IMG/VR virus record: IMGVR_UViG_3300032280_000642
Coordinates: 64,001-128,000 of that record
Source: a virus
Taxonomy: Duplodnaviria; Caudoviricetes
Reading direction: 5' to 3' (one strand)
Length of the DNA stretch: 64,000 bases
Within the stretch, counting starts at the first letter, position 1. Every line of letters begins with the position of its first letter. A model generated the notes under the pieces. It did not search any database and had not been told where the DNA came from. It worked only from the letters and a program-made list of their open reading frames with translations. The translations under genes were made by a program, and so were the position numbers. Below, piece after piece: positions 1 through 64,000 of the stretch.

Positions 1-1
1 T

Positions 2-595
2 TCTGCAACACAGTCAAAATTTCCAAAACCAGATGAGTCAACATATGATACTGGTGAACCAGATTTAGAGGGATTAAAAGATGCTAATAATCAAAGTTCG
101 ACTGCTGCAAAAACACAAGCAGAACTTGATAAAGAGATAGAAATGGCAAAAGAGATTACTGATGCACCAAAAGACGTTATTAATAGTAAAGGATTATCAT
201 TAGAATTTGTTAATGCCATAGAGAATAGTACCGCTGGTGGAAAATCACTAAAAGAATTAACTGCAAAAGGAAGTGGATTTAGTCCAAAGAACTTTATTGA
301 AAGATTAAAAGATCAGACAGTTAAGAGTGTTAAACAAGAATTAAAATTATTGGTAGATGGTAGAGTTAGCTTATTATCAAGAACTATTAACAAGCTTTTA
401 ATTGGTCAAGTTGGAGGTAAAGGAATTAGTCCACCACAGAATGTATACACGGGTCCTCAAGATCCTATGGGAATCGCAATGACTAACATTACTGATAGAT
501 TCTTCTATGATGTTAGAAATAACTTAGCAGACTTTGCAGGTGGTGCAATTAGTGATATATTAAACAGTGGTATTAGTAATATAATAAGAAGATAA
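2..595 (+). CDS. Hypothetical protein, 5'-truncated by window edge (probably baseplate region)
   Basis: The frame of ORF 143..595 stays open back to position 2; its stop overlaps the gp5-like start (TAATG). Confidence 0.6.
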   Translation, partial: SATQSKFPKPDESTYDTGEPDLEGLKDANNQSSTAAKTQAELDKEIEMAKEITDAPKDVINSKGLSLEFVNAIENSTAGGKSLKELTAKGSGFSPKNFIERLKDQTVKSVKQELKLLVDGRVSLLSRTINKLLIGQVGGKGISPPQNVYTGPQDPMGIAMTNITDRFFYDVRNNLADFAGGAISDILNSGISNIIRR

Positions 596-2709
596 TGGAA
601 GTAGATTCAGGTAAAACATATTTGGCAGTTGTAGAAGATAATAATGATGAGTCTAGAGATGGACGTGTAAGAGTTAGAGTATTTAATATACATGGAGATG
701 ATATACCAGTAGATCAACTCCCATTTGCGTCTCCGTGGAAGGATCTCAATGGTAACGGTAGTAATGTACCTGAAAAGGGTAAAATTGTAATGGTAGTCTT
801 TGAAAGTGGTAAAAAGGATAGTCCTGAATACATAGCGGCACAGCATTATAATATAAATTTAGAAAAGAAATTAGAATCATTATCCCCATCAGATTATCTT
901 TCTATGAAATCGCTTATATTTGACCATAAAACTCAAATATATGTTAATGATAAAGAAGGATTAAAATTAGACCATAAGTATAACAATGTTAATATAACCG
1001 AGAATACTATTGATTTTAACTTAAAAGATAATAATAGACACGTAAATATTGGAGATGCTACTGCTGGTCAACAAGCAATTCTAGGAAATCACTGGATGGA
1101 TTGGTTTGATGAGTTTGTAGATAATTTAATGGGTAATAAAGGAGGTCCTTATTTAGGTAACTTAGGAGCACCTGTTGTTGCCAATCCTGCTTTAATACAA
1201 ATTTTACAAAAATATAAGGCTTTAAGAGATCCCGTTTTCTTATCACATCACGTTAATATAGTAGATAATAATAAAGTTTCGACTGTTAAAAACACAACTA
1301 GACAAGATGATCCTCAAGTTGGTGATGCTTGGACTTCAACAGTAAAAGATAATACTCTTACTAAGAAAACTAATGATAATTTTAAACCAGTTGATGGACC
1401 AAAACCTGAGTATAATGATAAACATGTTGAACCTCCAATTGGTGGTTCTAGTAGTACACCTGGTGCAACAACACCAACTGGTGGAACTGCATCAACTGCC
1501 GGTACTGCAAGTACTGCACAAGTTACAGAAAATAGTCCTACAAAAGTACAACCGACAACAGATGGTACTGTTAATCCAAATCCACCTGCAGAACCATTGT
1601 CATCACCTACATCTAATCCAAAAATAGATAAGTTGATTAAATTTATGAAGTCTAAGAAATATCTAACATATGATACAATTGGATATCTAAATATAGTTGC
1701 TTTACAATCTACTAAGAAAGATAATGGTGAAGTAAGTAATAAGTTTGATGATACTTTAAATGTGTTTTATAAAAATTTAAAAGGTAATTGGGAACTAATG
1801 GAGTATCAAATTACTACAATGCCAGGTTATGTTCCTAAAACAGAGGAATTACCAATTGGTAATAAAATGTTGGCATTAGGACAATATGTTGAACAGTGTA
1901 GATTAGATGTTTCAGATCCTAAGAATAAAGTAATATTTGCAAACGAGTGTACTATACAAACTAATGACTCAACTAAAATTTATAATTATAAATCACCAAA
2001 AATTAATGTTAAATCTATACCACTACTTCATAAATCAAGTGATATAGGATCTGCAGAGTATGTATTTAACTATTCTGGTGGTGCACATGTTTTTAAAACA
2101 GTTTCTCAATGGGATCAATTTATTACACTATGTGAAAATCAAGTAAATGTCTCTAAGAAAAATACATTTAGTTATACTTTTGCTAAACAAAGTGAGTTTG
2201 ATAATTTTGTACCAACTGAAGTAAGTACACAAGATAAAAAACAACCTAATGTTGTTCCAAAAAGTGTTGATAAACCTAAAACCGCAACACCAGTTAAAGC
2301 ACCTACTCAAAGTATCGCCAAACCCACTCAAAATGTAGATCAAAAGTCATTTAATGATTATCAAAGAATTGTTAAAATAATAGAAAATATTTATAGGTTA
2401 GGTGATAATAATTTTACTGGAAATGGAAAACCATTATTTAAGGACTTCAAAGGATTTACTGATGATACTTCTGGTGCATTTAACCGATTAAATGAGTTAT
2501 TAGGATTAAAATCAATGTCAATAAAACAATATTGGTATAATAAACTTCCAATAAGTGGATTAACTACAACACATCAACAATTATTTAAAAATCAATTAAT
2601 TGGACTTAAATCTGCTACTCTAAGTAAAAGTAATTCATTTAATTTTAACCTACCTACACTAAAATCAGGTGAAGGTAATAAATTTATTACTATAAATGCA
2701 GATTTCTAA
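595..2709 (+). CDS. gp5/VgrG-like baseplate hub/spike protein: N-terminal OB-fold, S/T/P-rich linker, degenerate L,D-transpeptidase-like domain
   Basis: N-terminus AVVEDNNDESRDGRVRVRV...PEKGKIVMVVF matches the gp5/Vgr OB-fold pattern. Central NIVALQS..NKFDD..QITTMPG..LGQY..LLH..YSGGAHV resembles a YkuD-like domain. Confidence 0.7.
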   Translation: MEVDSGKTYLAVVEDNNDESRDGRVRVRVFNIHGDDIPVDQLPFASPWKDLNGNGSNVPEKGKIVMVVFESGKKDSPEYIAAQHYNINLEKKLESLSPSDYLSMKSLIFDHKTQIYVNDKEGLKLDHKYNNVNITENTIDFNLKDNNRHVNIGDATAGQQAILGNHWMDWFDEFVDNLMGNKGGPYLGNLGAPVVANPALIQILQKYKALRDPVFLSHHVNIVDNNKVSTVKNTTRQDDPQVGDAWTSTVKDNTLTKKTNDNFKPVDGPKPEYNDKHVEPPIGGSSSTPGATTPTGGTASTAGTASTAQVTENSPTKVQPTTDGTVNPNPPAEPLSSPTSNPKIDKLIKFMKSKKYLTYDTIGYLNIVALQSTKKDNGEVSNKFDDTLNVFYKNLKGNWELMEYQITTMPGYVPKTEELPIGNKMLALGQYVEQCRLDVSDPKNKVIFANECTIQTNDSTKIYNYKSPKINVKSIPLLHKSSDIGSAEYVFNYSGGAHVFKTVSQWDQFITLCENQVNVSKKNTFSYTFAKQSEFDNFVPTEVSTQDKKQPNVVPKSVDKPKTATPVKAPTQSIAKPTQNVDQKSFNDYQRIVKIIENIYRLGDNNFTGNGKPLFKDFKGFTDDTSGAFNRLNELLGLKSMSIKQYWYNKLPISGLTTTHQQLFKNQLIGLKSATLSKSNSFNFNLPTLKSGEGNKFITINADF

Positions 2710-2749
2710 TAAAATAAATTTAATATATAAAAGAAAATAATTTTTTATC

Positions 2750-2980
2750 ATGATAAATCCAAGATACCAAGTAACTATTTCTTATGTACCAACTTATAAA
2801 TCTGGTGTAACTGGAACACCAGGTATTAGTCTATACTCAGGTGGGCATTTTCAGGCATCTATGTCTGAAATTAAAATTTTTGCAACTGGTTCATCCTACG
2901 CAACGGCACTAACTAATCTACTAAATATTGCAACTGCGTCAACTACACTTGATAATGGTTTACCACCATTAGGTTCTTAA
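2750..2980 (+). CDS. Small hypothetical protein (late gene)
   Basis: 76-aa ORF with TAATATATA upstream and a terminator downstream. Confidence 0.6.
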   Translation: MINPRYQVTISYVPTYKSGVTGTPGISLYSGGHFQASMSEIKIFATGSSYATALTNLLNIATASTTLDNGLPPLGS

Positions 2981-2984
2981 AAAT

Positions 2985-3011
2985 AAAAATCCTCTTTAAA
3001 GAGGATTTTTT
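2985..3011. terminator. Bidirectional intrinsic terminator
   Basis: AAAAATCCTCTTTAAAGAGGATTTTTT between convergent genes. Confidence 0.8.
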
Positions 3012-3013
3012 AT

Positions 3014-4663
3014 TTATGCTACCTGACCACCACTTAATTTAGGACCAATATATCTATATGCAAATGTACCTGATGGATTTCTGTTTGTAACAGATTGCCA
3101 CTTTTTGACAGAGTAGTTTTGTTTAACTGCACCACCACCTCCACCTGCAAATCCTTTAGAACTATTTGATACTACATTCCAACTACCATCATTATTTTTA
3201 GTATTGATTACAACTCCTATATGACCTGATTGTGGCTCCTTTCTTGCGGTATTTAATATATCACCAGGTTGGGCATCCTGCCAAGGTATTCTAAGATATA
3301 AGCTAGTATTTGAGAACCAACCTGCAAGTTCTCCAGTTCCTTTACTACCAAAGTCACCAATTGATTTAGGAATAGATTTTACTGCTTTCCCTGTTCTCAT
3401 ATTAACACCAAACGCTCTGTAGAACATCATAGAAACTGCAGATGCACAACCTTTATTACCTCTATCAGTATCTTCAATATCATACGTTGGATGTCCAATG
3501 TGACTAATCGCAGACGTTATTAAATCTCCAATCCATTGTGAGTTTAGTAAATTAAATCCTTGTGTTGATGTATGTGAATATGTTGTTGGTAATGAAACAA
3601 CTTTCCCTGATGCTACCACTGGTGGTGTATAAGTATTTTCAGTAGATGTCTCTTGTATTGAACTTGAACGAGGATCTACATCAGGAATATTCACTGGTGC
3701 TTCGTCATCACCTACAAACTCACTTTCCTCGTATTCACTACTATCTACACCTTCTCCATCTACAAAGTCATCTTGTTCAGTATTAAGAGTTTCTTGTTCT
3801 AGTGATGGTTCTAATGGTGAATCTTTTGCAATACCTATATAAACTTTTAAAGATAAAACATCCTCTTTAACCTTAACTTTTTCATCTTGTAGATTAATCT
3901 TTATAGGTTCTTTCTTCTTGCTATCTGCACTTATGGCGGTTGCACCTATTGGTGTTGCAGGTACATCAGGCACAATAGGTTGTAAAGGACCTTTATAAGG
4001 TATTATAGAACAACTTTCATTAATTGGTAAACAAATTCCCAAATCATAGTTATCTACTTTTATTTTCCATTTTGATATTATTTCTGATATTATGTCTCTA
4101 TCCTTAATAGTACTTACATACTCCTGTGAGTTATTGCTATATTCAAAGTCACCATTTTTTCCTAAGGTAAAACCTTGTGTCTCACTAGAACTATTAATCT
4201 TAATAGTTTTTTTGAAACTAATATCAGTTGGTGTTAGTTCGTGCCCAGAATCATCACTATATTTTTGACCACCAACATCTTTAGTACCATCTTTCCACAT
4301 TATATAAACAACTGCACCATTATTTAAGTAATAAGGGTCACTTCCATAGTTTCTATAAATAGGTACTTTATTTTCCCAAGGATCTTGTATTATGTAATAT
4401 GATTTACCTTCGATTTTAGAGTTCATATTTATGAATTCACTTATGAATTGATCATCTGTGTAATCCTTATAAGGGCCGGTTTTTTTATATGTAGTTTCCA
4501 TCCAAACCTTTTTACCATCCGGTTTGAGTGGATTATAAACACCCACAACTACTCTTTCATCCGGTCCGAATGTTCGGTTTTGTTTAAAGATAGCAACTCT
4601 AATATCTAAAGTACCTGAGTTAATATCATTTCTTCTTACTCTTACTGCTTTTATCTCATCCAT
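3014..4663 (-). CDS. Virion-associated protein with C-terminal NlpC/P60/CHAP-like peptidoglycan hydrolase domain
   Basis: GCASAVS (Cys) ... AQPGDIL ... GHIGVV (His) ... SNSS, preceded by an acidic linker; lies in the baseplate operon. Confidence 0.65.
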   Translation of the reverse strand: MDEIKAVRVRRNDINSGTLDIRVAIFKQNRTFGPDERVVVGVYNPLKPDGKKVWMETTYKKTGPYKDYTDDQFISEFINMNSKIEGKSYYIIQDPWENKVPIYRNYGSDPYYLNNGAVVYIMWKDGTKDVGGQKYSDDSGHELTPTDISFKKTIKINSSSETQGFTLGKNGDFEYSNNSQEYVSTIKDRDIISEIISKWKIKVDNYDLGICLPINESCSIIPYKGPLQPIVPDVPATPIGATAISADSKKKEPIKINLQDEKVKVKEDVLSLKVYIGIAKDSPLEPSLEQETLNTEQDDFVDGEGVDSSEYEESEFVGDDEAPVNIPDVDPRSSSIQETSTENTYTPPVVASGKVVSLPTTYSHTSTQGFNLLNSQWIGDLITSAISHIGHPTYDIEDTDRGNKGCASAVSMMFYRAFGVNMRTGKAVKSIPKSIGDFGSKGTGELAGWFSNTSLYLRIPWQDAQPGDILNTARKEPQSGHIGVVINTKNNDGSWNVVSNSSKGFAGGGGGAVKQNYSVKKWQSVTNRNPSGTFAYRYIGPKLSGGQVA

Positions 4664-4664
4664 A

Positions 4665-5174
4665 TTATAATCCTCCTATTGAAAATCTTCCATCTTGTAT
4701 TCTAACAGGTTCTCTTGGTACATCTAAAACAACTGGTGGTAATGAATAATCATTTTCAAGATAAGCTTGTCTATTAGGATCAACTTTAGTTGCTTTATTA
4801 GGTAAGTTTGGAGTTGCCAATTGTTTAGTAACATCACTACTTAAATTTTCTAGATCATCATCATTATATCTAAATCTATCAAAATCTTCTGGATTTGGAT
4901 ATTTTAGAATAGTACCTGTTTTTATATTCAACGGATTATCTATATTATTTATAAAAAGTACAACATCTATATCTTGTAAATAATATTGTAACATACTTAC
5001 ATCATATTGATACATATTCATAAATATTAAATCAATTCTCATCTCATCATCTCTTGTTACTTCATATTCTTCTAGTGGAACATTTGCGTTGTAGATAAAA
5101 GTCGGTTGAAATAAATTATAAATATTTTGATCAGGATCAAATCTTACTTGTTTATATAAAGAGTATATGTCCAT
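4665..5174 (-). CDS. gp53-like baseplate wedge protein (LysM-like)
   Basis: YEV..EMRIDLI...INNIDNPLNIKTGTILKYP is the gp53/LysM-type pattern. Confidence 0.65.
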   Translation of the reverse strand: MDIYSLYKQVRFDPDQNIYNLFQPTFIYNANVPLEEYEVTRDDEMRIDLIFMNMYQYDVSMLQYYLQDIDVVLFINNIDNPLNIKTGTILKYPNPEDFDRFRYNDDDLENLSSDVTKQLATPNLPNKATKVDPNRQAYLENDYSLPPVVLDVPREPVRIQDGRFSIGGL

Positions 5175-5219
5175 TATCTATTTTAATTTTTTTTATAAGT
5201 AATTATTGTTCTCATATTT

Positions 5220-7388
5220 TTAGATGTTTAAAGGAATATTATTAAATACTGAAGGATCAAATGGTATAACACCAGATGTTTGTGTTGCAATTGGATTCAT
5301 TACACTCGAACTAACTTCATCTTTTGTTGACTGTGCTGCACTATTTACTGCAGCTTGTGCACCCGCAACTCCTGTATTTACTTGATTTTGTACTCCTGCA
5401 ACTCCTGCATTTACTTGATTTTGTACTCCTGCAACTCCTGCATTTACTTGATTTTGTACTCCTGCAACTCCTGCATTTACTTGATTTTGTACATTTGCCG
5501 CTGCCGCTTGTGCACTGGCTATATTACTTGAAGCAGCAGCAGTTAAATCATTAGTATTTGGTAAAGACTGTCCAAAGTTATTTGCAAAGGTAGGTATCGT
5601 ATTATCAGTTGCTTGAGGTCCTGCTGCCACAGTTGCAATTGCACCACTATTTACAGGGTTTGAAACTGCTGGTGTTATAGCTGGTTGATTTACTGCACCA
5701 CTTTGTAATGAGGTTGCTACTCCTGTATTAGAAGCTGTACCAACAGCATTATCTTGTTTAGTTCCTGTTTTAGTTGCATCTGTTGCATTTTGTTTGTCAC
5801 CTGGATTCATCTGCATATCATCTTTAATAGTAGTCGACACTCTAATACTACCTGCATTAAACTTAGCTATTATTTCTTGTAAACCCCAAGCTCTGGCATT
5901 CTGTAATGTAAAACTTGCTTTTATACTAGAAGGTAAATCATTAAACGCTAATGTTGGTCCTAATGTTAGTGTAACATCCTGATCCATATACATATCTCCT
6001 GCACAAAATATAGGTCTAAGTGGATTACCAATAGTAATGTGCCATGGAGTTGAAGGTGCACCTGTTAGTGCTCTTGCGATACCTTGTATTTCGATTTTAT
6101 ATTTACCTACGGTTCTTCTTAAAACAGAATCTGCTAGGTTTGTAATCTTATCAACTAATTTAGAAGTAGCATCTAATGCTGCAGTATCTGCAGTCTTTTT
6201 TTCTTCTGTCCCATTTTTCTTTGCTTCTGCTGCTGCCGCCTCATCCTTAGTGAAAGTATCTTTAACATTTTTTATGGCATCATCAATTTCCTTCTTAACT
6301 CCGGCTAGACCATCTTTTATTAGCTTAACCATATCAGTTATTATTGACGCAGGATCATTTGTCCATCTAGATATTGTTTGTTCAAATTTAGGAGTTAAAC
6401 CATAGTTTGAACTCTTTGATGTTCCGAAAACTAAAATCTTATTAAGTAAATCTTGAAAAACAATTGTTGGGTCAATACCAGAAAGAAATTTTTGTTCCCA
6501 TTCACACTCCATTTTTATAGAAACTGTACATTTTAAACCAGATCCCGCACCTTCATAACCAATTGTTTTTCTTCTTTTTGCTTCCTTTATAAGGTTTGGG
6601 TTACCAGATGGAAGAGGAACATTAGGATCGTCCTCCATAAGTCCAATTGATGTAAGAATCTGTCTTTGTAAGGACTCTGTAAATCCAGGAAGTGGAACAA
6701 CTGCAAGTGCACCACCAATCTTATCACCAGTTCTATCACCAAGAAAATCCTTACCTAAACTATTTAAAACATTTTTAAAATCCGCATCGGCATCTACCCA
6801 AGATTCACCAAAAGAAATTTCTAAAAAGTTTTCAGTTTGTGGTTTCCAAGAAATCATAATCGCCATTGCCAATGAATTTTCAACTTTTCCAAAAATATTA
6901 TCTAAATGTGGTTTTGTAAATCTTCTTGCAATCATTAATCTATTATTTGGATAAACTCCTATATCTTTAAGATATGCAAAGTCGGCAGGTCTTAATTGTG
7001 CTTCAGTTCCAGATAAGCGTTCTATTATATTTAATAAACTAGTATCATATACTTGGTCATTATGTAATTGTGCTTTCTTAATACCCAAATATTTTGACTT
7101 AACATCAAGTCTACCATTCTCGGTTCTACCAGTACCTATCATTCCATAAGGTGCAATAACAGTTGGTCCACTAAAAATAGATCTAGTACCTTGACTGATA
7201 TTCTCGGTTTTTACACCACCATAAGTATTATCTTCTAAGTTCTGAATAGGATAAACATCTTTACCACTATTATAGTTAGCAACATTGATATTTCTACTTT
7301 TACCACCATTAAATGTTGAAAAACCATTAATATCTCTAGTACTTTTTACACCAATAAGACCAAGTGGTGAACCACCTAAATTAGCCAT
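5220..7388 (-). CDS. Putative baseplate/tail-tube initiator (gp48/gp54-like) with C-terminal low-complexity repeat tail
   Basis: Adjacent to the gp53-like gene; PWHITIGNPLRPIF...FNDLPSSIKASFTL tube-like segment; late promoter upstream. Confidence 0.45.
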   Translation of the reverse strand: MANLGGSPLGLIGVKSTRDINGFSTFNGGKSRNINVANYNSGKDVYPIQNLEDNTYGGVKTENISQGTRSIFSGPTVIAPYGMIGTGRTENGRLDVKSKYLGIKKAQLHNDQVYDTSLLNIIERLSGTEAQLRPADFAYLKDIGVYPNNRLMIARRFTKPHLDNIFGKVENSLAMAIMISWKPQTENFLEISFGESWVDADADFKNVLNSLGKDFLGDRTGDKIGGALAVVPLPGFTESLQRQILTSIGLMEDDPNVPLPSGNPNLIKEAKRRKTIGYEGAGSGLKCTVSIKMECEWEQKFLSGIDPTIVFQDLLNKILVFGTSKSSNYGLTPKFEQTISRWTNDPASIITDMVKLIKDGLAGVKKEIDDAIKNVKDTFTKDEAAAAEAKKNGTEEKKTADTAALDATSKLVDKITNLADSVLRRTVGKYKIEIQGIARALTGAPSTPWHITIGNPLRPIFCAGDMYMDQDVTLTLGPTLAFNDLPSSIKASFTLQNARAWGLQEIIAKFNAGSIRVSTTIKDDMQMNPGDKQNATDATKTGTKQDNAVGTASNTGVATSLQSGAVNQPAITPAVSNPVNSGAIATVAAGPQATDNTIPTFANNFGQSLPNTNDLTAAASSNIASAQAAAANVQNQVNAGVAGVQNQVNAGVAGVQNQVNAGVAGVQNQVNTGVAGAQAAVNSAAQSTKDEVSSSVMNPIATQTSGVIPFDPSVFNNIPLNI
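5365..5492. repeat. 33-bp coding tandem repeat, ~3.9 copies (NAGVAGVQNQV)
   Basis: Unit GCAACTCCTGCATTTACTTGATTTTGTACTCCT at 5365, 5398, 5431, 5464 (first copy has one mismatch, last is partial). Confidence 0.95.
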
Positions 7389-7440
7389 AGATTTGAATTA
7401 TTTTTATAATACTATATATAAACAATTAGTAATCCTTTAT

Positions 7441-7830
7441 CTAATAATCTCTAATAATTTGGCTGTTGGAAAATTTTGAAAGGTTTGAGAAAACATCGTC
7501 TATAACTTCAGGGTTTCTTCTAAATTCATTATAAAATATTAGAACGTTAAAATTGTTTTCTCCAAGTATTTTTTTAAGGTTGAGTAGTTTTTCGATTGAG
7601 AATTCATTATCGAAGTCTGGAATATAATATATGTCCTTCTTTTTATCTATTGCTTGTTGTATTTTGTTAAAAATTAAAATTTTCAGGTACGTTTTATCTT
7701 CTGTAAAGTCAACCTCTTCTTCACTTATTATTTTATTTATATCGATAATATATTTATTTTTAATGGCATTCACCTTTATAAACTTATCGAACTTTTTACG
7801 GGTTTTGCAATAGACACAGAAGAACTCCAT
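7441..7830 (-). CDS. Hypothetical protein
   Basis: 129-aa ORF with TAATATATA on the minus strand ~25 nt upstream. Confidence 0.7.
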   Translation of the reverse strand: MEFFCVYCKTRKKFDKFIKVNAIKNKYIIDINKIISEEEVDFTEDKTYLKILIFNKIQQAIDKKKDIYYIPDFDNEFSIEKLLNLKKILGENNFNVLIFYNEFRRNPEVIDDVFSNLSKFSNSQIIRDY

Positions 7831-7895
7831 TCATTTTATTAATTTTTAACAATTTATATATAATATCTAATAAAGTCCCTTTAATTTTTAATAAT

Positions 7896-7927
7896 TTTTG
7901 TATAAAAATATACAAAAATATACAAAA
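7896..7927. repeat. Inverted plus direct TATACAAAA repeats (candidate operator)
   Basis: TTTTGTATA 7896-7904; TATACAAAA 7909-7917 and 7919-7927; directly upstream of the HTH gene. Confidence 0.55.
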
Positions 7928-7957
7928 GTGAGAGTGGTATTTTAATATATACTTTAT

Positions 7958-8101
7958 ATGAAAGCAAAAGAAATATTAGAAAAGTATAAAATTACAAGAA
8001 ATACACTTTGTAATTGGGTTAAAAAAGGATTGATAGAAGTTGAAAAAACTCCATCCGGTAGATATATCTATATAGATAAAATTAAAAAGAGTGATGAATA
8101 G
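7958..8101 (+). CDS. Small MerR/IS607-TnpA-type helix-turn-helix protein (47 aa, not in ORF track)
   Basis: MKAKEILEKYKITRNTLCNWVKKGLIEVEKTPSGRYIY matches the N-terminal DNA-binding domain of IS607 serine transposases and excisionase-like HTHs. Confidence 0.7.
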   Translation: MKAKEILEKYKITRNTLCNWVKKGLIEVEKTPSGRYIYIDKIKKSDE

Positions 8102-8798
8102 AGAAGTATATATTTATGCTTTGAGTTATGATGATGATATTAGATATATTGGTAGAACTTTTAATGTAAATAAAAGATTAAGACAACATATAAATGAATC
8201 CAATAAAAATAATACACATAAGTCAAATTGGATTAGAAAGGTTAAAAATATTAATATAGAAGTTATTGATGTTTGTAATGAAAACAATTACTCATTTTGG
8301 GAACAACACTACATATCCTTATATAGAAGTTGAGGATTTAATCTATTGAATATGACAATAGGTGGAGAGGGAGTATCTGGATATAAATATACAAAAGAAG
8401 ATAGATTAAAAAGATCTATTAAAATGTTAGGTGATAAAAATCATTTCTATGGTAAGAAACACACATTAGAGTCGAGAAAAATAATATCAGAAGTTGATAG
8501 ATGTGGTGAAAAAAATGCAATGTACGGTAAAAAACATAAAGAAATTTCAAAAAGTATTATGTCTAATAAAAAGATTGGTATTTATGATGGTGTCAATAAT
8601 CCCAGAGCAAAAAAGTTGTATCAGTATGATTTAGATAATAATCTAATTAAATGTTGGAATTTTGCCAAGGAATGTGCCGACTTTTATAACATTTCAAGAG
8701 GTAATATATCTACCTTTTCAAAAAATAATACTAATGTTGATTTAATTGGTGGAGGTAAATATAGAATATTATTAGGATTTATATTCAAATACCATTAA
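8091..8798 (+). pseudogene. GIY-YIG homing endonuclease with NUMOD3-like repeats, interrupted by in-frame TGA at 8331-8333
   Basis: VYIY...RYIGRT...RLRQH, then YRS*GFNLLNMTIGGEG (W expected at the stop), then HFYGKKHT and AMYGKKH NUMOD3 motifs; both ORFs are in the same frame. Confidence 0.75.
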
Positions 8799-8836
8799 TT
8801 AAAAATAATATATACATATACAAAAGAATTAAAGAA

Positions 8837-10210
8837 ATGGAAAAATATTCAGACAAATTCCTAAATCAATCAAGTAAACTTAAAAATGCCGTAGTAGGAT
8901 TTGAATTCGAAATGTACCTTAAAGACCTCTCTTTCTATAAAGCGTTAGAACTACTTAACCAAGAGTTAGACCCAGTAAAGGTTTGGGGATTTAGAGAGTA
9001 TCACTCTGGTTTTACTCCAGATGATAGAAACTTTAAAATTGAACCCGATTTATCCGGTGGTTCAAACATGGTTGAGTTAGTAACTGGACCATTAGATTAC
9101 TTTGATGCCAAATACTTTCTTGTTAAGATTATTAAGTTTATTCAAACTTATGGTTATACAAATGAGAAATGTTCTATTCACTTTAACTTATCTTTTAATG
9201 GTGAAAAAAACTTAAATGACTTAAATATACTAAAATTGATTTTAAATACTGATGAAGAAGAGATTTACAGATGTTATCCTTCAAGAAAGTCTAATGTTTA
9301 TGCGAAAAGTATTAAGAATATGATTCCTTATAAAGAGTATGACTTTTTTAACATTCCTATTTCAGTTGTTAAAAACAATATGAGATTACCAAATGATAAA
9401 TACTTTGGTATAAACTTTTTACACATCAATAATGATAAAGAAACTCAAAGATTGGAGTTAAGATATATTGGTGGTAAAGATTATGAAAAGAACTTAGGTC
9501 AATTAATTTACTTTATGGATAGATTTATTATCAATGTTTATGATTCTATCGATACATTATTTAATGCAGAAGACGTTAATAAGTTAGAAGAGTTCTTAGA
9601 AGAAAACATATCTAAATTCAAAAATCTTTCAAAATATGATAATTTTATTGTTGATTTCCCTAGTGTACAAATACAAATAGACCAAAATAATAACTATGAT
9701 ATGGTAAATACTTATTATGATAAGATTTATCCTAAGTTATTTAGTTTAGTAGAAGCCACAGAAGATTTAAAAGAATGTATCATAAATTATGTTGTCAATA
9801 CTCAAATAGTTGAGATAGTAGATGCTAATTTTAAATCTCTTTTAACAATCAGAGGATGTGACTTAATAAACTGTCAAGTTGAAGGAATATTTGAAGATTG
9901 TTTCTTTGTTGGTAGTGAAATAAAAAATTCACAATTAGTTAAATCTAAAATACAACATTCTGATGTTGATAATTCAAAAGTTCTTAGTTGTAAAGTAGAA
10001 CAAAGTGAGTTAGTGAACTGTTACTTTATGAATGGTTACCTTAATGGTAATATGACTGGTGGTGTATTCCGCTCAGGTGAATTAGGACCTTATGCTAATT
10101 TAGATTCAAGTGTTAAAGTTGTTAGTGATACTTCTAACTTCTTTGATACTACATTTGATGAGGATGATAAAGGTGATAAACAAGGAGATATAAAAGGATT
10201 TAAAAAGTAA
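8837..10210 (+). CDS. Putative amidoligase (COOH-NH2 ligase fold) with C-terminal beta-helix-like repeats
   Basis: VGFEFE, KIEPDLS, ELVTGP, TNEKCSIHFNLS, KYFGIN and LELRYIGG motifs; C-terminal IKNSQL/IQHSDV/VDNSKV periodicity. Confidence 0.7.
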   Translation: MEKYSDKFLNQSSKLKNAVVGFEFEMYLKDLSFYKALELLNQELDPVKVWGFREYHSGFTPDDRNFKIEPDLSGGSNMVELVTGPLDYFDAKYFLVKIIKFIQTYGYTNEKCSIHFNLSFNGEKNLNDLNILKLILNTDEEEIYRCYPSRKSNVYAKSIKNMIPYKEYDFFNIPISVVKNNMRLPNDKYFGINFLHINNDKETQRLELRYIGGKDYEKNLGQLIYFMDRFIINVYDSIDTLFNAEDVNKLEEFLEENISKFKNLSKYDNFIVDFPSVQIQIDQNNNYDMVNTYYDKIYPKLFSLVEATEDLKECIINYVVNTQIVEIVDANFKSLLTIRGCDLINCQVEGIFEDCFFVGSEIKNSQLVKSKIQHSDVDNSKVLSCKVEQSELVNCYFMNGYLNGNMTGGVFRSGELGPYANLDSSVKVVSDTSNFFDTTFDEDDKGDKQGDIKGFKK

Positions 10211-10968
10211 TGAAGTATTTAAGAAGTTTAAATGAAAGTTATCAAACTAGAGATGTTGAGTATTTCGTTAGAGATCACTTAGCTTATTTACTTGATGACC
10301 AAACTTTTGATGTTAAAGTAGAACTATCTAATAACGAGAGTCCTAGAAAATACCGAATAATGTTATATAAAGTTGGTACTGAAGCGACATTAAAATACAT
10401 AGCAAATGGATTAAAACGAGTTGATGTAGATAGATTTGCTTGGTTTGAGATAAAAGAACATTTTTTACCATTTTTTCACTTTTTTAAAAAGGAATATTCA
10501 GTAACATCATTTTCATTTTTTGATAAGGAAAGTAGTTATCTAACTGTGAAATCAACTGATATAGATGATAAGTTTACTTATAATAGATATATTTATTCAG
10601 TAAATATGGAAATCTATGCAGATACTATTTTAGATTATTTAAAATCATTAGATGCTTCTAAAGAATTAAAAAAATTAGAAGATAACGATAGATTCTCAGT
10701 TTGGAAAAGAAAATCTACCGCTGGAAAATGGAGAGTTTATTATATTTTCTTTAAGAATATAGTTGCAAAAGAAGGTAATCCTTGTAAAGTATTGAAAATG
10801 AATTATGATACCCAATCTTCAGCACATTATAATTTCAATATACAATACAATTATTTTAAATCGATTGTATTTAATTCATTGGATCCACTTTTAGCTAGAA
10901 ATAATATAGACTTTGGTGATTTTAATCGTGCTTGGTATCACATCGAAGAAGAGTATAATAACAGATAA
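10210..10968 (+). CDS. Hypothetical protein with MKYLRSLNE leader
   Basis: 252-aa ORF, translationally coupled to the upstream gene. Confidence 0.7.
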   Translation: MKYLRSLNESYQTRDVEYFVRDHLAYLLDDQTFDVKVELSNNESPRKYRIMLYKVGTEATLKYIANGLKRVDVDRFAWFEIKEHFLPFFHFFKKEYSVTSFSFFDKESSYLTVKSTDIDDKFTYNRYIYSVNMEIYADTILDYLKSLDASKELKKLEDNDRFSVWKRKSTAGKWRVYYIFFKNIVAKEGNPCKVLKMNYDTQSSAHYNFNIQYNYFKSIVFNSLDPLLARNNIDFGDFNRAWYHIEEEYNNR

Positions 10969-11000
10969 CATTTACATTATAGAAATAAAATATATAGAAT

Positions 11001-12482
11001 ATGAAAAACATAAAACAATTCAATAACTTTAATTTAATTAAAGAAGAAGCTGCACCTAGACTTCCTAAATCAGAAGACTATTGGTTAAAAAAAGGTAAAA
11101 AAGGTAAATTTGTTGCACTCTACACTCACGATGACATGGATGGAATTGCTAGCGCGATCGAAGTAAAGAAATACTTACTTAATAAAGGATTTACTATTGA
11201 AAAGTATGGTATTCTTAATTATACAGAAGGTTGGAAATATACAACTTTAGATCCAGAACTTATAAATGTTGTTTTAGATTTCGCTTCTATGCCAGGAGAT
11301 GAAAGAGATGAGTTAGTTGACTATTACTTAGATCATCACGGACTATTCAATGAAGATGATTTAGAAAAATATAAAAACTCACCTGTACAAAAGAAAAAAA
11401 CAGCTTCTGCTTATGAAGCAATTTGTCAAGCACTTGGAGTTCCACAAGATTCTTTAACATTAGATGTTATTGATATGATCGATGCTGCTAAGTATGATCA
11501 GTATGAAGTTTCGTGGCAAAGACTTTTAGATTTTGATTTATCAGAAATTAAAAAATCTAAAAACAAAAGATTAGAATTTGGAGCAGCATTTAATCAGTTT
11601 ATAAAACGTTCAGATTCAAAAACAATTATATCTGTTATAGAGAATTGTCCAGATGCCTCTATTTACTCTATCTTTAATGTAATGAAGAAAGTTTATCCAG
11701 AACATAATGCTATAATGGGTGGACCTAAAAGAGGTCAGAAAAAAGATTTTATCGAAGATTCTGAATGGAGATTAGGTGAAATGCAAAAGAAGACTAGAGG
11801 TTCAATGACTAAAAAAATCACTTATAATACTCAAGGTGAATTTACTACACAATTTAGAAATGGTCAGTATCTTCAAATAGATGGTTATCAAAAGATTGGT
11901 GATTTAGTTTATGTTCCAACTGGAACTTGGGCAAATGCATTAAGAGCCAGAACTATTGTTGAGAAAGATTTTCAAGATGGTATCTTAGATTCAGAACCTA
12001 ATTTTATATTATTACAATATGGTGGAACATTACAGGTTTGTTCATATAAAAATATGGATAAGATTGAAAACTTACCTGTATTAAGAAATGGAGAAGTAGT
12101 TACTGATTTAGGAAAATATATGACTGAATTACTACAAAATTTCCAAAAACATTTAGGTTATCATAATCCTGATACTTCATTAGGACAAGATGAGATTACT
12201 GTTTCTGGTGGTCACGGTGGTATCGGTTCTATTTCAAATGTTTATGGTAAATGTGAATTACCTGCTTATTTGGATTTAAAATATGTTGATATGTTTAAGA
12301 ATAAAATCATTTCTGACTTATCTGGTGTTCCTTTCAATTTAGGTTTAAAGTGGAGTGAACCTGCAGAACCTTTTCATCCAAAAGAGCCAGCAATGGATAA
12401 CAAAGTAATTGCGACGAAGGATGTTACTAAGTTAGATAAACAAGGTAATTTAATAAAAAACTTTGAAAGTTTTAAAAAATAA
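11001..12482 (+). CDS. DHH-family phosphoesterase with N-terminal leader motif
   Basis: HDDMDG, VLDF, LDHH and C-terminal GGH motifs. Confidence 0.75.
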   Translation: MKNIKQFNNFNLIKEEAAPRLPKSEDYWLKKGKKGKFVALYTHDDMDGIASAIEVKKYLLNKGFTIEKYGILNYTEGWKYTTLDPELINVVLDFASMPGDERDELVDYYLDHHGLFNEDDLEKYKNSPVQKKKTASAYEAICQALGVPQDSLTLDVIDMIDAAKYDQYEVSWQRLLDFDLSEIKKSKNKRLEFGAAFNQFIKRSDSKTIISVIENCPDASIYSIFNVMKKVYPEHNAIMGGPKRGQKKDFIEDSEWRLGEMQKKTRGSMTKKITYNTQGEFTTQFRNGQYLQIDGYQKIGDLVYVPTGTWANALRARTIVEKDFQDGILDSEPNFILLQYGGTLQVCSYKNMDKIENLPVLRNGEVVTDLGKYMTELLQNFQKHLGYHNPDTSLGQDEITVSGGHGGIGSISNVYGKCELPAYLDLKYVDMFKNKIISDLSGVPFNLGLKWSEPAEPFHPKEPAMDNKVIATKDVTKLDKQGNLIKNFESFKK

Positions 12483-12485
12483 AGT

Positions 12486-12515
12486 AAAAATCCATATTTA
12501 TAATATGGATTTTTT
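12486..12515 (+). terminator. Intrinsic terminator
   Basis: AAAAATCCATATT-TAT-AATATGGATTTTTT. Confidence 0.7.
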
Positions 12516-12546
12516 ATTTTGTGTTTATATAATAAATATATAGTGT

Positions 12547-13524
12547 ATGAAAATACTATATGGAATACAACTAACAGGAAATGGACATATAACAAGGTCT
12601 ATTAAAATAATTACTGCTTTAAAATCAGCAGGATTTGATGTAGATATTATTACATCTGGTTCTAACTCACAATTAGAATTACCTTTTAAAATTAAAAAAC
12701 AATTTGAGGGATTATCATTCTTCTATAATAAGAAAGGTGGTATAGATTGGATAAAAACTTTATTATCAATTAAATTAAAAAAATTCCTATCAGATTTAAA
12801 ATATGATGTGAGTGTGTATGACTTAATCATATCAGATTTTGAACCAGTTTCTGCTTGGTCTGCTAGAAAATCTAATAAAAAATCTATTGGTATTGGTAAT
12901 CAATATTCATTTAGATCTAAAAAAACACCCAGACCTTTCTTCAAAGATATATTTTCAGAATTATTTATTAAATGGTTTGCACCGTGTAAAGAGTATATTG
13001 GTATAAACTATGAAAGATATGATGACTTTATTACTTTACCAATTATCAATGATGATTTAGTAAATAAAAAAGTAACTAATAATAATTTTTATTTAGTTTA
13101 TCTACCATCAATGTCTTCTGATTTTATATCTGAACAAATCAATAATTATGGTATTGGTAATTGGAAAGTTTATTCACCAGATATTAAGAAAGATAACAGT
13201 AGTGGTATTGTAAAATTAAAAAGATTAAACAAAAAAAGTTTTACTAAAGATTTGCTAAGTTGTAGAGGTGTTATTACGGCATCGGGTTTTTCCACAACCT
13301 CTGAAGCACTAGTATTAGGTAAGAAATTATGGTCAATTCCAATTAAGGGACAATATGAACAAATGTGTAATGCCAAAGCACTTAAAAATATGGGTGTATT
13401 TACAAAAGATTTAAACAGTAGAACAATATTTGAGTGGATATTTGGATATAAAAACATTGAATATATTTGGTTTAATCCAATAGATAAAATCATAAAAAAA
13501 ATTAGTGATTATGCAAAAAATTAA
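12547..13524 (+). CDS. GT-B glycosyltransferase (GT28-like, MJ1255/VC2487 type)
   Basis: MKILYGIQLTGNGHITR, ISDFEP and TASGFSTTSEALVLGK..IPIKGQYEQ motifs. Confidence 0.85.
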   Translation: MKILYGIQLTGNGHITRSIKIITALKSAGFDVDIITSGSNSQLELPFKIKKQFEGLSFFYNKKGGIDWIKTLLSIKLKKFLSDLKYDVSVYDLIISDFEPVSAWSARKSNKKSIGIGNQYSFRSKKTPRPFFKDIFSELFIKWFAPCKEYIGINYERYDDFITLPIINDDLVNKKVTNNNFYLVYLPSMSSDFISEQINNYGIGNWKVYSPDIKKDNSSGIVKLKRLNKKSFTKDLLSCRGVITASGFSTTSEALVLGKKLWSIPIKGQYEQMCNAKALKNMGVFTKDLNSRTIFEWIFGYKNIEYIWFNPIDKIIKKISDYAKN

Positions 13525-14254
13525 AACTTTGTTTATATCAGATGTTCACTTAGGAACTAAAAAATCACAAGCAAATAAACTTTTAGATGTTTTAAAAGAA
13601 TATGAATTTGATAATTTAATAATTATTGGTGATTTTATAGATTTAACTTCTTTAAAGAAAAAATTTTATTGGAATGAAGATCACTCAACTGTTATACAAA
13701 AGATACTTAGATTATCAAGAAAAGGAGTCAATGTTGTTTATTTGTTAGGAAATCACGATCATTTTTTAAGAGGTCTAATAAAAGAAGAACAATTTGATAT
13801 AAATCTAGGAAATATTCTAATTTGTGATGAGTACCAATATGAAACTTCTAAGGGAGAAAAGATTTTTATTTGCCATGGAGACCAATTCGATGGATTTATA
13901 AGATTACATCCATTTCTATATGTATTAGGTGATTTTGCATATGAGTTAAGTTTTAAAATAAATAAAGTTTATAATAAGTTTAGAAGAGTATTTGGCTTAG
14001 ATTATTGGTCTTTATCAAAATACTTGAAATCAAAAGTAAAAGATGCAATCGCATTTGTAAATGACTTTAAATATTTATCAATTAAAAAACTACAAGAAAC
14101 TGAATGTCATTCTATAATGATTGGACATATTCACACACCAGCAATAGAAAAGATAGATGATAAGAATTACTATAACACAGGCGACTGGTGTGAATCTTGT
14201 TCTTTTTTATATGAGGATTTAGATGGAAATATAAAATTAATTATACTTGACTAA
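13511..14254 (+). CDS. LpxH-like (UDP-2,3-diacylglucosamine hydrolase-like) metallophosphoesterase
   Basis: SDVHLG, GDFID, GNHD, HGDQFD, GHIH and NTGDW motifs; overlaps the GT gene. Confidence 0.8.
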   Translation: MQKIKTLFISDVHLGTKKSQANKLLDVLKEYEFDNLIIIGDFIDLTSLKKKFYWNEDHSTVIQKILRLSRKGVNVVYLLGNHDHFLRGLIKEEQFDINLGNILICDEYQYETSKGEKIFICHGDQFDGFIRLHPFLYVLGDFAYELSFKINKVYNKFRRVFGLDYWSLSKYLKSKVKDAIAFVNDFKYLSIKKLQETECHSIMIGHIHTPAIEKIDDKNYYNTGDWCESCSFLYEDLDGNIKLIILD

Positions 14255-14280
14255 CAACTTATTTATTTTTAGTTCTATAA
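14255..14280 (+). promoter_or_regulatory. Putative middle-class promoter AAC-N17-TATAA
   Basis: CAAC-17 nt-TATAA, the same geometry seen before polB, dinG-like and helicase genes. Confidence 0.5.
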
Positions 14281-14299
14281 TTAAAAAAATATATTTATA

Positions 14300-14716
14300 A
14301 TGATAGAAAACGGTAAAGTTGTTAGTGTACATTATGTTGGTAAATTTACTGACGGTGAAGTATTTGACAGTTCAGAAGGAAGAGAACCTCTTCAGTTTCA
14401 AGTAGGATCAGGGCAGTTAATTGCCGGATTTGAAAGTGCAATCATAGGTAAAGTTGTTGGTGATAAAGTTACCGCAAACATTGCTCCAGAAGAAGGTTAT
14501 GGTTTAGTTAGAGAAGACCTTATTGTAAGTGTTCCTCTTGACAAAATGCCAGGTGAAGTTGAAGTTGGTCAAGCTTTAGAAGCACAAGGCGAAAACGGTC
14601 AATCTGCGCAAGTTTTTGTTAAAGAAGTAAATGAAGATAATGTAGTTATCGACGGAAACCATCCTTTAGCAGGTAAAGATCTTGTATTTGAGATTGAAGT
14701 TGTTGAAATTCAATAA
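14300..14716 (+). CDS. slyD: FKBP-type peptidyl-prolyl isomerase (SlyD-like, no His-rich tail)
   Basis: VSVHYVG..DGEVFDSS..PLQF..G.GQLIAGFE...IDGNHPLAGKDLVFEIEV. Confidence 0.9.
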   Translation: MIENGKVVSVHYVGKFTDGEVFDSSEGREPLQFQVGSGQLIAGFESAIIGKVVGDKVTANIAPEEGYGLVREDLIVSVPLDKMPGEVEVGQALEAQGENGQSAQVFVKEVNEDNVVIDGNHPLAGKDLVFEIEVVEIQ

Positions 14717-14717
14717 T

Positions 14718-14743
14718 AAAAACCCACTTTAAGTGGGTTTTTT
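14718..14743 (+). terminator. Intrinsic terminator
   Basis: AAAAACCCACTTTAAGTGGGTTTTTT. Confidence 0.8.
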
Positions 14744-14767
14744 ATTTTCTCATTTAATATATAGATA

Positions 14768-15472
14768 ATGAGAAAAATATATTTACTACTACTTTTTATT
14801 ACAAGTCATTCTTTTGCACAAAAAGAACTTAATTTGGATAATAATTTAACTTGTAATACTGTTCAAGCAGATAATACTATTAGAAGTGTTGCATTTAATT
14901 ATATTGGTGACAATACCCTTACACTTAAAAACTTTGATATTAATTCAAACACTAACTATACCTATTTAACGGATAAACAAAATGAGTTATTACAAAGATT
15001 TAATGTAATGTACAAGTTTCCAGAAAAAAAAATTGACGATTACTCATTTTTTACTTATCAATTTAATTCCTCTTTAATTAGAAAGATTGATCAAGATCAT
15101 TGGTTTGGATTAGGTTATGGTTTTAAAAAGAAAATAGATTCCACTCTTGCGGTATCAACATCCTATGCTATAATATTTCAAGATATACTTTGGAGTTCTG
15201 GTGAAAATAAAACCTTTTTTAGACATTCTTTAAGAGGCAAAGTTAAACTAACCAAAAATAACTTTGAAATAGTATCTGAATATTTTTATCAACCAAATAT
15301 TCAATACTTTGACGAGTATATTATTATTGGTACTACAAAACTTGTAATACTGCCCAAAAATAAACTTAACTTTATTGTACAGGATGTAGTAAACTATAAC
15401 TCTACTACAGAGGTTAAATTACTACATACAATAAGTTTAGGTATTCAATATAAGTTCAACAAGAAATTTTAA
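14768..15472 (+). CDS. Putative outer-membrane beta-barrel protein (DUF481-like)
   Basis: Sec signal peptide MRKIYLLLLFITSHSFA-Q, alternating amphipathic strands, EYFYQP, terminal strand ISLGIQYKF. Confidence 0.65.
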   Translation: MRKIYLLLLFITSHSFAQKELNLDNNLTCNTVQADNTIRSVAFNYIGDNTLTLKNFDINSNTNYTYLTDKQNELLQRFNVMYKFPEKKIDDYSFFTYQFNSSLIRKIDQDHWFGLGYGFKKKIDSTLAVSTSYAIIFQDILWSSGENKTFFRHSLRGKVKLTKNNFEIVSEYFYQPNIQYFDEYIIIGTTKLVILPKNKLNFIVQDVVNYNSTTEVKLLHTISLGIQYKFNKKF

Positions 15473-15482
15473 TATATAGTTA

Positions 15483-16892
15483 ATGAAATATATTAAACTA
15501 AATGAAAATATCGCATTAGCTAAATCTATTCTTAGAAAGAATGGTATAGCAGAAGATAATGAAGACTATCTTAAAATAAGAGAAATGGTTGGTACTGCAT
15601 TTAGTTATGTTGGTATTTTAACAAGACTTAGATTTGTTGATAATGTAACCGATATGGAAGAGCTGAAGTCAATCTTTGAAGTTTTAAAGAATTCTAAACT
15701 TGACTTAGGAAAACTTAATAAAATGTCATACGATCAGATCTTAGACACTTTCTATGATCAAATGACTTCTCCTTCAAAACAAGATTATGAATTGATTTAC
15801 AAAGATAATTCATACTCATTTTTTAGAGTTTATACTTATAAAGGAATTTTAGAAATTGGTTCTCCTGCTTGGTGTTTAAAAACTAAAAGTAATTGGGATA
15901 ACTATCAATCTAAATATCCAGAACAATGGGTTGTCATTGATAATAGATATGTTAAAAATATAGTTACACCCAACAATAATTATTTTACTAATGCTTATAG
16001 AAATACTAGTAAAACCTGGGTTAGATTTGGTATAAGTTTTAAACGTAATGCAGATGGTACTACTAATTGGCTCGCACATGATGATAATGATGGTAAATGT
16101 GAATTAAAACCTGATAATCATACTTTCTATGGTGTTCTCTTTACTACACTTAATTTAAGTCATGGTATTAAAAAATCATTCTATCAAAGTTTTACTGATG
16201 ATACTAAGTTAGTTAAAGATGGTATACTTAAAATAATACCTGGTCAAGATTATGTTTGGAAAAGACTAGGAGTTAAACCACCACAAAATACTAATGAAGG
16301 TGATGAAAATTACTTATTTCTATCTAAGTCATATTCATTTGTACCAATTGTATTAAGAATAAGAGAAAGAAGTTTTCCTTGTTTGAGGATTTTTAACAAT
16401 AATCGAAAAGTAATGCACTTATTTAGTATGGGTGCTGATGGATTTGCAACAAAGGCTCTTAACGATTATGCTCAAAAACCTCAAAATGTTAGTTACTCTG
16501 GAATAAGATTGAAATTAGGTTTAACCACGGTAGATGAATTAAAGAAAGATGAAGATTTTGTTTTACAAGTTGGTAAGTGGTTAGTTTTTCACTGGAATAA
16601 AGATTATTTCATTGCAATTGATTCTGAACCTGGTGAATATGTTTTACCGGTAATGGATCTAGCCGGAAACGAGTACTGGACCAATCATGATAGTGAAAGA
16701 GAATTACTACCTATGTTTTATTATATAGATAAAGAAAAAATATCTAATTCAGAAGTAAAGTTAGATACACCTGAAAGTAAAGAGATATTAAGACAATTAA
16801 GTGGTAAAAAACCAACACCAGAACCGGAACCAGAGAGACCACAAGAAGAAGAGAAACCAGGTTTCATAAAAAGATTTTTTGGATTCAAATGA
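15483..16892 (+). CDS. Hypothetical virion-internal-type protein (leader MKYIKLNEN; GSPAWCL motif)
   Basis: Late promoter 4 nt before the ATG; N-terminal domain similar to 50180..52255. Confidence 0.7.
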   Translation: MKYIKLNENIALAKSILRKNGIAEDNEDYLKIREMVGTAFSYVGILTRLRFVDNVTDMEELKSIFEVLKNSKLDLGKLNKMSYDQILDTFYDQMTSPSKQDYELIYKDNSYSFFRVYTYKGILEIGSPAWCLKTKSNWDNYQSKYPEQWVVIDNRYVKNIVTPNNNYFTNAYRNTSKTWVRFGISFKRNADGTTNWLAHDDNDGKCELKPDNHTFYGVLFTTLNLSHGIKKSFYQSFTDDTKLVKDGILKIIPGQDYVWKRLGVKPPQNTNEGDENYLFLSKSYSFVPIVLRIRERSFPCLRIFNNNRKVMHLFSMGADGFATKALNDYAQKPQNVSYSGIRLKLGLTTVDELKKDEDFVLQVGKWLVFHWNKDYFIAIDSEPGEYVLPVMDLAGNEYWTNHDSERELLPMFYYIDKEKISNSEVKLDTPESKEILRQLSGKKPTPEPEPERPQEEEKPGFIKRFFGFK

Positions 16893-17518
16893 GACATTTA
16901 AGAAAGTTTAATGAAAATTTTTATCAAGACGAACTAGTATATAGTTTGGCTTATTTCAATGATAAATATGGAGATCCAACTATACAAACTCAAAAGTATA
17001 GTAATTCCGAAATGATTACTTTAACTTGGAATATAGGTGTAGATTTATCTACATTTGAGGATGCAGGTAAATCTTTAGAGAAGTTACAAGAATTGGCAGT
17101 CGATATGGATCACATACTTACTGTAAAAGATAGATATAAAGATTATAACTTCTATACTTCAATAACAAGTAAATTAAAATTAAAGATTATACCTAAAGAA
17201 GTAAATGCAACAGATTATAGTTTTATAATCGGACAAGATTGGAGAGAAGTTAAATTAAACATAAGTGAAATTGAAAGATTTTTTAATACTAAAGATATAA
17301 CAATAGCTAATTCAATTATTGAAGATAATGAAGGTTGGGACCAATCTACAGTTGTAATAACTCTTAATAAACCAATTGGAAATGATATATTCAATGAGTT
17401 TGGAAGATTGTTTGAAGAAGAGTATGAAAAAATAGATAGAAATATAAATTTAAGACTACGTGGTAGTACTACTATTTCAGTTGAACCAGAAGACGAAAAA
17501 ACATATGTAACTTATTAA
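16889..17518 (+). CDS. Hypothetical protein with MRHLRKFNE leader
   Basis: ATGA overlap with the upstream gene. Confidence 0.7.
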   Translation: MRHLRKFNENFYQDELVYSLAYFNDKYGDPTIQTQKYSNSEMITLTWNIGVDLSTFEDAGKSLEKLQELAVDMDHILTVKDRYKDYNFYTSITSKLKLKIIPKEVNATDYSFIIGQDWREVKLNISEIERFFNTKDITIANSIIEDNEGWDQSTVVITLNKPIGNDIFNEFGRLFEEEYEKIDRNINLRLRGSTTISVEPEDEKTYVTY

Positions 17519-17997
17519 TGAGATATTTGAAACTATTTGAAGAGTTAGATTTCTTACCAAAGAAAATATACTATACTAAAGATGAAGGTGATTCACTTAT
17601 AGTTTACACATTTGATTTTGGTGATTATACTTACTTATGTGAGTTTAGTAAGATTAGTGGTGATATGTGGAGAAGAGATTTCCACACAATGGAAGAAGGA
17701 TTCGAGACTGTAAATGTAGGTGGTAAAAACGCACTTGATACTTATGCTTATATAACTAAAATAACTGAGGATTTTTTAAATGAATATAACCCTGACTTAC
17801 TAATTTTATTTCATACTTCAAGATCACGATTTAATGTAAATTGGAGTTATATGCAAAATATGAAGATTAGTGATGATTATGAAATTAAACCTCTTCAAAA
17901 TCCACCATTCAATACTGATATGAAAACAGTTGTTGTTAAAAAATATTTAGAGGACTTAATATATAGTGATGTAATAAAAAACGAAAAAGATAAGTAA
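17518..17997 (+). CDS. Hypothetical protein with MRYLKLFEE leader
   Basis: TAATG coupling. Confidence 0.7.
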   Translation: MRYLKLFEELDFLPKKIYYTKDEGDSLIVYTFDFGDYTYLCEFSKISGDMWRRDFHTMEEGFETVNVGGKNALDTYAYITKITEDFLNEYNPDLLILFHTSRSRFNVNWSYMQNMKISDDYEIKPLQNPPFNTDMKTVVVKKYLEDLIYSDVIKNEKDK

Positions 17998-18749
17998 TGA
18001 AACATTTAAAAAGATTTAATGAAGAATTAAGTCCAAGTACTTACCGTAGTGCTGCTTGGAAATTAGGTAATATGGCACGCAAAACCGGTAATAACGAGTT
18101 TAAAACAAGATCTAATAATCTTAGAGACTATGCCGAGAATAAATCTTGGCAGGAGAATATTAAAGAGTATTCAAAGTTTGGTAAAACTACTGTGACTACT
18201 CAATATAATAAAAAGGGAGATACTGTTACAGGTGACTTCTATTTAAACTTTTTATTTGACGATTATGCTTATGAAGATATGGTACAAGATTACTTAGCAG
18301 AAGAAAAACTTAATGTTGTATTCTCAGTAGGTTTAATTCCAGTTGATATAGAAACAAAAGAAAAATTTCAAAATGTTATACCAGAAGGTGATTTTGACAA
18401 TGGATTCTTTTGGGGATTATGGACCGAAGTAGAATTTGAAGATAAAGGAGAAGGTTTACAATTTTCAAAAGTGTCTGTTTCTAGTTATGATTTTCATATA
18501 ACTGGTAAAATATCATTTTCTAGATCATTATGTGGTGCCATTAAAAGACATTTATTAGCTTGTTTTACAGAAGATAGTGGATATGAACAAAATGGAAGAC
18601 CTACATATAAAATATTAGAAGAAGAAGTTTTAATAAAATCTGGAGCTTCATTAAAATATGGAGTTGCAATGCAAGATTTACAAGAATTTATTAAAGAAAT
18701 TACACCAAATACAATAATGAGTTCAGTTGATGATAACCAAACTTGGTAA
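17997..18749 (+). CDS. Hypothetical protein with MKHLKRFNEE leader
   Basis: TAATG coupling; followed by a terminator. Confidence 0.7.
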   Translation: MKHLKRFNEELSPSTYRSAAWKLGNMARKTGNNEFKTRSNNLRDYAENKSWQENIKEYSKFGKTTVTTQYNKKGDTVTGDFYLNFLFDDYAYEDMVQDYLAEEKLNVVFSVGLIPVDIETKEKFQNVIPEGDFDNGFFWGLWTEVEFEDKGEGLQFSKVSVSSYDFHITGKISFSRSLCGAIKRHLLACFTEDSGYEQNGRPTYKILEEEVLIKSGASLKYGVAMQDLQEFIKEITPNTIMSSVDDNQTW

Positions 18750-18754
18750 AAAAT

Positions 18755-18782
18755 AAAAACCCACTTAAATAGTGGGTTTTTT
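18755..18782. terminator. Bidirectional intrinsic terminator
   Basis: AAAAACCCACT-TAAAT-AGTGGGTTTTTT between convergent genes. Confidence 0.8.
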
Positions 18783-19029
18783 ATCTTACATATGTTTTAA
18801 CTATTTCAATAGTATCATTATGAAATCCTTCAAACAAATCTCGTCTGTTTAGTTTAGAACGAGAAACTCCTAAGTCGTCACCAGTATAGTATGTATATAA
18901 CTTACCTAGGTTGACGAAATGTTCCAACCGACCTGATAACTTCCAACGAACACATATTATAGTATTACTTCTCATATTCTCTTTCTTCCCAAAGTTCACC
19001 AACACCCAATACTCTATGTTGAACTCCAT
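18781..19029 (-). CDS. Small hypothetical protein (true start probably at MRSNT, ~18975)
   Basis: Follows the phosphoesterase and ends at the terminator. Confidence 0.55.
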   Translation of the reverse strand: MEFNIEYWVLVNFGKKENMRSNTIICVRWKLSGRLEHFVNLGKLYTYYTGDDLGVSRSKLNRRDLFEGFHNDTIEIVKTYVR

Positions 19030-19717
19030 CTATAGTTGTTACATCACTTCTGTGGAAGTGTCCATAATAGTGATGTGTTATATCATTATACATTTTAATA
19101 GTTTGAAAGGCCATAGTAATCTTTCTTCTTTCATCCAACAAATCTAGTTTTAACTCAGGATCTGCTGCGATAAATTGACCTACAAAACTACCAAATCCAT
19201 TACTATTGTCTGGAATACAGTAATCCGGTGCATTGTGAGTAACAACAACATTAATATTACGTAAGTCAACTAACTTATCATCTTCCCAATTAAAGATTTC
19301 ATCTGGCCACCAACTTTCGTTCATGCCTTTGATGTCAAATCGACCAATGGCTTGATTTTTAGTTTTTCGCATTCTACGATCAATACTTACTGCACCACCA
19401 ATACATAAAATATTTTTACCTTCTAAGTTAAGAACAGTATAATCTTTTAGTAGTTTAATGTTAGTAAATCCAAATGGATCATTATCAAAGTAAGGCTTAT
19501 AATCATGATTACCACGAATAGCATAAACAAATACATTACGTTTAACAAGTTCGTTATGTACAAATTCCAAAGTACGTTTTTCTTTAACAAGAGTTGTAAA
19601 TCCCACACCAAAGTCACCCACTTGAATTATGTGTGCGTCCTTAATATCATATCGTTTAAGATATTGATTTATTAATTCAAAGTTTCCGTGTATGTCTCCT
19701 AAGTATAAAATTCTCAT
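18965..19717 (-). CDS. Calcineurin-like metallophosphoesterase
   Basis: GDIHG, GDFG, GNHD, THNAP and GHFH motifs. Confidence 0.85.
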   Translation of the reverse strand: MRILYLGDIHGNFELINQYLKRYDIKDAHIIQVGDFGVGFTTLVKEKRTLEFVHNELVKRNVFVYAIRGNHDYKPYFDNDPFGFTNIKLLKDYTVLNLEGKNILCIGGAVSIDRRMRKTKNQAIGRFDIKGMNESWWPDEIFNWEDDKLVDLRNINVVVTHNAPDYCIPDNSNGFGSFVGQFIAADPELKLDLLDERRKITMAFQTIKMYNDITHHYYGHFHRSDVTTIDGVQHRVLGVGELWEEREYEK

Positions 19718-19721
19718 AATG

Positions 19722-19751
19722 CAAATATATAATTTTATTTTGTAAAAACAA
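19722..19751 (-). promoter_or_regulatory. Bacteroidota-type housekeeping (early) promoter
   Basis: On the minus strand: TTG-N19-TATATTTG, 4 nt before the ATG. Confidence 0.6.
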
Positions 19752-19806
19752 CAATAAACTTATAATATTTAATATATATAAGGTTGTAAAAATATAGCAA
19801 AAAATA

Positions 19807-20178
19807 ATGGAACATAAAGAAGATTCAGTAACTCTGAAGTTTTTAAAAGATACTCTTAAAAAAGGAACTGACTTTGCACAAGAGTTTTGGGAAGGTACAA
19901 AACGTGAGGCTGCTGAAACTAAAATATCAATTTTAATCATTAGAAAAATGATTCAGGATAAAGAAGTAACAGATGGTGAAATTAAGTTCTTAAAAGAACA
20001 CTCAATGGATTTGGTTAGACTTGTTCCATTAGTTTTAATCTCTGGAATTCCTATTCCAGTTCCTATTACACCATTATTGATTGCATTAGGTAAAAAATAC
20101 GGATTTGACTTTCTTCCAAAAGATAATAGACATCACTTAACAGATACTAAAGTTAAAGGTAAAGAAAGAGAAATTTAA
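19807..20178 (+). CDS. Small membrane protein, LETM1-like segment
   Basis: FLKEHSMDLVRLVPLVLISGIPIPVPITPLLI hydrophobic hairpin resembles the LETM1 DLxRLVP motif. Confidence 0.45.
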   Translation: MEHKEDSVTLKFLKDTLKKGTDFAQEFWEGTKREAAETKISILIIRKMIQDKEVTDGEIKFLKEHSMDLVRLVPLVLISGIPIPVPITPLLIALGKKYGFDFLPKDNRHHLTDTKVKGKEREI

Positions 20179-21171
20179 TTACTCTTTAAATACTAATTTT
20201 TCTAATCTATCTAACCAACCAGCACCGTGTCTTTTAAAAGTTCTAGCTTCTTTATATCTTTCTTCACGATATTTCTTAATAGAGTCAAATAGCTTATTTT
20301 GTTCTAAAGTATTAAGTTGTTTAATATAATCTCCTTCAAATGGATTTGTATCATCTGATATTTCAATTCCATTATCTCTTAAAACATTTCTTAATATAGA
20401 TTTCATACCAGTAATACCTTGATTTACACAGCCATCATAAACAACATCAGCAACTGATTGATTGCAAAATCTTTCAATTTTTTGGTCATCCCAATATTGA
20501 TTTTTATAAATATCCAATGCTGTTTCATATGGTAAATTTATCATATCTTCTTTTTTAGGCAATTTGCCTAAATATTTCATTAAAACTGGTGCAGAAATAC
20601 CATATTTACTACCAATAAATCTTTTTAATTTCTTACCACCCATTTCAAACTCAACAAAGTTTCCTGTATCACCTCTATCATCTGAATAATCTCCTTCTGC
20701 AAGAGCTACAACCTTTTGAGAAACGTCAAAAGAAGCTTTCTTAGTCACTTTTATAAACTCTTTGACTATTTTCTTGTCTGCATTATATTGATCAGCTGAT
20801 TGCGTTAAATAAGCTACGGAACCGAATAATAGGAACACACTTGCATAGTTAATTAAAAGTTTTCTTCTAGTTTTTTCTGGAAGAAGTTTTATCTTATCTA
20901 AAAGCTTATAAAAGTATTTTATTACCTGTTCTTTTGGTAATTTAGATAAGAATGCTTTTAACTTTTCTAAAACTTTAGAAGTTGTAGAAGTGTTATTTGC
21001 TTTTGTTAAATCCCATTCAAAAGTAACTGGCTTTTCTTCTACTGGTTTTTCAGTTTCTTTTTTTATATCCCAAGTAAATGTAGGACTAGGTTCGTCAGAT
21101 TCTAATAATAAAAAAATATCATTTATTATAGATTCAAATAAAAAATCATTATATTTGTACAAATTATTCAT
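20179..21171 (-). CDS. GH108-like N-acetylmuramidase with leader motif and internal hydrophobic segment
   Basis: AEGDYSDDRGDTGN...SKYGIS...ALDIYKNQYWD...VYDGCVNQG...GWLDRL. Confidence 0.75.
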   Translation of the reverse strand: MNNLYKYNDFLFESIINDIFLLLESDEPSPTFTWDIKKETEKPVEEKPVTFEWDLTKANNTSTTSKVLEKLKAFLSKLPKEQVIKYFYKLLDKIKLLPEKTRRKLLINYASVFLLFGSVAYLTQSADQYNADKKIVKEFIKVTKKASFDVSQKVVALAEGDYSDDRGDTGNFVEFEMGGKKLKRFIGSKYGISAPVLMKYLGKLPKKEDMINLPYETALDIYKNQYWDDQKIERFCNQSVADVVYDGCVNQGITGMKSILRNVLRDNGIEISDDTNPFEGDYIKQLNTLEQNKLFDSIKKYREERYKEARTFKRHGAGWLDRLEKLVFKE

Positions 21172-21194
21172 AAACTATATATTAAAATTTTTAC

Positions 21195-21803
21195 ATGAAA
21201 AGATTATTATTATTTCCATTTGTATTTCTTTATAACACCATAAAGAAAAATATTTTAAAAACTATTTGGATAGCACTTGCTATTATCGGATTTCATTTTT
21301 CACAGGGTTACAGTGAAGATGTTATTGAATCAAAAACTGCAACTCATGTTATAAAAACTGGTAAAAACTACATTTACTTTTTTGACGCAGGAGATAATCG
21401 TTATTCAACAATGGTTTTTGATGGGCCACTAAAGAATAATACTTATGTTTATAAAGATACTCAAGGTGAATATATTTGGTTACAAGCATTAGGTTGGGTA
21501 TCACTTATTGTTTTAGTAATTTGTTTTATTGTAGGTATCTCTGGTGATGATACTGCTGCTTGGGAATTTGATGAATGTTTTGAAAAATCATTATCTTTTT
21601 TAATTGATTGTGAATTTGAGGATAATAAGTTTTATTATTTTGCACTTGGTAGATTAATTCGAAAAAGTGATAGACAAGTAAGTGACCATTATAAAAATAT
21701 GGCAAACGAGTTAAATATTCATAGTTTTAGTGATATATTAAATTGTCCTAAGTTTATGACAAGATCACAAAGAAGAGGTAAGTTATTAGATGAATTAGTA
21801 TAA
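21195..21803 (+). CDS. Two-TM membrane protein with C-terminal RRGKLLDELV motif
   Basis: Two hydrophobic segments; TATATTTG at 21150-21157 upstream. Confidence 0.65.
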   Translation: MKRLLLFPFVFLYNTIKKNILKTIWIALAIIGFHFSQGYSEDVIESKTATHVIKTGKNYIYFFDAGDNRYSTMVFDGPLKNNTYVYKDTQGEYIWLQALGWVSLIVLVICFIVGISGDDTAAWEFDECFEKSLSFLIDCEFEDNKFYYFALGRLIRKSDRQVSDHYKNMANELNIHSFSDILNCPKFMTRSQRRGKLLDELV

Positions 21804-21827
21804 AAAAGTCCCAATTGGGACTTTTTT
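21802..21827. terminator. Bidirectional terminator, perfect 26-bp palindrome
   Basis: AAAAAAGTCCCAATTGGGACTTTTTT. Confidence 0.8.
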
Positions 21828-22290
21828 ATTTATTGTAGTTTTTCAAAAGATCAACTAATCTATTTAATGTTTCATCATCTAGTGAATACCAACCTTCATC
21901 ATTTGTTATATCTTTAATATCTTTACCAAGTTGTTCTTTATCAACTCCATCTTCACAAAGCCAATGGTATAATTCAACACACTCAGTTGCTAAATCAAAT
22001 TGATTGTATCCAGTAGCCTCATCTACACTATTAGTTTCTTCTTCTTTTAAATCTCTTAAATCAGATACTTGACTAGGTTTTCCCTTTTTTCTCTTTCTTT
22101 TGATTGGCTCTCCCGAACCTAATCCAAATCCAATGTCACCTGAGCCTGAAGTTCCTGGCACACCTGGTAGTGGACCAACTTGTGCGGCGACAACCGGTCC
22201 CATTCCTGCAGTATTTGAAGCATTCACAGTAGCAGTTCCACCACCTTCTCCATCTTCAAAAAACTTTTGATACTTTTTTAAATATTTCAT
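21826..22290 (-). CDS. Hypothetical protein with MKYLKKYQKFFED leader (start revised from 22332)
   Basis: TAATATATA-TACT-ATG at 22290; Gly-rich segment follows the leader. Confidence 0.7.
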   Translation of the reverse strand: MKYLKKYQKFFEDGEGGGTATVNASNTAGMGPVVAAQVGPLPGVPGTSGSGDIGFGLGSGEPIKRKRKKGKPSQVSDLRDLKEEETNSVDEATGYNQFDLATECVELYHWLCEDGVDKEQLGKDIKDITNDEGWYSLDDETLNRLVDLLKNYNK

Positions 22291-22326
22291 AGTATATATA
22301 TTAAATAAAAAAACTACATTTGTGTC

Positions 22327-22677
22327 ATGCAATTAAAAATTAATAGATTATCTTATCAAAAGTTATGTGTACATAACACCGTTGAAATCAAGTGTGGTGA
22401 AAAGCACATTGGTTATTATGATATTAGTACTACTTATAAAATAATGGAAGATAATTTCTTACAAATGTTATATTCTGATAGATTTATTACAAAACTTAGT
22501 AATATTTACGGAATTAAGAAAAAATATATTCAAATGAAATTAAAAAATTCAGATGATATAACCCTTGAAAACACTAACTATCCCAACAGTAAGATAGTTT
22601 TTGAGATAGAGTTTAATGATCCTATTTGGTTCATAAAGTACAATAGAGATATGTTAATCAAGCATTTACTTAATTAA
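22327..22677 (+). CDS. Hypothetical protein with C-terminal NRDMLIKHLLN motif
   Basis: TACATTTG at 22315-22322, 4 nt before the ATG. Confidence 0.65.
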   Translation: MQLKINRLSYQKLCVHNTVEIKCGEKHIGYYDISTTYKIMEDNFLQMLYSDRFITKLSNIYGIKKKYIQMKLKNSDDITLENTNYPNSKIVFEIEFNDPIWFIKYNRDMLIKHLLN

Positions 22678-22730
22678 CAGAAAAAAGTTACAATATTCTT
22701 TTAATATATAAAAGAAAAATATTGTAAATT

Positions 22731-23543
22731 ATGTTATTAAAAGTAGGTTCAAAGGGAGACGATGTTAAGAAACTCCAAGAGAAATTAGGTACTACGGCTG
22801 ATGGAGATTTCGGACCAGGTACAGAGAAATTAGTAAAAGAATGGCAATCCGCAAATGGTTTAACAGCTGACGGACTTGTTGGTGATGGAACTTGGACAAA
22901 AATGTTTGGTTCGGCACCAGTTGCAGTACCGGTTACATCAGGAACTTTAAAGTTAGAAAAATTAAAAGGACACATTCCTGATGCAGTAATTGCACAAATT
23001 CCAGATACTGCTGCAAAATTTGGTATTACTACAAATTTAAGATTAGCTCACTTTTTATCACAATGTGGCCATGAGTCAGGTGGTTTCAAAGCAGTTTCAG
23101 AAAACTTAAACTATTCTGCAGATGGATTAGTAAAAATATTTGGTAAATATTTTAATGCTACTACTGCAGCAGGTTATGCAAGAAATCCAGAAAAAATTGC
23201 TTCTAAAGTTTATGCATCAAGAATGGGTAACGGTAACGAAGCTTCAAAAGAAGGTTTCAAATTTAGAGGTAGAGGTTATATTCAATTAACTGGTAAAGAA
23301 AACTATACAAAATTTGGTAAATTTATTGGTGAAGATATTGCTTCAAATCCAGATTTAGTTGCAACTAAATATCCTTTAGCTTCTGCAGCATTCTTCTTTA
23401 ATTCTAATGGTCTTTGGGCTATTTGTGATAAAGGTGCTGATACGGCGACAGTTACTGCAGTAACTAAAAGAGTAAACGGAGGAGTCATTGGGCTAGATGA
23501 TCGTATTAAACACTTCAAAGAGTATTATAACTTATTGAAATAA
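22731..23543 (+). CDS. Endolysin: PG_binding_1 domain plus GH19 (chitinase-like) muramidase
   Basis: LKVGSKGDDVKKLQ..DGDFGPGTE..DGLVGDGTW; HFLSQCGHES, ENLNYS, FRGRGYIQLTG, VTKRVNGG. Confidence 0.9.
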   Translation: MLLKVGSKGDDVKKLQEKLGTTADGDFGPGTEKLVKEWQSANGLTADGLVGDGTWTKMFGSAPVAVPVTSGTLKLEKLKGHIPDAVIAQIPDTAAKFGITTNLRLAHFLSQCGHESGGFKAVSENLNYSADGLVKIFGKYFNATTAAGYARNPEKIASKVYASRMGNGNEASKEGFKFRGRGYIQLTGKENYTKFGKFIGEDIASNPDLVATKYPLASAAFFFNSNGLWAICDKGADTATVTAVTKRVNGGVIGLDDRIKHFKEYYNLLK

Positions 23544-23544
23544 T

Positions 23545-23574
23545 AAAAAAGTCGAGTAAATCTCGACTTTTTTT
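23545..23574. terminator. Bidirectional intrinsic terminator
   Basis: AAAAAAGTCGAG-TAAAT-CTCGACTTTTTTT. Confidence 0.8.
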
Positions 23575-24244
23575 ATTGTAATAACTTTTCTAGTTTAACA
23601 TTTCTCATAATAGATTCATAACCAACTAAAGAAATTTTAGATATTGTATCAACTATTTTATCCTTATTAAAGAATCCATTGTAAATAGTTACATTACTAT
23701 CACTACTATAAATAACTTTTACAAATAAATTAGGTTGTAATCTAACTATAAACTTTTCAATGAATTTATTATCTTCATCATGTATTTCAATATAAAATGA
23801 TTGTTCATACTCTGCACCATAATTAAATTGTGACTTAGTAAATCCTAGCTTATCCAGGTACTCAATAACTAAGTCCTGCTTTTTATAACGACAAGTAAGT
23901 TTAGTTTCAGTATCATAGTAAGAAAATCTTGAAGGAAATCCTTCAAAGAAGTCAATGCCACCAATATGATAAGTATCATTATATTTCTCCAACTCTTTAT
24001 CTAACTCACCTGTAAGATAAGCTAGTTTTTCTTCTCTTGAAGAAGAATTACTTATAATTTTTTTAGTTATCTCACTATCAAAGATAAAATAAGTTTGTCC
24101 TGTTAAAGAAGCAGTTCTTTCACAATTATCAATTAGTTCTTGTGAAATTTCACTCTTTTCGTAGGTAAAAAATGTTTCGTGCTTTTTTTCTTGTTCAGTA
24201 TCTTCATCAATAAATCCAATACCTTTACCTTGTATTATTTTCAT
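23573..24244 (-). CDS. Hypothetical protein with C-terminal MRNVKLEKLLQ motif (start revised to MKIIQG)
   Basis: AAAC-N17-TATAA directly upstream on the minus strand; the longer N-terminus overlaps the divergent gene. Confidence 0.65.
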   Translation of the reverse strand: MKIIQGKGIGFIDEDTEQEKKHETFFTYEKSEISQELIDNCERTASLTGQTYFIFDSEITKKIISNSSSREEKLAYLTGELDKELEKYNDTYHIGGIDFFEGFPSRFSYYDTETKLTCRYKKQDLVIEYLDKLGFTKSQFNYGAEYEQSFYIEIHDEDNKFIEKFIVRLQPNLFVKVIYSSDSNVTIYNGFFNKDKIVDTISKISLVGYESIMRNVKLEKLLQ

Positions 24245-24318
24245 AAACATTATATAAAAAATAAAAAAATGGTTTTTCAAATATAATATATAATTAAACA
24301 AAAAATATAGAAATATAA

Positions 24319-24660
24319 ATGAAACATTTAAAAACATTTGAATCTCATTCAATAAATGAAGAAGAAGGAAGAATATCACAGTTTTTTAGAGGTCACGATT
24401 CAAGTGAAGATAGAGATGCAAAAATGAGAGAATTCTTTAAAGAATTGGATTCTTATGAAGCGCAGGCTAAAAATGATACTGAGATAGTATTTAATAGACA
24501 ATCTTTAGAGAAAAAAGCTAAAGACAATAATTATAAAGGTCATTTAGAAGCTAGAGATTCTAGAAGTGGTGGTACTTATATCATATATGTTGATGGGGTA
24601 TCTGATTTTGGAAAACTTGCATCACTTGCGGCAAATAGAAGAGATAATCCACTAGGATAA
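24319..24660 (+). CDS. Hypothetical protein with MKHLKTFES leader
   Basis: TAATATATA upstream. Confidence 0.7.
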   Translation: MKHLKTFESHSINEEEGRISQFFRGHDSSEDRDAKMREFFKELDSYEAQAKNDTEIVFNRQSLEKKAKDNNYKGHLEARDSRSGGTYIIYVDGVSDFGKLASLAANRRDNPLG

Positions 24661-24698
24661 TAATTTTCTTATATTAACAATAAAAAAAATCTCGTCTA

Positions 24699-25121
24699 TT
24701 AAGAACGAGATTTTTTTAATATTTTTTTATCTACTTTATCTAAAGATTTTAAACCACATTCATTGATTTTATCTAGGACATCATCAACGGTTTCATTATC
24801 TAATCTAAACCTTTTAAATAATTTAGGAGTAAGTGATTCTACTTCTGGATACAATTTTTGTAACTCACCAGAAATCACTTTGTTAGAAACATCTTTGATT
24901 TCAATTACAAAATATTTTTTCATTATATCAACAACTCTTTTCAATTTTATAGTATTTAATCTAACAAACATTTCATCGTTATCAGAAAATCCTATATAAT
25001 TAGTATCTTTTTCGTTTAAAGAAAGTGCAATCTCTTCAAAAAATGGATGTGAGAAATCATTATTATCTGAATTAATGTTTTCAACATCCTCTACAATAGT
25101 TATTTGATATATTCTATTCAT
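24699..25121 (-). CDS. Hypothetical protein with C-terminal DUF6576-like motif
   Basis: VDDVLDKINECGLKSLDKVDKKIL resembles the IDxILDKIxxxGxxSL tail of Bacteroidota rhomboid proteases. Confidence 0.55.
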   Translation of the reverse strand: MNRIYQITIVEDVENINSDNNDFSHPFFEEIALSLNEKDTNYIGFSDNDEMFVRLNTIKLKRVVDIMKKYFVIEIKDVSNKVISGELQKLYPEVESLTPKLFKRFRLDNETVDDVLDKINECGLKSLDKVDKKILKKSRS

Positions 25122-25228
25122 ATCTTATATATTTAGATCTCAAATATAAAACAAATAACTTAATTACCAAAATAATTCTAACTTTTTTTGTAAAAATGTA
25201 TATAAAATAAAAAATAGACGGAAATAAA

Positions 25229-26755
25229 ATGCTGGTAGAAACACAATATTTAACAAATACAAAGAAATTAGTAGTAAGCTATGTAGATAAAACGGGCGAT
25301 ATAAAGCTAAAGTATTACAACTGGGACACCCCAATGAAATATGTATCTTGTGAAGATACAGATCCACAAAAACACGCTGAATTTAGATCTTGGGATGGTA
25401 AATCAGTAAAACAAATCGAAGTAAATCATCCTGATAGATACGCAATCTATGAGTTTTTAGATTCACTTCCAGAAAAAGAAAAAGAAGAAATCTTTGAGTT
25501 TAACTTACCAAAGATATTCTTTATAGATATTGAAACAGAAATCGTTGATGGTTTTCCAGAAGCCGCGGATATTAAAGATGCAGACGGAAATGTTATAAAA
25601 GAAGGTGCCGCAACTGCAGTACTTTCTATATCTATCGTTTATGACGATAAAATTATTCTTCTTGGTTTAAAAGATATGCCAGAAGATATGCAAAATAGAA
25701 TTTGTGATAACACAAATAAATACTTTGAGAAATTTGGTACAGAATATAAGTTTAGATATGTTAAATACGAATCTGAATTTGATATGCTTTACGCTTTCTT
25801 TGAGAAAATGATTCCAAAAATGCCAATTTTAACTGGTTGGAACTTCTTACAATATGACTGGTTATATTTAGTAAACAGAAGTAGAAAAATTTCTAAATGG
25901 GCTAACGGTAAAGAATGGAAAATAGACCCTGCCGTTTCATCACCTTTAAAAAGAATAAATAAAATGTGGGGTACTGATTATGAAGTTCCTGCACATAGAA
26001 TGATTTTTGATTACATGCAATTGTATGAAATCTGTGATACCTCTATAAAAGTAAAGGAATCTTCTTCTTTAGATTTCGTTGCCAATAAGTTAGTTGGAGT
26101 TGAGAAGATTAAGTATAACGGTTCATTACAAAAACTTTATGAAGACGATTTTGAAACATTTATGTATTATAACGCGGTCGATTCAGTACTTGTACAGAAA
26201 ATACACGAATCAAGAAACTATATTTCAATTATTTATGCGATCTCATCATTAGCAAAGATTAGAATTGTCGATGTAGTATCTCAAATGAATAACGCATTAG
26301 GTTCATTGGCGATTACCGAAGGAGTTTTAAGAAACAGATTTAGAGAAATGGACAACATTGTTCTTTTCAAAGATGAACGAGGTGATGGAGAATCAACAAT
26401 TGCTGGTGGTTGGGTTAAAGACCCTGTAGTAGGAATGAATAGATGGGTAGTTATTTATGACTTTGCATCACTATATCCTACAACTCAAAGACAATTCTTT
26501 ATTGCACCAGAGACATTTGTTGGAGTTCAAGACGAAAAGAACAAAGGTTTCTGTGATAATGGTAGACCGATTGACGAGGAAAAACACGTTGTTTGTGTAA
26601 ATGGTGTAGTTTTTGAGAAAAGACTATCACCAACACTTAGAATGTTAGAAGATGTTTATGCAGATAGAAAGTATAACAAAGGAATTATGATGAGAAAGAA
26701 AGATGAACTAAAAGAAGTTATGGATCAAATAAAAGAACTTGAAGAATCACTATAA
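25229..26755 (+). CDS. Family B DNA polymerase, N-terminal subunit (3'-5' exonuclease plus motif A) of a split enzyme
   Basis: DIETE (ExoI), GWNFLQYD (ExoII), YNAVD (ExoIII) and YDFASLYP (motif A); ends in the fingers helix with no KxxxNSxYG or DTDS. Confidence 0.85.
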   Translation: MLVETQYLTNTKKLVVSYVDKTGDIKLKYYNWDTPMKYVSCEDTDPQKHAEFRSWDGKSVKQIEVNHPDRYAIYEFLDSLPEKEKEEIFEFNLPKIFFIDIETEIVDGFPEAADIKDADGNVIKEGAATAVLSISIVYDDKIILLGLKDMPEDMQNRICDNTNKYFEKFGTEYKFRYVKYESEFDMLYAFFEKMIPKMPILTGWNFLQYDWLYLVNRSRKISKWANGKEWKIDPAVSSPLKRINKMWGTDYEVPAHRMIFDYMQLYEICDTSIKVKESSSLDFVANKLVGVEKIKYNGSLQKLYEDDFETFMYYNAVDSVLVQKIHESRNYISIIYAISSLAKIRIVDVVSQMNNALGSLAITEGVLRNRFREMDNIVLFKDERGDGESTIAGGWVKDPVVGMNRWVVIYDFASLYPTTQRQFFIAPETFVGVQDEKNKGFCDNGRPIDEEKHVVCVNGVVFEKRLSPTLRMLEDVYADRKYNKGIMMRKKDELKEVMDQIKELEESL

Positions 26756-26760
26756 ATAAT

Positions 26761-26788
26761 AAAACCTCTACAGAGAAGTAGAGGTTTT
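26761..26788. terminator. Bidirectional intrinsic terminator
   Basis: AAAACCTCTAC-AGAGAA-GTAGAGGTTTT. Confidence 0.8.
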
Positions 26789-26993
26789 ATTCATTTAGAG
26801 CGTCAATATGTTGAGTGAAATATTGTCCAAATTTTTCAATACAAAGGTCATAGATTTCAAACTCATTTGAAAGTCCTCTCTCCAATAATTCGTCAATAAA
26901 ATTAAAAATTTCATCTGCTGTTGTATAAACAGAAAATTCGTCGTGATGTAAGATATGTTCCATAGAAAAGTGGTAGTTTAATCTATATATCAT
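26787..26993 (-). CDS. Small acidic hypothetical protein (start possibly at MEHIL, 26963)
   Basis: Ends at the terminator; ATATATA lies in the first codons, suggesting a downstream start. Confidence 0.5.
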   Translation of the reverse strand: MIYRLNYHFSMEHILHHDEFSVYTTADEIFNFIDELLERGLSNEFEIYDLCIEKFGQYFTQHIDALNE

Positions 26994-27060
26994 ATAAAAA
27001 ATATAAAAAACCTTGTTTTTTAATAAAAAACTAAAATAAATTTAAAAAAAATCATTTTTT

Positions 27061-27086
27061 AAACAATTATCTTTTATATCATATAA
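27061..27086 (+). promoter_or_regulatory. Putative middle-class promoter AAAC-N17-TATAA
   Basis: AAAC 27061-64, TATAA 27082-86. Confidence 0.55.
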
Positions 27087-27112
27087 AAAGTAACAAAAAA
27101 ACCATAGCAAAT

Positions 27113-28780
27113 ATGTCATTAAAGAAAGACCTTTCAAAATATCAACCACGTCAACAACAACAAGAAGCAATAGATTTTATAGACCAACAATTTAAAAAAG
27201 ATCCAACAACTAAGTTTTTCTTATTAGATATGCCCGTGGGAACAGGTAAGTCTCATTTAGCTTTAATGATAGCAGATTGGTATAAAAGAAGTAAAAATAA
27301 AATGGCTAGAGTTGATATAATTACCAACTCAAAAATTCTACAAGATCAATACTCAAGTACTTATGAATCTATTGCAGATTTAAAAGGTAAAGAAAACTAT
27401 GAATGTTCTTCTTATGCTTGTTCTTGTGCACAAGGTGCCGAGTTTAATCGTTTAAACAAAACTTCTTGTGAGGTTTGCCCTTATTCTTCAGCTAGAGAAA
27501 GTTATATAAGTAGTGGAGTTTCTTTAACAAACTTTTATCTTTATATTCTTTATGCAATGTATAATCAAAAGCTAATGGATGCTAGAGATGCAAGAGTTTT
27601 GATTGTAGATGAGGCACACGACTTTGATGATATAATGAGTTCATTTATTTCTATTAAAATAACTGAAGCTGTAATTAAAAGATTTAGTTTTTCTAATGAA
27701 CATGATTTGATTTCAAGACTAAAGGCAGTTACTACTATTAGTGGTTATGTTGATTTCCTAGTTTACTTTAACAATGAGGTTGTTACTACAATGGAACAGA
27801 TGGAGAAAGGTATGTCTAAGGCAGAAAGAGACGTAGTTCAAGACAAAAGAGATTTAAAAATCAACAAAGTTTTAAACGGTAAAAACAGTGATGTTAAACT
27901 AATGCAACTGATTACTGATTTAAACCAATATAAAATGAAGATTGAACTATTCTTAACTGAATATAAAGCAAATCCTAATAACTGGGTATTAGAACCTTCT
28001 TATAATGAAAAGTTAAGACAAAAAGAACTATCATTGGAACCAATTTGGGCTTATGATTACCTAGACAAGTATGTTTTTTCTCACTATGATATGGTCTTTT
28101 TAATGTCTGGTACTATTTTAGACAAAAATCTTTTCTGTCAGTTAAATGGATTAGATGTTACTAAAGCCGCTTATCACTCGATTGAGTCTCCTTTCCCTGT
28201 AAAGAATAGACCTATTATTTATATGCCGATTGGTAAGATGTCTTATAAGAATAAAGAAGAAACTTTTCAAAGATATATTCCTTATATTAAGAAGATAATG
28301 AATAAGTATGCTGGTCAGAAAGGAATTATACATACAAATTCATTTGAATTATCAAATTGGATCCAAAAAGGAATAAAAGATAAGAGATTTGTATTTCATG
28401 ACTCAACAAATAAAGATGAAATTTTAAGAATGCACTGTGAAACTGATAAACCAACGGTTTTAGTTAGCCCTAGTATGGATACTGGTGTTTCATTAGATGA
28501 TGATTTAGCAAGATTTCAAATTATTGCTAAAGTTCCTTATCCAAGTTTAGGTTCTCAAAAGAATAAAATGAGACAAAGTAATAATCCTGATTGGTATGCT
28601 TGGAAGACTGTTTCCGGATTTATTCAAATGACTGGTAGACCAGTACGTTCGATTGATGATTATGCAGATACTATTATAATTGACGGTTCATTTGGAGACG
28701 TTTTAAGACATAGTTCTCACTTCTTACCTAATTGGATTCAAGACGCTATTAAAAAGGTTACCATTAAAGCCACAACATAA
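27113..28780 (+). CDS. DinG/XPD-family SF2 helicase with probable Fe-S cluster
   Basis: Q motif PRQQQ, PVGTGKS, KGKENYEC..C.C..C..CPY, DEAH, MSGT, KVPYP and QMTGRPVR. Confidence 0.85.
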   Translation: MSLKKDLSKYQPRQQQQEAIDFIDQQFKKDPTTKFFLLDMPVGTGKSHLALMIADWYKRSKNKMARVDIITNSKILQDQYSSTYESIADLKGKENYECSSYACSCAQGAEFNRLNKTSCEVCPYSSARESYISSGVSLTNFYLYILYAMYNQKLMDARDARVLIVDEAHDFDDIMSSFISIKITEAVIKRFSFSNEHDLISRLKAVTTISGYVDFLVYFNNEVVTTMEQMEKGMSKAERDVVQDKRDLKINKVLNGKNSDVKLMQLITDLNQYKMKIELFLTEYKANPNNWVLEPSYNEKLRQKELSLEPIWAYDYLDKYVFSHYDMVFLMSGTILDKNLFCQLNGLDVTKAAYHSIESPFPVKNRPIIYMPIGKMSYKNKEETFQRYIPYIKKIMNKYAGQKGIIHTNSFELSNWIQKGIKDKRFVFHDSTNKDEILRMHCETDKPTVLVSPSMDTGVSLDDDLARFQIIAKVPYPSLGSQKNKMRQSNNPDWYAWKTVSGFIQMTGRPVRSIDDYADTIIIDGSFGDVLRHSSHFLPNWIQDAIKKVTIKATT

Positions 28781-28806
28781 AAAAAGACCCAATTGGGTCT
28801 TTTTTT
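28779..28806. terminator. Bidirectional terminator, perfect 28-bp palindrome
   Basis: AAAAAAAGACCCAATTGGGTCTTTTTTT. Confidence 0.8.
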
Positions 28807-28825
28807 TATTTATATTAATTTCTGA

Positions 28826-29386
28826 TTATTTCTGTTTTTTAAGTATTGAATCCTGTAATGCTTTTGGTAACTTCTTTTGTGCAGCCGTTAAACCCTTTTT
28901 ATCACCAACTTTACCATCTTTAACATCTTTAGCGGCTTTTTTCATAGGTTCTTTTTTATCACCATTTTTGTTTAAATCTAAGAAATCTGGTTTATCTTCT
29001 TTTCCACCTTTTTTATCGTCTTCTTTATCTTTACTTTTAGCTTTTTGTTTATCTAAATATGCTTTGAAACCTGGATTCATTTTTTTCTTTTCAACGACTC
29101 TTTCATCACCCCATTTTCTGATTGTGTTTCCTGCTTGATTTTCTTCTTCCTCTTCTTCTTCTTCTTCTGATAATCCATAGTCATCTTCATGTTCTCCTAA
29201 TTCATTAGTATCATCACAAGTTGTGCAATCTTCTTCATCTTCTCCAAAGTTTTCAAAGTCATCTTCATTGAATTCATTTCCTTCTTCACCGAATTGGGCT
29301 ACATCACTCTCACGTTCCTGTGCGAATCTACCGTACTTTTCTTCTTCTTCAAATGAAAAGTTTTCAAATCTTTTAATATGTTTCAT
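28826..29386 (-). CDS. Prohead-core/internal-protein-like, acidic N-half and Lys-rich C-half (MKHIKRFEN leader)
   Basis: Poly-E tract; KPDFLDLNKNGDKKEPMKKAAKD and GLTAAQKKLP motifs reminiscent of T4-like phage core proteins. Confidence 0.55.
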   Translation of the reverse strand: MKHIKRFENFSFEEEEKYGRFAQERESDVAQFGEEGNEFNEDDFENFGEDEEDCTTCDDTNELGEHEDDYGLSEEEEEEEEENQAGNTIRKWGDERVVEKKKMNPGFKAYLDKQKAKSKDKEDDKKGGKEDKPDFLDLNKNGDKKEPMKKAAKDVKDGKVGDKKGLTAAQKKLPKALQDSILKKQK

Positions 29387-29470
29387 ATTTTATAAAGCTA
29401 TTTTTTATTATATATTAAACTTTTTTAATGCTTTTTCTGATTTTTAATATAAATTTTTAATATATATGAT

Positions 29471-30253
29471 ATGAAAATAACAAAATTTCAACAATACTCT
29501 CTTCAAGACTCAATGGTTAATGATTTTATCAACTCATTTGACGGTTTAATCACTGAATCCGATGAAACTGAATACAAAAAAATTCAAAAAAGAGTAATAA
29601 GTGATTTAAGATTAAATGGAAATTTGTCTTTAACATTTGGTGCTGGTATTCAAGCACTTTATCCAGTTGTTAGTAAACTAATGACTAATATGAAAATTAG
29701 TTCTATTGAAGTAACTGCAGATAAAGTCGTTCTTTTAACAATATGTGCGTTTACAATAGTTTATTTAGAAGAGAAAAAGTTTAAAGATGGTCAGGAAGAA
29801 GATGTTTTAACTAAAGATTCTAAATCTATGTTAGAAGAATTAAAAATGATGGGTATTGGAAATGGAATTGTTAAGAAAGTAGTTAAACTATTTAAGTCAA
29901 TTACTGCAATTTTTAATTTAATTGGTAAACATATAAATTCAGTAGTTAAAGGATTTGTTGATATGTTCGCTTATACTGCAATTTTGATACCTATAATGAA
30001 TGGTATTCTTTATATAGTTGGTAAATATGATCTAAATGTAGATAGTTTCTTAGAAAATTTTGCTGCATTAACAATGGGAGTTGGTACTCTTATAGCAAAA
30101 AATGGAATTATATCAATTATTGATAAATTAAAAGACAAACTTAGTCAAAAAGATAAAAAAGAAATAGTGGATGAGGTCGATACTAATATAATAAAGAAGG
30201 TATCTGACTTTACACTTAACCCCGAAGATGGTGAAATGATTAATGAACAATAA
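29471..30253 (+). CDS. Hypothetical protein with several hydrophobic segments (late gene)
   Basis: Late promoter 4 nt before the ATG; leader-like MKITKFQQY. Confidence 0.65.
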   Translation: MKITKFQQYSLQDSMVNDFINSFDGLITESDETEYKKIQKRVISDLRLNGNLSLTFGAGIQALYPVVSKLMTNMKISSIEVTADKVVLLTICAFTIVYLEEKKFKDGQEEDVLTKDSKSMLEELKMMGIGNGIVKKVVKLFKSITAIFNLIGKHINSVVKGFVDMFAYTAILIPIMNGILYIVGKYDLNVDSFLENFAALTMGVGTLIAKNGIISIIDKLKDKLSQKDKKEIVDEVDTNIIKKVSDFTLNPEDGEMINEQ

Positions 30254-30261
30254 ATTATAGC

Positions 30262-30287
30262 AAACTTAAATGCAGGTTTTCATATAA
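30262..30287 (+). promoter_or_regulatory. Putative middle-class promoter AAAC-N17-TATAA
   Basis: AAAC 30262-65, TATAA 30283-87. Confidence 0.55.
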
Positions 30288-30308
30288 TAATAAAATTAAT
30301 CGAAATTA

Positions 30309-31637
30309 ATGACACCACAATTAGAAAAAGTATTTTTCAATTACATTTTAAAGAATAAGAAGTATTTTGATGTAGTTAAAACGTTCTTTTTTAGAAATTC
30401 TGAAATTCAATTTGTTTACGGAGTTATCAGACAATACATGCTAGATAATAATGATCCTGGTATACCTACACCAAGACAGATATTAGACATGGTCGCTCTT
30501 GAAGACAAAGAAGGTGTTATCACTAAAGATATTTTAAAATCAATTTTACAAGTAGACCTTAAAGAGTACGATGAAAAAAACTTCATCGAACCAAAATTTA
30601 ACGCTTGGATTTTAGCCAATCGTTTAAAAACTGGGACTGTTGATATTATCGATGAAACCAGAAACCTTGATTCTATCTCAGACTTTGAAAAGGCAGTTGA
30701 AGCAGCCGGTCGTATTAAAGCAATCGTAGATGAAATGTCATCTACTAATTTTGTTGATGATGACGATATGGGAACCGACTTTGACGATGCAGAAAGTCAC
30801 GTACAAGATAGTTCTCGATTCAAAGTTAGCTGTGGTTTTCCAACTATTGACCATATGTTAGGTGGTGGATGGGATATTGGAACTTTCAATGTAATTATGG
30901 CAGAGACTAATAATGGTAAATCATTATGGATGCAAAACTTTGCTATCAAATCAGCTGATATGGGACATAATGTTCTTTATATCACTTTAGAAATGAGTGA
31001 AAGAAAAGTTATGAAACGTTTAGGTGCAATGCGTTTAAAAATTCCAATCAATGATTATGATACTATATCAAAAGACACTGATTTAATTAAGAAAAGAATT
31101 GCCGGTTTAAGTAAAACTGATGGTGGTGATATTTTTGATAAAAAAGTTGGTAAGATATATGCCAAATTCTGGGCAGCAGGAACTGCCACCGTTGCAGATT
31201 TTGATAATTACATTCAAAAACTTAAAGAGAAAAAAGGAATTAAAATTGATTTAGTTATTGTTGATTATATCACTCTTGTGGCTGCACCTAAAGGCACAGG
31301 AACTGATAACTTATATTCTAAAGGTAAAGTTTTATCTGAAGGATTAAGAGCAATAGGAGCTAAATATAAATGTCCTGTGATAACTGGAGTTCAAGTTGCG
31401 AAAGATGCTTGGAACTCTGCAGATATTACATTAGAAAGTGTGCCCGAATCTAAGGCTATTGCTGAAACAGCCGACACTTTCTTTGCAATTATTCGTACAG
31501 AAGAAATGAAAAGACAAAACTTGTATAGATTCAAGTTACTAAAACAAAGAGATGGTGACTTTTTGAAGTCACAGATTAGGCTTACCCTAAACTCAACCTA
31601 CTTAACTTTAGAGAACGACCAGTTCTTAGATAGTTAA
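30309..31637 (+). CDS. Replicative DnaB/gp41-like helicase
   Basis: GFPTIDHMLGGG, AETNNGKS (Walker A), LYITLEMSE, VIVDY, VITGVQ and ESKAIAETAD. Confidence 0.9.
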   Translation: MTPQLEKVFFNYILKNKKYFDVVKTFFFRNSEIQFVYGVIRQYMLDNNDPGIPTPRQILDMVALEDKEGVITKDILKSILQVDLKEYDEKNFIEPKFNAWILANRLKTGTVDIIDETRNLDSISDFEKAVEAAGRIKAIVDEMSSTNFVDDDDMGTDFDDAESHVQDSSRFKVSCGFPTIDHMLGGGWDIGTFNVIMAETNNGKSLWMQNFAIKSADMGHNVLYITLEMSERKVMKRLGAMRLKIPINDYDTISKDTDLIKKRIAGLSKTDGGDIFDKKVGKIYAKFWAAGTATVADFDNYIQKLKEKKGIKIDLVIVDYITLVAAPKGTGTDNLYSKGKVLSEGLRAIGAKYKCPVITGVQVAKDAWNSADITLESVPESKAIAETADTFFAIIRTEEMKRQNLYRFKLLKQRDGDFLKSQIRLTLNSTYLTLENDQFLDS

Positions 31638-31678
31638 CAAACAAAATGATATTTTGTTATATAAAAAAATAAAAAACT

Positions 31679-32644
31679 ATGGCAAAGAAACATGTCAGTG
31701 ATGAAGACGACGACTTCGAAAATGACTTCGATGAGATTGAAGATTTTGAAGGTCCTTCTATGGAAGAATTTGATGAAGAAGATTCTGATGATTCCAGTGA
31801 CTCTGGTTTAGACTTTGGTGATGATGAGGATTTAGATATAATCATTGAAATAGATGAAGATGATTTAGATCTTGATTTAGAACCAGAAGTAGAGAAAGTA
31901 ATTGACACTATTGAAGAGGATATTGTTTTGTCTAAACATAAAATAGAAGGAAAACACTCATTAAAGTATGATTCAATCTTTAAAGGTAAGAAAGAGGAAG
32001 CAGTTGATGAAGACGATACTTCAGATTTATTCTCCGGTTATTACAGAGAAACAATAGAAGTGGATAAAGGTTCTAACTATCATTTTGAATCAATTGATAA
32101 TGAAATGTATATTAGAACAAAATTAGTTAAAGAAAGAGTTTATTTCGTATTAGGAGAACATACTGCAATAAACTTCTTGAATAACAGAAGAAAACCATCA
32201 AGAGTAGATTTTAACAATTATTACTCTTTATTAAAAATTCATCTTAAAGATGAAAGCTTTACAAATGTTGAACTTTTTAATGAACTATCAGTTTACTTTT
32301 CTGATAATTTATTCAATATGTTTAAACTATTAGATAACAAGTGGCGTAATTTAATAATTACTGAATTACAAGACCACATTGGAAAAAATATTAATTCAAA
32401 AGATATTACAAATAGAAATATCTATGAAGGAACAGAAATCGAATTTGTTTGGGATGATCCAATTACAGAAGAAGAAAAGATTATTACTGGTGTTGTAATG
32501 GAAACAGACTACGATACTAGTACTTTTAAAGTGGATTCGTATGAAAATATCTATATTGTAGATATTAAAAATATTACGAAAATTTTAAATAATACTAAAT
32601 TCAAGTATAACCTAAACAAACTCAACAACATAGATTTTTTATAA
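31679..32644 (+). CDS. Hypothetical protein with extremely acidic N-terminal ~80 aa
   Basis: D/E-rich N-terminus; AAAC-N17-TATAA at 31639-31664. Confidence 0.75.
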   Translation: MAKKHVSDEDDDFENDFDEIEDFEGPSMEEFDEEDSDDSSDSGLDFGDDEDLDIIIEIDEDDLDLDLEPEVEKVIDTIEEDIVLSKHKIEGKHSLKYDSIFKGKKEEAVDEDDTSDLFSGYYRETIEVDKGSNYHFESIDNEMYIRTKLVKERVYFVLGEHTAINFLNNRRKPSRVDFNNYYSLLKIHLKDESFTNVELFNELSVYFSDNLFNMFKLLDNKWRNLIITELQDHIGKNINSKDITNRNIYEGTEIEFVWDDPITEEEKIITGVVMETDYDTSTFKVDSYENIYIVDIKNITKILNNTKFKYNLNKLNNIDFL

Positions 32645-32744
32645 AATAAAATTTTTTGACATTATAAAAAACCAATAAAAAAAAGAATATTGATTTTTTT
32701 AGATTAAAAAGTATTTCAATATATAAAAAACAAAAAATTAATAA

Positions 32745-35294
32745 ATGAGCATGATAAAAGTAATGAAAAGAAATGGTAAGAAAGAGCCAGTCATGTTAGA
32801 CAAAATCTTAGACAGAATAACACAACAAACTTATGGTTTAGACCAAAAGTGGATTGTTCCTTTTGAAGTTGCCCAAAAGGTAATCGAAGGAATTATGCCA
32901 GACATTCAAACTTCTGTTTTAGATCAACTAGCAATGGAGACTGCAGCATCTCTTACAACAAAACACCCTGACTATTCAACATTAGCGGCAAGATTAGCAA
33001 TTACGGCATTACACAAAGAAACTAAGAAAAGTTTTTCAGAAACTGTTTCTGACTTATACAAATACGTAGATCCAAAAACTAGAAAGCACTCACCGATTGT
33101 TTCTAAAACTTTCTACGATATTGTAAAAAAACACGCAGACGAATTAGACTCTGCGATTGTACACTCCAGAGATCATAACTTTGATTACTTTGGATTCAAA
33201 ACATTAGAAAAATCATATCTATTGAAACTTGACGGTAAAGTTGCCGAAAGACCTCAATATATGTATATGAGAACTGCACTACAAGTTTGTGGTGAAGACA
33301 TACAAGGTGTTATCGATACTTATAACTTACTTTCAGAAGGTTATTACACACACGCTACACCAACATTATTCAACTCTGGAACAACAAGACCACAATTATC
33401 TTCTTGTTTCTTACTTGATACAGAATCAGATTCTATCGAAGGTATTTTCAATACTTTAAAAGAATCTGCACAGATTTCTAAAAATGCAGGTGGTATTGGT
33501 ATCTCTTTTACAAAAGTAAGAGCAAAAGGTACTTATATCGCAGGAACTAACGGTACTTCAAATGGTATTATTCCTTTCCTAAAAATCTTCAACGAAACTG
33601 CAAGAGCAGTAGACCAAGGTGGTGGGAAAAGAAAAGGATCTATTGCAATTTATATGGAACCTTGGCATGCAGACATTATGGACTTCTTAGATTTAAGAAA
33701 AAATCAAGGTAAAGATGAAATCAGAGCGAGAGATTTATTCTTAGCTATGTGGACCAATGACTTATTTATGGAAAGAGTTGACTTAGACGAAGATTGGTCT
33801 TTAATGTGTCCACACGAATGTCCTGGGTTAACTGAAACTTATGGTCAAGAATTTAGAGATTTATACATTGGTTATGAATCAGAAGGAAGATTTAAAAGAG
33901 TAGTTAAAGCTAGAGAAGTATGGAATAAAATCTTAGAATCTCAAATTGAAACTGGAACTCCTTATATCTTATATAAAGACTCTATCAACGAGAAGTCTAA
34001 CCAATCAAACATTGGTGTAGTTAGAAGTTCTAATTTGTGTGCAGAAATTGTGGAGGCCACTGGAATTACTAAAGTTCAGAAAGAAATTCTTCAAAATAAA
34101 GAATTATTGGAAAGTTTAGGATTAGGTTCATTCTACGGTGAAGAATCTGTAAATGAAACTGCAGTTTGTAACTTAGCTTCTATTGCACTTCCTAAGTTTG
34201 TAAATAAAAACAAAACTTATAACCATAACAAGTTATTTGATGTTGCTTATCAAGCTACTATAAACTTAAATAAAGTTATTGATGTAAATTACTATCCATC
34301 AGAAGCAGCTAGATTCTCAAACTTATTACATAGACCAGTTGGTTTAGGTGTTCAAGGATTAGCAGACGTATTCTTTTTATTAGGAATTACTTATGATTCT
34401 GATGAGGCAAAATCATTAAACAAAGAGATTTTTGAAACTATTTACTATGCTTCAATTAAAGCTTCTTGTGATTTAGCTAAAGTAGAAGGAGCCTACCCAA
34501 CATTTGCTGGATCTCCAATTTCAGAAGGTAAATTCCAATTTGACTTATGGGGAACAAAACCAACAAAAAGATGGGATTGGGACAAGTTAAGAGAAGACAT
34601 TAAAAAATATGGTGTTAGAAACTCTTTAACTACTTGTATTATGCCAACTGCATCAACTGCATCTATCTTAGGAAACGAAGCAAGTTGTGAAGCTCAAACT
34701 TCAAATATGTACACAAGAGGTGTTTTATCTGGTACTTTTATCATTGTAAACAAATACCTTGTAAAAGAGTTAGTTAAATTAGGTATCTGGTCTGATAACA
34801 TTAGAAGAAAGATTATTGCAGAGAATGGTTCAGTTCAAAACATACCTGAAATTCCTACTAATGTAAAAGAAATATTTAAAACAGTTTATGAGATTAAACA
34901 AAGAGACGTAATTGATATGGCTGCAGAAAGAGGTGCATTTATTGATCAAACTCAATCAATGAACATCTTTATGGATTCTCCAAACTTCGCAAAATTGACA
35001 GCAATGCACTTTTACGGATGGGGAAGAAGAGCTCTTATGAAAGATGAAAATGGTGTTGAAATTATCCCACAAGGAGAAAACACAGAAGTAATCTATGATA
35101 AAGCGGGGAAACCAAGATTTTACAGAGAGAAAAAATCAGCTTTAAAAACTGGTATTTACTATCTAAGAAATAAAGCAGCAGGTGATGCAGTTAAATTCAC
35201 AACTCAAGAAGAAGTGAAATCTACTGAAGATCAAATGGCAGAAATCAGTTGTTCGTTAGACAACCCAGATGATTGTTTAGCATGTGGTTCATAA
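32745..35294 (+). CDS. nrdA: Class Ia ribonucleotide reductase alpha subunit with ATP cone
   Basis: VMKRNG ATP cone, ATPTLFN, SSCFL, SNLCAE, VCNLAS, MPTASTA, LKTGIYY and C-terminal CLAC. Confidence 0.95.
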   Translation: MSMIKVMKRNGKKEPVMLDKILDRITQQTYGLDQKWIVPFEVAQKVIEGIMPDIQTSVLDQLAMETAASLTTKHPDYSTLAARLAITALHKETKKSFSETVSDLYKYVDPKTRKHSPIVSKTFYDIVKKHADELDSAIVHSRDHNFDYFGFKTLEKSYLLKLDGKVAERPQYMYMRTALQVCGEDIQGVIDTYNLLSEGYYTHATPTLFNSGTTRPQLSSCFLLDTESDSIEGIFNTLKESAQISKNAGGIGISFTKVRAKGTYIAGTNGTSNGIIPFLKIFNETARAVDQGGGKRKGSIAIYMEPWHADIMDFLDLRKNQGKDEIRARDLFLAMWTNDLFMERVDLDEDWSLMCPHECPGLTETYGQEFRDLYIGYESEGRFKRVVKAREVWNKILESQIETGTPYILYKDSINEKSNQSNIGVVRSSNLCAEIVEATGITKVQKEILQNKELLESLGLGSFYGEESVNETAVCNLASIALPKFVNKNKTYNHNKLFDVAYQATINLNKVIDVNYYPSEAARFSNLLHRPVGLGVQGLADVFFLLGITYDSDEAKSLNKEIFETIYYASIKASCDLAKVEGAYPTFAGSPISEGKFQFDLWGTKPTKRWDWDKLREDIKKYGVRNSLTTCIMPTASTASILGNEASCEAQTSNMYTRGVLSGTFIIVNKYLVKELVKLGIWSDNIRRKIIAENGSVQNIPEIPTNVKEIFKTVYEIKQRDVIDMAAERGAFIDQTQSMNIFMDSPNFAKLTAMHFYGWGRRALMKDENGVEIIPQGENTEVIYDKAGKPRFYREKKSALKTGIYYLRNKAAGDAVKFTTQEEVKSTEDQMAEISCSLDNPDDCLACGS

Positions 35295-35298
35295 ATTC

Positions 35299-35331
35299 AA
35301 TAAATCCTCTTTTTAAGAGGATTTATTTTTT
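35299..35331 (+). terminator. Intrinsic terminator after nrdA
   Basis: AATAAATCCTCTT-TTT-AAGAGGATTTATTTTTT. Confidence 0.75.
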
Positions 35332-35444
35332 ACTATAAAAAATCCACCTTGGAAAAAAGCGAAATTTTCGAGGTTACTATATACATAAAATAAATTAAAA
35401 AAAAGATTAAACTTTTTCTAATTTAGTAATAGAATAATATAACT

Positions 35445-35755
35445 AGTAGCAAATCTAACAGATACATCGAAATGGTATTCAACAAAACTCTGTGGATAAA
35501 TTACTCTGGTTTTATTTATAAAAAAACGCAAACATAGCAAAGTTCTAAGATACTTCGTATATTATACAACTATCAGAAAGAACGTATAGAGACGACTACT
35601 CTATGCTACCATGTAAGGGCATTAGCGCTTGCCTCTGGTCGAAAAGTCAGGAATTCATAAGTTTCCTTCAAAAATATGAGTGAGATGTTGCTTTAAATAT
35701 CGGCAAAGTTAAGTAGAATTCTTTGCGTCGCTTAGGCTAATATTCTTGTTTGCTA
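35445..35755 (+). ncRNA. Candidate Ro60-associated (Y-RNA-like) structured RNA or array of 2-3 RNA modules
   Basis: ORF-free region directly upstream of Ro60; promoter-like AAAC-N17-TAGAA at 35409-35434; repeated GCAAA..GATAC(A/T)TCG starts; multiple helices; 5' TAGCAAA can pair with 3' TTTGCTA; strong terminator follows. Confidence 0.6.
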
Positions 35756-35764
35756 AATTATAAT

Positions 35765-35804
35765 AAGACCAGATTTACAGAAATGTAATTCTGGTCTTTT
35801 TTTT
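35765..35804 (+). terminator. Strong intrinsic terminator between ncRNA region and Ro60 gene
   Basis: AAGACCAGATTTACA-GAAA-TGTAATTCTGGTCTTTTTTTT. Confidence 0.85.
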
Positions 35805-35836
35805 ACAAAAAAACGAAATAAAAATAAAATAATAAT

Positions 35837-37285
35837 ATGTCAAAATTTAACACAACCGTAAAAGAACCAAAAACAAAAACTATAAACCTAGCAGGTGGTG
35901 AAGCTTATTCTCAAACAAACGAATTAGCTTTAGTATCTATGTTACTAACTTCATTTGTGAATGATCAGTTCTACAAGTCTGGTAATGATACATTAAAAGA
36001 TTTAAGAAGTTTGATTAAGAAAGTAGATCCTGAGTTTGCCGCGAAAGCTGCTATTTATGCTCGTGATAAATTTGGTATGAGAAGTATTACTCACGCTTTG
36101 GCAGGTGAATTGACATCAGAATTAAAAGGTAGTGAATTAGGTAAAAACTTCTATGACAAAGTTGTAGTTCGTGTTGATGATATGACTGAGATTATGTCAT
36201 ACTACTTAATGCACAAAACAAGTAAAGACAATCCAAAGTTCCCAAACTCTTTGAAAAAAGGATTTGCAAAAGCTTTCGATAAATTTGATGCGTACCAGTT
36301 AGCGAAATATTCTGGTAAAAACAAAGACCTTAAATTGGTTGACTTGGTGAACATTGTACACCCTGTTCCAACTGATAGAAACAAAACTGCCTTAGAATTA
36401 CTTGTTAAAGGTGATTTGAAAAACACTGAAACTTGGGAAGCTAAACTTTCTCAAGCAGGTCAAGTAGCCGAAAATGAAGAAGATTTAACTCAATTAAAAG
36501 CTGATGCTTGGACTGATTTAATCACTTCAAGAAAAATTGGTTATTTTGCACTTTTAAGAAACCTAAGAAATATCTTAAATCAAGCACCTAACGCAGTTCC
36601 GGCTGCTTGTGAGTTGTTAGTAGATGAGAAAATGATTAGTAAATCAAGAGTTTTACCTTTTAGATTTGCGACTGCTTATGAAGAAATCAGTAAAATGGGT
36701 TCTTCAAAAGGAGTTAGAGAAGTATTGGTTGCAATAAACCAAGCGTTAGAGGTTTCAATGTGTAATGTTCCTAAGTTTGATGGTGATACATTAGTTGTTA
36801 TGGACGTTTCTGGATCAATGAGTGGAAGACCTTCTGAGATTGCTTCATTATTTGGTGCGATTTTAGCAAAATCTAATAATGCGGATGTTTTAACATTCGC
36901 CAACAGAGCTGATTACAAGTCATATAATCCATTGGATTCTGTTATGACAATTAGAAATAGTTTTAGATACTCTGGTGGTGGTACGAATTTCAAATCAATC
37001 TTTACAACTGCTAATAAAAAGTACGATAGAGTAGTAATACTCTCAGACCTTCAAGGTTGGATTGGTTACACAAGTCCAAGTGCTGAGTTTAAACAATACA
37101 AGAAAACATATGATGCGAATCCTTATGTTTACTCTTGGGATCTTGCCGGACTCGGCACAATGCAGTTTCCAGAAAACAATGTATTTGCTTTGGCTGGTTT
37201 CTCTGATAAAGTTTTTGACGTAATGAAGATGATGGAGATGGATAAAAAAGCTCTTTTCAATGAAATTAAAGCTATTCAACTTTAA
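35837..37285 (+). CDS. rsr: Ro60/TROVE-domain RNA-binding protein with C-terminal vWA domain
   Basis: NLAGGEAY, AIYAR..GMRS, FDAYQLAKY, LLRNLRNI, SRVLPFRF, MIDAS DVSGSM, GGTN, ILSD, LAGFSDKVF. Confidence 0.92.
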   Translation: MSKFNTTVKEPKTKTINLAGGEAYSQTNELALVSMLLTSFVNDQFYKSGNDTLKDLRSLIKKVDPEFAAKAAIYARDKFGMRSITHALAGELTSELKGSELGKNFYDKVVVRVDDMTEIMSYYLMHKTSKDNPKFPNSLKKGFAKAFDKFDAYQLAKYSGKNKDLKLVDLVNIVHPVPTDRNKTALELLVKGDLKNTETWEAKLSQAGQVAENEEDLTQLKADAWTDLITSRKIGYFALLRNLRNILNQAPNAVPAACELLVDEKMISKSRVLPFRFATAYEEISKMGSSKGVREVLVAINQALEVSMCNVPKFDGDTLVVMDVSGSMSGRPSEIASLFGAILAKSNNADVLTFANRADYKSYNPLDSVMTIRNSFRYSGGGTNFKSIFTTANKKYDRVVILSDLQGWIGYTSPSAEFKQYKKTYDANPYVYSWDLAGLGTMQFPENNVFALAGFSDKVFDVMKMMEMDKKALFNEIKAIQL

Positions 37286-37287
37286 TT

Positions 37288-37313
37288 AAAAACCCACCAA
37301 TTGGTGGGTTTTT
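37288..37313. terminator. Bidirectional terminator, perfect 26-bp palindrome
   Basis: AAAAACCCACCAATTGGTGGGTTTTT. Confidence 0.8.
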
Positions 37314-38078
37314 TTATCTCCATATTTTTTCGAGGTTTATCTTAGAAGTCATCTCAACTACTTTACCATCTTTAATAAGTGAGTATCTTTGTATAGGAGC
37401 AAACATTGTTATAATTTTCTTAACTTTTACTATTTCTTGTGATTCCATATCAAAGTTAAAGATTTGTAAAAGGTTTTCAATTTCACTATATTTTAAATGG
37501 TTTTTATGACCAACAAAATGAGTAAAGTCATAGAAGTAAGAATTATAAACACCTGAATTTTCTTCTGCTGATTTTATAATTAAAAAGTTAGTTAAACTAT
37601 TTTCAACTCCAATTGAGGGTAATGTGTATTTATATCCATCAACTACAAAACATCTATGTTTATAATCGTAGTAGTTTATCAATTCTCCTAGTTGAAAGTA
37701 GTTAAAGTTTTTTACTCCAAATTCAATTTTTTCATTTTTATCTTGTTCTTTATCAAAATAAACTAGATTGATTGGTCTTCCTTTTGTTAGTTTAACAATT
37801 TCTAAGAAAATAAATATAACGTCAATTGATTTAAGGTCTTCATATTTATATCCTTTACTTAGGGTTATATTTCTTTCAACTATTTTCTTAATGTAATAGA
37901 TTACGACACCAACGTCATCTCTAACGTAGTTTTTTTCATAATCTTCTATATCTTTTTTACTTGCAGCCCTAACCGTTACTTCAAAGTCTTCTTTATAGAA
38001 TAATCCTTGAGATGGTAACAGTTTAATATCTATCTTTCTTTTACTTACAAATAATTTTCTAAAAAATTCTATTATCAT
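37314..38078 (-). CDS. Putative baseplate hub assembly protein (T4 gp26/gp51-like)
   Basis: LLPSQGLFY...VTVRAA...DLKSIDVIFIFLEI pattern; late promoter. Confidence 0.5.
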   Translation of the reverse strand: MIIEFFRKLFVSKRKIDIKLLPSQGLFYKEDFEVTVRAASKKDIEDYEKNYVRDDVGVVIYYIKKIVERNITLSKGYKYEDLKSIDVIFIFLEIVKLTKGRPINLVYFDKEQDKNEKIEFGVKNFNYFQLGELINYYDYKHRCFVVDGYKYTLPSIGVENSLTNFLIIKSAEENSGVYNSYFYDFTHFVGHKNHLKYSEIENLLQIFNFDMESQEIVKVKKIITMFAPIQRYSLIKDGKVVEMTSKINLEKIWR

Positions 38079-38128
38079 ACTTTATATATTATTTTTTAGG
38101 GGCTCATGACAGACTAATATATACTTTT

Positions 38129-38842
38129 ATGATTATAAATGGTGATTGTTATGAAGAATTATTGAAGATTGAAAGTAATTCTATTGATTTGGTTTTAATA
38201 GATCCACCTTATAACATCTCTCGAAACTCTGGATTTAAAGGTATTTCAGATAATACATCAAAAGAGATGGCTTCTAAATATAACATCTCTATTGACTTTG
38301 GTGATTGGGATAAAAAAGAGTTAAATTGGGAAGAACTTTTTAAACAATATTACAGGATTTTAAAGAAAGGTGGTACTTTAATAGTTTTTTATGATATATG
38401 GAAATCTAATGAATTAAAAGAAACTGCGGATTTAGTTAAGTTCAAACAACCGAGAGTAGGTTGTTGGATTAAAAATAATCCTGTTCCAATCAACTCAAAA
38501 ACAAATTACTTATCAAATGCTACTGAGTACTTTTTTACGTTTGTAAAAGACAAAAAACCGACATTTCATTCAGATTATGATAATGGATTTTACAAATATC
38601 CGATTTGTCACGGTAAAGAAAGATATGAACATCCAACACAGAAACCATTAGAATTAATGAAAGATTTAATAAAGAAACATTCTAATCCTGGTGATACTGT
38701 ATTAGACTCATTTGCGGGAACAGGAACAACCGGACACGCGGCTTATTTATTAGATAGGAAGTTTATTTTAATTGAGAAAGAAGAAAAGTACTTTGAAATT
38801 ATTAAAAAAAGACTGGAGGAACTAAACAAAACTGATATATAG
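38129..38842 (+). CDS. Orphan N6-adenine/N4-cytosine DNA methyltransferase (beta class)
   Basis: GDC, IDPPY, HPTQKP, VLDSFAGTGTT; no cognate endonuclease adjacent. Confidence 0.9.
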   Translation: MIINGDCYEELLKIESNSIDLVLIDPPYNISRNSGFKGISDNTSKEMASKYNISIDFGDWDKKELNWEELFKQYYRILKKGGTLIVFYDIWKSNELKETADLVKFKQPRVGCWIKNNPVPINSKTNYLSNATEYFFTFVKDKKPTFHSDYDNGFYKYPICHGKERYEHPTQKPLELMKDLIKKHSNPGDTVLDSFAGTGTTGHAAYLLDRKFILIEKEEKYFEIIKKRLEELNKTDI

Positions 38843-38867
38843 TTATATAAAAAATAAAAGTTTAAAA

Positions 38868-39269
38868 ATGAGTATGATAATTAAAAATGCACAACTTACT
38901 AATGACACAATTTCAGCTTTAAATACTTTAATTGAATTAGATATTAAAGCAGGAGTTGCTTTTAGATTGACAAGAATAATTAAAGAATTATCTTCTATTG
39001 TTGAAGATAAATTAAAGATGGAGAAAAAAATCTTAGACAAGTGGGTTGAGAAGGATGAGGAAGGAAATCCAGTAATTCCTAAGGGACAAGATGGTAATCC
39101 AATTGAAGGTACTGTTAGTATCACAAATGTAGAAGAGTTCACAAAAGAAATGAGTGAATTGATGGAAATTGAAACAGAACTTCCATTTGATAAGATTGAA
39201 TTTGAAGATTTAGGTTTAACAACTGCTAAAGTTAAAGATTTAATAAAATTAGAATTCTTATTTAACTAA
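38868..39269 (+). CDS. Hypothetical helical protein
   Basis: 133-aa ORF with AAAC-N18-TATAA upstream and a terminator at 39274-39300. Confidence 0.7.
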   Translation: MSMIIKNAQLTNDTISALNTLIELDIKAGVAFRLTRIIKELSSIVEDKLKMEKKILDKWVEKDEEGNPVIPKGQDGNPIEGTVSITNVEEFTKEMSELMEIETELPFDKIEFEDLGLTTAKVKDLIKLEFLFN

Positions 39270-39349
39270 TAACAAGTCCGACGAAAGTTGGACTTTTTTT
39301 ATAAAGTAGCCCTAAATTTTTTATATATACATAAAAAGAATTTAATTAG

Positions 39350-40981
39350 ATGCCAGCTACTTTTAGCATAAACTCCGGACAATTAACTGAATCAACTAGA
39401 AAACCAAATGTTCTTGCGGTTTTAAATGATATTCAAGATAATACACAAAAGTTAATATCTCCAAGAGATGTTAGAGATGCTTTTTTATCAACTTGGGCAA
39501 ATTCTCCTTTTAAGATAACAACACCAAACTCACTTGCAAATTATGAGTATATAGGATTAGATTCTAGTAATCCAGGTAATAGAGATATTAAACAAAAAAT
39601 ACTTTTAGGTAAAAGATCATATGGTAATTTAGATGTTATGAATAATTTCCTTTTAAGTTCTGAAGCCGATATATTCTTATTTAATACAAAACCCGATACT
39701 ATAACACAAAGTTCTACTAAAATTGCGATTTTATCTGGTACTAATTCTAATTTATACAAATTTGCTCCTTATATAGAGTCATATACAAACCCTTCAGAAA
39801 CTAAGACAGATCTTAATATTATTAATCCATCACAAAATGGTGCTATAAATCTTTTCTCACAAACAGGTCGAGTTTCAATTAATGATATTGTATTTCCTAC
39901 AGTTGCAGAAACATTTGGTTCTGCATCAGATGGTAGAATATTAAGATATAGAGGAGTTTATCCAAGTGGTTATTTAAAATGGGAAGAACCTACTATCACA
40001 CTTAATGTTATTGGTACTCCTGGGTATGCAACAAATATCTATGGTAGCACAGTTAGTTTAAATGGTTATTCATTAGAGTTTATTGAACCTGATGATGTTC
40101 CTACAACTATTGGTGGTATAGAAATGGGTGCATCATTTTCTGGTAATTCATTCTATAATGGTTCAGGTTATCAAAACTGGCCAATTACAGAGGTTCTAAA
40201 AGAACTTTTATATCCTTATACTCCACCAGTTTTAGAACTAAGTATTGTAAATAATGTAACTGGTACAATATATGCAGAGGTTGGTAAAACTGCTTCAGCC
40301 GTTTTAACGTACAAAGTAACAACTTATCAAAGAAATGTAGCTGAGAGGATTTTTAATTATCAAGTTGTTCCTCAAACAAGTTATGTTAACTTGTCACTTT
40401 CTGGAGTACCTGGTACTTTCGCAGGTGCAACTATTTCAGTTGCTACATATAGTGCAGGTGGTCCGGCTGGATCATTTATAAAAACTTGGTCATTAAGTGT
40501 ATCTGATAGTTCACTAATAACTTTCTCATATAGTGCAACTGCTTCATTAGAATTTGTTTATCCAATCTGGTATGGTTTCACATCATCATTAATAACGAAT
40601 CCAACAACACTTGGAAATATAACACCTCATTTAAGTAAGCTAATAGCACCTTATCCTGGTGCAAGTAATTCACATACATTACCATTTAATGGAGAAGGTT
40701 ATTTATACTTTATACATCATAAGGATCAAAACTGGAATAATACTTCAGTTGCTCCTGAATTTAGTGGATTACAACAGATAAAGGATCCAAATGGATATAT
40801 TATACATAATAGATTATCTCCAGAATATTCTGGATTTACAAGTTCAGAAATAAACCATCCAGTAATACCAGGTGTTGGAGGATATCCAGAACTATTTGTA
40901 GTTTGGAGAACTAAATACCTATGTTCATATCCAGGACCGAGTGGTGGAAATGGAACAGGTGATTTTAAATTTATATTTTAA
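39350..40981 (+). CDS. Putative structural (tail/fibre-associated) protein, paralog A
   Basis: S/T/G-rich beta composition; shares DNxxKLIxPxDxRxA, RDIKxK..GKRSY, DIFLFNTK and NGYSLE with the next gene. Confidence 0.55.
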   Translation: MPATFSINSGQLTESTRKPNVLAVLNDIQDNTQKLISPRDVRDAFLSTWANSPFKITTPNSLANYEYIGLDSSNPGNRDIKQKILLGKRSYGNLDVMNNFLLSSEADIFLFNTKPDTITQSSTKIAILSGTNSNLYKFAPYIESYTNPSETKTDLNIINPSQNGAINLFSQTGRVSINDIVFPTVAETFGSASDGRILRYRGVYPSGYLKWEEPTITLNVIGTPGYATNIYGSTVSLNGYSLEFIEPDDVPTTIGGIEMGASFSGNSFYNGSGYQNWPITEVLKELLYPYTPPVLELSIVNNVTGTIYAEVGKTASAVLTYKVTTYQRNVAERIFNYQVVPQTSYVNLSLSGVPGTFAGATISVATYSAGGPAGSFIKTWSLSVSDSSLITFSYSATASLEFVYPIWYGFTSSLITNPTTLGNITPHLSKLIAPYPGASNSHTLPFNGEGYLYFIHHKDQNWNNTSVAPEFSGLQQIKDPNGYIIHNRLSPEYSGFTSSEINHPVIPGVGGYPELFVVWRTKYLCSYPGPSGGNGTGDFKFIF

Positions 40982-40987
40982 TAAGAA

Positions 40988-42508
40988 ATGGGAACATTCA
41001 GTGTAAATAATGGTCAAATTACAGAAGCGAATAATTATCCACTTCATATACAAAGTAATTTTGATGATATACTTTTAACTTTAAAGGATAACGTAGATAA
41101 ACTTATCGACCCTAAAGATATACGTAATGCTATTTTATCTTTATGGTCAAGTGTTCCATTTAAACAAACATCAACTGCTTCTTCTATTTCTAGTACTACT
41201 GATAGATATGTTGGTCTAGATGCAACTGATCCAAGTGATAGAGATATTAAAAAGAAATTATTTATTGGTAAAAGATCCTACTCAGGTACTCAATCATATG
41301 ATAACTCACATGATATTATGACACCAGAATTACTAGATAGTGATATAGATATTTTCTTATTTAATACTAAGCAAGATACCGTTTCAAATACAATAACAAG
41401 AATGTCTATTTTATCTGGTAAAAATACTGGATTATATACTGTTGCACCATTTATACAAAGTCAATTTATTTCAGGTGCTACAGAATCTTTATCTATTGAC
41501 TTTGTTTCTAGGATAGGTAATGTGAATGTTAGAAATTATGAAAATATACTAGATAATACACAAGGAACATTTTCAGTAAATACTATTCAAATACCAACTT
41601 CTATAGAAAGTGCTACTTCATCTGGATTAGAAAGTAAAACTTTTGTTTGGAGAAATGGCAGACCAAGATGGGAAGAACTAACTCTTCCAGTTTTAAGTAC
41701 AATTGGAACATCCAGTGAAACACTAACAATATATGGAAATCCTACAAATGTAAATGGTTATTCATTAGAATTAAATACAACTGATTATACACCTAGAACA
41801 TTTGGTGGAATACCAATGGGTTCAACATTTAATAATGTTGCCATTTCAGAAATTTTGAGAAGAATACTTTATCCTTATTTAGGTCCTTTATGTACTATAA
41901 CAACTGATTATAATTATTATGAGTTAGGAACATATCCTACAGTTATACTTGATTATACAATTACTAAAAGAACTAATCCAACACAACTTGGAAGTTTAAC
42001 TAATATGTCACCTGCAATTGTTGATTCAATTACAACTGATGATCATATCACTGTTTCTGGAACTTCTAGTGGACAAATACCTAATAATCAATTAGGTGAA
42101 GACCCTATTGTTTTTTCAATTAGTGTTACTGATGGAATAAAAACTGCAACAGCAAGTACTTTTATACAAGGTATTATTCCTTATTTCTATGGAGTAAGTT
42201 CATTGAGTTCGTTTAGTAATTTAACACAAATAACACTAACAAAATTAGTTGAGACACAAGGTGATAAAGAACTTTATCTTACCGGATTATCTGGACAATA
42301 TTTATACTTTATTTATGATGCAAGTTATCCGGATTTATCACAGATAATAGACGGTGATGATAATGATGTTCTTAGTTTTTTCACACTATCAACTTTAACA
42401 CTTGGATCACCACAAAGTTATTGGGCAAATAGAAGTTTTAAAATTTATAAAAGAGCAATAATAACACCAATTGGACCTCCTAATGTAAAATACCAATTTA
42501 GATATTAA
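40988..42508 (+). CDS. Putative structural (tail/fibre-associated) protein, paralog B
   Basis: Colinear similarity to 39350..40981. Confidence 0.55.
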   Translation: MGTFSVNNGQITEANNYPLHIQSNFDDILLTLKDNVDKLIDPKDIRNAILSLWSSVPFKQTSTASSISSTTDRYVGLDATDPSDRDIKKKLFIGKRSYSGTQSYDNSHDIMTPELLDSDIDIFLFNTKQDTVSNTITRMSILSGKNTGLYTVAPFIQSQFISGATESLSIDFVSRIGNVNVRNYENILDNTQGTFSVNTIQIPTSIESATSSGLESKTFVWRNGRPRWEELTLPVLSTIGTSSETLTIYGNPTNVNGYSLELNTTDYTPRTFGGIPMGSTFNNVAISEILRRILYPYLGPLCTITTDYNYYELGTYPTVILDYTITKRTNPTQLGSLTNMSPAIVDSITTDDHITVSGTSSGQIPNNQLGEDPIVFSISVTDGIKTATASTFIQGIIPYFYGVSSLSSFSNLTQITLTKLVETQGDKELYLTGLSGQYLYFIYDASYPDLSQIIDGDDNDVLSFFTLSTLTLGSPQSYWANRSFKIYKRAIITPIGPPNVKYQFRY

Positions 42509-42526
42509 AAAAAATATATATAGTTT

Positions 42527-44968
42527 ATGCCAATAATAATAATAGATAATTTTCAAGTAGATATAAGTAACCCTATAGATAATAGATTTGTAGTTGGTTC
42601 TCAATCAATTCCATCTGGACCAAACCCTGTTTATCCAACACCTTTTTATGCTTATAAACAGGATATAGTTTATAAGTATCCTGGTCTTAGAATATGGGAT
42701 TTTAATGATAATGTTCCTTATGTTTGGGATGGTACACAATGGATAAATGAAAATACAACTGGTGCATTAGTACAAAATGCCGCAACTGGTAATACCGGTT
42801 TTGAAAATTTTGTAACTAAATTTGCAAATAATACAACACTTTTAACAAAGAGTTTACTATTTGATAACACGACTCATGTTGGATTAGGTCTTACAACACC
42901 TACTCCAAACAATTATTCACCAAGTCCAATAAGTTCGTCCACCCCTATTAACGGACTACACGTTTCTGGTAATATTAAAACAAATAATTATTTTATTGGA
43001 AATGGACAGTTTATTAATGACATACACGCACCTAATATAACAACTGGATATTTAAGTTTAGCCAGAATATTTCCACCGAATCCGATAACACCTGGGCTTA
43101 CTTATCTTTTAAAGAATATATCTGGTAATACTTCTTGGGATTTACTTACTACGATAATGCCATTTACTAGTGCAGCAAATTCTACTTTATCACCTTCTTT
43201 AACTAATATATACGGAAATGGTGGTACTGTTTATCAAGGAATATCGGTAGATCCACTTACTGGAGCAGGGACACTATTATTTAAACCTTTGGTATCAACT
43301 GGACTTCAAATTACTGATAATATAGATCATATAAGAATAGAAAGTAAAGCAGGTGTAAATATAGGAGTAGGTAGTGCATCTTTTTATGCAGGTCTTAATG
43401 GAAATCAATTACACCAGTTTAAATCTATTAAATCTAATAATTTAGCTATCTCAGAATCTAACGATCTAGTAAATATTGATGTAATTATAGTATCTGGTTC
43501 ATTAAATATAACAGCATCACAATCAAATGGATTTCCAGCAATACAGATTGAGACACCTGTGGATGTAAATGATAAGTCATTTTATGTTAATCAAAATTAT
43601 GTTGGTCCTGAGCAAGGAACAATTGCAAAACCTTATAGATCTTTGAGAGCGGCCGTACAGGCATTTATTGGTGCTGGTACAAAATTTATACCTGAGTGGA
43701 GGTATAGAGGTAAAATTGTATTACTTAGTAGTGTATATACTCCTAGTAACAATACCGATCCAAATTATATTGATTATTTAGATGTAAATTTCTTAGTAAT
43801 TGAAGGTGGTGGATTTGAATTGAACTATAGTGGTGGTATGTCATATTTTATATCAACTAAAAACATACTTTATCCAGTTAATAGTGTTTTTGGACTTGCC
43901 TCCACTGCTATTTTCCCTTTTAGTTATGGTGGAAATGGCCAAGGACCTATAAATCCTACTACACAAAGAATAAATAATAGTGATATTGCATTATGGTTTA
44001 GGAATTTATCAATCGTGTCAAATAAACATGGTATTATTTATCACTTAAATTATTCCTCACCTATTGACCCAGAATATACACAGCAAAATTCATCATATAT
44101 TAGTTTAAAAGATTGTAGTATATATGATTATGCCTTTTTGAATCAAACATCTTCTTATAGTCCAGCATATGTAAATGGTACTTCAGGTACACAAGCTACA
44201 AATTTCGGATCACCAGTATATGTACAAAGTGGTTTACCAACAAATGAATATGTTATTGTAGCAGAGAATAGAAATTGGAACGGAGAAGGTGCTTTTGACT
44301 TTGTAGATTGTACAGTTATTGGAAGTTCAACAACCGCTGTTTATGTTTACAATACTTCTTGTTCTTGGTATAATATTACAATTAGCTATCAAACAGAATA
44401 TACAAATTATAACAATACAGTACTTATAGGATCAGGTCCTAATAGAAGATATACTCCAAAAACAGGAATTTTTTATATATTATCAAAATATGATAAAGGT
44501 GCACCAACTTATAAACTTAAAGCTAATTATCTAAGAATAGAAGGATTTAAAGAATATTCTTCAAGTGCAAGTGCAAATAACTATCAAATTGGTGGTAATG
44601 AAGCATTGTTTAAATTAGAACATACTCCACACGTATTTACACCTGGTCCAGATGCAGGTATTTATTCTTATTTTGAAATAAAAAATGGTTATGTTTATGG
44701 TGAAGTATGTAATCATCTTATTATGACCGACTATAAACATACTGCTCAGTTGAATGACTGTGATTTCTCAAGATTTGCAAGTTTAGACCCAACCTATGGT
44801 GCATTTAAACTTACTAGTAGTACCACAGGGCAAAGAAATATTGGCTTACAAGGCTGTTATATCAAGGATGTAAAAAATCCTGGTACTAATCTTCTGTTTA
44901 TAAAACCATATACACCATTTTCCATCATAAATAATAATTTATTTACATTAACGTCAGGAACTTATTAA
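42527..44968 (+). CDS. Putative tail fibre/tailspike with beta-helix-like C-terminal region
   Basis: PIDNRFVV N-terminus; FYVN...GTIAKPYRSL motif that typically precedes beta-helix domains; late promoter. Confidence 0.55.
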   Translation: MPIIIIDNFQVDISNPIDNRFVVGSQSIPSGPNPVYPTPFYAYKQDIVYKYPGLRIWDFNDNVPYVWDGTQWINENTTGALVQNAATGNTGFENFVTKFANNTTLLTKSLLFDNTTHVGLGLTTPTPNNYSPSPISSSTPINGLHVSGNIKTNNYFIGNGQFINDIHAPNITTGYLSLARIFPPNPITPGLTYLLKNISGNTSWDLLTTIMPFTSAANSTLSPSLTNIYGNGGTVYQGISVDPLTGAGTLLFKPLVSTGLQITDNIDHIRIESKAGVNIGVGSASFYAGLNGNQLHQFKSIKSNNLAISESNDLVNIDVIIVSGSLNITASQSNGFPAIQIETPVDVNDKSFYVNQNYVGPEQGTIAKPYRSLRAAVQAFIGAGTKFIPEWRYRGKIVLLSSVYTPSNNTDPNYIDYLDVNFLVIEGGGFELNYSGGMSYFISTKNILYPVNSVFGLASTAIFPFSYGGNGQGPINPTTQRINNSDIALWFRNLSIVSNKHGIIYHLNYSSPIDPEYTQQNSSYISLKDCSIYDYAFLNQTSSYSPAYVNGTSGTQATNFGSPVYVQSGLPTNEYVIVAENRNWNGEGAFDFVDCTVIGSSTTAVYVYNTSCSWYNITISYQTEYTNYNNTVLIGSGPNRRYTPKTGIFYILSKYDKGAPTYKLKANYLRIEGFKEYSSSASANNYQIGGNEALFKLEHTPHVFTPGPDAGIYSYFEIKNGYVYGEVCNHLIMTDYKHTAQLNDCDFSRFASLDPTYGAFKLTSSTTGQRNIGLQGCYIKDVKNPGTNLLFIKPYTPFSIINNNLFTLTSGTY

Positions 44969-44969
44969 T

Positions 44970-45001
44970 AAAAAAAGAGACTTTAAAAGTCTCTTTTTTT
45001 T
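44970..45001. terminator. Bidirectional intrinsic terminator
   Basis: AAAAAAAGAGACTTTAAAAGTCTCTTTTTTT. Confidence 0.8.
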
Positions 45002-45704
45002 ATTCTTCTATTTTTTCAAACCACCAGTTAAAATAAATATAATTATCTCCAACTAAGTTATATACATCAGTATCATGCTTGATAATAATTTTATCATTGT
45101 GTGCTCTAATTAATTCAATCTCAATTCCAGCTTCCATTTTTAATTGTTTCCCCGTTTCAGTAGAATAACAATAAACTTCATTATTTAATAATCTATACAT
45201 TCCTGGTTCTGGTTTTAACCAAGATTTTAATGTTTTAATAATCAATCCTTTTATTTTAATAACCCATTCTTTTGGTTGATATAAATCATAATCTTTAAAA
45301 ACTTCAGAAGTAATATCTGGTGAAGGAGACATCATATCTTCAATAACACCCCAATATTCTTCTTCTCCAATTGTAAATGCAATATAAACATCATATTTTA
45401 ATGAAGTTGATTTAATAATTCTTAAAACTTTTAATGCAGTAATATCTTGTTCTTCTAATGCTAATTTACTTCTAAGTGCTTTATAAGCATTAGTTCCCTT
45501 TAAATTATACATAATGTCATTAATACGTGACATCGCTTGTCTAATCATATCCTGGTTCTTATCAAATGCGTTGATAGAAAGAGCAGGATCATCAACATGT
45601 GAGGATGCTTGAACAGAATCACTATTAAATCTTTGTAAGTTGAATTCCGATGTTTCAAACACTTTTGTAAATTGTGAAAATTTTAAAATTTTTAATTTAT
45701 CCAT
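45000..45704 (-). CDS. Hypothetical protein with leader-like LKFSQFTKVFE
   Basis: Late promoter 4 nt before the ATG. Confidence 0.7.
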   Translation of the reverse strand: MDKLKILKFSQFTKVFETSEFNLQRFNSDSVQASSHVDDPALSINAFDKNQDMIRQAMSRINDIMYNLKGTNAYKALRSKLALEEQDITALKVLRIIKSTSLKYDVYIAFTIGEEEYWGVIEDMMSPSPDITSEVFKDYDLYQPKEWVIKIKGLIIKTLKSWLKPEPGMYRLLNNEVYCYSTETGKQLKMEAGIEIELIRAHNDKIIIKHDTDVYNLVGDNYIYFNWWFEKIEE

Positions 45705-45707
45705 TAA

Positions 45708-46805
45708 CTATATATTAAAAATAATATTCATCTTTTCATCTATATCTTCATCATATCTTATTATATGAAGAGTTATGTTATTATCGAAACAATAATTTAG
45801 CTTCAATTCATCTCTCTTTTTATGTATTTCAAAACCAATTTCATCTACATGCATTAGTTTATTAAATTTATAATGTTGTTCTCCATTAAACTCCAATAAA
45901 CATTTTATATTATTAGATTCATCAAATATGACAAAGTCAAAAAATAAGTTGTTTATATATTTTAAACCATTGAAAGAATATTGTGTACCATATTTTATTT
46001 TATAATTATCTAATATTTTAGAAATTTTTAACTCACCCCTTGATATATTACATTTCCTACACCCATATCCATTCAAATGTCTACTAGGTTTTTGACTAAA
46101 AAAACCATGTTCTAAACATTTTATCTTTACTGGTGTATTATAGAGTACATAATTAACAGAATCATAATTATATCTATCTCCGTGTAATTTTTTAGACATT
46201 TCTATAAAATCACCAGTACATAATCTTTTTTCTTCAAATACACACTTCATACAGGAACTTCCCTGTAAATGACTACTGGCCCTTTGTACAAAATCACCGT
46301 GTTTACTACATATAATAACAACTCTACTATTTGCATTTTTATAGACCACTTTATCATAACAATATTTATCATTATGAATTTCTTTTGATATTTTTATAAA
46401 ATCCGAATTACTGTAGTTATGTGTACCAGAACACTTAGAACAACCCTGACCATTCAAATGGTTATTTGGATTTTGAGTAAATTCACCGTGTAATTTACAT
46501 TTTATAATAATTTTAGTTCGACTATTTATGTAATTTATATCATCATAAATATATTTATTACCGTGTACTTTTATTGACTTCTCAATAAATTTATCCTTGG
46601 TCAATTTCATACCATCGTGATAACATTTTGCACAAGTCTGTCCTTTGTAATGCTCCTTTGGTGCTTGTTCAAATATACCATGTACCATACATTCTATTTT
46701 AACTTTAGTACTATTGTTTTTATAAACAACACTATCATAATTATATTTATTACCGTGTATTTCTTTAAATTTTTCTAAAAAATTATACCTATTTAATTTA
46801 TCCAT
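45708..46805 (-). CDS. Homing-endonuclease-like protein: four Zn-ribbon repeats plus Vsr/PD-(D/E)XK-like nuclease (start revised to MDKLNRY)
   Basis: Repeats F.E....HG.KY.Y..V.Y...KV.I.C..HG.F.Q....H..G..C.KC; C-terminal SRGE..FDF..LEFNGEQHY..IRY. Confidence 0.75.
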   Translation of the reverse strand: MDKLNRYNFLEKFKEIHGNKYNYDSVVYKNNSTKVKIECMVHGIFEQAPKEHYKGQTCAKCYHDGMKLTKDKFIEKSIKVHGNKYIYDDINYINSRTKIIIKCKLHGEFTQNPNNHLNGQGCSKCSGTHNYSNSDFIKISKEIHNDKYCYDKVVYKNANSRVVIICSKHGDFVQRASSHLQGSSCMKCVFEEKRLCTGDFIEMSKKLHGDRYNYDSVNYVLYNTPVKIKCLEHGFFSQKPSRHLNGYGCRKCNISRGELKISKILDNYKIKYGTQYSFNGLKYINNLFFDFVIFDESNNIKCLLEFNGEQHYKFNKLMHVDEIGFEIHKKRDELKLNYCFDNNITLHIIRYDEDIDEKMNIIFNI

Positions 46806-46897
46806 ATTTCTATATATTAAATTATGTAGATTAAATACACAAAATACCAAAATAATTTAAAAATATATAGTTAAATATAAAATTATAATCCGATAAA

Positions 46898-47218
46898 ATG
46901 AAAATAAGAAGATTTTTTGAAAGTGAAGAACAAATAGATATTTCTCCAGAGAGAATTGGTGAGATGATGAATGAACTAAAAGAGTTCATTGCAAATATTG
47001 AAGATAAATCAAAGATAGTAGATTCTCTTGGTACTGAACTAAGTAATTATAAAAATAACTCTACAAAAAGTAATGATCAAATAGATGATTCAATTGCCGC
47101 TTTACAAGTTATTAAAAAAGATTTAGATGATTGTATAGATAAATTAGATACAGTTGTAAGTAATTTAGACTCATATAATCAAGATGGTAGAAAATATTTA
47201 TACACCGAAAACAAATAA
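46898..47218 (+). CDS. Coiled-coil protein with MKIRRFFES leader
   Basis: Heptad-like pattern; ATATATA upstream. Confidence 0.7.
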   Translation: MKIRRFFESEEQIDISPERIGEMMNELKEFIANIEDKSKIVDSLGTELSNYKNNSTKSNDQIDDSIAALQVIKKDLDDCIDKLDTVVSNLDSYNQDGRKYLYTENK

Positions 47219-47238
47219 CTATTAAATAATATAATAGT

Positions 47239-47376
47239 ATGTCATTTGCAGCGGGTTGGCCAGGAACTAACAATATAAATAATAATCAGTATAATACTGC
47301 TTGGAGAATGTGGTTAGGTTTAAGACCTTCACATAGAAAGAATAAAATCAAAAGATTATTTAATGTTAATAGGTAG
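47239..47376 (+). CDS. 45-aa peptide ending in HRKNKIKRLFN motif (not in ORF track)
   Basis: MSFAAGWPGTNNINNNQYNTAWRMWLGLRPSHRKNKIKRLFNVNR; AAAC-N17-TATAA 4 nt upstream. Confidence 0.55.
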   Translation: MSFAAGWPGTNNINNNQYNTAWRMWLGLRPSHRKNKIKRLFNVNR

Positions 47377-47599
47377 AAAAGGTAAAGAAACAACAGATCC
47401 AGGTTATATTTATGTACCTTATCTAATGGCACAAAGTATAACTACTACTATACAAAGTAAGAACTACTTTAGAAAAATTAAAATTAGAAGATTACTTGGT
47501 ATGCCTTCAGCAGAGAGTATCATAAAAAGTAGATATGCAACTAAAAAAGTAAATAATAATTTTTACACAACACAAGGTATAAAAAAACCACTCAATTGA
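47363..47599 (+). CDS. Mini-protein resembling the C-terminus of a gp23-type major capsid protein
   Basis: LIGRKG....PGYIYVPYLM ... KSRYATKKVNNNFY. Confidence 0.55.
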   Translation: MLIGRKGKETTDPGYIYVPYLMAQSITTTIQSKNYFRKIKIRRLLGMPSAESIIKSRYATKKVNNNFYTTQGIKKPLN

Positions 47600-47608
47600 G
47601 TGGTTTTT
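47583..47608. terminator. Bidirectional terminator, perfect 26-bp palindrome
   Basis: AAAAACCACTCAATTGAGTGGTTTTT. Confidence 0.8.
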
Positions 47609-47611
47609 ATT

Positions 47612-48130
47612 TTATTTAGTAAATTTCAATTTGTAAAGAGTTCTATAAATTAAAACAACAATATCATCAATTATACTATGTAAGTGTGTATCTTCTAATG
47701 ATATAGCTTTTCTACCGTGTTTTACAAACTCTGCCAAACCTTCAAAGTATTCAACTTTTTCTTTAGTTTTAGTTTCAGCAGTATCAATAGTTTCATAACC
47801 ATCAACAATACCATATTGTCCTTGATATGTTTCTATAACTGTATCAATTAAATCTAATATACCATCATAGTATTCACCTAATGCAGTATGTGCTGCGTGT
47901 GAACCCATTTCACCATTTACTTGTAAGTGGTAGATATGTGCCATCTCTCTTGATTCAAATAATTTAGAGAAAAGTGCAACTGGACTTCCAGGTCCTTCTT
48001 GAGTTTCTGGTTGTGGTTCTGGTTGTTCAACCTTAGTTGTTTCTACCTCAGTAGTAGTAACTTGAGGAAGATTAGCAGCAACTACTTCGTCTGCTTCGTA
48101 TATTTTTCTAATTGTAGAAAATTTTTTCAT
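47612..48130 (-). CDS. Ferritin/Dps-like four-helix protein (DUF5856-type) with leader motif
   Basis: AHIYHLQ..SHAAHTALGEYYDGI..LIDTVIETYQG...IIDDI...TLYKL. Confidence 0.65.
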   Translation of the reverse strand: MKKFSTIRKIYEADEVVAANLPQVTTTEVETTKVEQPEPQPETQEGPGSPVALFSKLFESREMAHIYHLQVNGEMGSHAAHTALGEYYDGILDLIDTVIETYQGQYGIVDGYETIDTAETKTKEKVEYFEGLAEFVKHGRKAISLEDTHLHSIIDDIVVLIYRTLYKLKFTK

Positions 48131-48212
48131 AATAAATTATTATTTTTTCTTTATATATTATTTTTTCGATATATAATTTTTAATATATATATTAAAATTT
48201 AATAACATTATT

Positions 48213-48404
48213 ATGGGATTTATAAAAAAATACAAAATGTTTACTGAAGAGGTTACTATAGAGCCACCTACAAAGGTAGAAAAACCAGTAGTTGAAGAGG
48301 ATATTTTAGAAGCAACTGCTGAAGATGTAGTGGATAGATTTGCTAGACTTTACAAAGATCTACCTAAAGAAAAGAAACAAGAAATAAATAATTACTTTAA
48401 ATAA
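48213..48404 (+). CDS. Small protein with FIKKYKMFTEE leader
   Basis: Late promoter upstream. Confidence 0.65.
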   Translation: MGFIKKYKMFTEEVTIEPPTKVEKPVVEEDILEATAEDVVDRFARLYKDLPKEKKQEINNYFK

Positions 48405-48405
48405 T

Positions 48406-50169
48406 ATGAAAAAATTTTCCGATTTTATAAAAGAAGAAATAGATTTAAGAGGTAACAGTGGAGTTCCTAGAGATTTCATGAGAAACTCTGAAGAAGAAGC
48501 TGAGAGAAATTTAGGTATTAGACCAGATGATGAAAGTCAGATGAGAGAGGTTTGGCCAGATTTTCAAAGAAAAATGGGACAATCTATGCAAATGATGATG
48601 CAGGGCCCAGATGGTAGACCATTAGGTAGACCACAGATGCAAGAAAGAGTAGAAGCTTTACAAAACCTAGCAAAAGATCTTATCATGGATGAGTATGGTG
48701 ATATACTAGAAGCTTCTTCAAAACCTGTTGAACTTGACATTAAATTAGTAATGATGGGTCAAGTTAATCAAAATGTTCCTGATTTAAGAGATGTTCCATC
48801 AACACCAGAAAGAAATCCACGTGAAGATGAAACTCATGAAAGTGAAGACGAAGAAGATCAAGATAGTGAATGTGCTGATGGTTCTTGTTCAAATGATGAT
48901 GAAGACAATGATGAAACTACTGAAGATGATCAACCTACTGGTAGTGTTTTAAATGCTGCAATGAAGAAGAAAATTCTTAATATGTTAACACAAGGTGAAG
49001 GTAAAGCAACTAAAGATATTATTAAAGCTTCTCCTATTGTTGAAGATGGTTTACAAAGAATATTTGGAAATAATGGAGAAAGAATCCTAAGAATATGGAG
49101 TGAAATGTCTGATATTGCTGATAAAATGGACTGGATTATACCAATACAAGATAAGGCTAGAATGATGAGTGGTAACTCAGGTGGTATGGCAGGTGCGACT
49201 GATGTAACTTGGGAAAGTTTAAATAACAGTACTTTCTCAATTCAATTACTAAAAGAGAATCAAGATTATAGAAAAATAACTATTAAAGCGGTTGGTGTTG
49301 ACTTTCCGATGTTAATTCACGAAGCAGTAAAAGGTATTTACTTACTAATTCAATCAGCAGCAATTAAGAAAGATAAAGAATTTGCCAAGAAAGTAAAAGC
49401 GGCAACTTCTTCATTTTTGGATGAAGCACAAGATTTTAGATACGGTGTAACTGCACAAGCAATGTTTAATGATTTTATTAATGCTTGTAAAGATTCTCAA
49501 AAGTATAGACAAATGAGAACAAGAGTATTTAGATTATTGGCAAATGATAAAGAAAGATTAACTGCAAGAGCCAATGCCGAACAAAATGAAGAATTAAAAG
49601 ATTTACTTAAAAAAGAAGCCAAACTTGCCTTAACTGATGAAAAGTTCTTGGAAGTATTTAATAGTTTACTTTCTGTTTTTGATAAAGTTAATGAAGGTGG
49701 TCAACAACAAATAACAGTTTTTGGATTTAACCGTGGTGGTGGTAGAATAGCATTTGTTATTAATCAAGAAAGATTTAATCAATCTGTAGCAAAAACTGTA
49801 ATTGAAGGTTTAATCAAACATATTGTAGATACAGAAGAAGCTTATGAACAAGCAATAAAAGAGTGGGAATTAGAACAAAAATTAGGACCAGCTACTAACT
49901 ATGATGAACCTGATACAGAAGATGATGAAGATCCACTAGGATTAGGTTTAACAAAACAAGAAGAACCAGTAGATGACGGTGTTTATTCTGATGAAGATCT
50001 TTCAAAAATGAGAAAAAGAGATATTCAAGAACTTATGGATGCTGCTTTAGATGCCGGTGATTACGATGAAGTTAGAAGACTTAGTGGATTTCTTAAAGAA
50101 GGTGCAGAAATCTATTTAAGAGAGTTAGAAAGAATAAATGAAAGCCAACACACAAGAAGACAAAAATAA
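48406..50169 (+). CDS. Large hypothetical virion-internal-type protein (MKKFSDFIKEE leader)
   Basis: Acidic linkers, FPMLIHEAVKG segment, C-terminal MDAALDAGDYDEV (IDEAL-like). Confidence 0.7.
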   Translation: MKKFSDFIKEEIDLRGNSGVPRDFMRNSEEEAERNLGIRPDDESQMREVWPDFQRKMGQSMQMMMQGPDGRPLGRPQMQERVEALQNLAKDLIMDEYGDILEASSKPVELDIKLVMMGQVNQNVPDLRDVPSTPERNPREDETHESEDEEDQDSECADGSCSNDDEDNDETTEDDQPTGSVLNAAMKKKILNMLTQGEGKATKDIIKASPIVEDGLQRIFGNNGERILRIWSEMSDIADKMDWIIPIQDKARMMSGNSGGMAGATDVTWESLNNSTFSIQLLKENQDYRKITIKAVGVDFPMLIHEAVKGIYLLIQSAAIKKDKEFAKKVKAATSSFLDEAQDFRYGVTAQAMFNDFINACKDSQKYRQMRTRVFRLLANDKERLTARANAEQNEELKDLLKKEAKLALTDEKFLEVFNSLLSVFDKVNEGGQQQITVFGFNRGGGRIAFVINQERFNQSVAKTVIEGLIKHIVDTEEAYEQAIKEWELEQKLGPATNYDEPDTEDDEDPLGLGLTKQEEPVDDGVYSDEDLSKMRKRDIQELMDAALDAGDYDEVRRLSGFLKEGAEIYLRELERINESQHTRRQK

Positions 50170-50179
50170 ATATAATTGA

Positions 50180-52255
50180 ATGAAACTTTTTAAATATAAC
50201 CAATTTTTAGGAGAAGATACTTTAAATGAAAATTTAGATAAAGCTAAGAAATTCTTAAAAGAAAGATATGTTTTATTGACAGCAGCAAAAGAGCTTGATA
50301 TACTTAAAGGTGAATTAGCGGCACAAATTCAACATAGAGAAATTAGATCTGTTAGATTAATTGATTTTCAACCTGAACAAAGAGAGCAACTAAAAATGAA
50401 ACTAAGAGATATTTCAGTAACTCCTGAACTACTTAGAACATTTGAGAGAGAAACAGAGTTTGTATCAGTAAGAGGATTAAAAACTAGTGTTAAAATGCCA
50501 AAAGGTGTTAAAGAATTTCAATTAGATAGAGATAATATTGGTTGGTTATCAAATTTTACTTACTTCTATTATTTTGAAAATGTTCCATTAGAAGACTTAT
50601 CAGTTGTTTATAGAAGATTGATACAAAATAAAGACATTTTACAAAATCTTACTATTGAGAAACCAAAAGGAACTTTTATTAAGATTCAATTTGATGCTAA
50701 CTTTATTGATGAGAATGAACCGAATAACTTTGAGTTACTAACTGATGGATTAGATAGATTAGAACAATCAAGAAAGATTAAAAAAATGTATGATACTTTA
50801 ACTCCAGAGTTGAAAAAATCATATGATGAAGCTTCTGACTTAAATAAAGAAAAATTCTTATCAGTTGCGGTTGGTTTTGAACAATTAGGACTAAAACCAG
50901 ATGGTACTGTTGATGAAGTTAAGACAAAACAAATTTGGGATGACTTCTTTGGTAGAATGGCACCAGACACAAGACCTTTAAAACCAGATGGAACTCCAAA
51001 TCCAACTTTTGGTAAATTAGTTTATCAATCGACATTAAGAAGATATCCTAATATTCACGCATTCATTATTGCAGCAAATGGTCACCTAGCATCTTACGAG
51101 ATGGATGGATTTACTAAATTCAACGAATTGATTACTACTTGTAATGCTAGATTAGGTGCTGCAGGAGTTGAAAAGGTTTTCAATGAGAATGGTATTCTTA
51201 TCTTAGAGGTAAATTCATTTGCCGCTAACCAAATTATAAATGGACATACATCACATTGTATTAAAGATAGTAAAGACCAATGGGATAGTTACGTAGAAAA
51301 TCACGATAATAAACAATATTATATCTATGACTTCCACGTACCTTTAAGAGATAACTTCTCTACAATTGGTATTACAATTGAACCAGGACAAAGAGTTAGA
51401 GCTTGTCATAATAGACCTGACCACTCTGTTTCAACTACAGAGTTTAAGAATATCTTAAAAAGATGGGAGAGAGAGTATAACATTGATAAAGACTTATGGT
51501 CATTCTTCTTACCAATGGATGGTGAAGAAATTAGAAAAAGACAAAAAGCCAAAGAAGCAAATAGAGAAATTGTTAAACCTGGTTTAAGTATGGCTAAAAT
51601 TATTGAATATGTTACTGAATATGGTGCAGACATCAATAAAGATAATGGTAAATGTTTATTCAATGCAGTGGCAGAAGACGATTACGAGAAAGTAGAACTA
51701 ATCTTAAAATTAGGTGGACAACCTAACTTAACAAAAGGTAAAGATGCTCCTATTTCTAAAGCAACTAATCTTAAAATGATTAAACTTTTAGTTGATTATG
51801 GTTCTGAGATGACATCTGATGTATTCAAAAGTGTTGTACCTGATACAGAGGCTCTTGATTACTGTTTGAAGGCAGGTCTAGATCCTTTATTTAGTCATAA
51901 TATGCCATTAAGAAAATGTTTCTCTGGTACTTATGATACATTAAATGCACCTGGATCATCAGTTAAGAAAAAAGGAGAACCTTATTGGGAATCATTTTTA
52001 ATGATGATGAAATACCTTGAAAGAAAAGATATTGTAGAAACACTTTACTTTAAAGGAGGTATGATTACTAAGTGGGCAACTGACTATGGTAGAACTGAAT
52101 GTTTAGATTATTTTGAAAAAACTGGAGTTTATAAAAAATATACTGAAAAAGATTGGAATGACTTATTTGAATGGATAGATGTTTCAAGAAGTAGTAGTCC
52201 AGAAACAAAAGTCGAAACTTTAGCTTATGTTAAAGAATTAAAAGCAAGAAATTAA
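50180..52255 (+). CDS. Leader-bearing protein with HTSHCI motif and C-terminal ankyrin-like repeats
   Basis: YGADIN..CLFNAVAEDDYEKVELILKLGG..MIKLLVDYGS..CLKAGLD ankyrin pattern. Confidence 0.65.
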   Translation: MKLFKYNQFLGEDTLNENLDKAKKFLKERYVLLTAAKELDILKGELAAQIQHREIRSVRLIDFQPEQREQLKMKLRDISVTPELLRTFERETEFVSVRGLKTSVKMPKGVKEFQLDRDNIGWLSNFTYFYYFENVPLEDLSVVYRRLIQNKDILQNLTIEKPKGTFIKIQFDANFIDENEPNNFELLTDGLDRLEQSRKIKKMYDTLTPELKKSYDEASDLNKEKFLSVAVGFEQLGLKPDGTVDEVKTKQIWDDFFGRMAPDTRPLKPDGTPNPTFGKLVYQSTLRRYPNIHAFIIAANGHLASYEMDGFTKFNELITTCNARLGAAGVEKVFNENGILILEVNSFAANQIINGHTSHCIKDSKDQWDSYVENHDNKQYYIYDFHVPLRDNFSTIGITIEPGQRVRACHNRPDHSVSTTEFKNILKRWEREYNIDKDLWSFFLPMDGEEIRKRQKAKEANREIVKPGLSMAKIIEYVTEYGADINKDNGKCLFNAVAEDDYEKVELILKLGGQPNLTKGKDAPISKATNLKMIKLLVDYGSEMTSDVFKSVVPDTEALDYCLKAGLDPLFSHNMPLRKCFSGTYDTLNAPGSSVKKKGEPYWESFLMMMKYLERKDIVETLYFKGGMITKWATDYGRTECLDYFEKTGVYKKYTEKDWNDLFEWIDVSRSSSPETKVETLAYVKELKARN

Positions 52256-52261
52256 ATAAAT

Positions 52262-52288
52262 AAAAAACCAATCTTTAAGATTGGTTTT
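52262..52288. terminator. Bidirectional intrinsic terminator
   Basis: AAAAAACCAATCTTTAAGATTGGTTTT. Confidence 0.75.
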
Positions 52289-52988
52289 CTTTTTTTAACA
52301 CCATATAGATTAAATAAGCATCATTTACATCCTCATAAGGTTTTTGTATTTGTTTAGGTTCTAATATGTCTGTTTTAATAAACTTACAATGTTTAGCCCA
52401 ATAATCATCTAAACAGTCATTTTCAACAATTGCCAATAGCATATCACTTTTTGTGAAAGAGCCTCCCGATATACCTATCTTATTTTTATATATCCATTTT
52501 TCCTTTTTTATACCAATATTGATTGGCACATAAGTTAGTTTACAAGATTCTAACTTTAATGTAGAAGGTGAAAGAACAAAAATGTCTTCTGAGATTTTAT
52601 CAAACAACTTCTTTCTTAGAATAGTTGAAAAAGTAACTAAATCAATAATATCTCCTGCTGCAGATGAAAATGAATAACCTTCAATTCCGATTTTAGTAGG
52701 TTTATTAGGATCGATGTTTTCTAATATGTCAGTAATAATAGTATCACTAATTTTATCATAATCTTTTAGCTTAACTAGTTCACCTTCTGAATAATCTTTA
52801 TATTCACGGTATTCAATAAATTTATATGTAATGAATTCTTCGGCTAGACCAAACCATTTTGTAATTCCTTTTTTACCAAATGCTTTAGATTCTCTACAAT
52901 AATTGTAAATTTTAAATGTATCTCCTGATGAAACAACTAAGGCAGTTGAAATAAGAGAAGGGTCGATTGCTATAATGTTATATTTCAT
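52275..52988 (-). CDS. RuvC-like (RNase H fold) Holliday junction resolvase
   Basis: IIAIDPSLISTA, IGIEGYSF, SPSTLK and DVNDAY. Confidence 0.7.
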   Translation of the reverse strand: MKYNIIAIDPSLISTALVVSSGDTFKIYNYCRESKAFGKKGITKWFGLAEEFITYKFIEYREYKDYSEGELVKLKDYDKISDTIITDILENIDPNKPTKIGIEGYSFSSAAGDIIDLVTFSTILRKKLFDKISEDIFVLSPSTLKLESCKLTYVPINIGIKKEKWIYKNKIGISGGSFTKSDMLLAIVENDCLDDYWAKHCKFIKTDILEPKQIQKPYEDVNDAYLIYMVLKKENQS

Positions 52989-53025
52989 AAACTATATAGT
53001 AATGCAACATGTTTTCCTTTTTTAT

Positions 53026-53056
53026 TTTGTAAATTAAAATAATTATTGTATATTTG
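53026..53056 (+). promoter_or_regulatory. Bacteroidota-type housekeeping (early) promoter
   Basis: TTTG-N19-TATATTTG. Confidence 0.7.
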
Positions 53057-53073
53057 TAGAAATAATATACTAC

Positions 53074-53526
53074 ATGACAGGTAAGAAATTAAATCATTCA
53101 GATGCACTTAAATTTATTTTCGCAGGTAATTCAACATTTACTGTTGTTAATACCAATACTGATAATAGATTTACATTTAGTTTAAAATTATCAAAGAACA
53201 GTAACTTGTTTTTTGTTAAAGTTTTGTCAGGTCCAGAAACTTATACCTACATCGGAACCTGTGCAAACGGTTATTTTAAACATTCAAAGAAATCTGTTAT
53301 ATCAGCAGATGCACAATCTGTAAAAGTTTTCAATTATATTCTTAATAAATTAAGAACTAATACACTTCAAGATTTTGTTGAGATATGGCACCAGGGTAAA
53401 TGTGGGAAGTGTGGTAAAGCTTTAACCGTACCATCTAGTATAGATAATGGTTTAGGACCAAGTTGTCTTAAATCACTCTCTAAACAAGAAAAAAGAGATA
53501 AGTTTTTAGAATTAATACTTTCATAA
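53074..53526 (+). CDS. DUF6011-type Zn-ribbon protein with C-terminal KRDKFLELILS motif
   Basis: CGKCGKALTVPSSIDNGLGPSC. Confidence 0.7.
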   Translation: MTGKKLNHSDALKFIFAGNSTFTVVNTNTDNRFTFSLKLSKNSNLFFVKVLSGPETYTYIGTCANGYFKHSKKSVISADAQSVKVFNYILNKLRTNTLQDFVEIWHQGKCGKCGKALTVPSSIDNGLGPSCLKSLSKQEKRDKFLELILS

Positions 53527-53527
53527 T

Positions 53528-54073
53528 ATGACACTATCCGCACTTAGAGCATTAATCTCATTATCAACACTTTTATTAATGGGATTTTATTTTTTTCTAA
53601 ATAGAAAAAATAAAGACCGAAAGAACATTTCTTGGGATGTTAAACAAGGAGTAAGATGTTATTCTTGTAAAGAAGAGATTTTTGATGAAAGTAACATTCA
53701 AACCGAAATTCAAAGAGAATGGCAAAAACTTAATAAACTACGTAGTATATTTGATAGAATTAATATAAATCCAAAAAGTGAAGATTTACATATGTGTACC
53801 TCTTGTAATAGAGATAATCAAATAGAAGGATTGATAAATAAAAGACTTATTTCAGTAAACTCAATTAAAAAGTATTTATATTCACGTAAGTTTAATAGAA
53901 TACTTTGGAGTTATACTATTTTAATGATCACTACATTAACACTAGATATTTTAGATTATACTACAAATAAGGACTCATTAAGAATTTTCTTTTATATCTA
54001 TAATTTGACTATTTATTGTTATTGGGCAATAATCATTTATAAAAATAAACTGGAATATATAATAGACAAATAA
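53528..54073 (+). CDS. Membrane protein with CxxC pairs
   Basis: N-terminal TM, CYSC and CTSC, two C-terminal TMs; internal NRDNQIEGLI motif. Confidence 0.65.
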   Translation: MTLSALRALISLSTLLLMGFYFFLNRKNKDRKNISWDVKQGVRCYSCKEEIFDESNIQTEIQREWQKLNKLRSIFDRININPKSEDLHMCTSCNRDNQIEGLINKRLISVNSIKKYLYSRKFNRILWSYTILMITTLTLDILDYTTNKDSLRIFFYIYNLTIYCYWAIIIYKNKLEYIIDK

Positions 54074-54105
54074 AAAACCCTCAACTATTACTTTGAGGGT
54101 TTTTT
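54072..54105. terminator. Bidirectional intrinsic terminator
   Basis: AAAAAACCCTCAA-CTATTACT-TTGAGGGTTTTTT. Confidence 0.8.
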
Positions 54106-54183
54106 AGGGTCAACCGGTTAAGTCGAACATCCACCACCTTATTTTGAGAAATAAGGAAAATATAAACTATAAACTACTACTAT

Positions 54184-54357
54184 TTACTCAGCTTTAGCTT
54201 CATTAACCGATGCCGCTCTATAAGGAGTTACCAATTTTTTGATTTCACCTAATGCTTTACGAGCATCTGCATCAGATTTTTTAGTTGTTTTGTTGTGGTT
54301 TGTATCAAATTGTTCCCACAAAGTTTTTAATTGGTCAAAAATTTCTTGTTTTGTCAT
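54184..54357 (-). CDS. Histone H1-like (Hc1-family) small protein, 57 aa (not in ORF track)
   Basis: MTKQEIFDQLKTLWEQFDTNHNKTTKKSDADARKALGEIKKLVTPYRAASVNEAKAE; the ARK...E..KL...YR..S pattern matches Bacteroidota Hc1-like proteins. Confidence 0.65.
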   Translation of the reverse strand: MTKQEIFDQLKTLWEQFDTNHNKTTKKSDADARKALGEIKKLVTPYRAASVNEAKAE

Positions 54358-54410
54358 AATATTTATTTATTTTTTTGTTTTAAACCCACTTATTTAAGGG
54401 GTTTTAATTT

Positions 54411-55643
54411 TTATCCGAAAATATCATCTGCATCTGCAGAATCTGTAAATCCGTTATCATCTGTTGTATCATCTTCATCACCGATAATACTATTAAATTC
54501 TTTTTCTACTTCATCGATTTCATCTAACGACTTAAATCTGAAATAATCATTTACGATTGGTGCCATTTTCTCTAACACTTCTTGTGTAAATACTTCTTGT
54601 GTAAATAGTTGTTTAGTTGTTACCGATTTGTTTAAGTGATCAACATACCATCTAATTCCACCTGGAATGAATTTCATTTCACCTGTTGATTTATCAACTT
54701 CCATTTTACCTTTTGCAATACCAATTTTATCAAAATACTCTGGTCTACAGAAAGCATCTAATCCAGTGTAAGGATTCATACCGTGTGCAAATGAAATATC
54801 AAATCTAATTTTCTTAGGTTTTGCCATACGATTTTTCATTGTTTTAAATAAAACTGAAATACCACTTGAACCTAAATCCATATCATCTTCTTCACCAGTT
54901 TTTAATTTTGATTTTGACATCATACCAATAACTGATGCAGAATATAAAAGACCATTACCACCCTTGAGTTTTTCCACGGAAAACATGTCTAAAGTCATAT
55001 AAGTGTGATTACATACAATCATAGGTATATCTAAGAAACCTAAATCTGTATTGATACTTCTAAACATAGAACCAAGAGCTTTAGCTTTAGTCATATCTTG
55101 TTTAATGTTACCTGCTAATAAATCTTCTTTTTCTTTGTTAGATGCCATTTGGCCCAATGAGTCTAATACAATCATTAGTTTAGGTAATTCAAAACCTGCC
55201 ATTTTTTGTTCTTTCAAATCATCTAATAATTGAGTCAATAACATATTTACATCTTCAACTTTGTTAGATCTAATCAATCTGAACTTTTCTAATGAGTTAT
55301 CAATTCCAAATTTTGGAATATCTTCTAAGTCAATTGCTTGTTCTGTATCAATGTAAATAACAGAGTATCCTGCTTTTTGTGCATGTTTAGCACAAGAGTA
55401 AGCTACAAATGATTTACCTGCACCAGATTCACCCGCAAATGCAGTGATTCTATTATTAGCAACTCCACCACCAAGTAATTTTCCTGATAATGCAGCATCT
55501 AATAAATAAACACCAGTTGTAATAAATTGTTTTTCTTTAATTTCTTTCTCAATTTGAATTGGCACTGACTTTGCGATATTATCTAATATCGAACCAATCT
55601 TACTAAACTCAAACTTCTTTCCTTCTTTAACTTGTTTCGCCAT
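54411..55643 (-). CDS. uvsX: RecA-like recombinase (UvsX type)
   Basis: TTGVYLLDAALSG, AGESGAGKS, YIDTE, VLDSLG, NHTY, GGNGLLYSAS and KNR. Confidence 0.88.
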   Translation of the reverse strand: MAKQVKEGKKFEFSKIGSILDNIAKSVPIQIEKEIKEKQFITTGVYLLDAALSGKLLGGGVANNRITAFAGESGAGKSFVAYSCAKHAQKAGYSVIYIDTEQAIDLEDIPKFGIDNSLEKFRLIRSNKVEDVNMLLTQLLDDLKEQKMAGFELPKLMIVLDSLGQMASNKEKEDLLAGNIKQDMTKAKALGSMFRSINTDLGFLDIPMIVCNHTYMTLDMFSVEKLKGGNGLLYSASVIGMMSKSKLKTGEEDDMDLGSSGISVLFKTMKNRMAKPKKIRFDISFAHGMNPYTGLDAFCRPEYFDKIGIAKGKMEVDKSTGEMKFIPGGIRWYVDHLNKSVTTKQLFTQEVFTQEVLEKMAPIVNDYFRFKSLDEIDEVEKEFNSIIGDEDDTTDDNGFTDSADADDIFG

Positions 55644-55750
55644 AATTTTTATTAATTTTTCTTATAATGTATATATAAACTTATTCTACTCCCCTTTCAA
55701 CATTTTTTAAAAAAGTTTTGAAAGAGGGTACAATTTTTTATATATAATTT

Positions 55751-56476
55751 ATGGATAGATCAAGATTTTTAGAAAAAGCAAGGAATTTACACGGATATAA
55801 ATATGAGTATATAGATTTATCTGATAAAATTAAAGTATCGGATACTATAAAAGTTAAATTTGATGGGGTTGTTTATTATCAAAGGGTAATAAAACACTTA
55901 AATGGTAGATGTCCCGAAAAAGTTATTTATAAAAAAACAACTGAGGAATATATATTAGAGGCAAAAGAAGTATGGGGAGATAAGTATGATTACTCACTAA
56001 CTAAATATGAAGGAGCTCTAAATAATATAAAAGTTATTTATAATGGTGTCGTTTATGAACAAAGAGCTAAATCTCATTTAGAAGGTTCAGCACCAGAATT
56101 TAGAAAGAATGAAGAATCTATTTTAAATGATACTTTAAATAAATATGACTTAGAAGGTGAAAAAGAAATTATAAGTTTTCTTGAAAAATTTAAAATGAAA
56201 TTTGAATATAAAAAATCACTTAATAATATAATATTTGACTTTTATATACCTTCTAATAGAACTTTAATTGAGTTTGATGGATTATACCATTTTGAACCAG
56301 TTGATACGTTAGGCGGTCTTAAAACGTATAATAGAATGAAAGTAAATGATAAAATAAAGAATGATTATTGTGAAGAGAACTATATGAATTTGATTAGAAT
56401 TAAGTATGATCAAATTGATGACATTTATCAAATCTTATGGGATAGTTTAAAAATCTACATAAAAAAACCCAACTAA
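55751..56476 (+). CDS. Homing-endonuclease-like protein (HG.KY.Y repeats plus Vsr-like nuclease)
   Basis: FLEKARNLHGYKYEY, AKEVWGDKYDY, FDFYIP..LIEFDGLYH..D..K..YC..LIRIKY; paralog of 45708..46805. Confidence 0.7.
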   Translation: MDRSRFLEKARNLHGYKYEYIDLSDKIKVSDTIKVKFDGVVYYQRVIKHLNGRCPEKVIYKKTTEEYILEAKEVWGDKYDYSLTKYEGALNNIKVIYNGVVYEQRAKSHLEGSAPEFRKNEESILNDTLNKYDLEGEKEIISFLEKFKMKFEYKKSLNNIIFDFYIPSNRTLIEFDGLYHFEPVDTLGGLKTYNRMKVNDKIKNDYCEENYMNLIRIKYDQIDDIYQILWDSLKIYIKKPN

Positions 56477-56491
56477 TTGTTGGGTTATTTT

Positions 56492-56722
56492 TTATAATTT
56501 AAAGTAGTTACTTAATGTATCAATAGTTTGTTTATCATCTTCGTGATACCAAAGTTCTTTACCAACTATAGAAATCTTTTCATCAGTAATCAAAGTTCTT
56601 AGAGAACCTTCTGTTTGGAATAACTCTAAATCTTCATCACCTAAAGTTAGACTAATAGAACCATCTTGACCCTCATTAGGTCTATAACTTTCTTTTAAAA
56701 ATTCATTAAATCTTTTTATCAT
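56492..56722 (-). CDS. Small protein with MIKRFNEFLKES leader
   Basis: Ends at the terminator 56461-56492. Confidence 0.7.
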   Translation of the reverse strand: MIKRFNEFLKESYRPNEGQDGSISLTLGDEDLELFQTEGSLRTLITDEKISIVGKELWYHEDDKQTIDTLSNYFKL

Positions 56723-56736
56723 AATATTTTTATTTT

Positions 56737-56982
56737 TTATTTATTAAACCAAATAACATATCTTGAACCATCTGGTTGTTCTGAATCAAAAACAGGATTC
56801 TTTCTACTCATATGTTCACCATTTGAATAATAACCAGTTCCATCATCTTTTGTAATATCACCATCTTCTATAGCTTCTTTAAATTCAGGAATAGTATAGT
56901 ATTCACCATAATGAGGAATCTCATCTGTAAAAATCGGATCACTAAGACTTTCGTTGAACTTATCAAAACTTTTTATAATCAT
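56737..56982 (-). CDS. Small protein with MIIKSFDKFNES leader
   Basis: TAATATATA-TACT-ATG. Confidence 0.7.
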   Translation of the reverse strand: MIIKSFDKFNESLSDPIFTDEIPHYGEYYTIPEFKEAIEDGDITKDDGTGYYSNGEHMSRKNPVFDSEQPDGSRYVIWFNK

Positions 56983-57000
56983 AGTATATATATTAAATTA

Positions 57001-58062
57001 TTAAATTACTTTTTTATATTCTCTAATATATTTATAAACTACTCCTTTTTTCAATTTTAATTTATTTATTATATCAATTGGTGAAATATTATTACAATAC
57101 ATTTTTATCACATTATTTCTAACATCATCAAATTTTTCACTTCTACTTAATCTATTCTCATCTATATTATTCCATTTTCTAGATAATATTGGTAAGTTAA
57201 GTTTTATACATTCTTTTTTAATGTTTTTCAATAATATATTATCAGATATTGTCAGTAGTGAATATCCATCGTTACCAACTTTTGAAAATACTTTATCTTT
57301 ATCATAGTTAAAATAATTATATAGAAAATTTTCAATGAATATCAAATTATTTAACCAATTTTTATGAAGGTGTATTCTTAGATTACAATCTTGTCTTTTA
57401 TAAATTTTATGAATACTACCATCACCATCTATAAATCCAATTATTAGTGAAAATAATAATTCTTTATCAAAAGAATATGTATTTAGATCCATAGGATCAT
57501 AGGTTTTATTATTCTTGATATTAAATTTTTCACATAATCGAATACAAATTTCTCTATTTTGTAAAGAAGTCGAACACATTGAATCCTTTTCAATCATATC
57601 AGAACATCCTAAATAGTCAACAAATTTCTGTAAATGATTTCTATCTTTATTAGATAATGATATTTTTATCCTTTCACTGTTACTAATATGACCATCTGCT
57701 AAAATAAATCCAATCCAATAAAAACTATCCAATTCATCATACATCAATATATTCATATTAGAATTTCTTTTGAAATCATGACCTCTAAAAATATCAATTC
57801 TATTAGATTTTAATTTAATAGAATCCCAACTTCTATTAGGTAATAGCTCGAGTAATTCATCTTTACTCATATTCACATAATTATCCACTATAATAGAAAT
57901 TTCATAACTGGACCACTTCTCACATTTTTTTATTTTATTTGGTACTATATTATATCTATATTTTCTTATACTATCCCAATTTCTATTAGGTAATAGTCTA
58001 AGTAATTCATCTCTATCATCATATTTTTTTATTATTTCTACTTCTTCATTAGTCCATTTCAT
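57001..58062 (-). CDS. LAGLIDADG homing endonuclease with N-terminal Myb/SANT-like repeats
   Basis: YWIGFILADG and IIGFIDGDG; two KW...E..II....LLPNR.WDSI repeats. Confidence 0.8.
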   Translation of the reverse strand: MKWTNEEVEIIKKYDDRDELLRLLPNRNWDSIRKYRYNIVPNKIKKCEKWSSYEISIIVDNYVNMSKDELLELLPNRSWDSIKLKSNRIDIFRGHDFKRNSNMNILMYDELDSFYWIGFILADGHISNSERIKISLSNKDRNHLQKFVDYLGCSDMIEKDSMCSTSLQNREICIRLCEKFNIKNNKTYDPMDLNTYSFDKELLFSLIIGFIDGDGSIHKIYKRQDCNLRIHLHKNWLNNLIFIENFLYNYFNYDKDKVFSKVGNDGYSLLTISDNILLKNIKKECIKLNLPILSRKWNNIDENRLSRSEKFDDVRNNVIKMYCNNISPIDIINKLKLKKGVVYKYIREYKKVI

Positions 58063-58106
58063 AAGTATATTTTATTTTTATATATTAAATTATTTCCTCT
58101 TCCTAC

Positions 58107-58137
58107 TTGTGTATCAACTATAAAATTATTATATTTG
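58107..58137 (+). promoter_or_regulatory. Bacteroidota-type housekeeping (early) promoter
   Basis: TTG-N20-TATATTTG heading the 58166-61025 operon. Confidence 0.65.
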
Positions 58138-58165
58138 TAAAATAATTTAAAAATGAAATAAAACT

Positions 58166-58729
58166 ATGAATATTTGGATAACTTCTGATACTCACTATAA
58201 TCACAAGAACATCGCGGGAAAAGAGGTTTCTCGTTGGACGGACGGGTTCAGAAAGTTTGCAAGCGTTCAACAAATGAACGAATCTTTAATTGCTAACATC
58301 AACAAGTATGTTAAAGAGGACGATACTTTGTATCACCTTGGAGACTTTGCGTTTGGTGATGCTAAAACAATCAGAGAGTTTAGAAACTCTTTAATTTGTA
58401 AAAATGTACATTTAATTTTAGGAAACCACGATGAAGAAATCGAGGATTCTTTAGAATTACAAGAACTTTTTACAAGTGTAGGATATGTTTACACAGGATA
58501 TATTGGAAAACAAAAGTTCCATTTATCTCACTACTCACACAGAGTTTGGCCAAAATCTCACAGAGGTACAATACACCTTTATGGACATTCACACGGAAGT
58601 ATTCCTGATTATGGAAAATCTATGGATGTTGGTGTAGATACTCACAAAGATTTTAGACCTTATCACATTAACGAGATTTACTCTATAATGAGTAAAAGAG
58701 ACGTTCACAAAATTGATCATCATGGTTAA
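58166..58729 (+). CDS. Calcineurin-like metallophosphoesterase
   Basis: SDTHY, HLGDF, GNHD, SHY, GHSH and DVGVD. Confidence 0.85.
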   Translation: MNIWITSDTHYNHKNIAGKEVSRWTDGFRKFASVQQMNESLIANINKYVKEDDTLYHLGDFAFGDAKTIREFRNSLICKNVHLILGNHDEEIEDSLELQELFTSVGYVYTGYIGKQKFHLSHYSHRVWPKSHRGTIHLYGHSHGSIPDYGKSMDVGVDTHKDFRPYHINEIYSIMSKRDVHKIDHHG

Positions 58730-58895
58730 TTTGAAGTCTGAGTTAGCTTGGTTAAAAATACAACTAAACTCACATTATGGTACAGAGAAGATCTCTACCT
58801 CTGGAACAATTAAACGAGTTTCAGTGATTAAGAAAAAACTTAAAAAAATAGAACAAAGAAAAAATAAAATACTACATTTAACAAATGGACGATAG
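58720..58895 (+). CDS. Small basic protein ending QRKNKILHL (start approximate)
   Basis: Overlaps both neighbours in the operon; the likely ATG is at 58722. Confidence 0.5.
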
Positions 58896-59202
58896 ATTTG
58901 AAATGGGAGACCAAGTTGTTTGTATAAAACAATATGATACATTAAAACCAGGTAGTCACTACACCATAAAAGGTTGTGGTGACTTATCCTGGAATATGGC
59001 TACGGATAAAAAAGGTTATGGTTTCTGTGTTGAAGATGATAGTTTTGCTTATGATATACCAAATTGGTGGAACTTACCATATGATCAAAGAATAAAGTTT
59101 CATTACTTTACATTAGAAGAAATGAATGAGTATTTTATAACAAAATCAGAGGATTATAAATCTTATGTAAGAGATAATAAATTAAAAGAATTAGGAATAT
59201 GA
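58885..59202 (+). CDS. Hypothetical protein ending VRDNKLKELGI
   Basis: SH3-like N-terminus FEMGDQVVCIK. Confidence 0.7.
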   Translation: MDDRFEMGDQVVCIKQYDTLKPGSHYTIKGCGDLSWNMATDKKGYGFCVEDDSFAYDIPNWWNLPYDQRIKFHYFTLEEMNEYFITKSEDYKSYVRDNKLKELGI

Positions 59203-59618
59203 TAGATAATTATAATTTTAAACCTGCATTATATTTTGATTGTACTTATGGAACTAACATACATACTTATTATAAATTTCCATTTGGATTAAACGCAGAT
59301 GAAGTTTACAATATACTAACACCATGTTGGAAAGAAAGTTTAGAAAAAACAAATCTAATTGAATCCTTAAATGATAGTCATTTCCCATTTGATATTAAAA
59401 ATCTTACTTTTGAACAAAAGTATCATATATTACAAGGAATGGCAGCAGGACTTCCAATAGATAATATTATTTATTTTTCCATTGATAGAATTTTAGCTTA
59501 TATGAATAATGATATAAAATCTGAAATGAAATACTTCTCATTAAAGACACAATGGGTAGTATCTCCAAAAACTTGGAATAGAATAAAAGAACAATTAAAA
59601 ATTGAAGAATTAGTATGA
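59199..59618 (+). CDS. Hypothetical protein
   Basis: ATGA-coupled on both sides. Confidence 0.7.
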   Translation: MIDNYNFKPALYFDCTYGTNIHTYYKFPFGLNADEVYNILTPCWKESLEKTNLIESLNDSHFPFDIKNLTFEQKYHILQGMAAGLPIDNIIYFSIDRILAYMNNDIKSEMKYFSLKTQWVVSPKTWNRIKEQLKIEELV

Positions 59619-60235
59619 TAGATATATTTGGAAATTTACCAATTGACTTAACGAAAATCACTTGTCATTCTGGTGGTGCAATTGGTAGTGATACTTATTT
59701 TGAAACCATCGGAGCTAACTATGGAGTAAAAACAAAAGCATATTCTTACAAGACAAAGTATCATACTACTGAAAACAAAGTAGAAATCAGTGATGATGAT
59801 TATGAAGAAGGAGTAAAAGCTATTCAATTAGCCAATCGTTCTTTAAATAGATATGGTATTCATAGATTTATGAATTTACTTGCAAGAAATTGGGCCCAAG
59901 TAAAGTATTCTGATGAAGTATTTGCGATAGGAACTATCGTACAACCTGGTAAAAAAGGTTCAAAAGGATTTTATAATAAGTCACAATTTGAAGTTGTTGA
60001 TGGCGGCACGGGCTACGCGGTTCAAATGGCGATAGATAATAGAAAAACAGTTTATGTTTTCGATCAAGATAAAGACAAATGGTTTAGATGGTCTTATACA
60101 TCTTTATCATTTAGAGAGTTGAAAGGTACTCCAGTTATTACAAGTGAAAACTTTGCAGGAATTGGAACAAGAGAGATAAAACCAAATGGTATTTTGGCAA
60201 TACAAGAAGTTTATAATTTAACATTTAGTAAATAA
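59615..60235 (+). CDS. SLOG-superfamily protein (circularly permuted YpsA-like)
   Basis: HSGGAIGSD, LLARN, GGTGYAV and FAGIGTR. Confidence 0.6.
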   Translation: MIDIFGNLPIDLTKITCHSGGAIGSDTYFETIGANYGVKTKAYSYKTKYHTTENKVEISDDDYEEGVKAIQLANRSLNRYGIHRFMNLLARNWAQVKYSDEVFAIGTIVQPGKKGSKGFYNKSQFEVVDGGTGYAVQMAIDNRKTVYVFDQDKDKWFRWSYTSLSFRELKGTPVITSENFAGIGTREIKPNGILAIQEVYNLTFSK

Positions 60236-60594
60236 TGGAGAGAGTAATAGTTGAAATGACATCCTTTATATTTGAAGATGGTAATACCTACTATTTTCAA
60301 ATCTTTAATAGACCGAGCACTAATGATTATCAAGATTTATATGTTTATGAAAAATCATCATATAAAACCTGGTATGGTGTCACAAAATATAAGTTTAATC
60401 AATTAAATGAACGTCCAGAATTGGTAGATTATAGACTAAGTACAAGTGAGATAAAACAAAGTATTAAAAAGATACTAACTTGTACAAAAGCTTCATATCT
60501 AATAAAAGATTGGGATGGTTTTGTTGGTAATATACCAGATCAAGTTAAAAAAGCACTAACAAGAGATAACAAGTTAAAAGATTTAGGAATATAA
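60235..60594 (+). CDS. Hypothetical protein ending TRDNKLKDLGI
   Basis: TAATG-coupled. Confidence 0.7.
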   Translation: MERVIVEMTSFIFEDGNTYYFQIFNRPSTNDYQDLYVYEKSSYKTWYGVTKYKFNQLNERPELVDYRLSTSEIKQSIKKILTCTKASYLIKDWDGFVGNIPDQVKKALTRDNKLKDLGI

Positions 60595-61025
60595 TGAAGA
60601 AATCTGCAGGAGTAATAATAATTTTAAATAACACTAAAATACTTCTTTCACACGCAACAGGTGCAAAGTGGACATCAACTTTCTCATTCCCTAAAGGTGG
60701 AATTGAGAAAGACGAAAAGAAGAAAGATGCTGCAATTAGAGAATTAGCAGAAGAAACTTCTATTGTTATTACTAAAGATCAAATTAGTAATCCAGATGAT
60801 GCTATTATTGTAAATTACATTGATAAATCTGGAGTAAATTATAAAAGACTATATTTATATACCGTTTATATAGAAGACATTTCTGAGATTGGTTTAGAAT
60901 CTGAAATTGTACCTATTGAAAATCTTCAAGCAGATGAATTAGATTGGTGTGGTTTTCTAACAAAAGAAGAAGCCAAAGACAAAATCTTTACTAGAGTTGA
61001 ACATTTGTTAGATCTAATCAACTAA
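60594..61025 (+). CDS. Nudix hydrolase
   Basis: Nudix box PKGGIEKDEKKKDAAIRELAEETS. Confidence 0.9.
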   Translation: MKKSAGVIIILNNTKILLSHATGAKWTSTFSFPKGGIEKDEKKKDAAIRELAEETSIVITKDQISNPDDAIIVNYIDKSGVNYKRLYLYTVYIEDISEIGLESEIVPIENLQADELDWCGFLTKEEAKDKIFTRVEHLLDLIN

Positions 61026-61061
61026 TATATACATTACTTCTATAATAAGAAAAAATTTTTT

Positions 61062-61391
61062 ATGGAAGAGATAAATTTAGACAATCCAATTTTTGCATTC
61101 TATCTAAACATTGATGGTATGTCTCGTCAGTCGGCTCAACAATCATTAGCGGAATTGAAAAGAGAGGTTACTTATACTAATATAACTTCTTGGATATTAC
61201 CTAGTAATGAAACTAAAGTAGATTGTGTTTATCCAGGTAAAAGTATGTATAATACACCTGAGCTAGAAAATCTGATAAAAGAAATAAATGAAAGAATTGA
61301 CTTATTAGCAGATTCTGAATCATTTGAAGATTTTAAGATAAATGTAAGAGATTGGAGAATAGGAAAGTTATTTAATGAGACCAATAAATAA
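61062..61391 (+). CDS. Hypothetical protein ending VRDWRIGKLF
   Basis: CAAC-N18-TATAA upstream. Confidence 0.65.
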   Translation: MEEINLDNPIFAFYLNIDGMSRQSAQQSLAELKREVTYTNITSWILPSNETKVDCVYPGKSMYNTPELENLIKEINERIDLLADSESFEDFKINVRDWRIGKLFNETNK

Positions 61392-61737
61392 AACATACGA
61401 GGGTAAACTTTTTAGATCGGAAATAAACATGGAAGAAACCATGTGGTGGGACTACTATGATTATTATGATTCTTACTATGATCAATTTGATGATTATGGT
61501 TATATCGATAAAGATTTAGAAAAAGAAATTTTAACCGAGGTTCTTTTAGGTCCCTGTACCAGAAAAAGAAAGTGGGCTTATTATGCTTATCGTATAGTAG
61601 ATATGGAATCATTCTATCCAAAGGCAGTTTTAAGAGAAAGAAAAATAAATGATTTACTAGGACTTCCAGGTGGAACTGGAAGAATTGAGAGACCAACACT
61701 TGGTGATTTAATTAAAAAAGATGTATATAAAAAATAA
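61375..61737 (+). CDS. Tyr/Asp-rich hypothetical protein with LRERKINDLLG motif
   Basis: Overlaps its operon neighbours. Confidence 0.6.
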   Translation: MRPINKTYEGKLFRSEINMEETMWWDYYDYYDSYYDQFDDYGYIDKDLEKEILTEVLLGPCTRKRKWAYYAYRIVDMESFYPKAVLRERKINDLLGLPGGTGRIERPTLGDLIKKDVYKK

Positions 61738-61741
61738 AAAT

Positions 61742-62191
61742 ATGAAATTAAAAAAATTTAATGAGCACTTTGAAAAGCAGACACTTGTTATCTCTGCATT
61801 TCCAGGTTGTGGAAAGTCTCACTTTTTTAGAGAAAATAAAGATAAAGAGGTTTTAGATTCGGATTCAAGTAAATTTGATAAGACCCATTTTCCACAAAAT
61901 TATATTGAGCATATAAAGTCTAACTTAGGTAAAGTAGATATAATCATGGTTTCTTCTCACAAGGAAGTTAGGGATGAATTAGTAAGAAACAGAATTCCTT
62001 TTACTTTAGTTTATCCAAGTCATGAAATTAAAAAAGAGTATATACAAAGATATATTGATAGAGGAAATACAAGTACATTTGTAGATTTACTAAATAAAAA
62101 TTGGGATTCTTGGATAAATGAGTTAGAAGCACAAGAAGGTTGTAATAAAATTGAACTTAAAGAAGGACAATATCTTTCTGATGTAATTTAA
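61742..62191 (+). CDS. P-loop kinase-like protein with MKLKKFNEHFE leader (start revised from 61721)
   Basis: ISAFPGCGKS Walker A, DSDSS, RYIDRGN. Confidence 0.7.
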   Translation: MKLKKFNEHFEKQTLVISAFPGCGKSHFFRENKDKEVLDSDSSKFDKTHFPQNYIEHIKSNLGKVDIIMVSSHKEVRDELVRNRIPFTLVYPSHEIKKEYIQRYIDRGNTSTFVDLLNKNWDSWINELEAQEGCNKIELKEGQYLSDVI

Positions 62192-62274
62192 TTATTTGTA
62201 CTTGGGTTGAATAGGTAAGGACTATTTTATAAACACACTCTGCATGGTGCAGAGTAGAACAAAATAAGAAAACT

Positions 62275-62388
62275 ATGTACTACGACGCAGAATTTTACTC
62301 AGCAGATCAAATGGAAGCTTTAGACGCAATGTATAGAGACTTTTTAGAATATGAACTAATGCAAGAAGAACTTAACGGAGAATGGTAG
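62275..62388 (+). CDS. 37-aa highly acidic peptide (not in ORF track)
   Basis: MYYDAEFYSADQMEALDAMYRDFLEYELMQEELNGEW; A-rich leader; overlaps the next start. Confidence 0.5.
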   Translation: MYYDAEFYSADQMEALDAMYRDFLEYELMQEELNGEW

Positions 62389-62972
62389 GATACACATACA
62401 CATCAATACCACTAGACTTTTCACCTTTAAGTGAAATGAGAAATCTAAAGATTAGAATGGTTACTGAAGATATAAAATTTGAGGTAGCAGATAATCTAAT
62501 TGATTTATATTCAAACTATCTAAACTTTATTATTGAACAATATCCAGATGCAATTATCTCTGGATCATTGGCTTTAGATTTATATGGTCTATTAAATAGA
62601 CCTATCTCTGATATAGATTTAATTGTGAATAAAAGACCTGCTGGTGTTTTACATAAAGATACTTATGGTGATGAAAATATAATGACTACTTCTGATAGAC
62701 TTGGTTATCAATATATTACCGAAAGTTTTAAATGGAGAAATATATTTAATAAACGAAAAACTTATCAGGTTGATTTCTTTTTAAATACTGGTAATGTAAA
62801 GTATAATACCTTTGCTTTTAAAGGTAGAAATGTAAAAATACAAGATCCTGTTCAAATTACCGAACAAAAGATAGCAATGGTTAATAATGCTGAGAATCAT
62901 ATGTTCACGGGTAAACAAAAACATAACCTGGATTTATTTGTAATCTTTAAACACTTTAATTGGGGTCTTTAA
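62382..62972 (+). CDS. Pol-beta-superfamily nucleotidyltransferase
   Basis: ISGSLALDLYG...RPISDIDL...QVDFF. Confidence 0.7.
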   Translation: MVGYTYTSIPLDFSPLSEMRNLKIRMVTEDIKFEVADNLIDLYSNYLNFIIEQYPDAIISGSLALDLYGLLNRPISDIDLIVNKRPAGVLHKDTYGDENIMTTSDRLGYQYITESFKWRNIFNKRKTYQVDFFLNTGNVKYNTFAFKGRNVKIQDPVQITEQKIAMVNNAENHMFTGKQKHNLDLFVIFKHFNWGL

Positions 62973-63018
62973 GGCGATTATATACTATATCATGATGTTG
63001 CATAAATATCCACCAAAA

Positions 63019-63050
63019 TTTGGTGGATTTATTTTTTTATTGTATATTTG
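63019..63050 (+). promoter_or_regulatory. Bacteroidota-type housekeeping (early) promoter
   Basis: TTTG-N20-TATATTTG, 4 nt before the ATG. Confidence 0.7.
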
Positions 63051-63054
63051 AGCT

Positions 63055-63693
63055 ATGAAAAAATACAACAAATATACCTATATTTTTCCTCCCAGACCTC
63101 GTAATGCCATAATGTCTAGTGATTTAGACTTCTGGGATAATAACACACTTTTAGCACAGCCCAAGTTGAATGGATCAAACTGCACCATTTACACTAATGG
63201 TGAAAAACACGTTGTAATGAATAGACACAATGGTAGACTTATAAACTTTAGACTTACTGATGAAGAGATAAAATCTATGTACCGTGGAAATGGTGAGTGG
63301 ATGGTAATCAATGGCGAATATATGAACAAATCAAAAAGTGATGAAAACCGTAAAGTTTTCAATCACAAGTTTGTTATATTCGATATTCTTGTTTTGAATG
63401 GTGATTCTTTAGTAGGAAAAACTTTTGAAGAAAGAGTTATATTACTTGACCAGTTGTATGGTACAAATAACTCTGATAAACCTTACTTATACGGTATCTC
63501 AGAAAACATCTATAGAGTGAAGTCTTATACATCAAACTTCTTAGAGTTGTATAATGATTTAGTAGAAATTGATATGATCGAAGGCTTGGTACTAAAGAGA
63601 AAGTCTGCTCGTTTAGAAGCAGGTACTTCTGAGTTGAACAATGTGAAATCTCAAATTAAATGTAGAAAGGCTACCAAAAATTATAGATACTAA
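63055..63693 (+). CDS. Minimal ATP-dependent ligase/nucleotidyltransferase core (no OB domain)
   Basis: QPKLNG (motif I Lys), NGEY, IFDIL, IEGLVLK and IKCR. Confidence 0.75.
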   Translation: MKKYNKYTYIFPPRPRNAIMSSDLDFWDNNTLLAQPKLNGSNCTIYTNGEKHVVMNRHNGRLINFRLTDEEIKSMYRGNGEWMVINGEYMNKSKSDENRKVFNHKFVIFDILVLNGDSLVGKTFEERVILLDQLYGTNNSDKPYLYGISENIYRVKSYTSNFLELYNDLVEIDMIEGLVLKRKSARLEAGTSELNNVKSQIKCRKATKNYRY

Positions 63694-63726
63694 AATTTAA
63701 TATATAAGAAAAACTAATATAATAAA

Positions 63727-64000
63727 GTGGATAAATTTAGTAACCTTAAACCAAAAGAAGAATTTAAAAAAGATAAAGAAGAACCAGTTTATCAAGATAA
63801 ACATATGTCAGTCATTAAATTTGAAGACTGGTCAGTCGTAAGACATAAAGATTATGTTGTTTGCATTCCTTACCTAATCGAGTCAAATCAAGTCGTTTTA
63901 AGATACGAATACATCCCAACATTCAAGTACACAGACGGGCAAGAATATCATCTTACATTAGTCGGTGGTGGCGTTGAAGAAGGCGAAGCACACGACTTAG
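63727..64000 (+). CDS. Nudix hydrolase (ADP-ribose pyrophosphatase-like), 3'-truncated
   Basis: GTG start after TAATATATA; VVCIPYL...VLRYEY...TLVGGGVEEGE, the beginning of the Nudix box. Confidence 0.65.
   Translation, partial: MDKFSNLKPKEEFKKDKEEPVYQDKHMSVIKFEDWSVVRHKDYVVCIPYLIESNQVVLRYEYIPTFKYTDGQEYHLTLVGGGVEEGEAHDL

Follow-up and report, generated by a model that had tools for sequence, protein, structure and literature searches.

A short conserved C-terminal tag on unrelated small proteins of a megaphage clade

Introduction

Why should small phage proteins that share nothing else end in the same way? About a dozen unrelated small proteins encoded on a megaphage fragment close with a short conserved tag, predicted to be a C-terminal helix. 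The window considered here is a 64,000-nucleotide stretch of a 150-kb contig (G000), which represents about one-quarter of a ~0.6-Mb megaphage. In replication and late transcription the phage is a member of the wider T4-like lineage, with a gp55 homologue, a sliding clamp, a gp44-like clamp loader, UvsW and UvsX. String and topic searches of the literature found no description of the motif, and the phage collection holds no cultured member of the clade. An earlier note on this DNA had listed 12 instances and proposed that a short amphipathic helix serves as a docking tag, degron or localisation signal for one partner.

The motif and its instances

The consensus of the tag is R-x-x-K-[I/L]-x-x-[I/L]-[L/G/F], followed by zero to four residues and the stop. 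Each of the 12 quoted peptides was located at the gene named for it ('24244' refers to the minus-strand gene 23573-24379; '58722', to the ORF 58713-58895). The pattern that headed the note, R..K[LI]..[LI], fits seven of them; the other five have R, Q, L or F at position 4. Graded one by one, six are strong C-terminal and two strong internal instances (Table 1). Four are weak, namely three degenerate variants in which position 4 is hydrophobic (21195, 22327 and 53074) and the internal NRDNQIEGLI of 53528, probably a chance match.

Table 1. Instances of the tag in the window and elsewhere on the contig; HMM denotes a match to the tag HMM
Feature	Position	Strand	Carrier	Assessment
Variant tag R-GKLLDELV (hydrophobic position 4), C-terminus	21774..21800	+	202-aa membrane-like protein 21195-21803	degenerate
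Candidate RDMLIKHLLN, C-terminus	22645..22674	+	protein 22327-22677	degenerate; loosest pattern only; low HMM score
Tag RNVKLEKLLQ, C-terminus	23576..23605	-	268-aa protein 23573-24379	strong; HMM
Basic tag RKNKIKRLF, stop 4 residues on	47335..47361	+	45-aa mini-ORF 47239-47376	strong; HMM
Internal tag RKIKIRRLLG, then MPS + 32 residues	47471..47500	+	78-aa protein 47363-47599	strong internal; HMM
Candidate RDKFLELILS, C-terminus	53494..53523	+	protein 53074-53526, after DUF6011 domain	degenerate
Basic tag RKNKILHL, near end	58857..58880	+	60-aa mini-ORF 58713-58895	strong; HMM
Tag RDNKLKELGI, extreme C-terminus	59170..59199	+	105-aa protein 58885-59202	strong; HMM
Tag RDNKLKDLGI, extreme C-terminus	60562..60591	+	119-aa protein 60235-60594	strong
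Tag RDWRIGKLF, stop 5 residues on	61347..61373	+	109-aa protein 61062-61391	strong; HMM
Internal tag RERKINDLLG, then LPGG + 24-residue extension	61633..61662	+	120-aa protein 61375-61737	strong internal; HMM
Further instances, outside the window and absent from the earlier note	G000 6376-6513, 26160-26861, 48702-48908, 54611-55066

Homologues of these proteins carry the tag at the same place. It is kept in more than 20 database proteins of the 58885-59202 family, whose orthologue in the complete relative LR745206 ends ..LRDRKINSIIND, and homologues of 60235-60594 end ..LGI, ..LGIE/K/R/S, ..LGL or ..LGV. Orthologues of 61062-61391 in G001/G002 and LR745206 (..VRNWRLGELLKNGDN) retain it too, and the LR745206 orthologues of 23573-24379 (44% identity) and of the degenerate 21195-21803 (33% identity) end ..IRDEKIKVILNEKED and ..KRENFLNKIGIK, respectively. 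The mini-ORF 58713-58895 overlaps both adjoining genes and has a G001 copy reading ..KRKNKILHLTNG; that of 47239-47376, kept in G001/G002, has a tag that presumably resembles the MinD membrane-targeting helix. Both internal tags run on into G-[LM]-P and are kept in G001/G002; one of their carriers, 47363-47599, looks like a capsid-protein fragment (weak Pfam Gp23 match). In 53074-53526 the PHROG and Pfam profiles stop at residue 135, and the last 15 residues are therefore an addition to the family core.

The helical character that had been proposed for the tag is supported by structure prediction: in the AF2 model of 58885-59202, residues 87-102 are placed in a single helix with an S-E-D cap at its start.

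Enrichment and scale

The C-terminal bias of the motif is borne out by shuffles. Across the whole contig (168 greedy ORFs, 200 per-protein shuffles), the earlier note's strict pattern occurs six times within the last 20 residues against 0.24 expected, and 11 times over whole proteins against 3.7. The pattern R[DEKN].[KRQ][LI]..[LI][LGF], which was refined post hoc once the data had been seen, gives 12 against 0.34 overall and eight against 0.02 in the last 20 residues. A tag HMM run against the six-frame translation found 12 matches clear of noise, 10 of which end zero to four residues before the stop, and an HMM trained on LR745206 only still recovered eight matches of at least 8 bits from the contig, compared with 0.85 in shuffles.

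The tag is thus real as a genome feature, as the earlier note had it, but its scale had been underestimated. In LR745206 (635 kb), between 114 and 145 of the 993 ORFs are tagged against 1.5-2.7 expected (114 against 1.5 and 131 against 2.7 with individual patterns), that is, ~13-15% or about one-seventh of the proteins. In the logo of 145 tags, an S/T-x-x-E cap and I/L at position -1 precede a core with an invariant Arg and 87% Lys; I/L follows at position 5, I/L/V at 8 and L/G/I/F at 9, with the stop mostly one or two residues on. Aliphatic residues number just three in most tags, which have D/E/N at positions 2, 6, 7 and 10.

The carriers are almost all orphans of 35-250 aa, with a slightly negative mean body charge. 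Tags occur on 24-26% of proteins of 60-150 aa and on none of the 146 proteins of 250-500 aa, and tagged genes are arrayed (46 adjacent pairs versus 21 expected). The tag is modular: the 145 tagged proteins fall into 144 BLAST components, their bodies showing almost no mutual similarity. Pfam domains are almost absent from the 80 largest tagged proteins, and searches of Pfam, PHROGs and the ESM Atlas shed no useful light on carrier function.

Conservation and clade restriction

The tag was kept in seven of seven G000-LR745206 orthologue pairs at 28-49% identity. The decapeptide RDNKLK[D/E]LGI ends at least seven unrelated protein families in public data; each of the nine IMG/VR matches to RDNKLK[DE]LGI has a stop after it, and with a second pattern the stop lies within six residues in 39 of 45 matches. 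In three families, pairwise identity is 90-95% in the tag versus 65-79% in the bodies, albeit with biased sampling. Synonymous codons differ at nearly every position of the decapeptide, which points to selection at the protein level, and AGA and CGA are both used for the Arg. A DNA- or RNA-level element, such as the ribosome-binding site of the next gene or a recombination cassette, was rejected because synonymous positions vary freely and only some of the copies adjoin the next start codon. The claim of a portable tag on unrelated proteins is upheld by the same data.

Tenacibaculum phage pT24 (28.7% GC) has no tags and Lak-C1 has one in the 160 kb sampled. Since both relatives are equally AT-rich, the tag is clade-specific rather than compositional; together with the shuffles, they rule out an artefact of composition or helix propensity.

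Gene class

Tagged genes are non-late. A late-promoter-like box, a motif proxy for late expression, is depleted upstream of them (p = 6e-5), standing before 6% of tagged, 19% of other and 36% of leader-bearing genes; the last thus have it six times more often than tagged genes. The supposed mutual exclusivity with an N-terminal leader of the capsid type, scored here by a crude regex, turns out to be near-exclusivity (4/145 tagged versus 90/730 untagged proteins, p = 2e-4). The TAnnTTTG and AAC-N17-TATAA promoters assigned to these genes are not enriched upstream of them.

This gene class bears on a comparison with the T4 capsid-targeting sequence, the leader of internal proteins, to which the leader scored here is similar. 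Both are portable terminal tags on unrelated phage proteins; the T4 leader, however, is N-terminal, and our tag sits at the opposite terminus on another class of genes. Capsid targeting or cargo loading calls for carriers expressed late, with the capsid, and by the box as motif proxy few of the carriers are.

A docking peptide and its possible receptors

We consider it about an even bet (probability roughly 0.5) that the motif is a portable C-terminal docking peptide, i.e., a short linear motif read by one shared receptor. The tag would form a capped amphipathic helix of ~15 residues in which the invariant Arg and near-invariant Lys precede aliphatics at i, i+3 and i+4. In one ~0.6-Mb megaphage clade, upwards of 100 small non-late orphans that are otherwise unrelated would have gained or retained it, and it would act as an address or recruitment signal rather than as a catalytic or structural part of each carrier. 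It may deliver or tether the carriers to a single receptor, which we infer to be either encoded by the clade or specific to its host. The partner might differ between a basic (RK.KIK.LF) and an acidic (RDKKIDDIFDD) subclass. One point against the docking peptide is that a receptor in short supply would be saturated by a tag carried on ~15% of the proteome. Pfam searches of these genomes for the receptor domains PDZ, TPR and MIT found none. Two candidates can be named, the PCNA-like sliding clamp of the phage and an AAA+/Clp system of phage or host origin, and both have become less likely through the tests described here.

The tag could be a clade-specific T4-type or PIP-like motif that tethers small proteins to DNA-loaded phage clamps, which strikes us as rather doubtful. 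The clamp (G000 42677-43459; AF2 pLDDT 95.8, Foldseek matches to PCNA, the beta clamp and T4 gp45) and its gp44-like loader are encoded, and the hydrophobic spacing of the tag core, [IL]-x-x-[IL]-[LF], is that of T4 gp43 ..SLDFLFG and gp55 ..SLDFLYEAND. A precedent in the T4 lineage for a shared docking peptide is the C-terminal clamp-binding epitope of gp43, gp55 and gp33, which is interchangeable between carriers (PMC2988020). Like it, the tag is an extreme C-terminal short motif on unrelated proteins of one phage, with a hydrophobic triad at i, i+3 and i+4 after a variable linker; unlike this acidic, aromatic epitope (SLDFLF/Y) on three proteins, the tag is anchored by Arg and Lys, aliphatic and spread over about 15% of the proteome. 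Tagged mini-ORFs occupy conserved spots beside the gp55 homologue, beside a candidate NusG-like gene (read from its N-terminal sequence) and ~1.5 kb from the polymerase gene. The DNA polymerase is split, and its C-terminal piece has an end, ..KRLSVIMDIFNGF, that is shared by four genomes and matches R...[IV]..IF, but with the tag HMM this tail falls below noise, and the polymerase end ..RLSVIMDIFNGF matches the loosest pattern only. Neither the polymerase nor gp55 of the phage carries the canonical tag: the gp55 homologue ends ..IRLISINSANDGNGLHSI, and it is a separate, overlapping ORF that bears the tag. As gp55 homologues have a conserved C-end of their own, T4-like ..RFDMIFNESV in PAU and pT24, the tagged ORF is an extra gene. 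We had first favoured it as the missing clamp-binding tail of gp55, an idea downgraded by that C-end, by the T4-like epitope in PAU/pT24 and by the absence of the ORF from three other megaphages (LR756504/501/500). In LR745206, neither the NAD-ligase nor the FEN/RNase H is tagged. Clamps of this family are also present in pT24, with its zero tags, and in further relatives for which a coarse scan gave no tags, and some 145 clients would compete with the replisome.

Another unlikely role is that of a degron or adaptor-binding signal passing early proteins to phage or host AAA+/ClpP for clearance at the late switch. The tag is C-terminal, exposed and on small non-late proteins, and the contig has a gene for a true ClpP (227 bits); LR745206 and LR756502 have two to three ClpP genes and a ~700-aa double-AAA protein. 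G000, G001, G002 and LR745206 all have a tag on the gene directly downstream of ClpP, an adjacency that is weak evidence because 15-26% of small genes are tagged. The protease adaptor put forward as partner in the earlier note loses ground, however, since Lak-C1 also has ClpP and a double-AAA protein and its sampled 160 kb lack tag enrichment. ClpP is also absent from LR756501, no ClpX-type gene was found within the 150-kb fragment, and a capped amphipathic helix with invariant Arg/Lys does not resemble the C-terminal degrons known for ClpX, Lon and FtsH. The notion of ClpP as a prohead protease with its tagged neighbour as scaffold was dropped given the score of the ClpP match and a next gene encoding a UvsW-like helicase.

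In a further reading there is no receptor at all. That the helix is an intrinsic C-terminal cap, stabilising or solubilising very small proteins, or a by-product of gene birth (e.g., a shared 3′ recombination cassette), would agree with the near-confinement of the tag to small orphans and with the arrays of tagged genes. Yet a generic cap would need neither the invariant Arg nor the Lys at fixed spacing and should also occur in pT24 and Lak, which have equal base composition and many small orphans; conservation at the DNA level is ruled out by the free synonymous variation, and we hold the whole explanation to be improbable. A membrane-targeting amphipathic helix of the MinD/FtsA type, strongly amphipathic and net basic with a broad hydrophobic face, is very improbable for the tag at large. 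The basic mini-ORF subclass (..RKNKIKRLFNVNR, ..RKKRIKNLFDF) does presumably resemble the MinD C-terminal helix, and RK.KIK.LF mini-ORFs alone fit that description. The sparse aliphatic residues of most tags, the net acidity of many (..RDKKIDDIFDDID, ..RDNKLKELGI) and the charge of the carrier bodies speak against it, and the membrane once suggested as a partner does not suit a tag that is mostly too polar or acidic for an anchor.

Comparison with other terminal signals

Short terminal peptides or amphipathic helices also mark unrelated cargo proteins in encapsulins (C-terminal targeting peptides), microcompartments (encapsulation helices) and peroxisomes (PTS1). The tag would share with them a terminal address, read by one receptor or shell, that is not part of the fold; unlike them, its carriers are non-late orphans rather than enzymes, and there is no sequence similarity. 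Legionella Dot/Icm effectors make up about a tenth of the proteome and are unrelated, fast-evolving small proteins with a loose C-terminal signal read by one machine. That signal serves a bacterial secretion system and not a phage, and it is longer and far less conserved than the tag.

A wider and more tentative possibility is that the docking peptide works as a proteome-scale sorting signal, by which about one-seventh of the megaphage proteins, nearly all of them early orphans, are routed to a single clade-specific receptor, hub or compartment.

Implications

Megaphage genomes consist mostly of orphan genes without a functional handle, and the tag assigns more than 100 of these to a single functional class. 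It predicts a single receptor that should be findable with one peptide, provides a sequence rule for mining related genomes and could serve engineering as a portable recruitment peptide. If the sliding clamp were the receptor, it would serve the phage as a landing pad for general use; with a protease or compartment in that role, infection by giant phages would turn out to have a further level of control, temporal or spatial, that is new. Should the sorting signal prove true, phages would have their own equivalent of PTS1 or of the translocation signals of effectors, and sequence alone would define which early effectors a ~0.6-Mb phage deploys.

A C-terminal tag on small megaphage proteins

The motif R-x-x-K-[I/L]-x-x-[I/L]-[L/G/F], followed by zero to four residues and a stop codon, is a real, highly significant, clade-specific and modular tag. 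The window corresponds to positions 64001-128000 of an IMG/VR virus contig, G000, of 150,390 bp and about 29% G+C; the completeness of this contig is 25% according to CheckV, and it therefore represents about a quarter of a megaphage genome of ~0.6 Mb. Among complete genomes of the phage collection, LR745206.1 (634,780 bp) and LR756502.1 (642,428 bp) come nearest; they belong to the freshwater and subsurface megaphages treated in PMC9723777. Remoter relatives, reached through the homologue of the late sigma factor gp55, include other megaphages of >460 kb, Lak phages and the cultured jumbo phages pT24, PTm1, MA9V-1 and PAU.

All twelve peptides quoted in an earlier note are present at the genes to which they were assigned, but its pattern R..K[LI]..[LI] describes only seven of them, the other five having R, Q, L or F at position 4. 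Among 168 ORFs called greedily on the whole contig and shuffled 200 times per protein, this strict pattern occurs 11 times against 3.7 expected, and six times against 0.24 in the last 20 residues, which bears out the proposed C-terminal enrichment. A refined pattern, R[DEKN].[KRQ][LI]..[LI][LGF], chosen after seeing the data, gives 12 matches versus 0.34 expected overall and 8 versus 0.02 at the C-terminus. On the six-frame translation of the contig a tag HMM yields 12 matches of at least 7.6 bits, clearly apart from noise, ten of them with a stop codon 0-4 residues beyond; they add a carrier at G000 48702-48908 that is absent from the greedy ORF set. Training on LR745206 tags only gives eight matches of at least 8 bits on G000 versus 0.85 in shuffles. 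The 78-residue product of window 47363-47599 weakly matches the Pfam profile of the major capsid protein, Gp23, over its positions 303-347; the tag follows this region as an insertion, and the protein is conserved in the related contigs G001/G002.

The complete relative LR745206, with 993 ORFs called over the whole genome, has 114 proteins with the strict pattern among their last 20 residues, against 1.5 expected, and 131 with a looser one, against 2.7, or 145 with V allowed at position 8, amounting to 13-15% of the proteome. Carriers have a median length of 105 aa: the tag is found on 24-26% of proteins of 60-150 aa and on none of the 146 of 250-500 aa. BLAST comparison of the 145 carriers without their tags gives 144 components, and Pfam domains are almost absent from 80 of the largest carriers. 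In the tag logo the search pattern itself imposed R at position 1; D/E/N stands at position 2, K (87%) at position 4, I/L at position 5, I/L/V at position 8 and L/G/I/F at position 9. As a rule the stop comes after another 1-2 residues, and a hydrophobic residue at -1 and an S/T-x-x-E helix cap precede the tag. Tagged arrays of 5-10 consecutive small genes, several with ..LGI endings, lie at 375169-376409, 503-511 kb and 597-606 kb, and basic RK.KIK.[IL]F mini-ORFs of 35-75 aa often overlap both neighbours by 4-23 bases.

In public data, the decapeptide RDNKLK[D/E]LGI, searched as a degenerate DNA pattern, has nine IMG/VR matches spread over at least five unrelated proteins, and every one is directly followed by a stop codon. 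Synonymous sites differ at nearly every codon, including AGA versus CGA for arginine, which places the constraint at the level of the peptide, not the DNA. Word and profile searches retrieved 67 proteins of seven unrelated families ending in the decapeptide or close variants (..LGIE, ..DLLG, ..KSILKRIID). Of the 45 matches to a second pattern, R/S-D-x-K-I-D-D-I-[L/F], 39 are no more than six residues from the stop; these represent another dozen families, and their contigs are all AT-rich. No published account of the motif emerged from a literature search.

Conservation, clade specificity and gene class

The tag is kept in all seven orthologue pairs between G000 and LR745206, among them the gene at 21195, a weak case in the earlier note, at 28-49% identity and with changes at the variable tag positions. 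Within three families, pairwise identity is 90-95% in the tag versus 65-79% in the bodies, though retrieval by tag words biases this sample. AlphaFold2 predicts residues 87-102 of the family of gene 58885 as one helix starting from S-E-D (pLDDT about 70). C-terminal matches number zero in the 317 ORFs of Tenacibaculum phage pT24 (28.7% G+C), against 0.6-1.1 expected, and one in a 160-kb sample of Lak-C1 (25.7% G+C). Base composition thus does not explain the tag, which is specific to a single megaphage clade. A coarse, insensitive scan also points to its absence from LR756501 and LR756500, with LR756504 borderline.

A late-promoter-like TATATATA box lies shortly upstream of the start in 6% of tagged, 19% of other and 36% of leader-bearing genes (p = 6e-5 and p = 8e-9 for the differences between classes), which supports the assignment of carriers to a non-late class. 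The N-terminal capsid-type leader, said to be mutually exclusive with the tag, is correspondingly rare on tagged proteins (4/145 versus 90/730 untagged, p = 2e-4, with a crude leader regex). Both depletions argue against a role in capsid loading. The TAnnTTTG and AAC-N17-TATAA promoters ascribed to these genes show no enrichment before them.

Replication and transcription genes

G000 encodes T4-like replication and late-transcription genes, and T4 gp55 itself matches the same family as the gp55 homologue.

Features of contig G000 named in the analysis
Feature	Location	Strand	Remarks
Family-B DNA polymerase, split in two distant genes	window 25229-26755 and G000 45719-47173		exonuclease/N-terminal part and palm-thumb part
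DnaB-like helicase	G000
UvsW-like protein	G000
RecA/UvsX-like recombinase	window 54411-55643	-	acidic tail, end ..ADADDIFG
gp55 homologue (late sigma), 124 aa	G000 6036-6513 locus, outside window		phrog_234, E = 7e-8
gp44-like clamp loader, truncated	G000 1-516, contig start, outside window
True ClpP	G000 53946-54605, outside window		227 bits
LAGLIDADG homing endonuclease	window 57001-58062	-
133-aa protein	window 38868-39269	+	phrog_1401; end ..LIKLEFLFN, resembles T4 clamp epitope LDFLF
PAS/histidine-kinase-like gene, 473 aa	G000 3497-4918, outside window

The second polymerase piece has an in-frame TAA right after a motif-B-like ..LNGSYA in G000 only; G001 and LR745206 read through there. 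The clamp-loader ORF continues in frame into NuoH-like sequence (..RWTLPRFRYDQLMKLGW..), and captured host DNA or a chimeric end of the assembly seems to account for the contig's first ~260 bases. The PAS/histidine-kinase-like gene stands between conserved genes, and the same locus of the close relative G001 lacks it. ClpP adjoins the UvsW-like helicase gene and does not lie in a head module.

Candidate receptors

T4 gp43, gp55 and gp33 have a common, interchangeable C-terminal clamp-binding epitope (PMC2988020), and the phage sliding clamp was therefore tested as receptor, using the T4 ends ..SLDFLFG and ..SLDFLYEAND for comparison. A clamp is encoded at G000 42677-43459, outside the window: this 260-aa homologue of a weak phrog_223 match in LR745206 has no Pfam match, but its AlphaFold2 model (pLDDT 95.8) matches PCNA, beta clamp and gp45, making it a sliding clamp by predicted fold. 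The polymerase end ..KRLSVIMDIFNGF is conserved in four genomes, fits the tag spacing loosely and resembles the RB69/T4 epitope, yet the tag-HMM score of this tail is below noise. In five genomes the 3' end of the gp55 homologue is overlapped by a tagged +1-frame ORF of 45-55 aa, which begins with ATGATGG within ..NDG.. and has the tag as its end. Two readings fit this ORF: an independent, adaptor-like mini-protein, or programmed frameshifting. However, three other megaphages lack the ORF, and gp55 homologues have a conserved C-end of their own, in PAU and pT24 a T4-like ..RFDMIFNESV. In LR745206 neither the ligase nor FEN bears the tag, the clamp family (215 representatives in a 1.8-billion-protein library) also occurs in relatives where tags were not found, and the number of carriers, about 145, weighs further on a clamp receptor, which we consider unlikely.

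A degron for a Clp-type protease would accord with the tagged gene directly after ClpP in four genomes and with the 2-3 ClpP genes and the ~700-aa protein with two AAA domains in the complete relatives. Lak-C1 also has ClpP and a double-AAA protein, but tags are not enriched in the 160 kb sampled from it, and LR756501 lacks ClpP; we consider a degron role slightly less likely than a clamp receptor. Pfam searches of these genomes found no PDZ, TPR or MIT domains. The particular partners proposed in the earlier note, a host protease adaptor, the membrane or a phage compartment, stay hypothetical. The best-supported reading of the sequence evidence, to which we give a probability of about one half, is that the tag may serve as a docking or sorting helix for one shared putative receptor, consistent with the general docking-tag idea of the earlier note.

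What the first reader, a model, noticed from the sequence alone, without database searches (positions are those of the whole stretch)
35409..37285. Phage Ro60 (Rsr) locus with a separately transcribed, modular structured RNA: candidate new Y-RNA class
Seen: the largest non-coding gap in the window (~540 nt) lies directly before an intact TROVE+vWA gene. It has its own promoter-like site (AAAC-N17-TAGAA, 35409-34) and a strong terminator (35765-804), defining a ~310-nt transcript. It contains three related module starts: TAGCAAATCTAACAGATACATCG (35447), TAGCAAAGTTCTAAGATACTTCG (35535) and CGGCAAAGTTAAG (35701). Complementary ends ATGTTGCT (35685) and TGTTTGCTA (35747) follow. Module 1 folds as AGTAG/TTACT, a CAA/AAA internal loop, then ATCTAACAGA/TCTGTGGAT with a bulged A. 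Further hairpins are GTATAGAG/CTCTATGC (7-nt loop), GGGCA/TGCCT and CTGGT-CGAAAA-GTCAG; the last starts like the metazoan Y-RNA CUGGUCCGA strand. Established: Ro60 binds a bulged terminal helix of Y RNAs, and bacterial rsr genes are usually flanked by Yrn/Yrl RNAs. Inference: these are Ro-binding RNAs lacking the TTCGA tRNA-like domain of YrlA, perhaps processed into several RNAs that tether host nucleases or act as decoys during infection.
Basis: partly seen in the sequence, partly recalled or inferred. Interest (0 to 1): 0.85.

Follow-up and report, generated by a model that had tools for sequence, protein, structure and literature searches.

The report
Two phage Y RNAs without tRNA mimic
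Just upstream of a large phage's Ro60 gene lie two conserved folded RNAs, one short and one long, that carry the same end-paired "handle" as the known bacterial and phage Y RNAs (YrlA) but have either nothing or a bundle of hairpins where YrlA has a tRNA look-alike.

Summary
The 542-nt gap at 35295-35836 is the largest ORF-free stretch in the window. It lies before an intact TROVE+vWA (Ro60) gene.

The gap holds two RNAs on the + strand, not three modules:
- M1, 35441-35511, about 70 nt.
- M2, 35528-35753, about 226 nt.
- A conserved promoter-like site precedes them and a strong conserved terminator follows.

Twenty-five distinct related phage loci keep both RNAs, with heavy compensatory change (M1: 95.6% paired, 11 of 18 pairs covary).

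Both RNAs share one handle: P1 helix, one bulged base, AGYGA opposite UUWCU, P2 helix, then the invariant loop word UACUUCG. A covariance model of M1 finds this handle beside distant Ro60 genes, almost always on the gene's strand. These include crAss-like, Arthrobacter and Caulobacter phages. In some of them the handle encloses a YrlA-type tRNA-like domain.

So these are Y RNAs of the YrlA lineage, not a new class. What is new is the cargo: none in M1, a multi-hairpin domain in M2, and no tRNA mimic detected in this clade. Ro60 binding and expression are inferred, not shown.

This scan has noted the same RNA family on other DNA (e1-5806926).

The parts
35346..35374 (+). H0: small hairpin (10-bp stem, loop AAAGCGAAA) inside a conserved block (35332-35390) that begins with CTATAAA and ends with TATATAC. 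Its role is unknown. It may be an upstream promoter or operator, or the 5' hairpin of a longer primary transcript.
   Evidence: Folds at -8.9 kcal/mol, z -2.3. In 13 close relatives 97.7% of cells pair, with compensatory changes at two pairs, against 37-74% when the partners are slid. The hairpin is lost in the more distant clade, where only the flanks persist.
35407..35435 (+). Promoter-like site TTAAAC-17 nt-TAGAAT. The expected start, about 6-8 nt downstream, coincides with the first base of M1.
   Evidence: Read from the sequence. Both hexamer blocks are conserved as (T/A)AAACTTTT ... (A)TA(T/G)AA in 22 of 25 distinct relatives while the spacer varies. The generic sigma-70 scan does not list it. 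No transcription data exist.
35441..35511 (+). M1: short Y RNA consisting of the handle only. P1 35441-46 pairs with 35506-11. U35447 is bulged. AG 48-49 pairs with CU 04-05. C50 faces A03. AA 51-52 pairs with UU 01-02. P2 35453-62 pairs with 35489-97, with A58 bulged. The loop begins with AUACAUCG (family consensus UUACUUCG) and ends with an A-rich run.
   Evidence: Alignment A1 of 25 loci: 95.6% of cells paired (shuffles 81%, slid 30-52%), 11 of 18 pairs with compensatory change, 0 of 500 shuffles as high. G-U 41 against A-C 4 fixes the + strand. The covariance model R1 scores it 63 bits.
35528..35753 (+). M2: long Y RNA with the same handle. P1 35528-34 pairs with 35747-53. U35535 is bulged. 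AG 36-37 pairs with CU 45-46. P2 35541-49 pairs with 35731-38. AUACUUCG lies at 35550-57. The handle encloses a cargo of about 173 nt. Cargo hairpins: 35584-91/35599-606; 35617-21/35630-34, nested in UACC/GGU; AGGAA/UUCCU 35649-53/35664-68; GAGUG.. 35679-93; GCAAAG/CUUUGC 35703-26.
   Evidence: Handle pairs counted on alignment A2: 92.1% paired (slid 26-58%), 9 of 20 pairs compensatory, for example GCAAACA/UGUUUGC becomes GAGGACA/UGUCCUC. G-U 69 against A-C 6. Three 3'-side cargo helices (AGGAA/UUCCU, GAGUG, GCAAAG/CUUUGC) covary between clades, for example AGGAA/UUCCU against CAAGAA/UUCUUG. The handle descriptor finds it at 35530-35751.
35765..35806 (+). Intrinsic terminator: 9+5-bp stem AGACCAGAU.UACAG...CUGUA.UUCUGGUCU followed by U8. 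It ends the RNA unit 30 nt before the Ro60 start codon.
   Evidence: -18.4 kcal/mol, z -6.4, 0 of 200 shuffles. The stem GACCAGA/UCUGGUC plus the U run is kept in all 25 relatives, with compensatory variants (AAUCAGAG/CUCUGAUU in L020) and free loops.
35837..37285 (+). Ro60 (Rsr) ortholog, 482 aa: TROVE HEAT-repeat ring plus vWA domain with the MIDAS motif DVSGS. It is the only TROVE gene in the 150-kb record.
   Evidence: Pfam TROVE 4.1e-20, vWA_CoxE and vWA_Ro60 below cut-off. PDB 9KOP/9L5Y (phiLo Ro60) E 7e-26 over residues 13-475; human and Xenopus Ro60 at 1e-5 and 4e-4. Translation. One TROVE locus in the genome.

Best explanation
The gap encodes two non-coding Y RNAs, transcribed on the same strand as the Ro60 gene and ended by their own terminator.

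Both RNAs pair their 5' and 3' ends into one conserved handle. It consists of helix P1, a single bulged base, AG:CU, a Y-W mismatch, GA:UU and helix P2, followed by the invariant single-stranded word UACUUCG. An A-rich run lies on the return strand. This handle is the Ro60-docking module of the YrlA lineage of bacterial and phage Y RNAs, and the phage Ro60 ring most likely binds it (inferred).

The handle is a socket that carries interchangeable cargo:
- nothing in M1, as in Salmonella YrlB;
- a multi-hairpin domain of about 173 nt in M2;
- a tRNA mimic in other phages.

By analogy with Deinococcus Yrn1 and Thermus phage phiLo Yrl1/Yrl2, which bring Ro60 together with PNPase, the cargo of M2 would recruit or block a host RNA-processing factor during infection. 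M1 would gate or titrate the Ro60 cavity (inferred).

The terminator sits 30 nt before the start codon, and only a generic sigma-70-like match overlaps that stretch. Ro60 mRNA may therefore arise largely by read-through, which would give RNA in excess over protein (inferred).
For: 1. Real RNAs on the + strand.
- Covariation in M1, in the M2 handle and in three of the M2 cargo helices.
- G-U pairs far outnumber A-C pairs.
- A conserved promoter-like site and a conserved terminator.

2. Linked to Ro60.
- All 29 loci (25 distinct sequences) whose Ro60 is 67-98% identical keep a 510-800-nt gap holding both RNAs.
- Model R1 finds full-length hits on the gene's strand next to Ro60 genes of only 26-54% identity. 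These include cr111_1, csAssE-Sib, crAss001 and Arthrobacter phage Atuin.
- A pairing-aware handle descriptor gives 61 hits on the gene strand, 2 on the other strand and 0 in shuffled sequence.
- In 80 IMG/VR loci fetched by a bare 15-base motif, 8 of the 15 with an R1 hit carry Ro60 on the same strand, against 0 of the 65 without one (Fisher p 2e-7).

3. Same handle as YrlA.
- In csAssE-Sib the R1 hit encloses an Rfam YrlA hit with T and D arms.
- L028 has a handle plus a tRNA-like body.
- CcrColossus and Gordonia Rabbitrun YrlA-type RNAs show P1, bulge, GGCGUA or GCGUA, P2, AUUUCUUCG or UUACUUCC ... AAAAAGUG or AAAAACA, P2', P1'.

4. Precedent.
- Two Y-like RNAs upstream of a phage Ro60 bind it and PNPase in phiLo (PMC12135203).
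- YrlA RNAs lie within 4 kb of Ro60 on the same strand (PMC4201824).
Against: - There is no expression, end-mapping or binding evidence for any member of this clade.
- The literal Ro60-contact motif of the literature (GNCGAAN0-1G, or CGAA) is not conserved at either candidate position. The family has AGYGA and GAG(A/U)UACUUCG instead, so the docking site is assigned by architecture and homology only.
- R1 does not detect the experimentally validated phiLo Yrl region.
- M1 alone is not thermodynamically exceptional (z -0.48).
- 7 of the 15 R1-positive loci from the motif scan show no Ro60 in the fetched stretch. Two of these are cut short and five are unexplained.
- The homology with YrlA rests on sub-threshold Rfam hits (28-42 bits against a gathering score of 69) and on reading by eye.
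Confidence: 0.8

Rival explanations
1. The folded region is a cis-acting 5' leader of the Ro60 mRNA. In this reading it is an autoregulatory attenuator: Ro60 binds its own leader and controls read-through of the terminator. The RNAs would not be free-standing and trans-acting.
For: - The terminator ends only 30 nt before the start codon.
- Only a generic sigma-70-like match (TTTACA-17-TAAAAT, 35802-35830) lies between the two.
- In this clade the RNAs are always upstream and co-oriented.
Against: - The same handle RNAs lie downstream of Ro60 in crAss001, L036 and Atuin, and in tandem arrays or among tRNA genes. No leader role is possible there.
- Members with tRNA-like cargo are YrlA-type free RNAs.
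- Two complete end-paired units are more than an attenuator needs.
- The two roles are not mutually exclusive.
Confidence: 0.07
2. They are structured phage RNAs that travel with Ro60 but work through another partner. Examples would be decoys or substrates for host RNase P, RNase E or tRNA enzymes, or for a defence nuclease. Ro60 would not be the direct ligand of the handle.
For: - Handle RNAs often abut tRNA genes (Atuin 1947-2018 next to a tRNA at 2019; L040).
- 5 of the 15 R1-positive loci from the motif scan have no Ro60 in a stretch of 5-14 kb.
- The published CGAA contact motif is not conserved here.
Against: - The statistical association with Ro60 is strong and strand-specific.
- The handle is homologous to that of YrlA-type RNAs, and Rsr binding has been shown for S. 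Typhimurium YrlA and YrlB (PMC4201824).
- The bulged-helix architecture matches the Ro60 site of animal Y RNAs (PMC12135203 introduction).
Confidence: 0.1
3. The conserved element is read from the minus strand. There the invariant word becomes CGAAGUA, which contains the published CGAA(G) Ro60 motif, or it reflects a small ORF (35418-35540, minus strand, 40 aa).
For: - The reverse complement of UACUUCG is CGAAGUA.
- A 40-aa TTG-start ORF overlaps M1 on the minus strand.
Against: - G-U pairs (41 and 69) far outnumber A-C pairs (4 and 6). The helices therefore only work on the + strand.
- The terminator has its U run on the + strand.
- CM and descriptor hits are 61:2 in favour of the gene strand.
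- The substitution pattern is compensatory in helices, not codon-like.
Confidence: 0.02

Closest known systems
YrlA (Y RNA-like A; Rfam RF02553; Chen et al. 2014, PMC4201824), with its companion YrlB of Salmonella
   Same: - Encoded next to Ro60 on the same strand, often more than one RNA per locus.
- The 5' and 3' ends pair into a stem that carries the presumed Ro60 site.
- The inner handle (P2, AU(A/G)CUU......AAAAAC(A/U), P2') aligns with the outer stem of the Rfam YrlA model.
- Phage RNAs that score on the YrlA model (CcrColossus, Gordonia Rabbitrun, csAssE-Sib) show the whole handle.
- M1, with a handle only, parallels the small YrlB.
   Different: - No tRNA-like domain: no T arm, D arm or acceptor-like stem, and no Rfam YrlA or tRNA signal.
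- M2 carries a multi-hairpin cargo of about 173 nt instead.
- The GNCGAAN0-1G motif is not present as such.
[quoted passage not shown] In this phage clade none was found within 3 kb of Ro60.
Thermus phage phiLo Ro60 with Yrl1 and Yrl2 (PMC12135203; PDB 9KOP, 9L5Y)
   Same: - A phage Ro60 gene with two Y-RNA-like RNAs directly upstream on the same strand.
- phiLo Ro60 is the closest solved relative of the window's protein (E 7e-26).
- It supplies the working model: Ro60, Y RNA and host PNPase.
   Different: - The phiLo RNAs were defined by a CGAA motif.
- Model R1 finds nothing in the phiLo upstream region, and I saw no handle there.
- No binding data exist for the window's RNAs.
Deinococcus radiodurans Yrn1 and metazoan Y RNAs (Rfam RF00019)
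   Same: - Modular plan: an end-paired stem with a bulged helix that docks Ro60, plus a variable effector module.
- Here, as in animal Y RNAs, one unpaired pyrimidine precedes a GA that pairs with UU on the 3' strand.
   Different: - No sequence or covariance-model similarity.
- The GGUCCGA word is absent. The CUGGUCGA-like word at 35635 is not conserved.
- The extra P2 plus UACUUCG element has no counterpart that I could verify.

Membership tests
YrlA (Rfam RF02553) | Scores at or above the family's gathering threshold (69 bits) on the Rfam covariance model | tested here: not met
   No YrlA hit in the window at the gathering score, in the gap at E<=10, in the 150-kb record at E<=0.01, or in 9 relatives at E<=0.1. 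Control phages give 28-42 bits.
YrlA (Rfam RF02553) | tRNA-like domain: conserved T arm (GGUUCGAAUCC type), D arm, and an acceptor-like stem between them | tested here: not met
   ARAGORN finds nothing in the window. Rfam tRNA and YrlA give no hit. The M2 cargo helices have non-T-loop loops that vary between relatives.
YrlA (Rfam RF02553) | Encoded within about 4 kb of a Ro60 ortholog, on the same strand | tested here: met
   M1 and M2 end 326 and 84 nt before the Ro60 start codon, on the + strand.
YrlA (Rfam RF02553) | GNCGAAN0-1G motif near the 5' end (presumed Rsr contact) | tested here: not met
   The two candidate positions read UAGCAA and GAUACAUCG in M1 of the window, and AGYGA and GAG(A/U)UACUUCG in the family. 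CGAA follows UACUU in only some members.
YrlA-type handle (end-paired P1, bulge, RGYRA, P2, NUACWUC ... P2', UUNCYC, P1') | Both helices present and covarying, with the three conserved words in register | tested here: met
   M1. M2. The same handle encloses YrlA or tRNA-like bodies in L050 and L028 and is seen by eye in CcrColossus and Gordonia Rabbitrun.
Y RNA (functional class) | Bound by Ro60 in vivo or in vitro | not testable with these tools
   This needs RIP, EMSA or a structure. Here there is only genomic association.
Y RNA (functional class) | Expressed as a discrete small RNA | not testable with these tools
   A conserved promoter-like site and a terminator are present, but no RNA data are held for this uncultured phage.
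Metazoan Y_RNA (RF00019) | Match to the covariance model, with a GGUCCGA/UUGACU bulged lower stem | tested here: not met
   No hit at E<=10. The only CUGGUCGA-like word (35635-42) is not conserved.
Ro60 / Rsr protein | TROVE HEAT-repeat ring followed by a vWA domain with a MIDAS motif, full length | tested here: met
   Pfam TROVE 72.8 bits (cut-off 23). Alignment to phiLo Ro60 over residues 13-475, E 7e-26. DVSGS motif. The fold itself was not predicted here.

The most novel reading that the evidence does not exclude
The YrlA handle is a universal Ro60 socket that phages load with interchangeable cargo. In this clade of large Bacteroidota-type phages the tRNA mimic has been replaced by a conserved multi-hairpin domain. 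That domain would recruit a host factor other than those recognised through tRNA mimicry, giving a new effector class of Y RNA. The phage would use it to redirect or disarm host RNA decay or an RNA-targeting defence.
Probability: 0.35. Interest if true: 0.7.

Novelty: new variant of a known kind. Interest (0 to 1): 0.55.

Why it matters
Y RNAs are thought to work as modular adaptors. One module docks the Ro60 ring and the other selects the partner. In bacteria and phages the only effector module described so far is a tRNA mimic.

This locus and its 25 relatives give a clean natural comparison on one handle: no cargo, hairpin cargo and, in other phages, tRNA-like cargo. That makes the question of what the cargo does directly testable with one protein and a set of swapped RNAs.

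The analysis also defines the handle more fully than the Rfam YrlA model, which covers only the P2-to-P2' part. It shows the handle beside Ro60 genes in crAss-like gut phages, including cultured crAss001, where these RNAs are unannotated.

The basic idea is already established: phage Ro60 with upstream Y-like RNAs (phiLo, 2025) and YrlA in phages (2014). This is an extension, not a new kind of system.

Tried and rejected
1. Rfam. No family matches the gap. The best hits are terminator look-alikes (L20 leader, Phe leader).
2. ARAGORN. No tRNA or tmRNA in the window.
3. Minus-strand reading and the 40-aa ORF. Rejected on G-U against A-C counts.
4. Both are internal hairpins of M2.
5. The CUGGU-CGAAAA-GUCAG hairpin. 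Not conserved.
6. A local hairpin AUAGUU/AACUAU closing the UACUUCG loop of M2. It is absent in the clade of L013, L019 and L021-24. The long-range P2 with CUUAGGCUA is kept instead and matches M1.
7. RNAalifold's alternative UAGC/GCUA pairing in M2. It has some covariation but conflicts with the handle shared with M1 and the wider family. It is left open as a possible alternative conformer.
8. Similarity to phiLo Yrl1/Yrl2. R1 finds nothing there, and the UUUACUUCGG word lies in what looks like a coding fragment.
9. The bare-motif scan of IMG/VR. Most of the 119+ matches are chance, since 15 specified bases are too few for a collection of that size. It became informative only after filtering with R1.
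10. A second Ro60-like (DUF2828) partner for the ACAGCAA-like loop in M2. None is present in the 150-kb record.
11. I did not build a full covariance model of M2. The alignment has 440 columns, which is over the limit, so cargo covariation rests on RNAalifold and my own counts.
Full report
**What is in the sequence**

The window comes from a 150-kb IMG/VR virus record estimated at 25% complete. Its nearest public relative is a 635-kb uncultured phage, LR745206.1.

- The ORF at 35837-37285 is a full-length Ro60/Rsr ortholog. Pfam TROVE scores 72.8 bits, and the vWA models score just below cut-off.
- Its best solved relative is Thermus phage phiLo Ro60, E 7e-26 over residues 13-475.
- A DVSGS MIDAS motif is present.
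- It is the only TROVE gene in the record.
- Upstream lies the large subunit of ribonucleotide reductase.
- The 542-nt gap between them is the largest ORF-free stretch in the window at three ORF cut-offs.
- No Rfam family reaches its threshold anywhere in the window, and there is no tRNA.

**Conservation**

A protein-anchored scan of IMG/VR returned 38 loci. Together with LR745206.1, 29 loci whose Ro60 is 67-98% identical all keep a gap of 510-800 nt before the gene. After removing duplicates, 25 distinct upstream sequences align over most of the gap. The alignment resolves these parts:
- a conserved block with a hairpin (H0);
- a promoter-like pair of hexamers;
- a short RNA (M1);
- a long RNA (M2);
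- a terminator.

**M1 (35441-35511)**

RNAalifold gives this structure: P1 (6 bp in the window), one bulged U, AG:CU, a pyrimidine facing A/U/C, GA:UU, then a 10-bp P2 closing a loop. The loop starts with the invariant (U/A)UACUUCG and ends with an A-rich run.
- On 24 distinct rows 95.6% of cells form standard pairs.
- Shuffled partners give 81%, and partners slid by 1-3 columns give 30-52%.
- 11 of 18 pairs show changes on both sides, and no shuffle in 500 reaches any of the five measures.
It is not thermodynamically unusual (z -0.48). The evidence is comparative, not energetic.

**M2 (35528-35753)**

M2 starts with the same words as M1 (UAGCAAA ... GAUACUUCG). Its 5' end GCAAACA pairs with UGUUUGC 220 nt downstream. 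This helix covaries completely in some relatives: GAGGACA/UGUCCUC, ACAAAUA/UAUUUGU, AACAAACA/UGUUUGUU.

Reading M2 on the plan of M1 gives P1, bulged U, AG:CU, mismatch, GA:UU, and a long-range P2 (UAGUUUGAG with CUUAGGCUA).
- On alignment A2 these 20 pairs are 92.1% paired, against 26-58% when slid. Nine show compensatory change.
- Some unpaired cells come from MAFFT misplacing three rows.

M2 is therefore M1 with its apical loop expanded to about 173 nt. The expansion holds several hairpins. Three of them covary between clades:
- AGGAA/UUCCU against CAAGAA/UUCUUG;
- GAGUG/CACU against GGAU/AUCC;
- CAAAG-UUUC against CCAGACCUC.

Other hairpins are clade-specific or deleted in some relatives.

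**Strand and transcription signals**

- Over the supported pairs G-U outnumbers A-C by 41:4 in M1 and 69:6 in M2, so the RNAs are read from the + strand.
- TTAAAC-17-TAGAAT (35407-35435) would start transcription at about the first base of M1. Both hexamer blocks are kept in 22 of 25 relatives.
- The hairpin plus U8 at 35765-35806 is a strong terminator (z -6.4). It is kept in every relative, with compensatory variants.
- It ends 30 nt before the Ro60 start codon, and only a generic sigma-70-like match overlaps that stretch. Ro60 may therefore be translated from read-through transcripts. This is an inference.

**Is the RNA tied to Ro60?**

A covariance model of M1 (R1) finds exactly one copy in the 150-kb record. 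It also finds full-length hits, on the gene's strand, next to Ro60 genes that are only 26-54% identical:
- often two or three per locus;
- sometimes downstream of the gene;
- sometimes abutting tRNA genes.

It also hits the crAss-like phages cr111_1 and csAssE-Sib. With filters off it hits crAss001 and Arthrobacter phage Atuin.

A regular-expression descriptor that demands both helices gives 61 hits on the gene strand, 2 on the other strand and none in shuffled sequence. Spans run from 60 to 312 nt, so cargo sizes differ.

For a test not anchored on the protein, I fetched 80 IMG/VR loci by a 15-base motif alone.
- Most are chance matches.
- 15 have an R1 hit.
- 8 of those 15 encode Ro60 on the same strand within the fetched stretch, against 0 of the other 65 (Fisher p 2e-7).
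- Of the 7 without Ro60, two are cut short and five are unexplained.

**Relation to known Y RNAs**

Chen et al. (PMC4201824) defined YrlA by three features: a 5' GNCGAAN0-1G motif, a tRNA-like T/D/acceptor domain, and a position within 4 kb of Ro60 on the same strand. Rfam holds it as RF02553.

Negative results for this clade:
- The model gives nothing in the gap (E<=10).
- It gives nothing in the whole record.
- It gives nothing within 3 kb of Ro60 in nine diverse relatives (E<=0.1).

The same kind of search gives 28-42-bit hits in CcrColossus, Gordonia Rabbitrun, Atuin and csAssE-Sib.

The csAssE-Sib case is decisive. The YrlA hit, with GGUUCGAGUCC T arm and D arm, lies inside an R1 hit. There the handle of M1 encloses a YrlA body. 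Further support:
- In the cmscan alignments the outer stem and AUGCUU of the YrlA model align with P2 and AUACUU.
- Locus L028 has two M1-like RNAs followed by a handle that encloses a full tRNA-like body.
- The CcrColossus and Gordonia RNAs show, by eye, P1, a bulge, GGCGUA or GCGUA, P2, AUUUCUUCG or UUACUUCC, then AAAAAGUG or AAAAACA, P2' and P1'.

The handle is therefore that of the YrlA lineage. The literal CGAA motif is not conserved at either candidate position.

The validated phiLo RNAs (PMC12135203) are not detected by R1.

**How it most likely works**

Shown:
- Two conserved, covarying, co-oriented RNAs with a YrlA-type handle lie next to a phage Ro60 gene.
- There is no tRNA-like domain.
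- The cargo is modular across the family.

Inferred:
- Ro60 binds the handle.
- M2's cargo engages a host factor, and M1 is a cargo-less gate or competitor.
- The RNP acts on host RNA decay or on a defence early in infection. The crAss001 TROVE gene is an early gene (PMC8375218).

The rivals are a cis-acting leader, a partner other than Ro60, and the minus strand. Each is weighed in its own section, and none fits the distribution of the family.

**Verdict**

Its interpretation is right in kind (Ro60 partner RNAs without a tRNA mimic) and wrong in degree: it is not a new class but a cargo variant of the YrlA lineage. No paper in the held library describes it. This scan has already met the same family on other DNA.

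Noticed in passing
window 35332-35390: A conserved block upstream of the promoter-like site reads CTATAAAnAATCCACC, then a hairpin (35346-35374, loop AAnYGAAA), then GGTTGATATATAC. The hairpin covaries in 13 close relatives (97.7% paired) but is lost in the more distant clade, where only the TATAAA-like flanks persist. In L001 and L014 the downstream AAACTTTT promoter block is missing, and this block sits directly before M1.
   Followed up: partly
L046 (Bacteroides phage crAss001, NC_049977.1) 4420-5325: The 906-nt unannotated gap just after the TROVE gene gp96 holds at least three complete handle RNAs (4518-4597, 4612-4685, 5091-5232). It also holds two tRNA-like bodies with a handle-like UAGUG...GAGUUACUUCA insert; one is an unannotated Rfam tRNA hit at 4693-4836.
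   Followed up: partly
L028 2691-2985 (IMG/VR 3300033148_002693): Three tandem handle RNAs lie before Ro60. Two carry no cargo. The third encloses a full tRNA-like body with D arm, anticodon-like arm and T arm (Rfam tRNA 52 bits, model positions 3-68). A single locus therefore shows both cargo states.
   Followed up: partly
L038, L039, L045, L055 and other distant Ro60 loci: Distant phage Ro60 genes commonly sit inside or beside large tRNA arrays. Handle RNAs are interleaved with them, sometimes ending exactly where a tRNA begins (Atuin 1947-2018 and tRNA-Trp at 2019). This suggests release by tRNA-processing enzymes.
   Followed up: no
window 35592-35598 and relatives (M2 first cargo hairpin): In most relatives the loop of this hairpin reads AGCGACAGCAA. 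This resembles the ACAGCAA 'handle' that earlier notes of this scan tie to DUF2828-type Ro60-like proteins. No DUF2828 gene is in the 150-kb record, so it may be coincidence.
   Followed up: partly
L062, L070, L086, L098, L135 (IMG/VR loci from the motif scan): Full R1 handle hits, up to five in tandem in L135, occur with no Ro60-like ORF in the 5-14 kb fetched. Either the gene lies further away or these RNAs have another partner.
   Followed up: no
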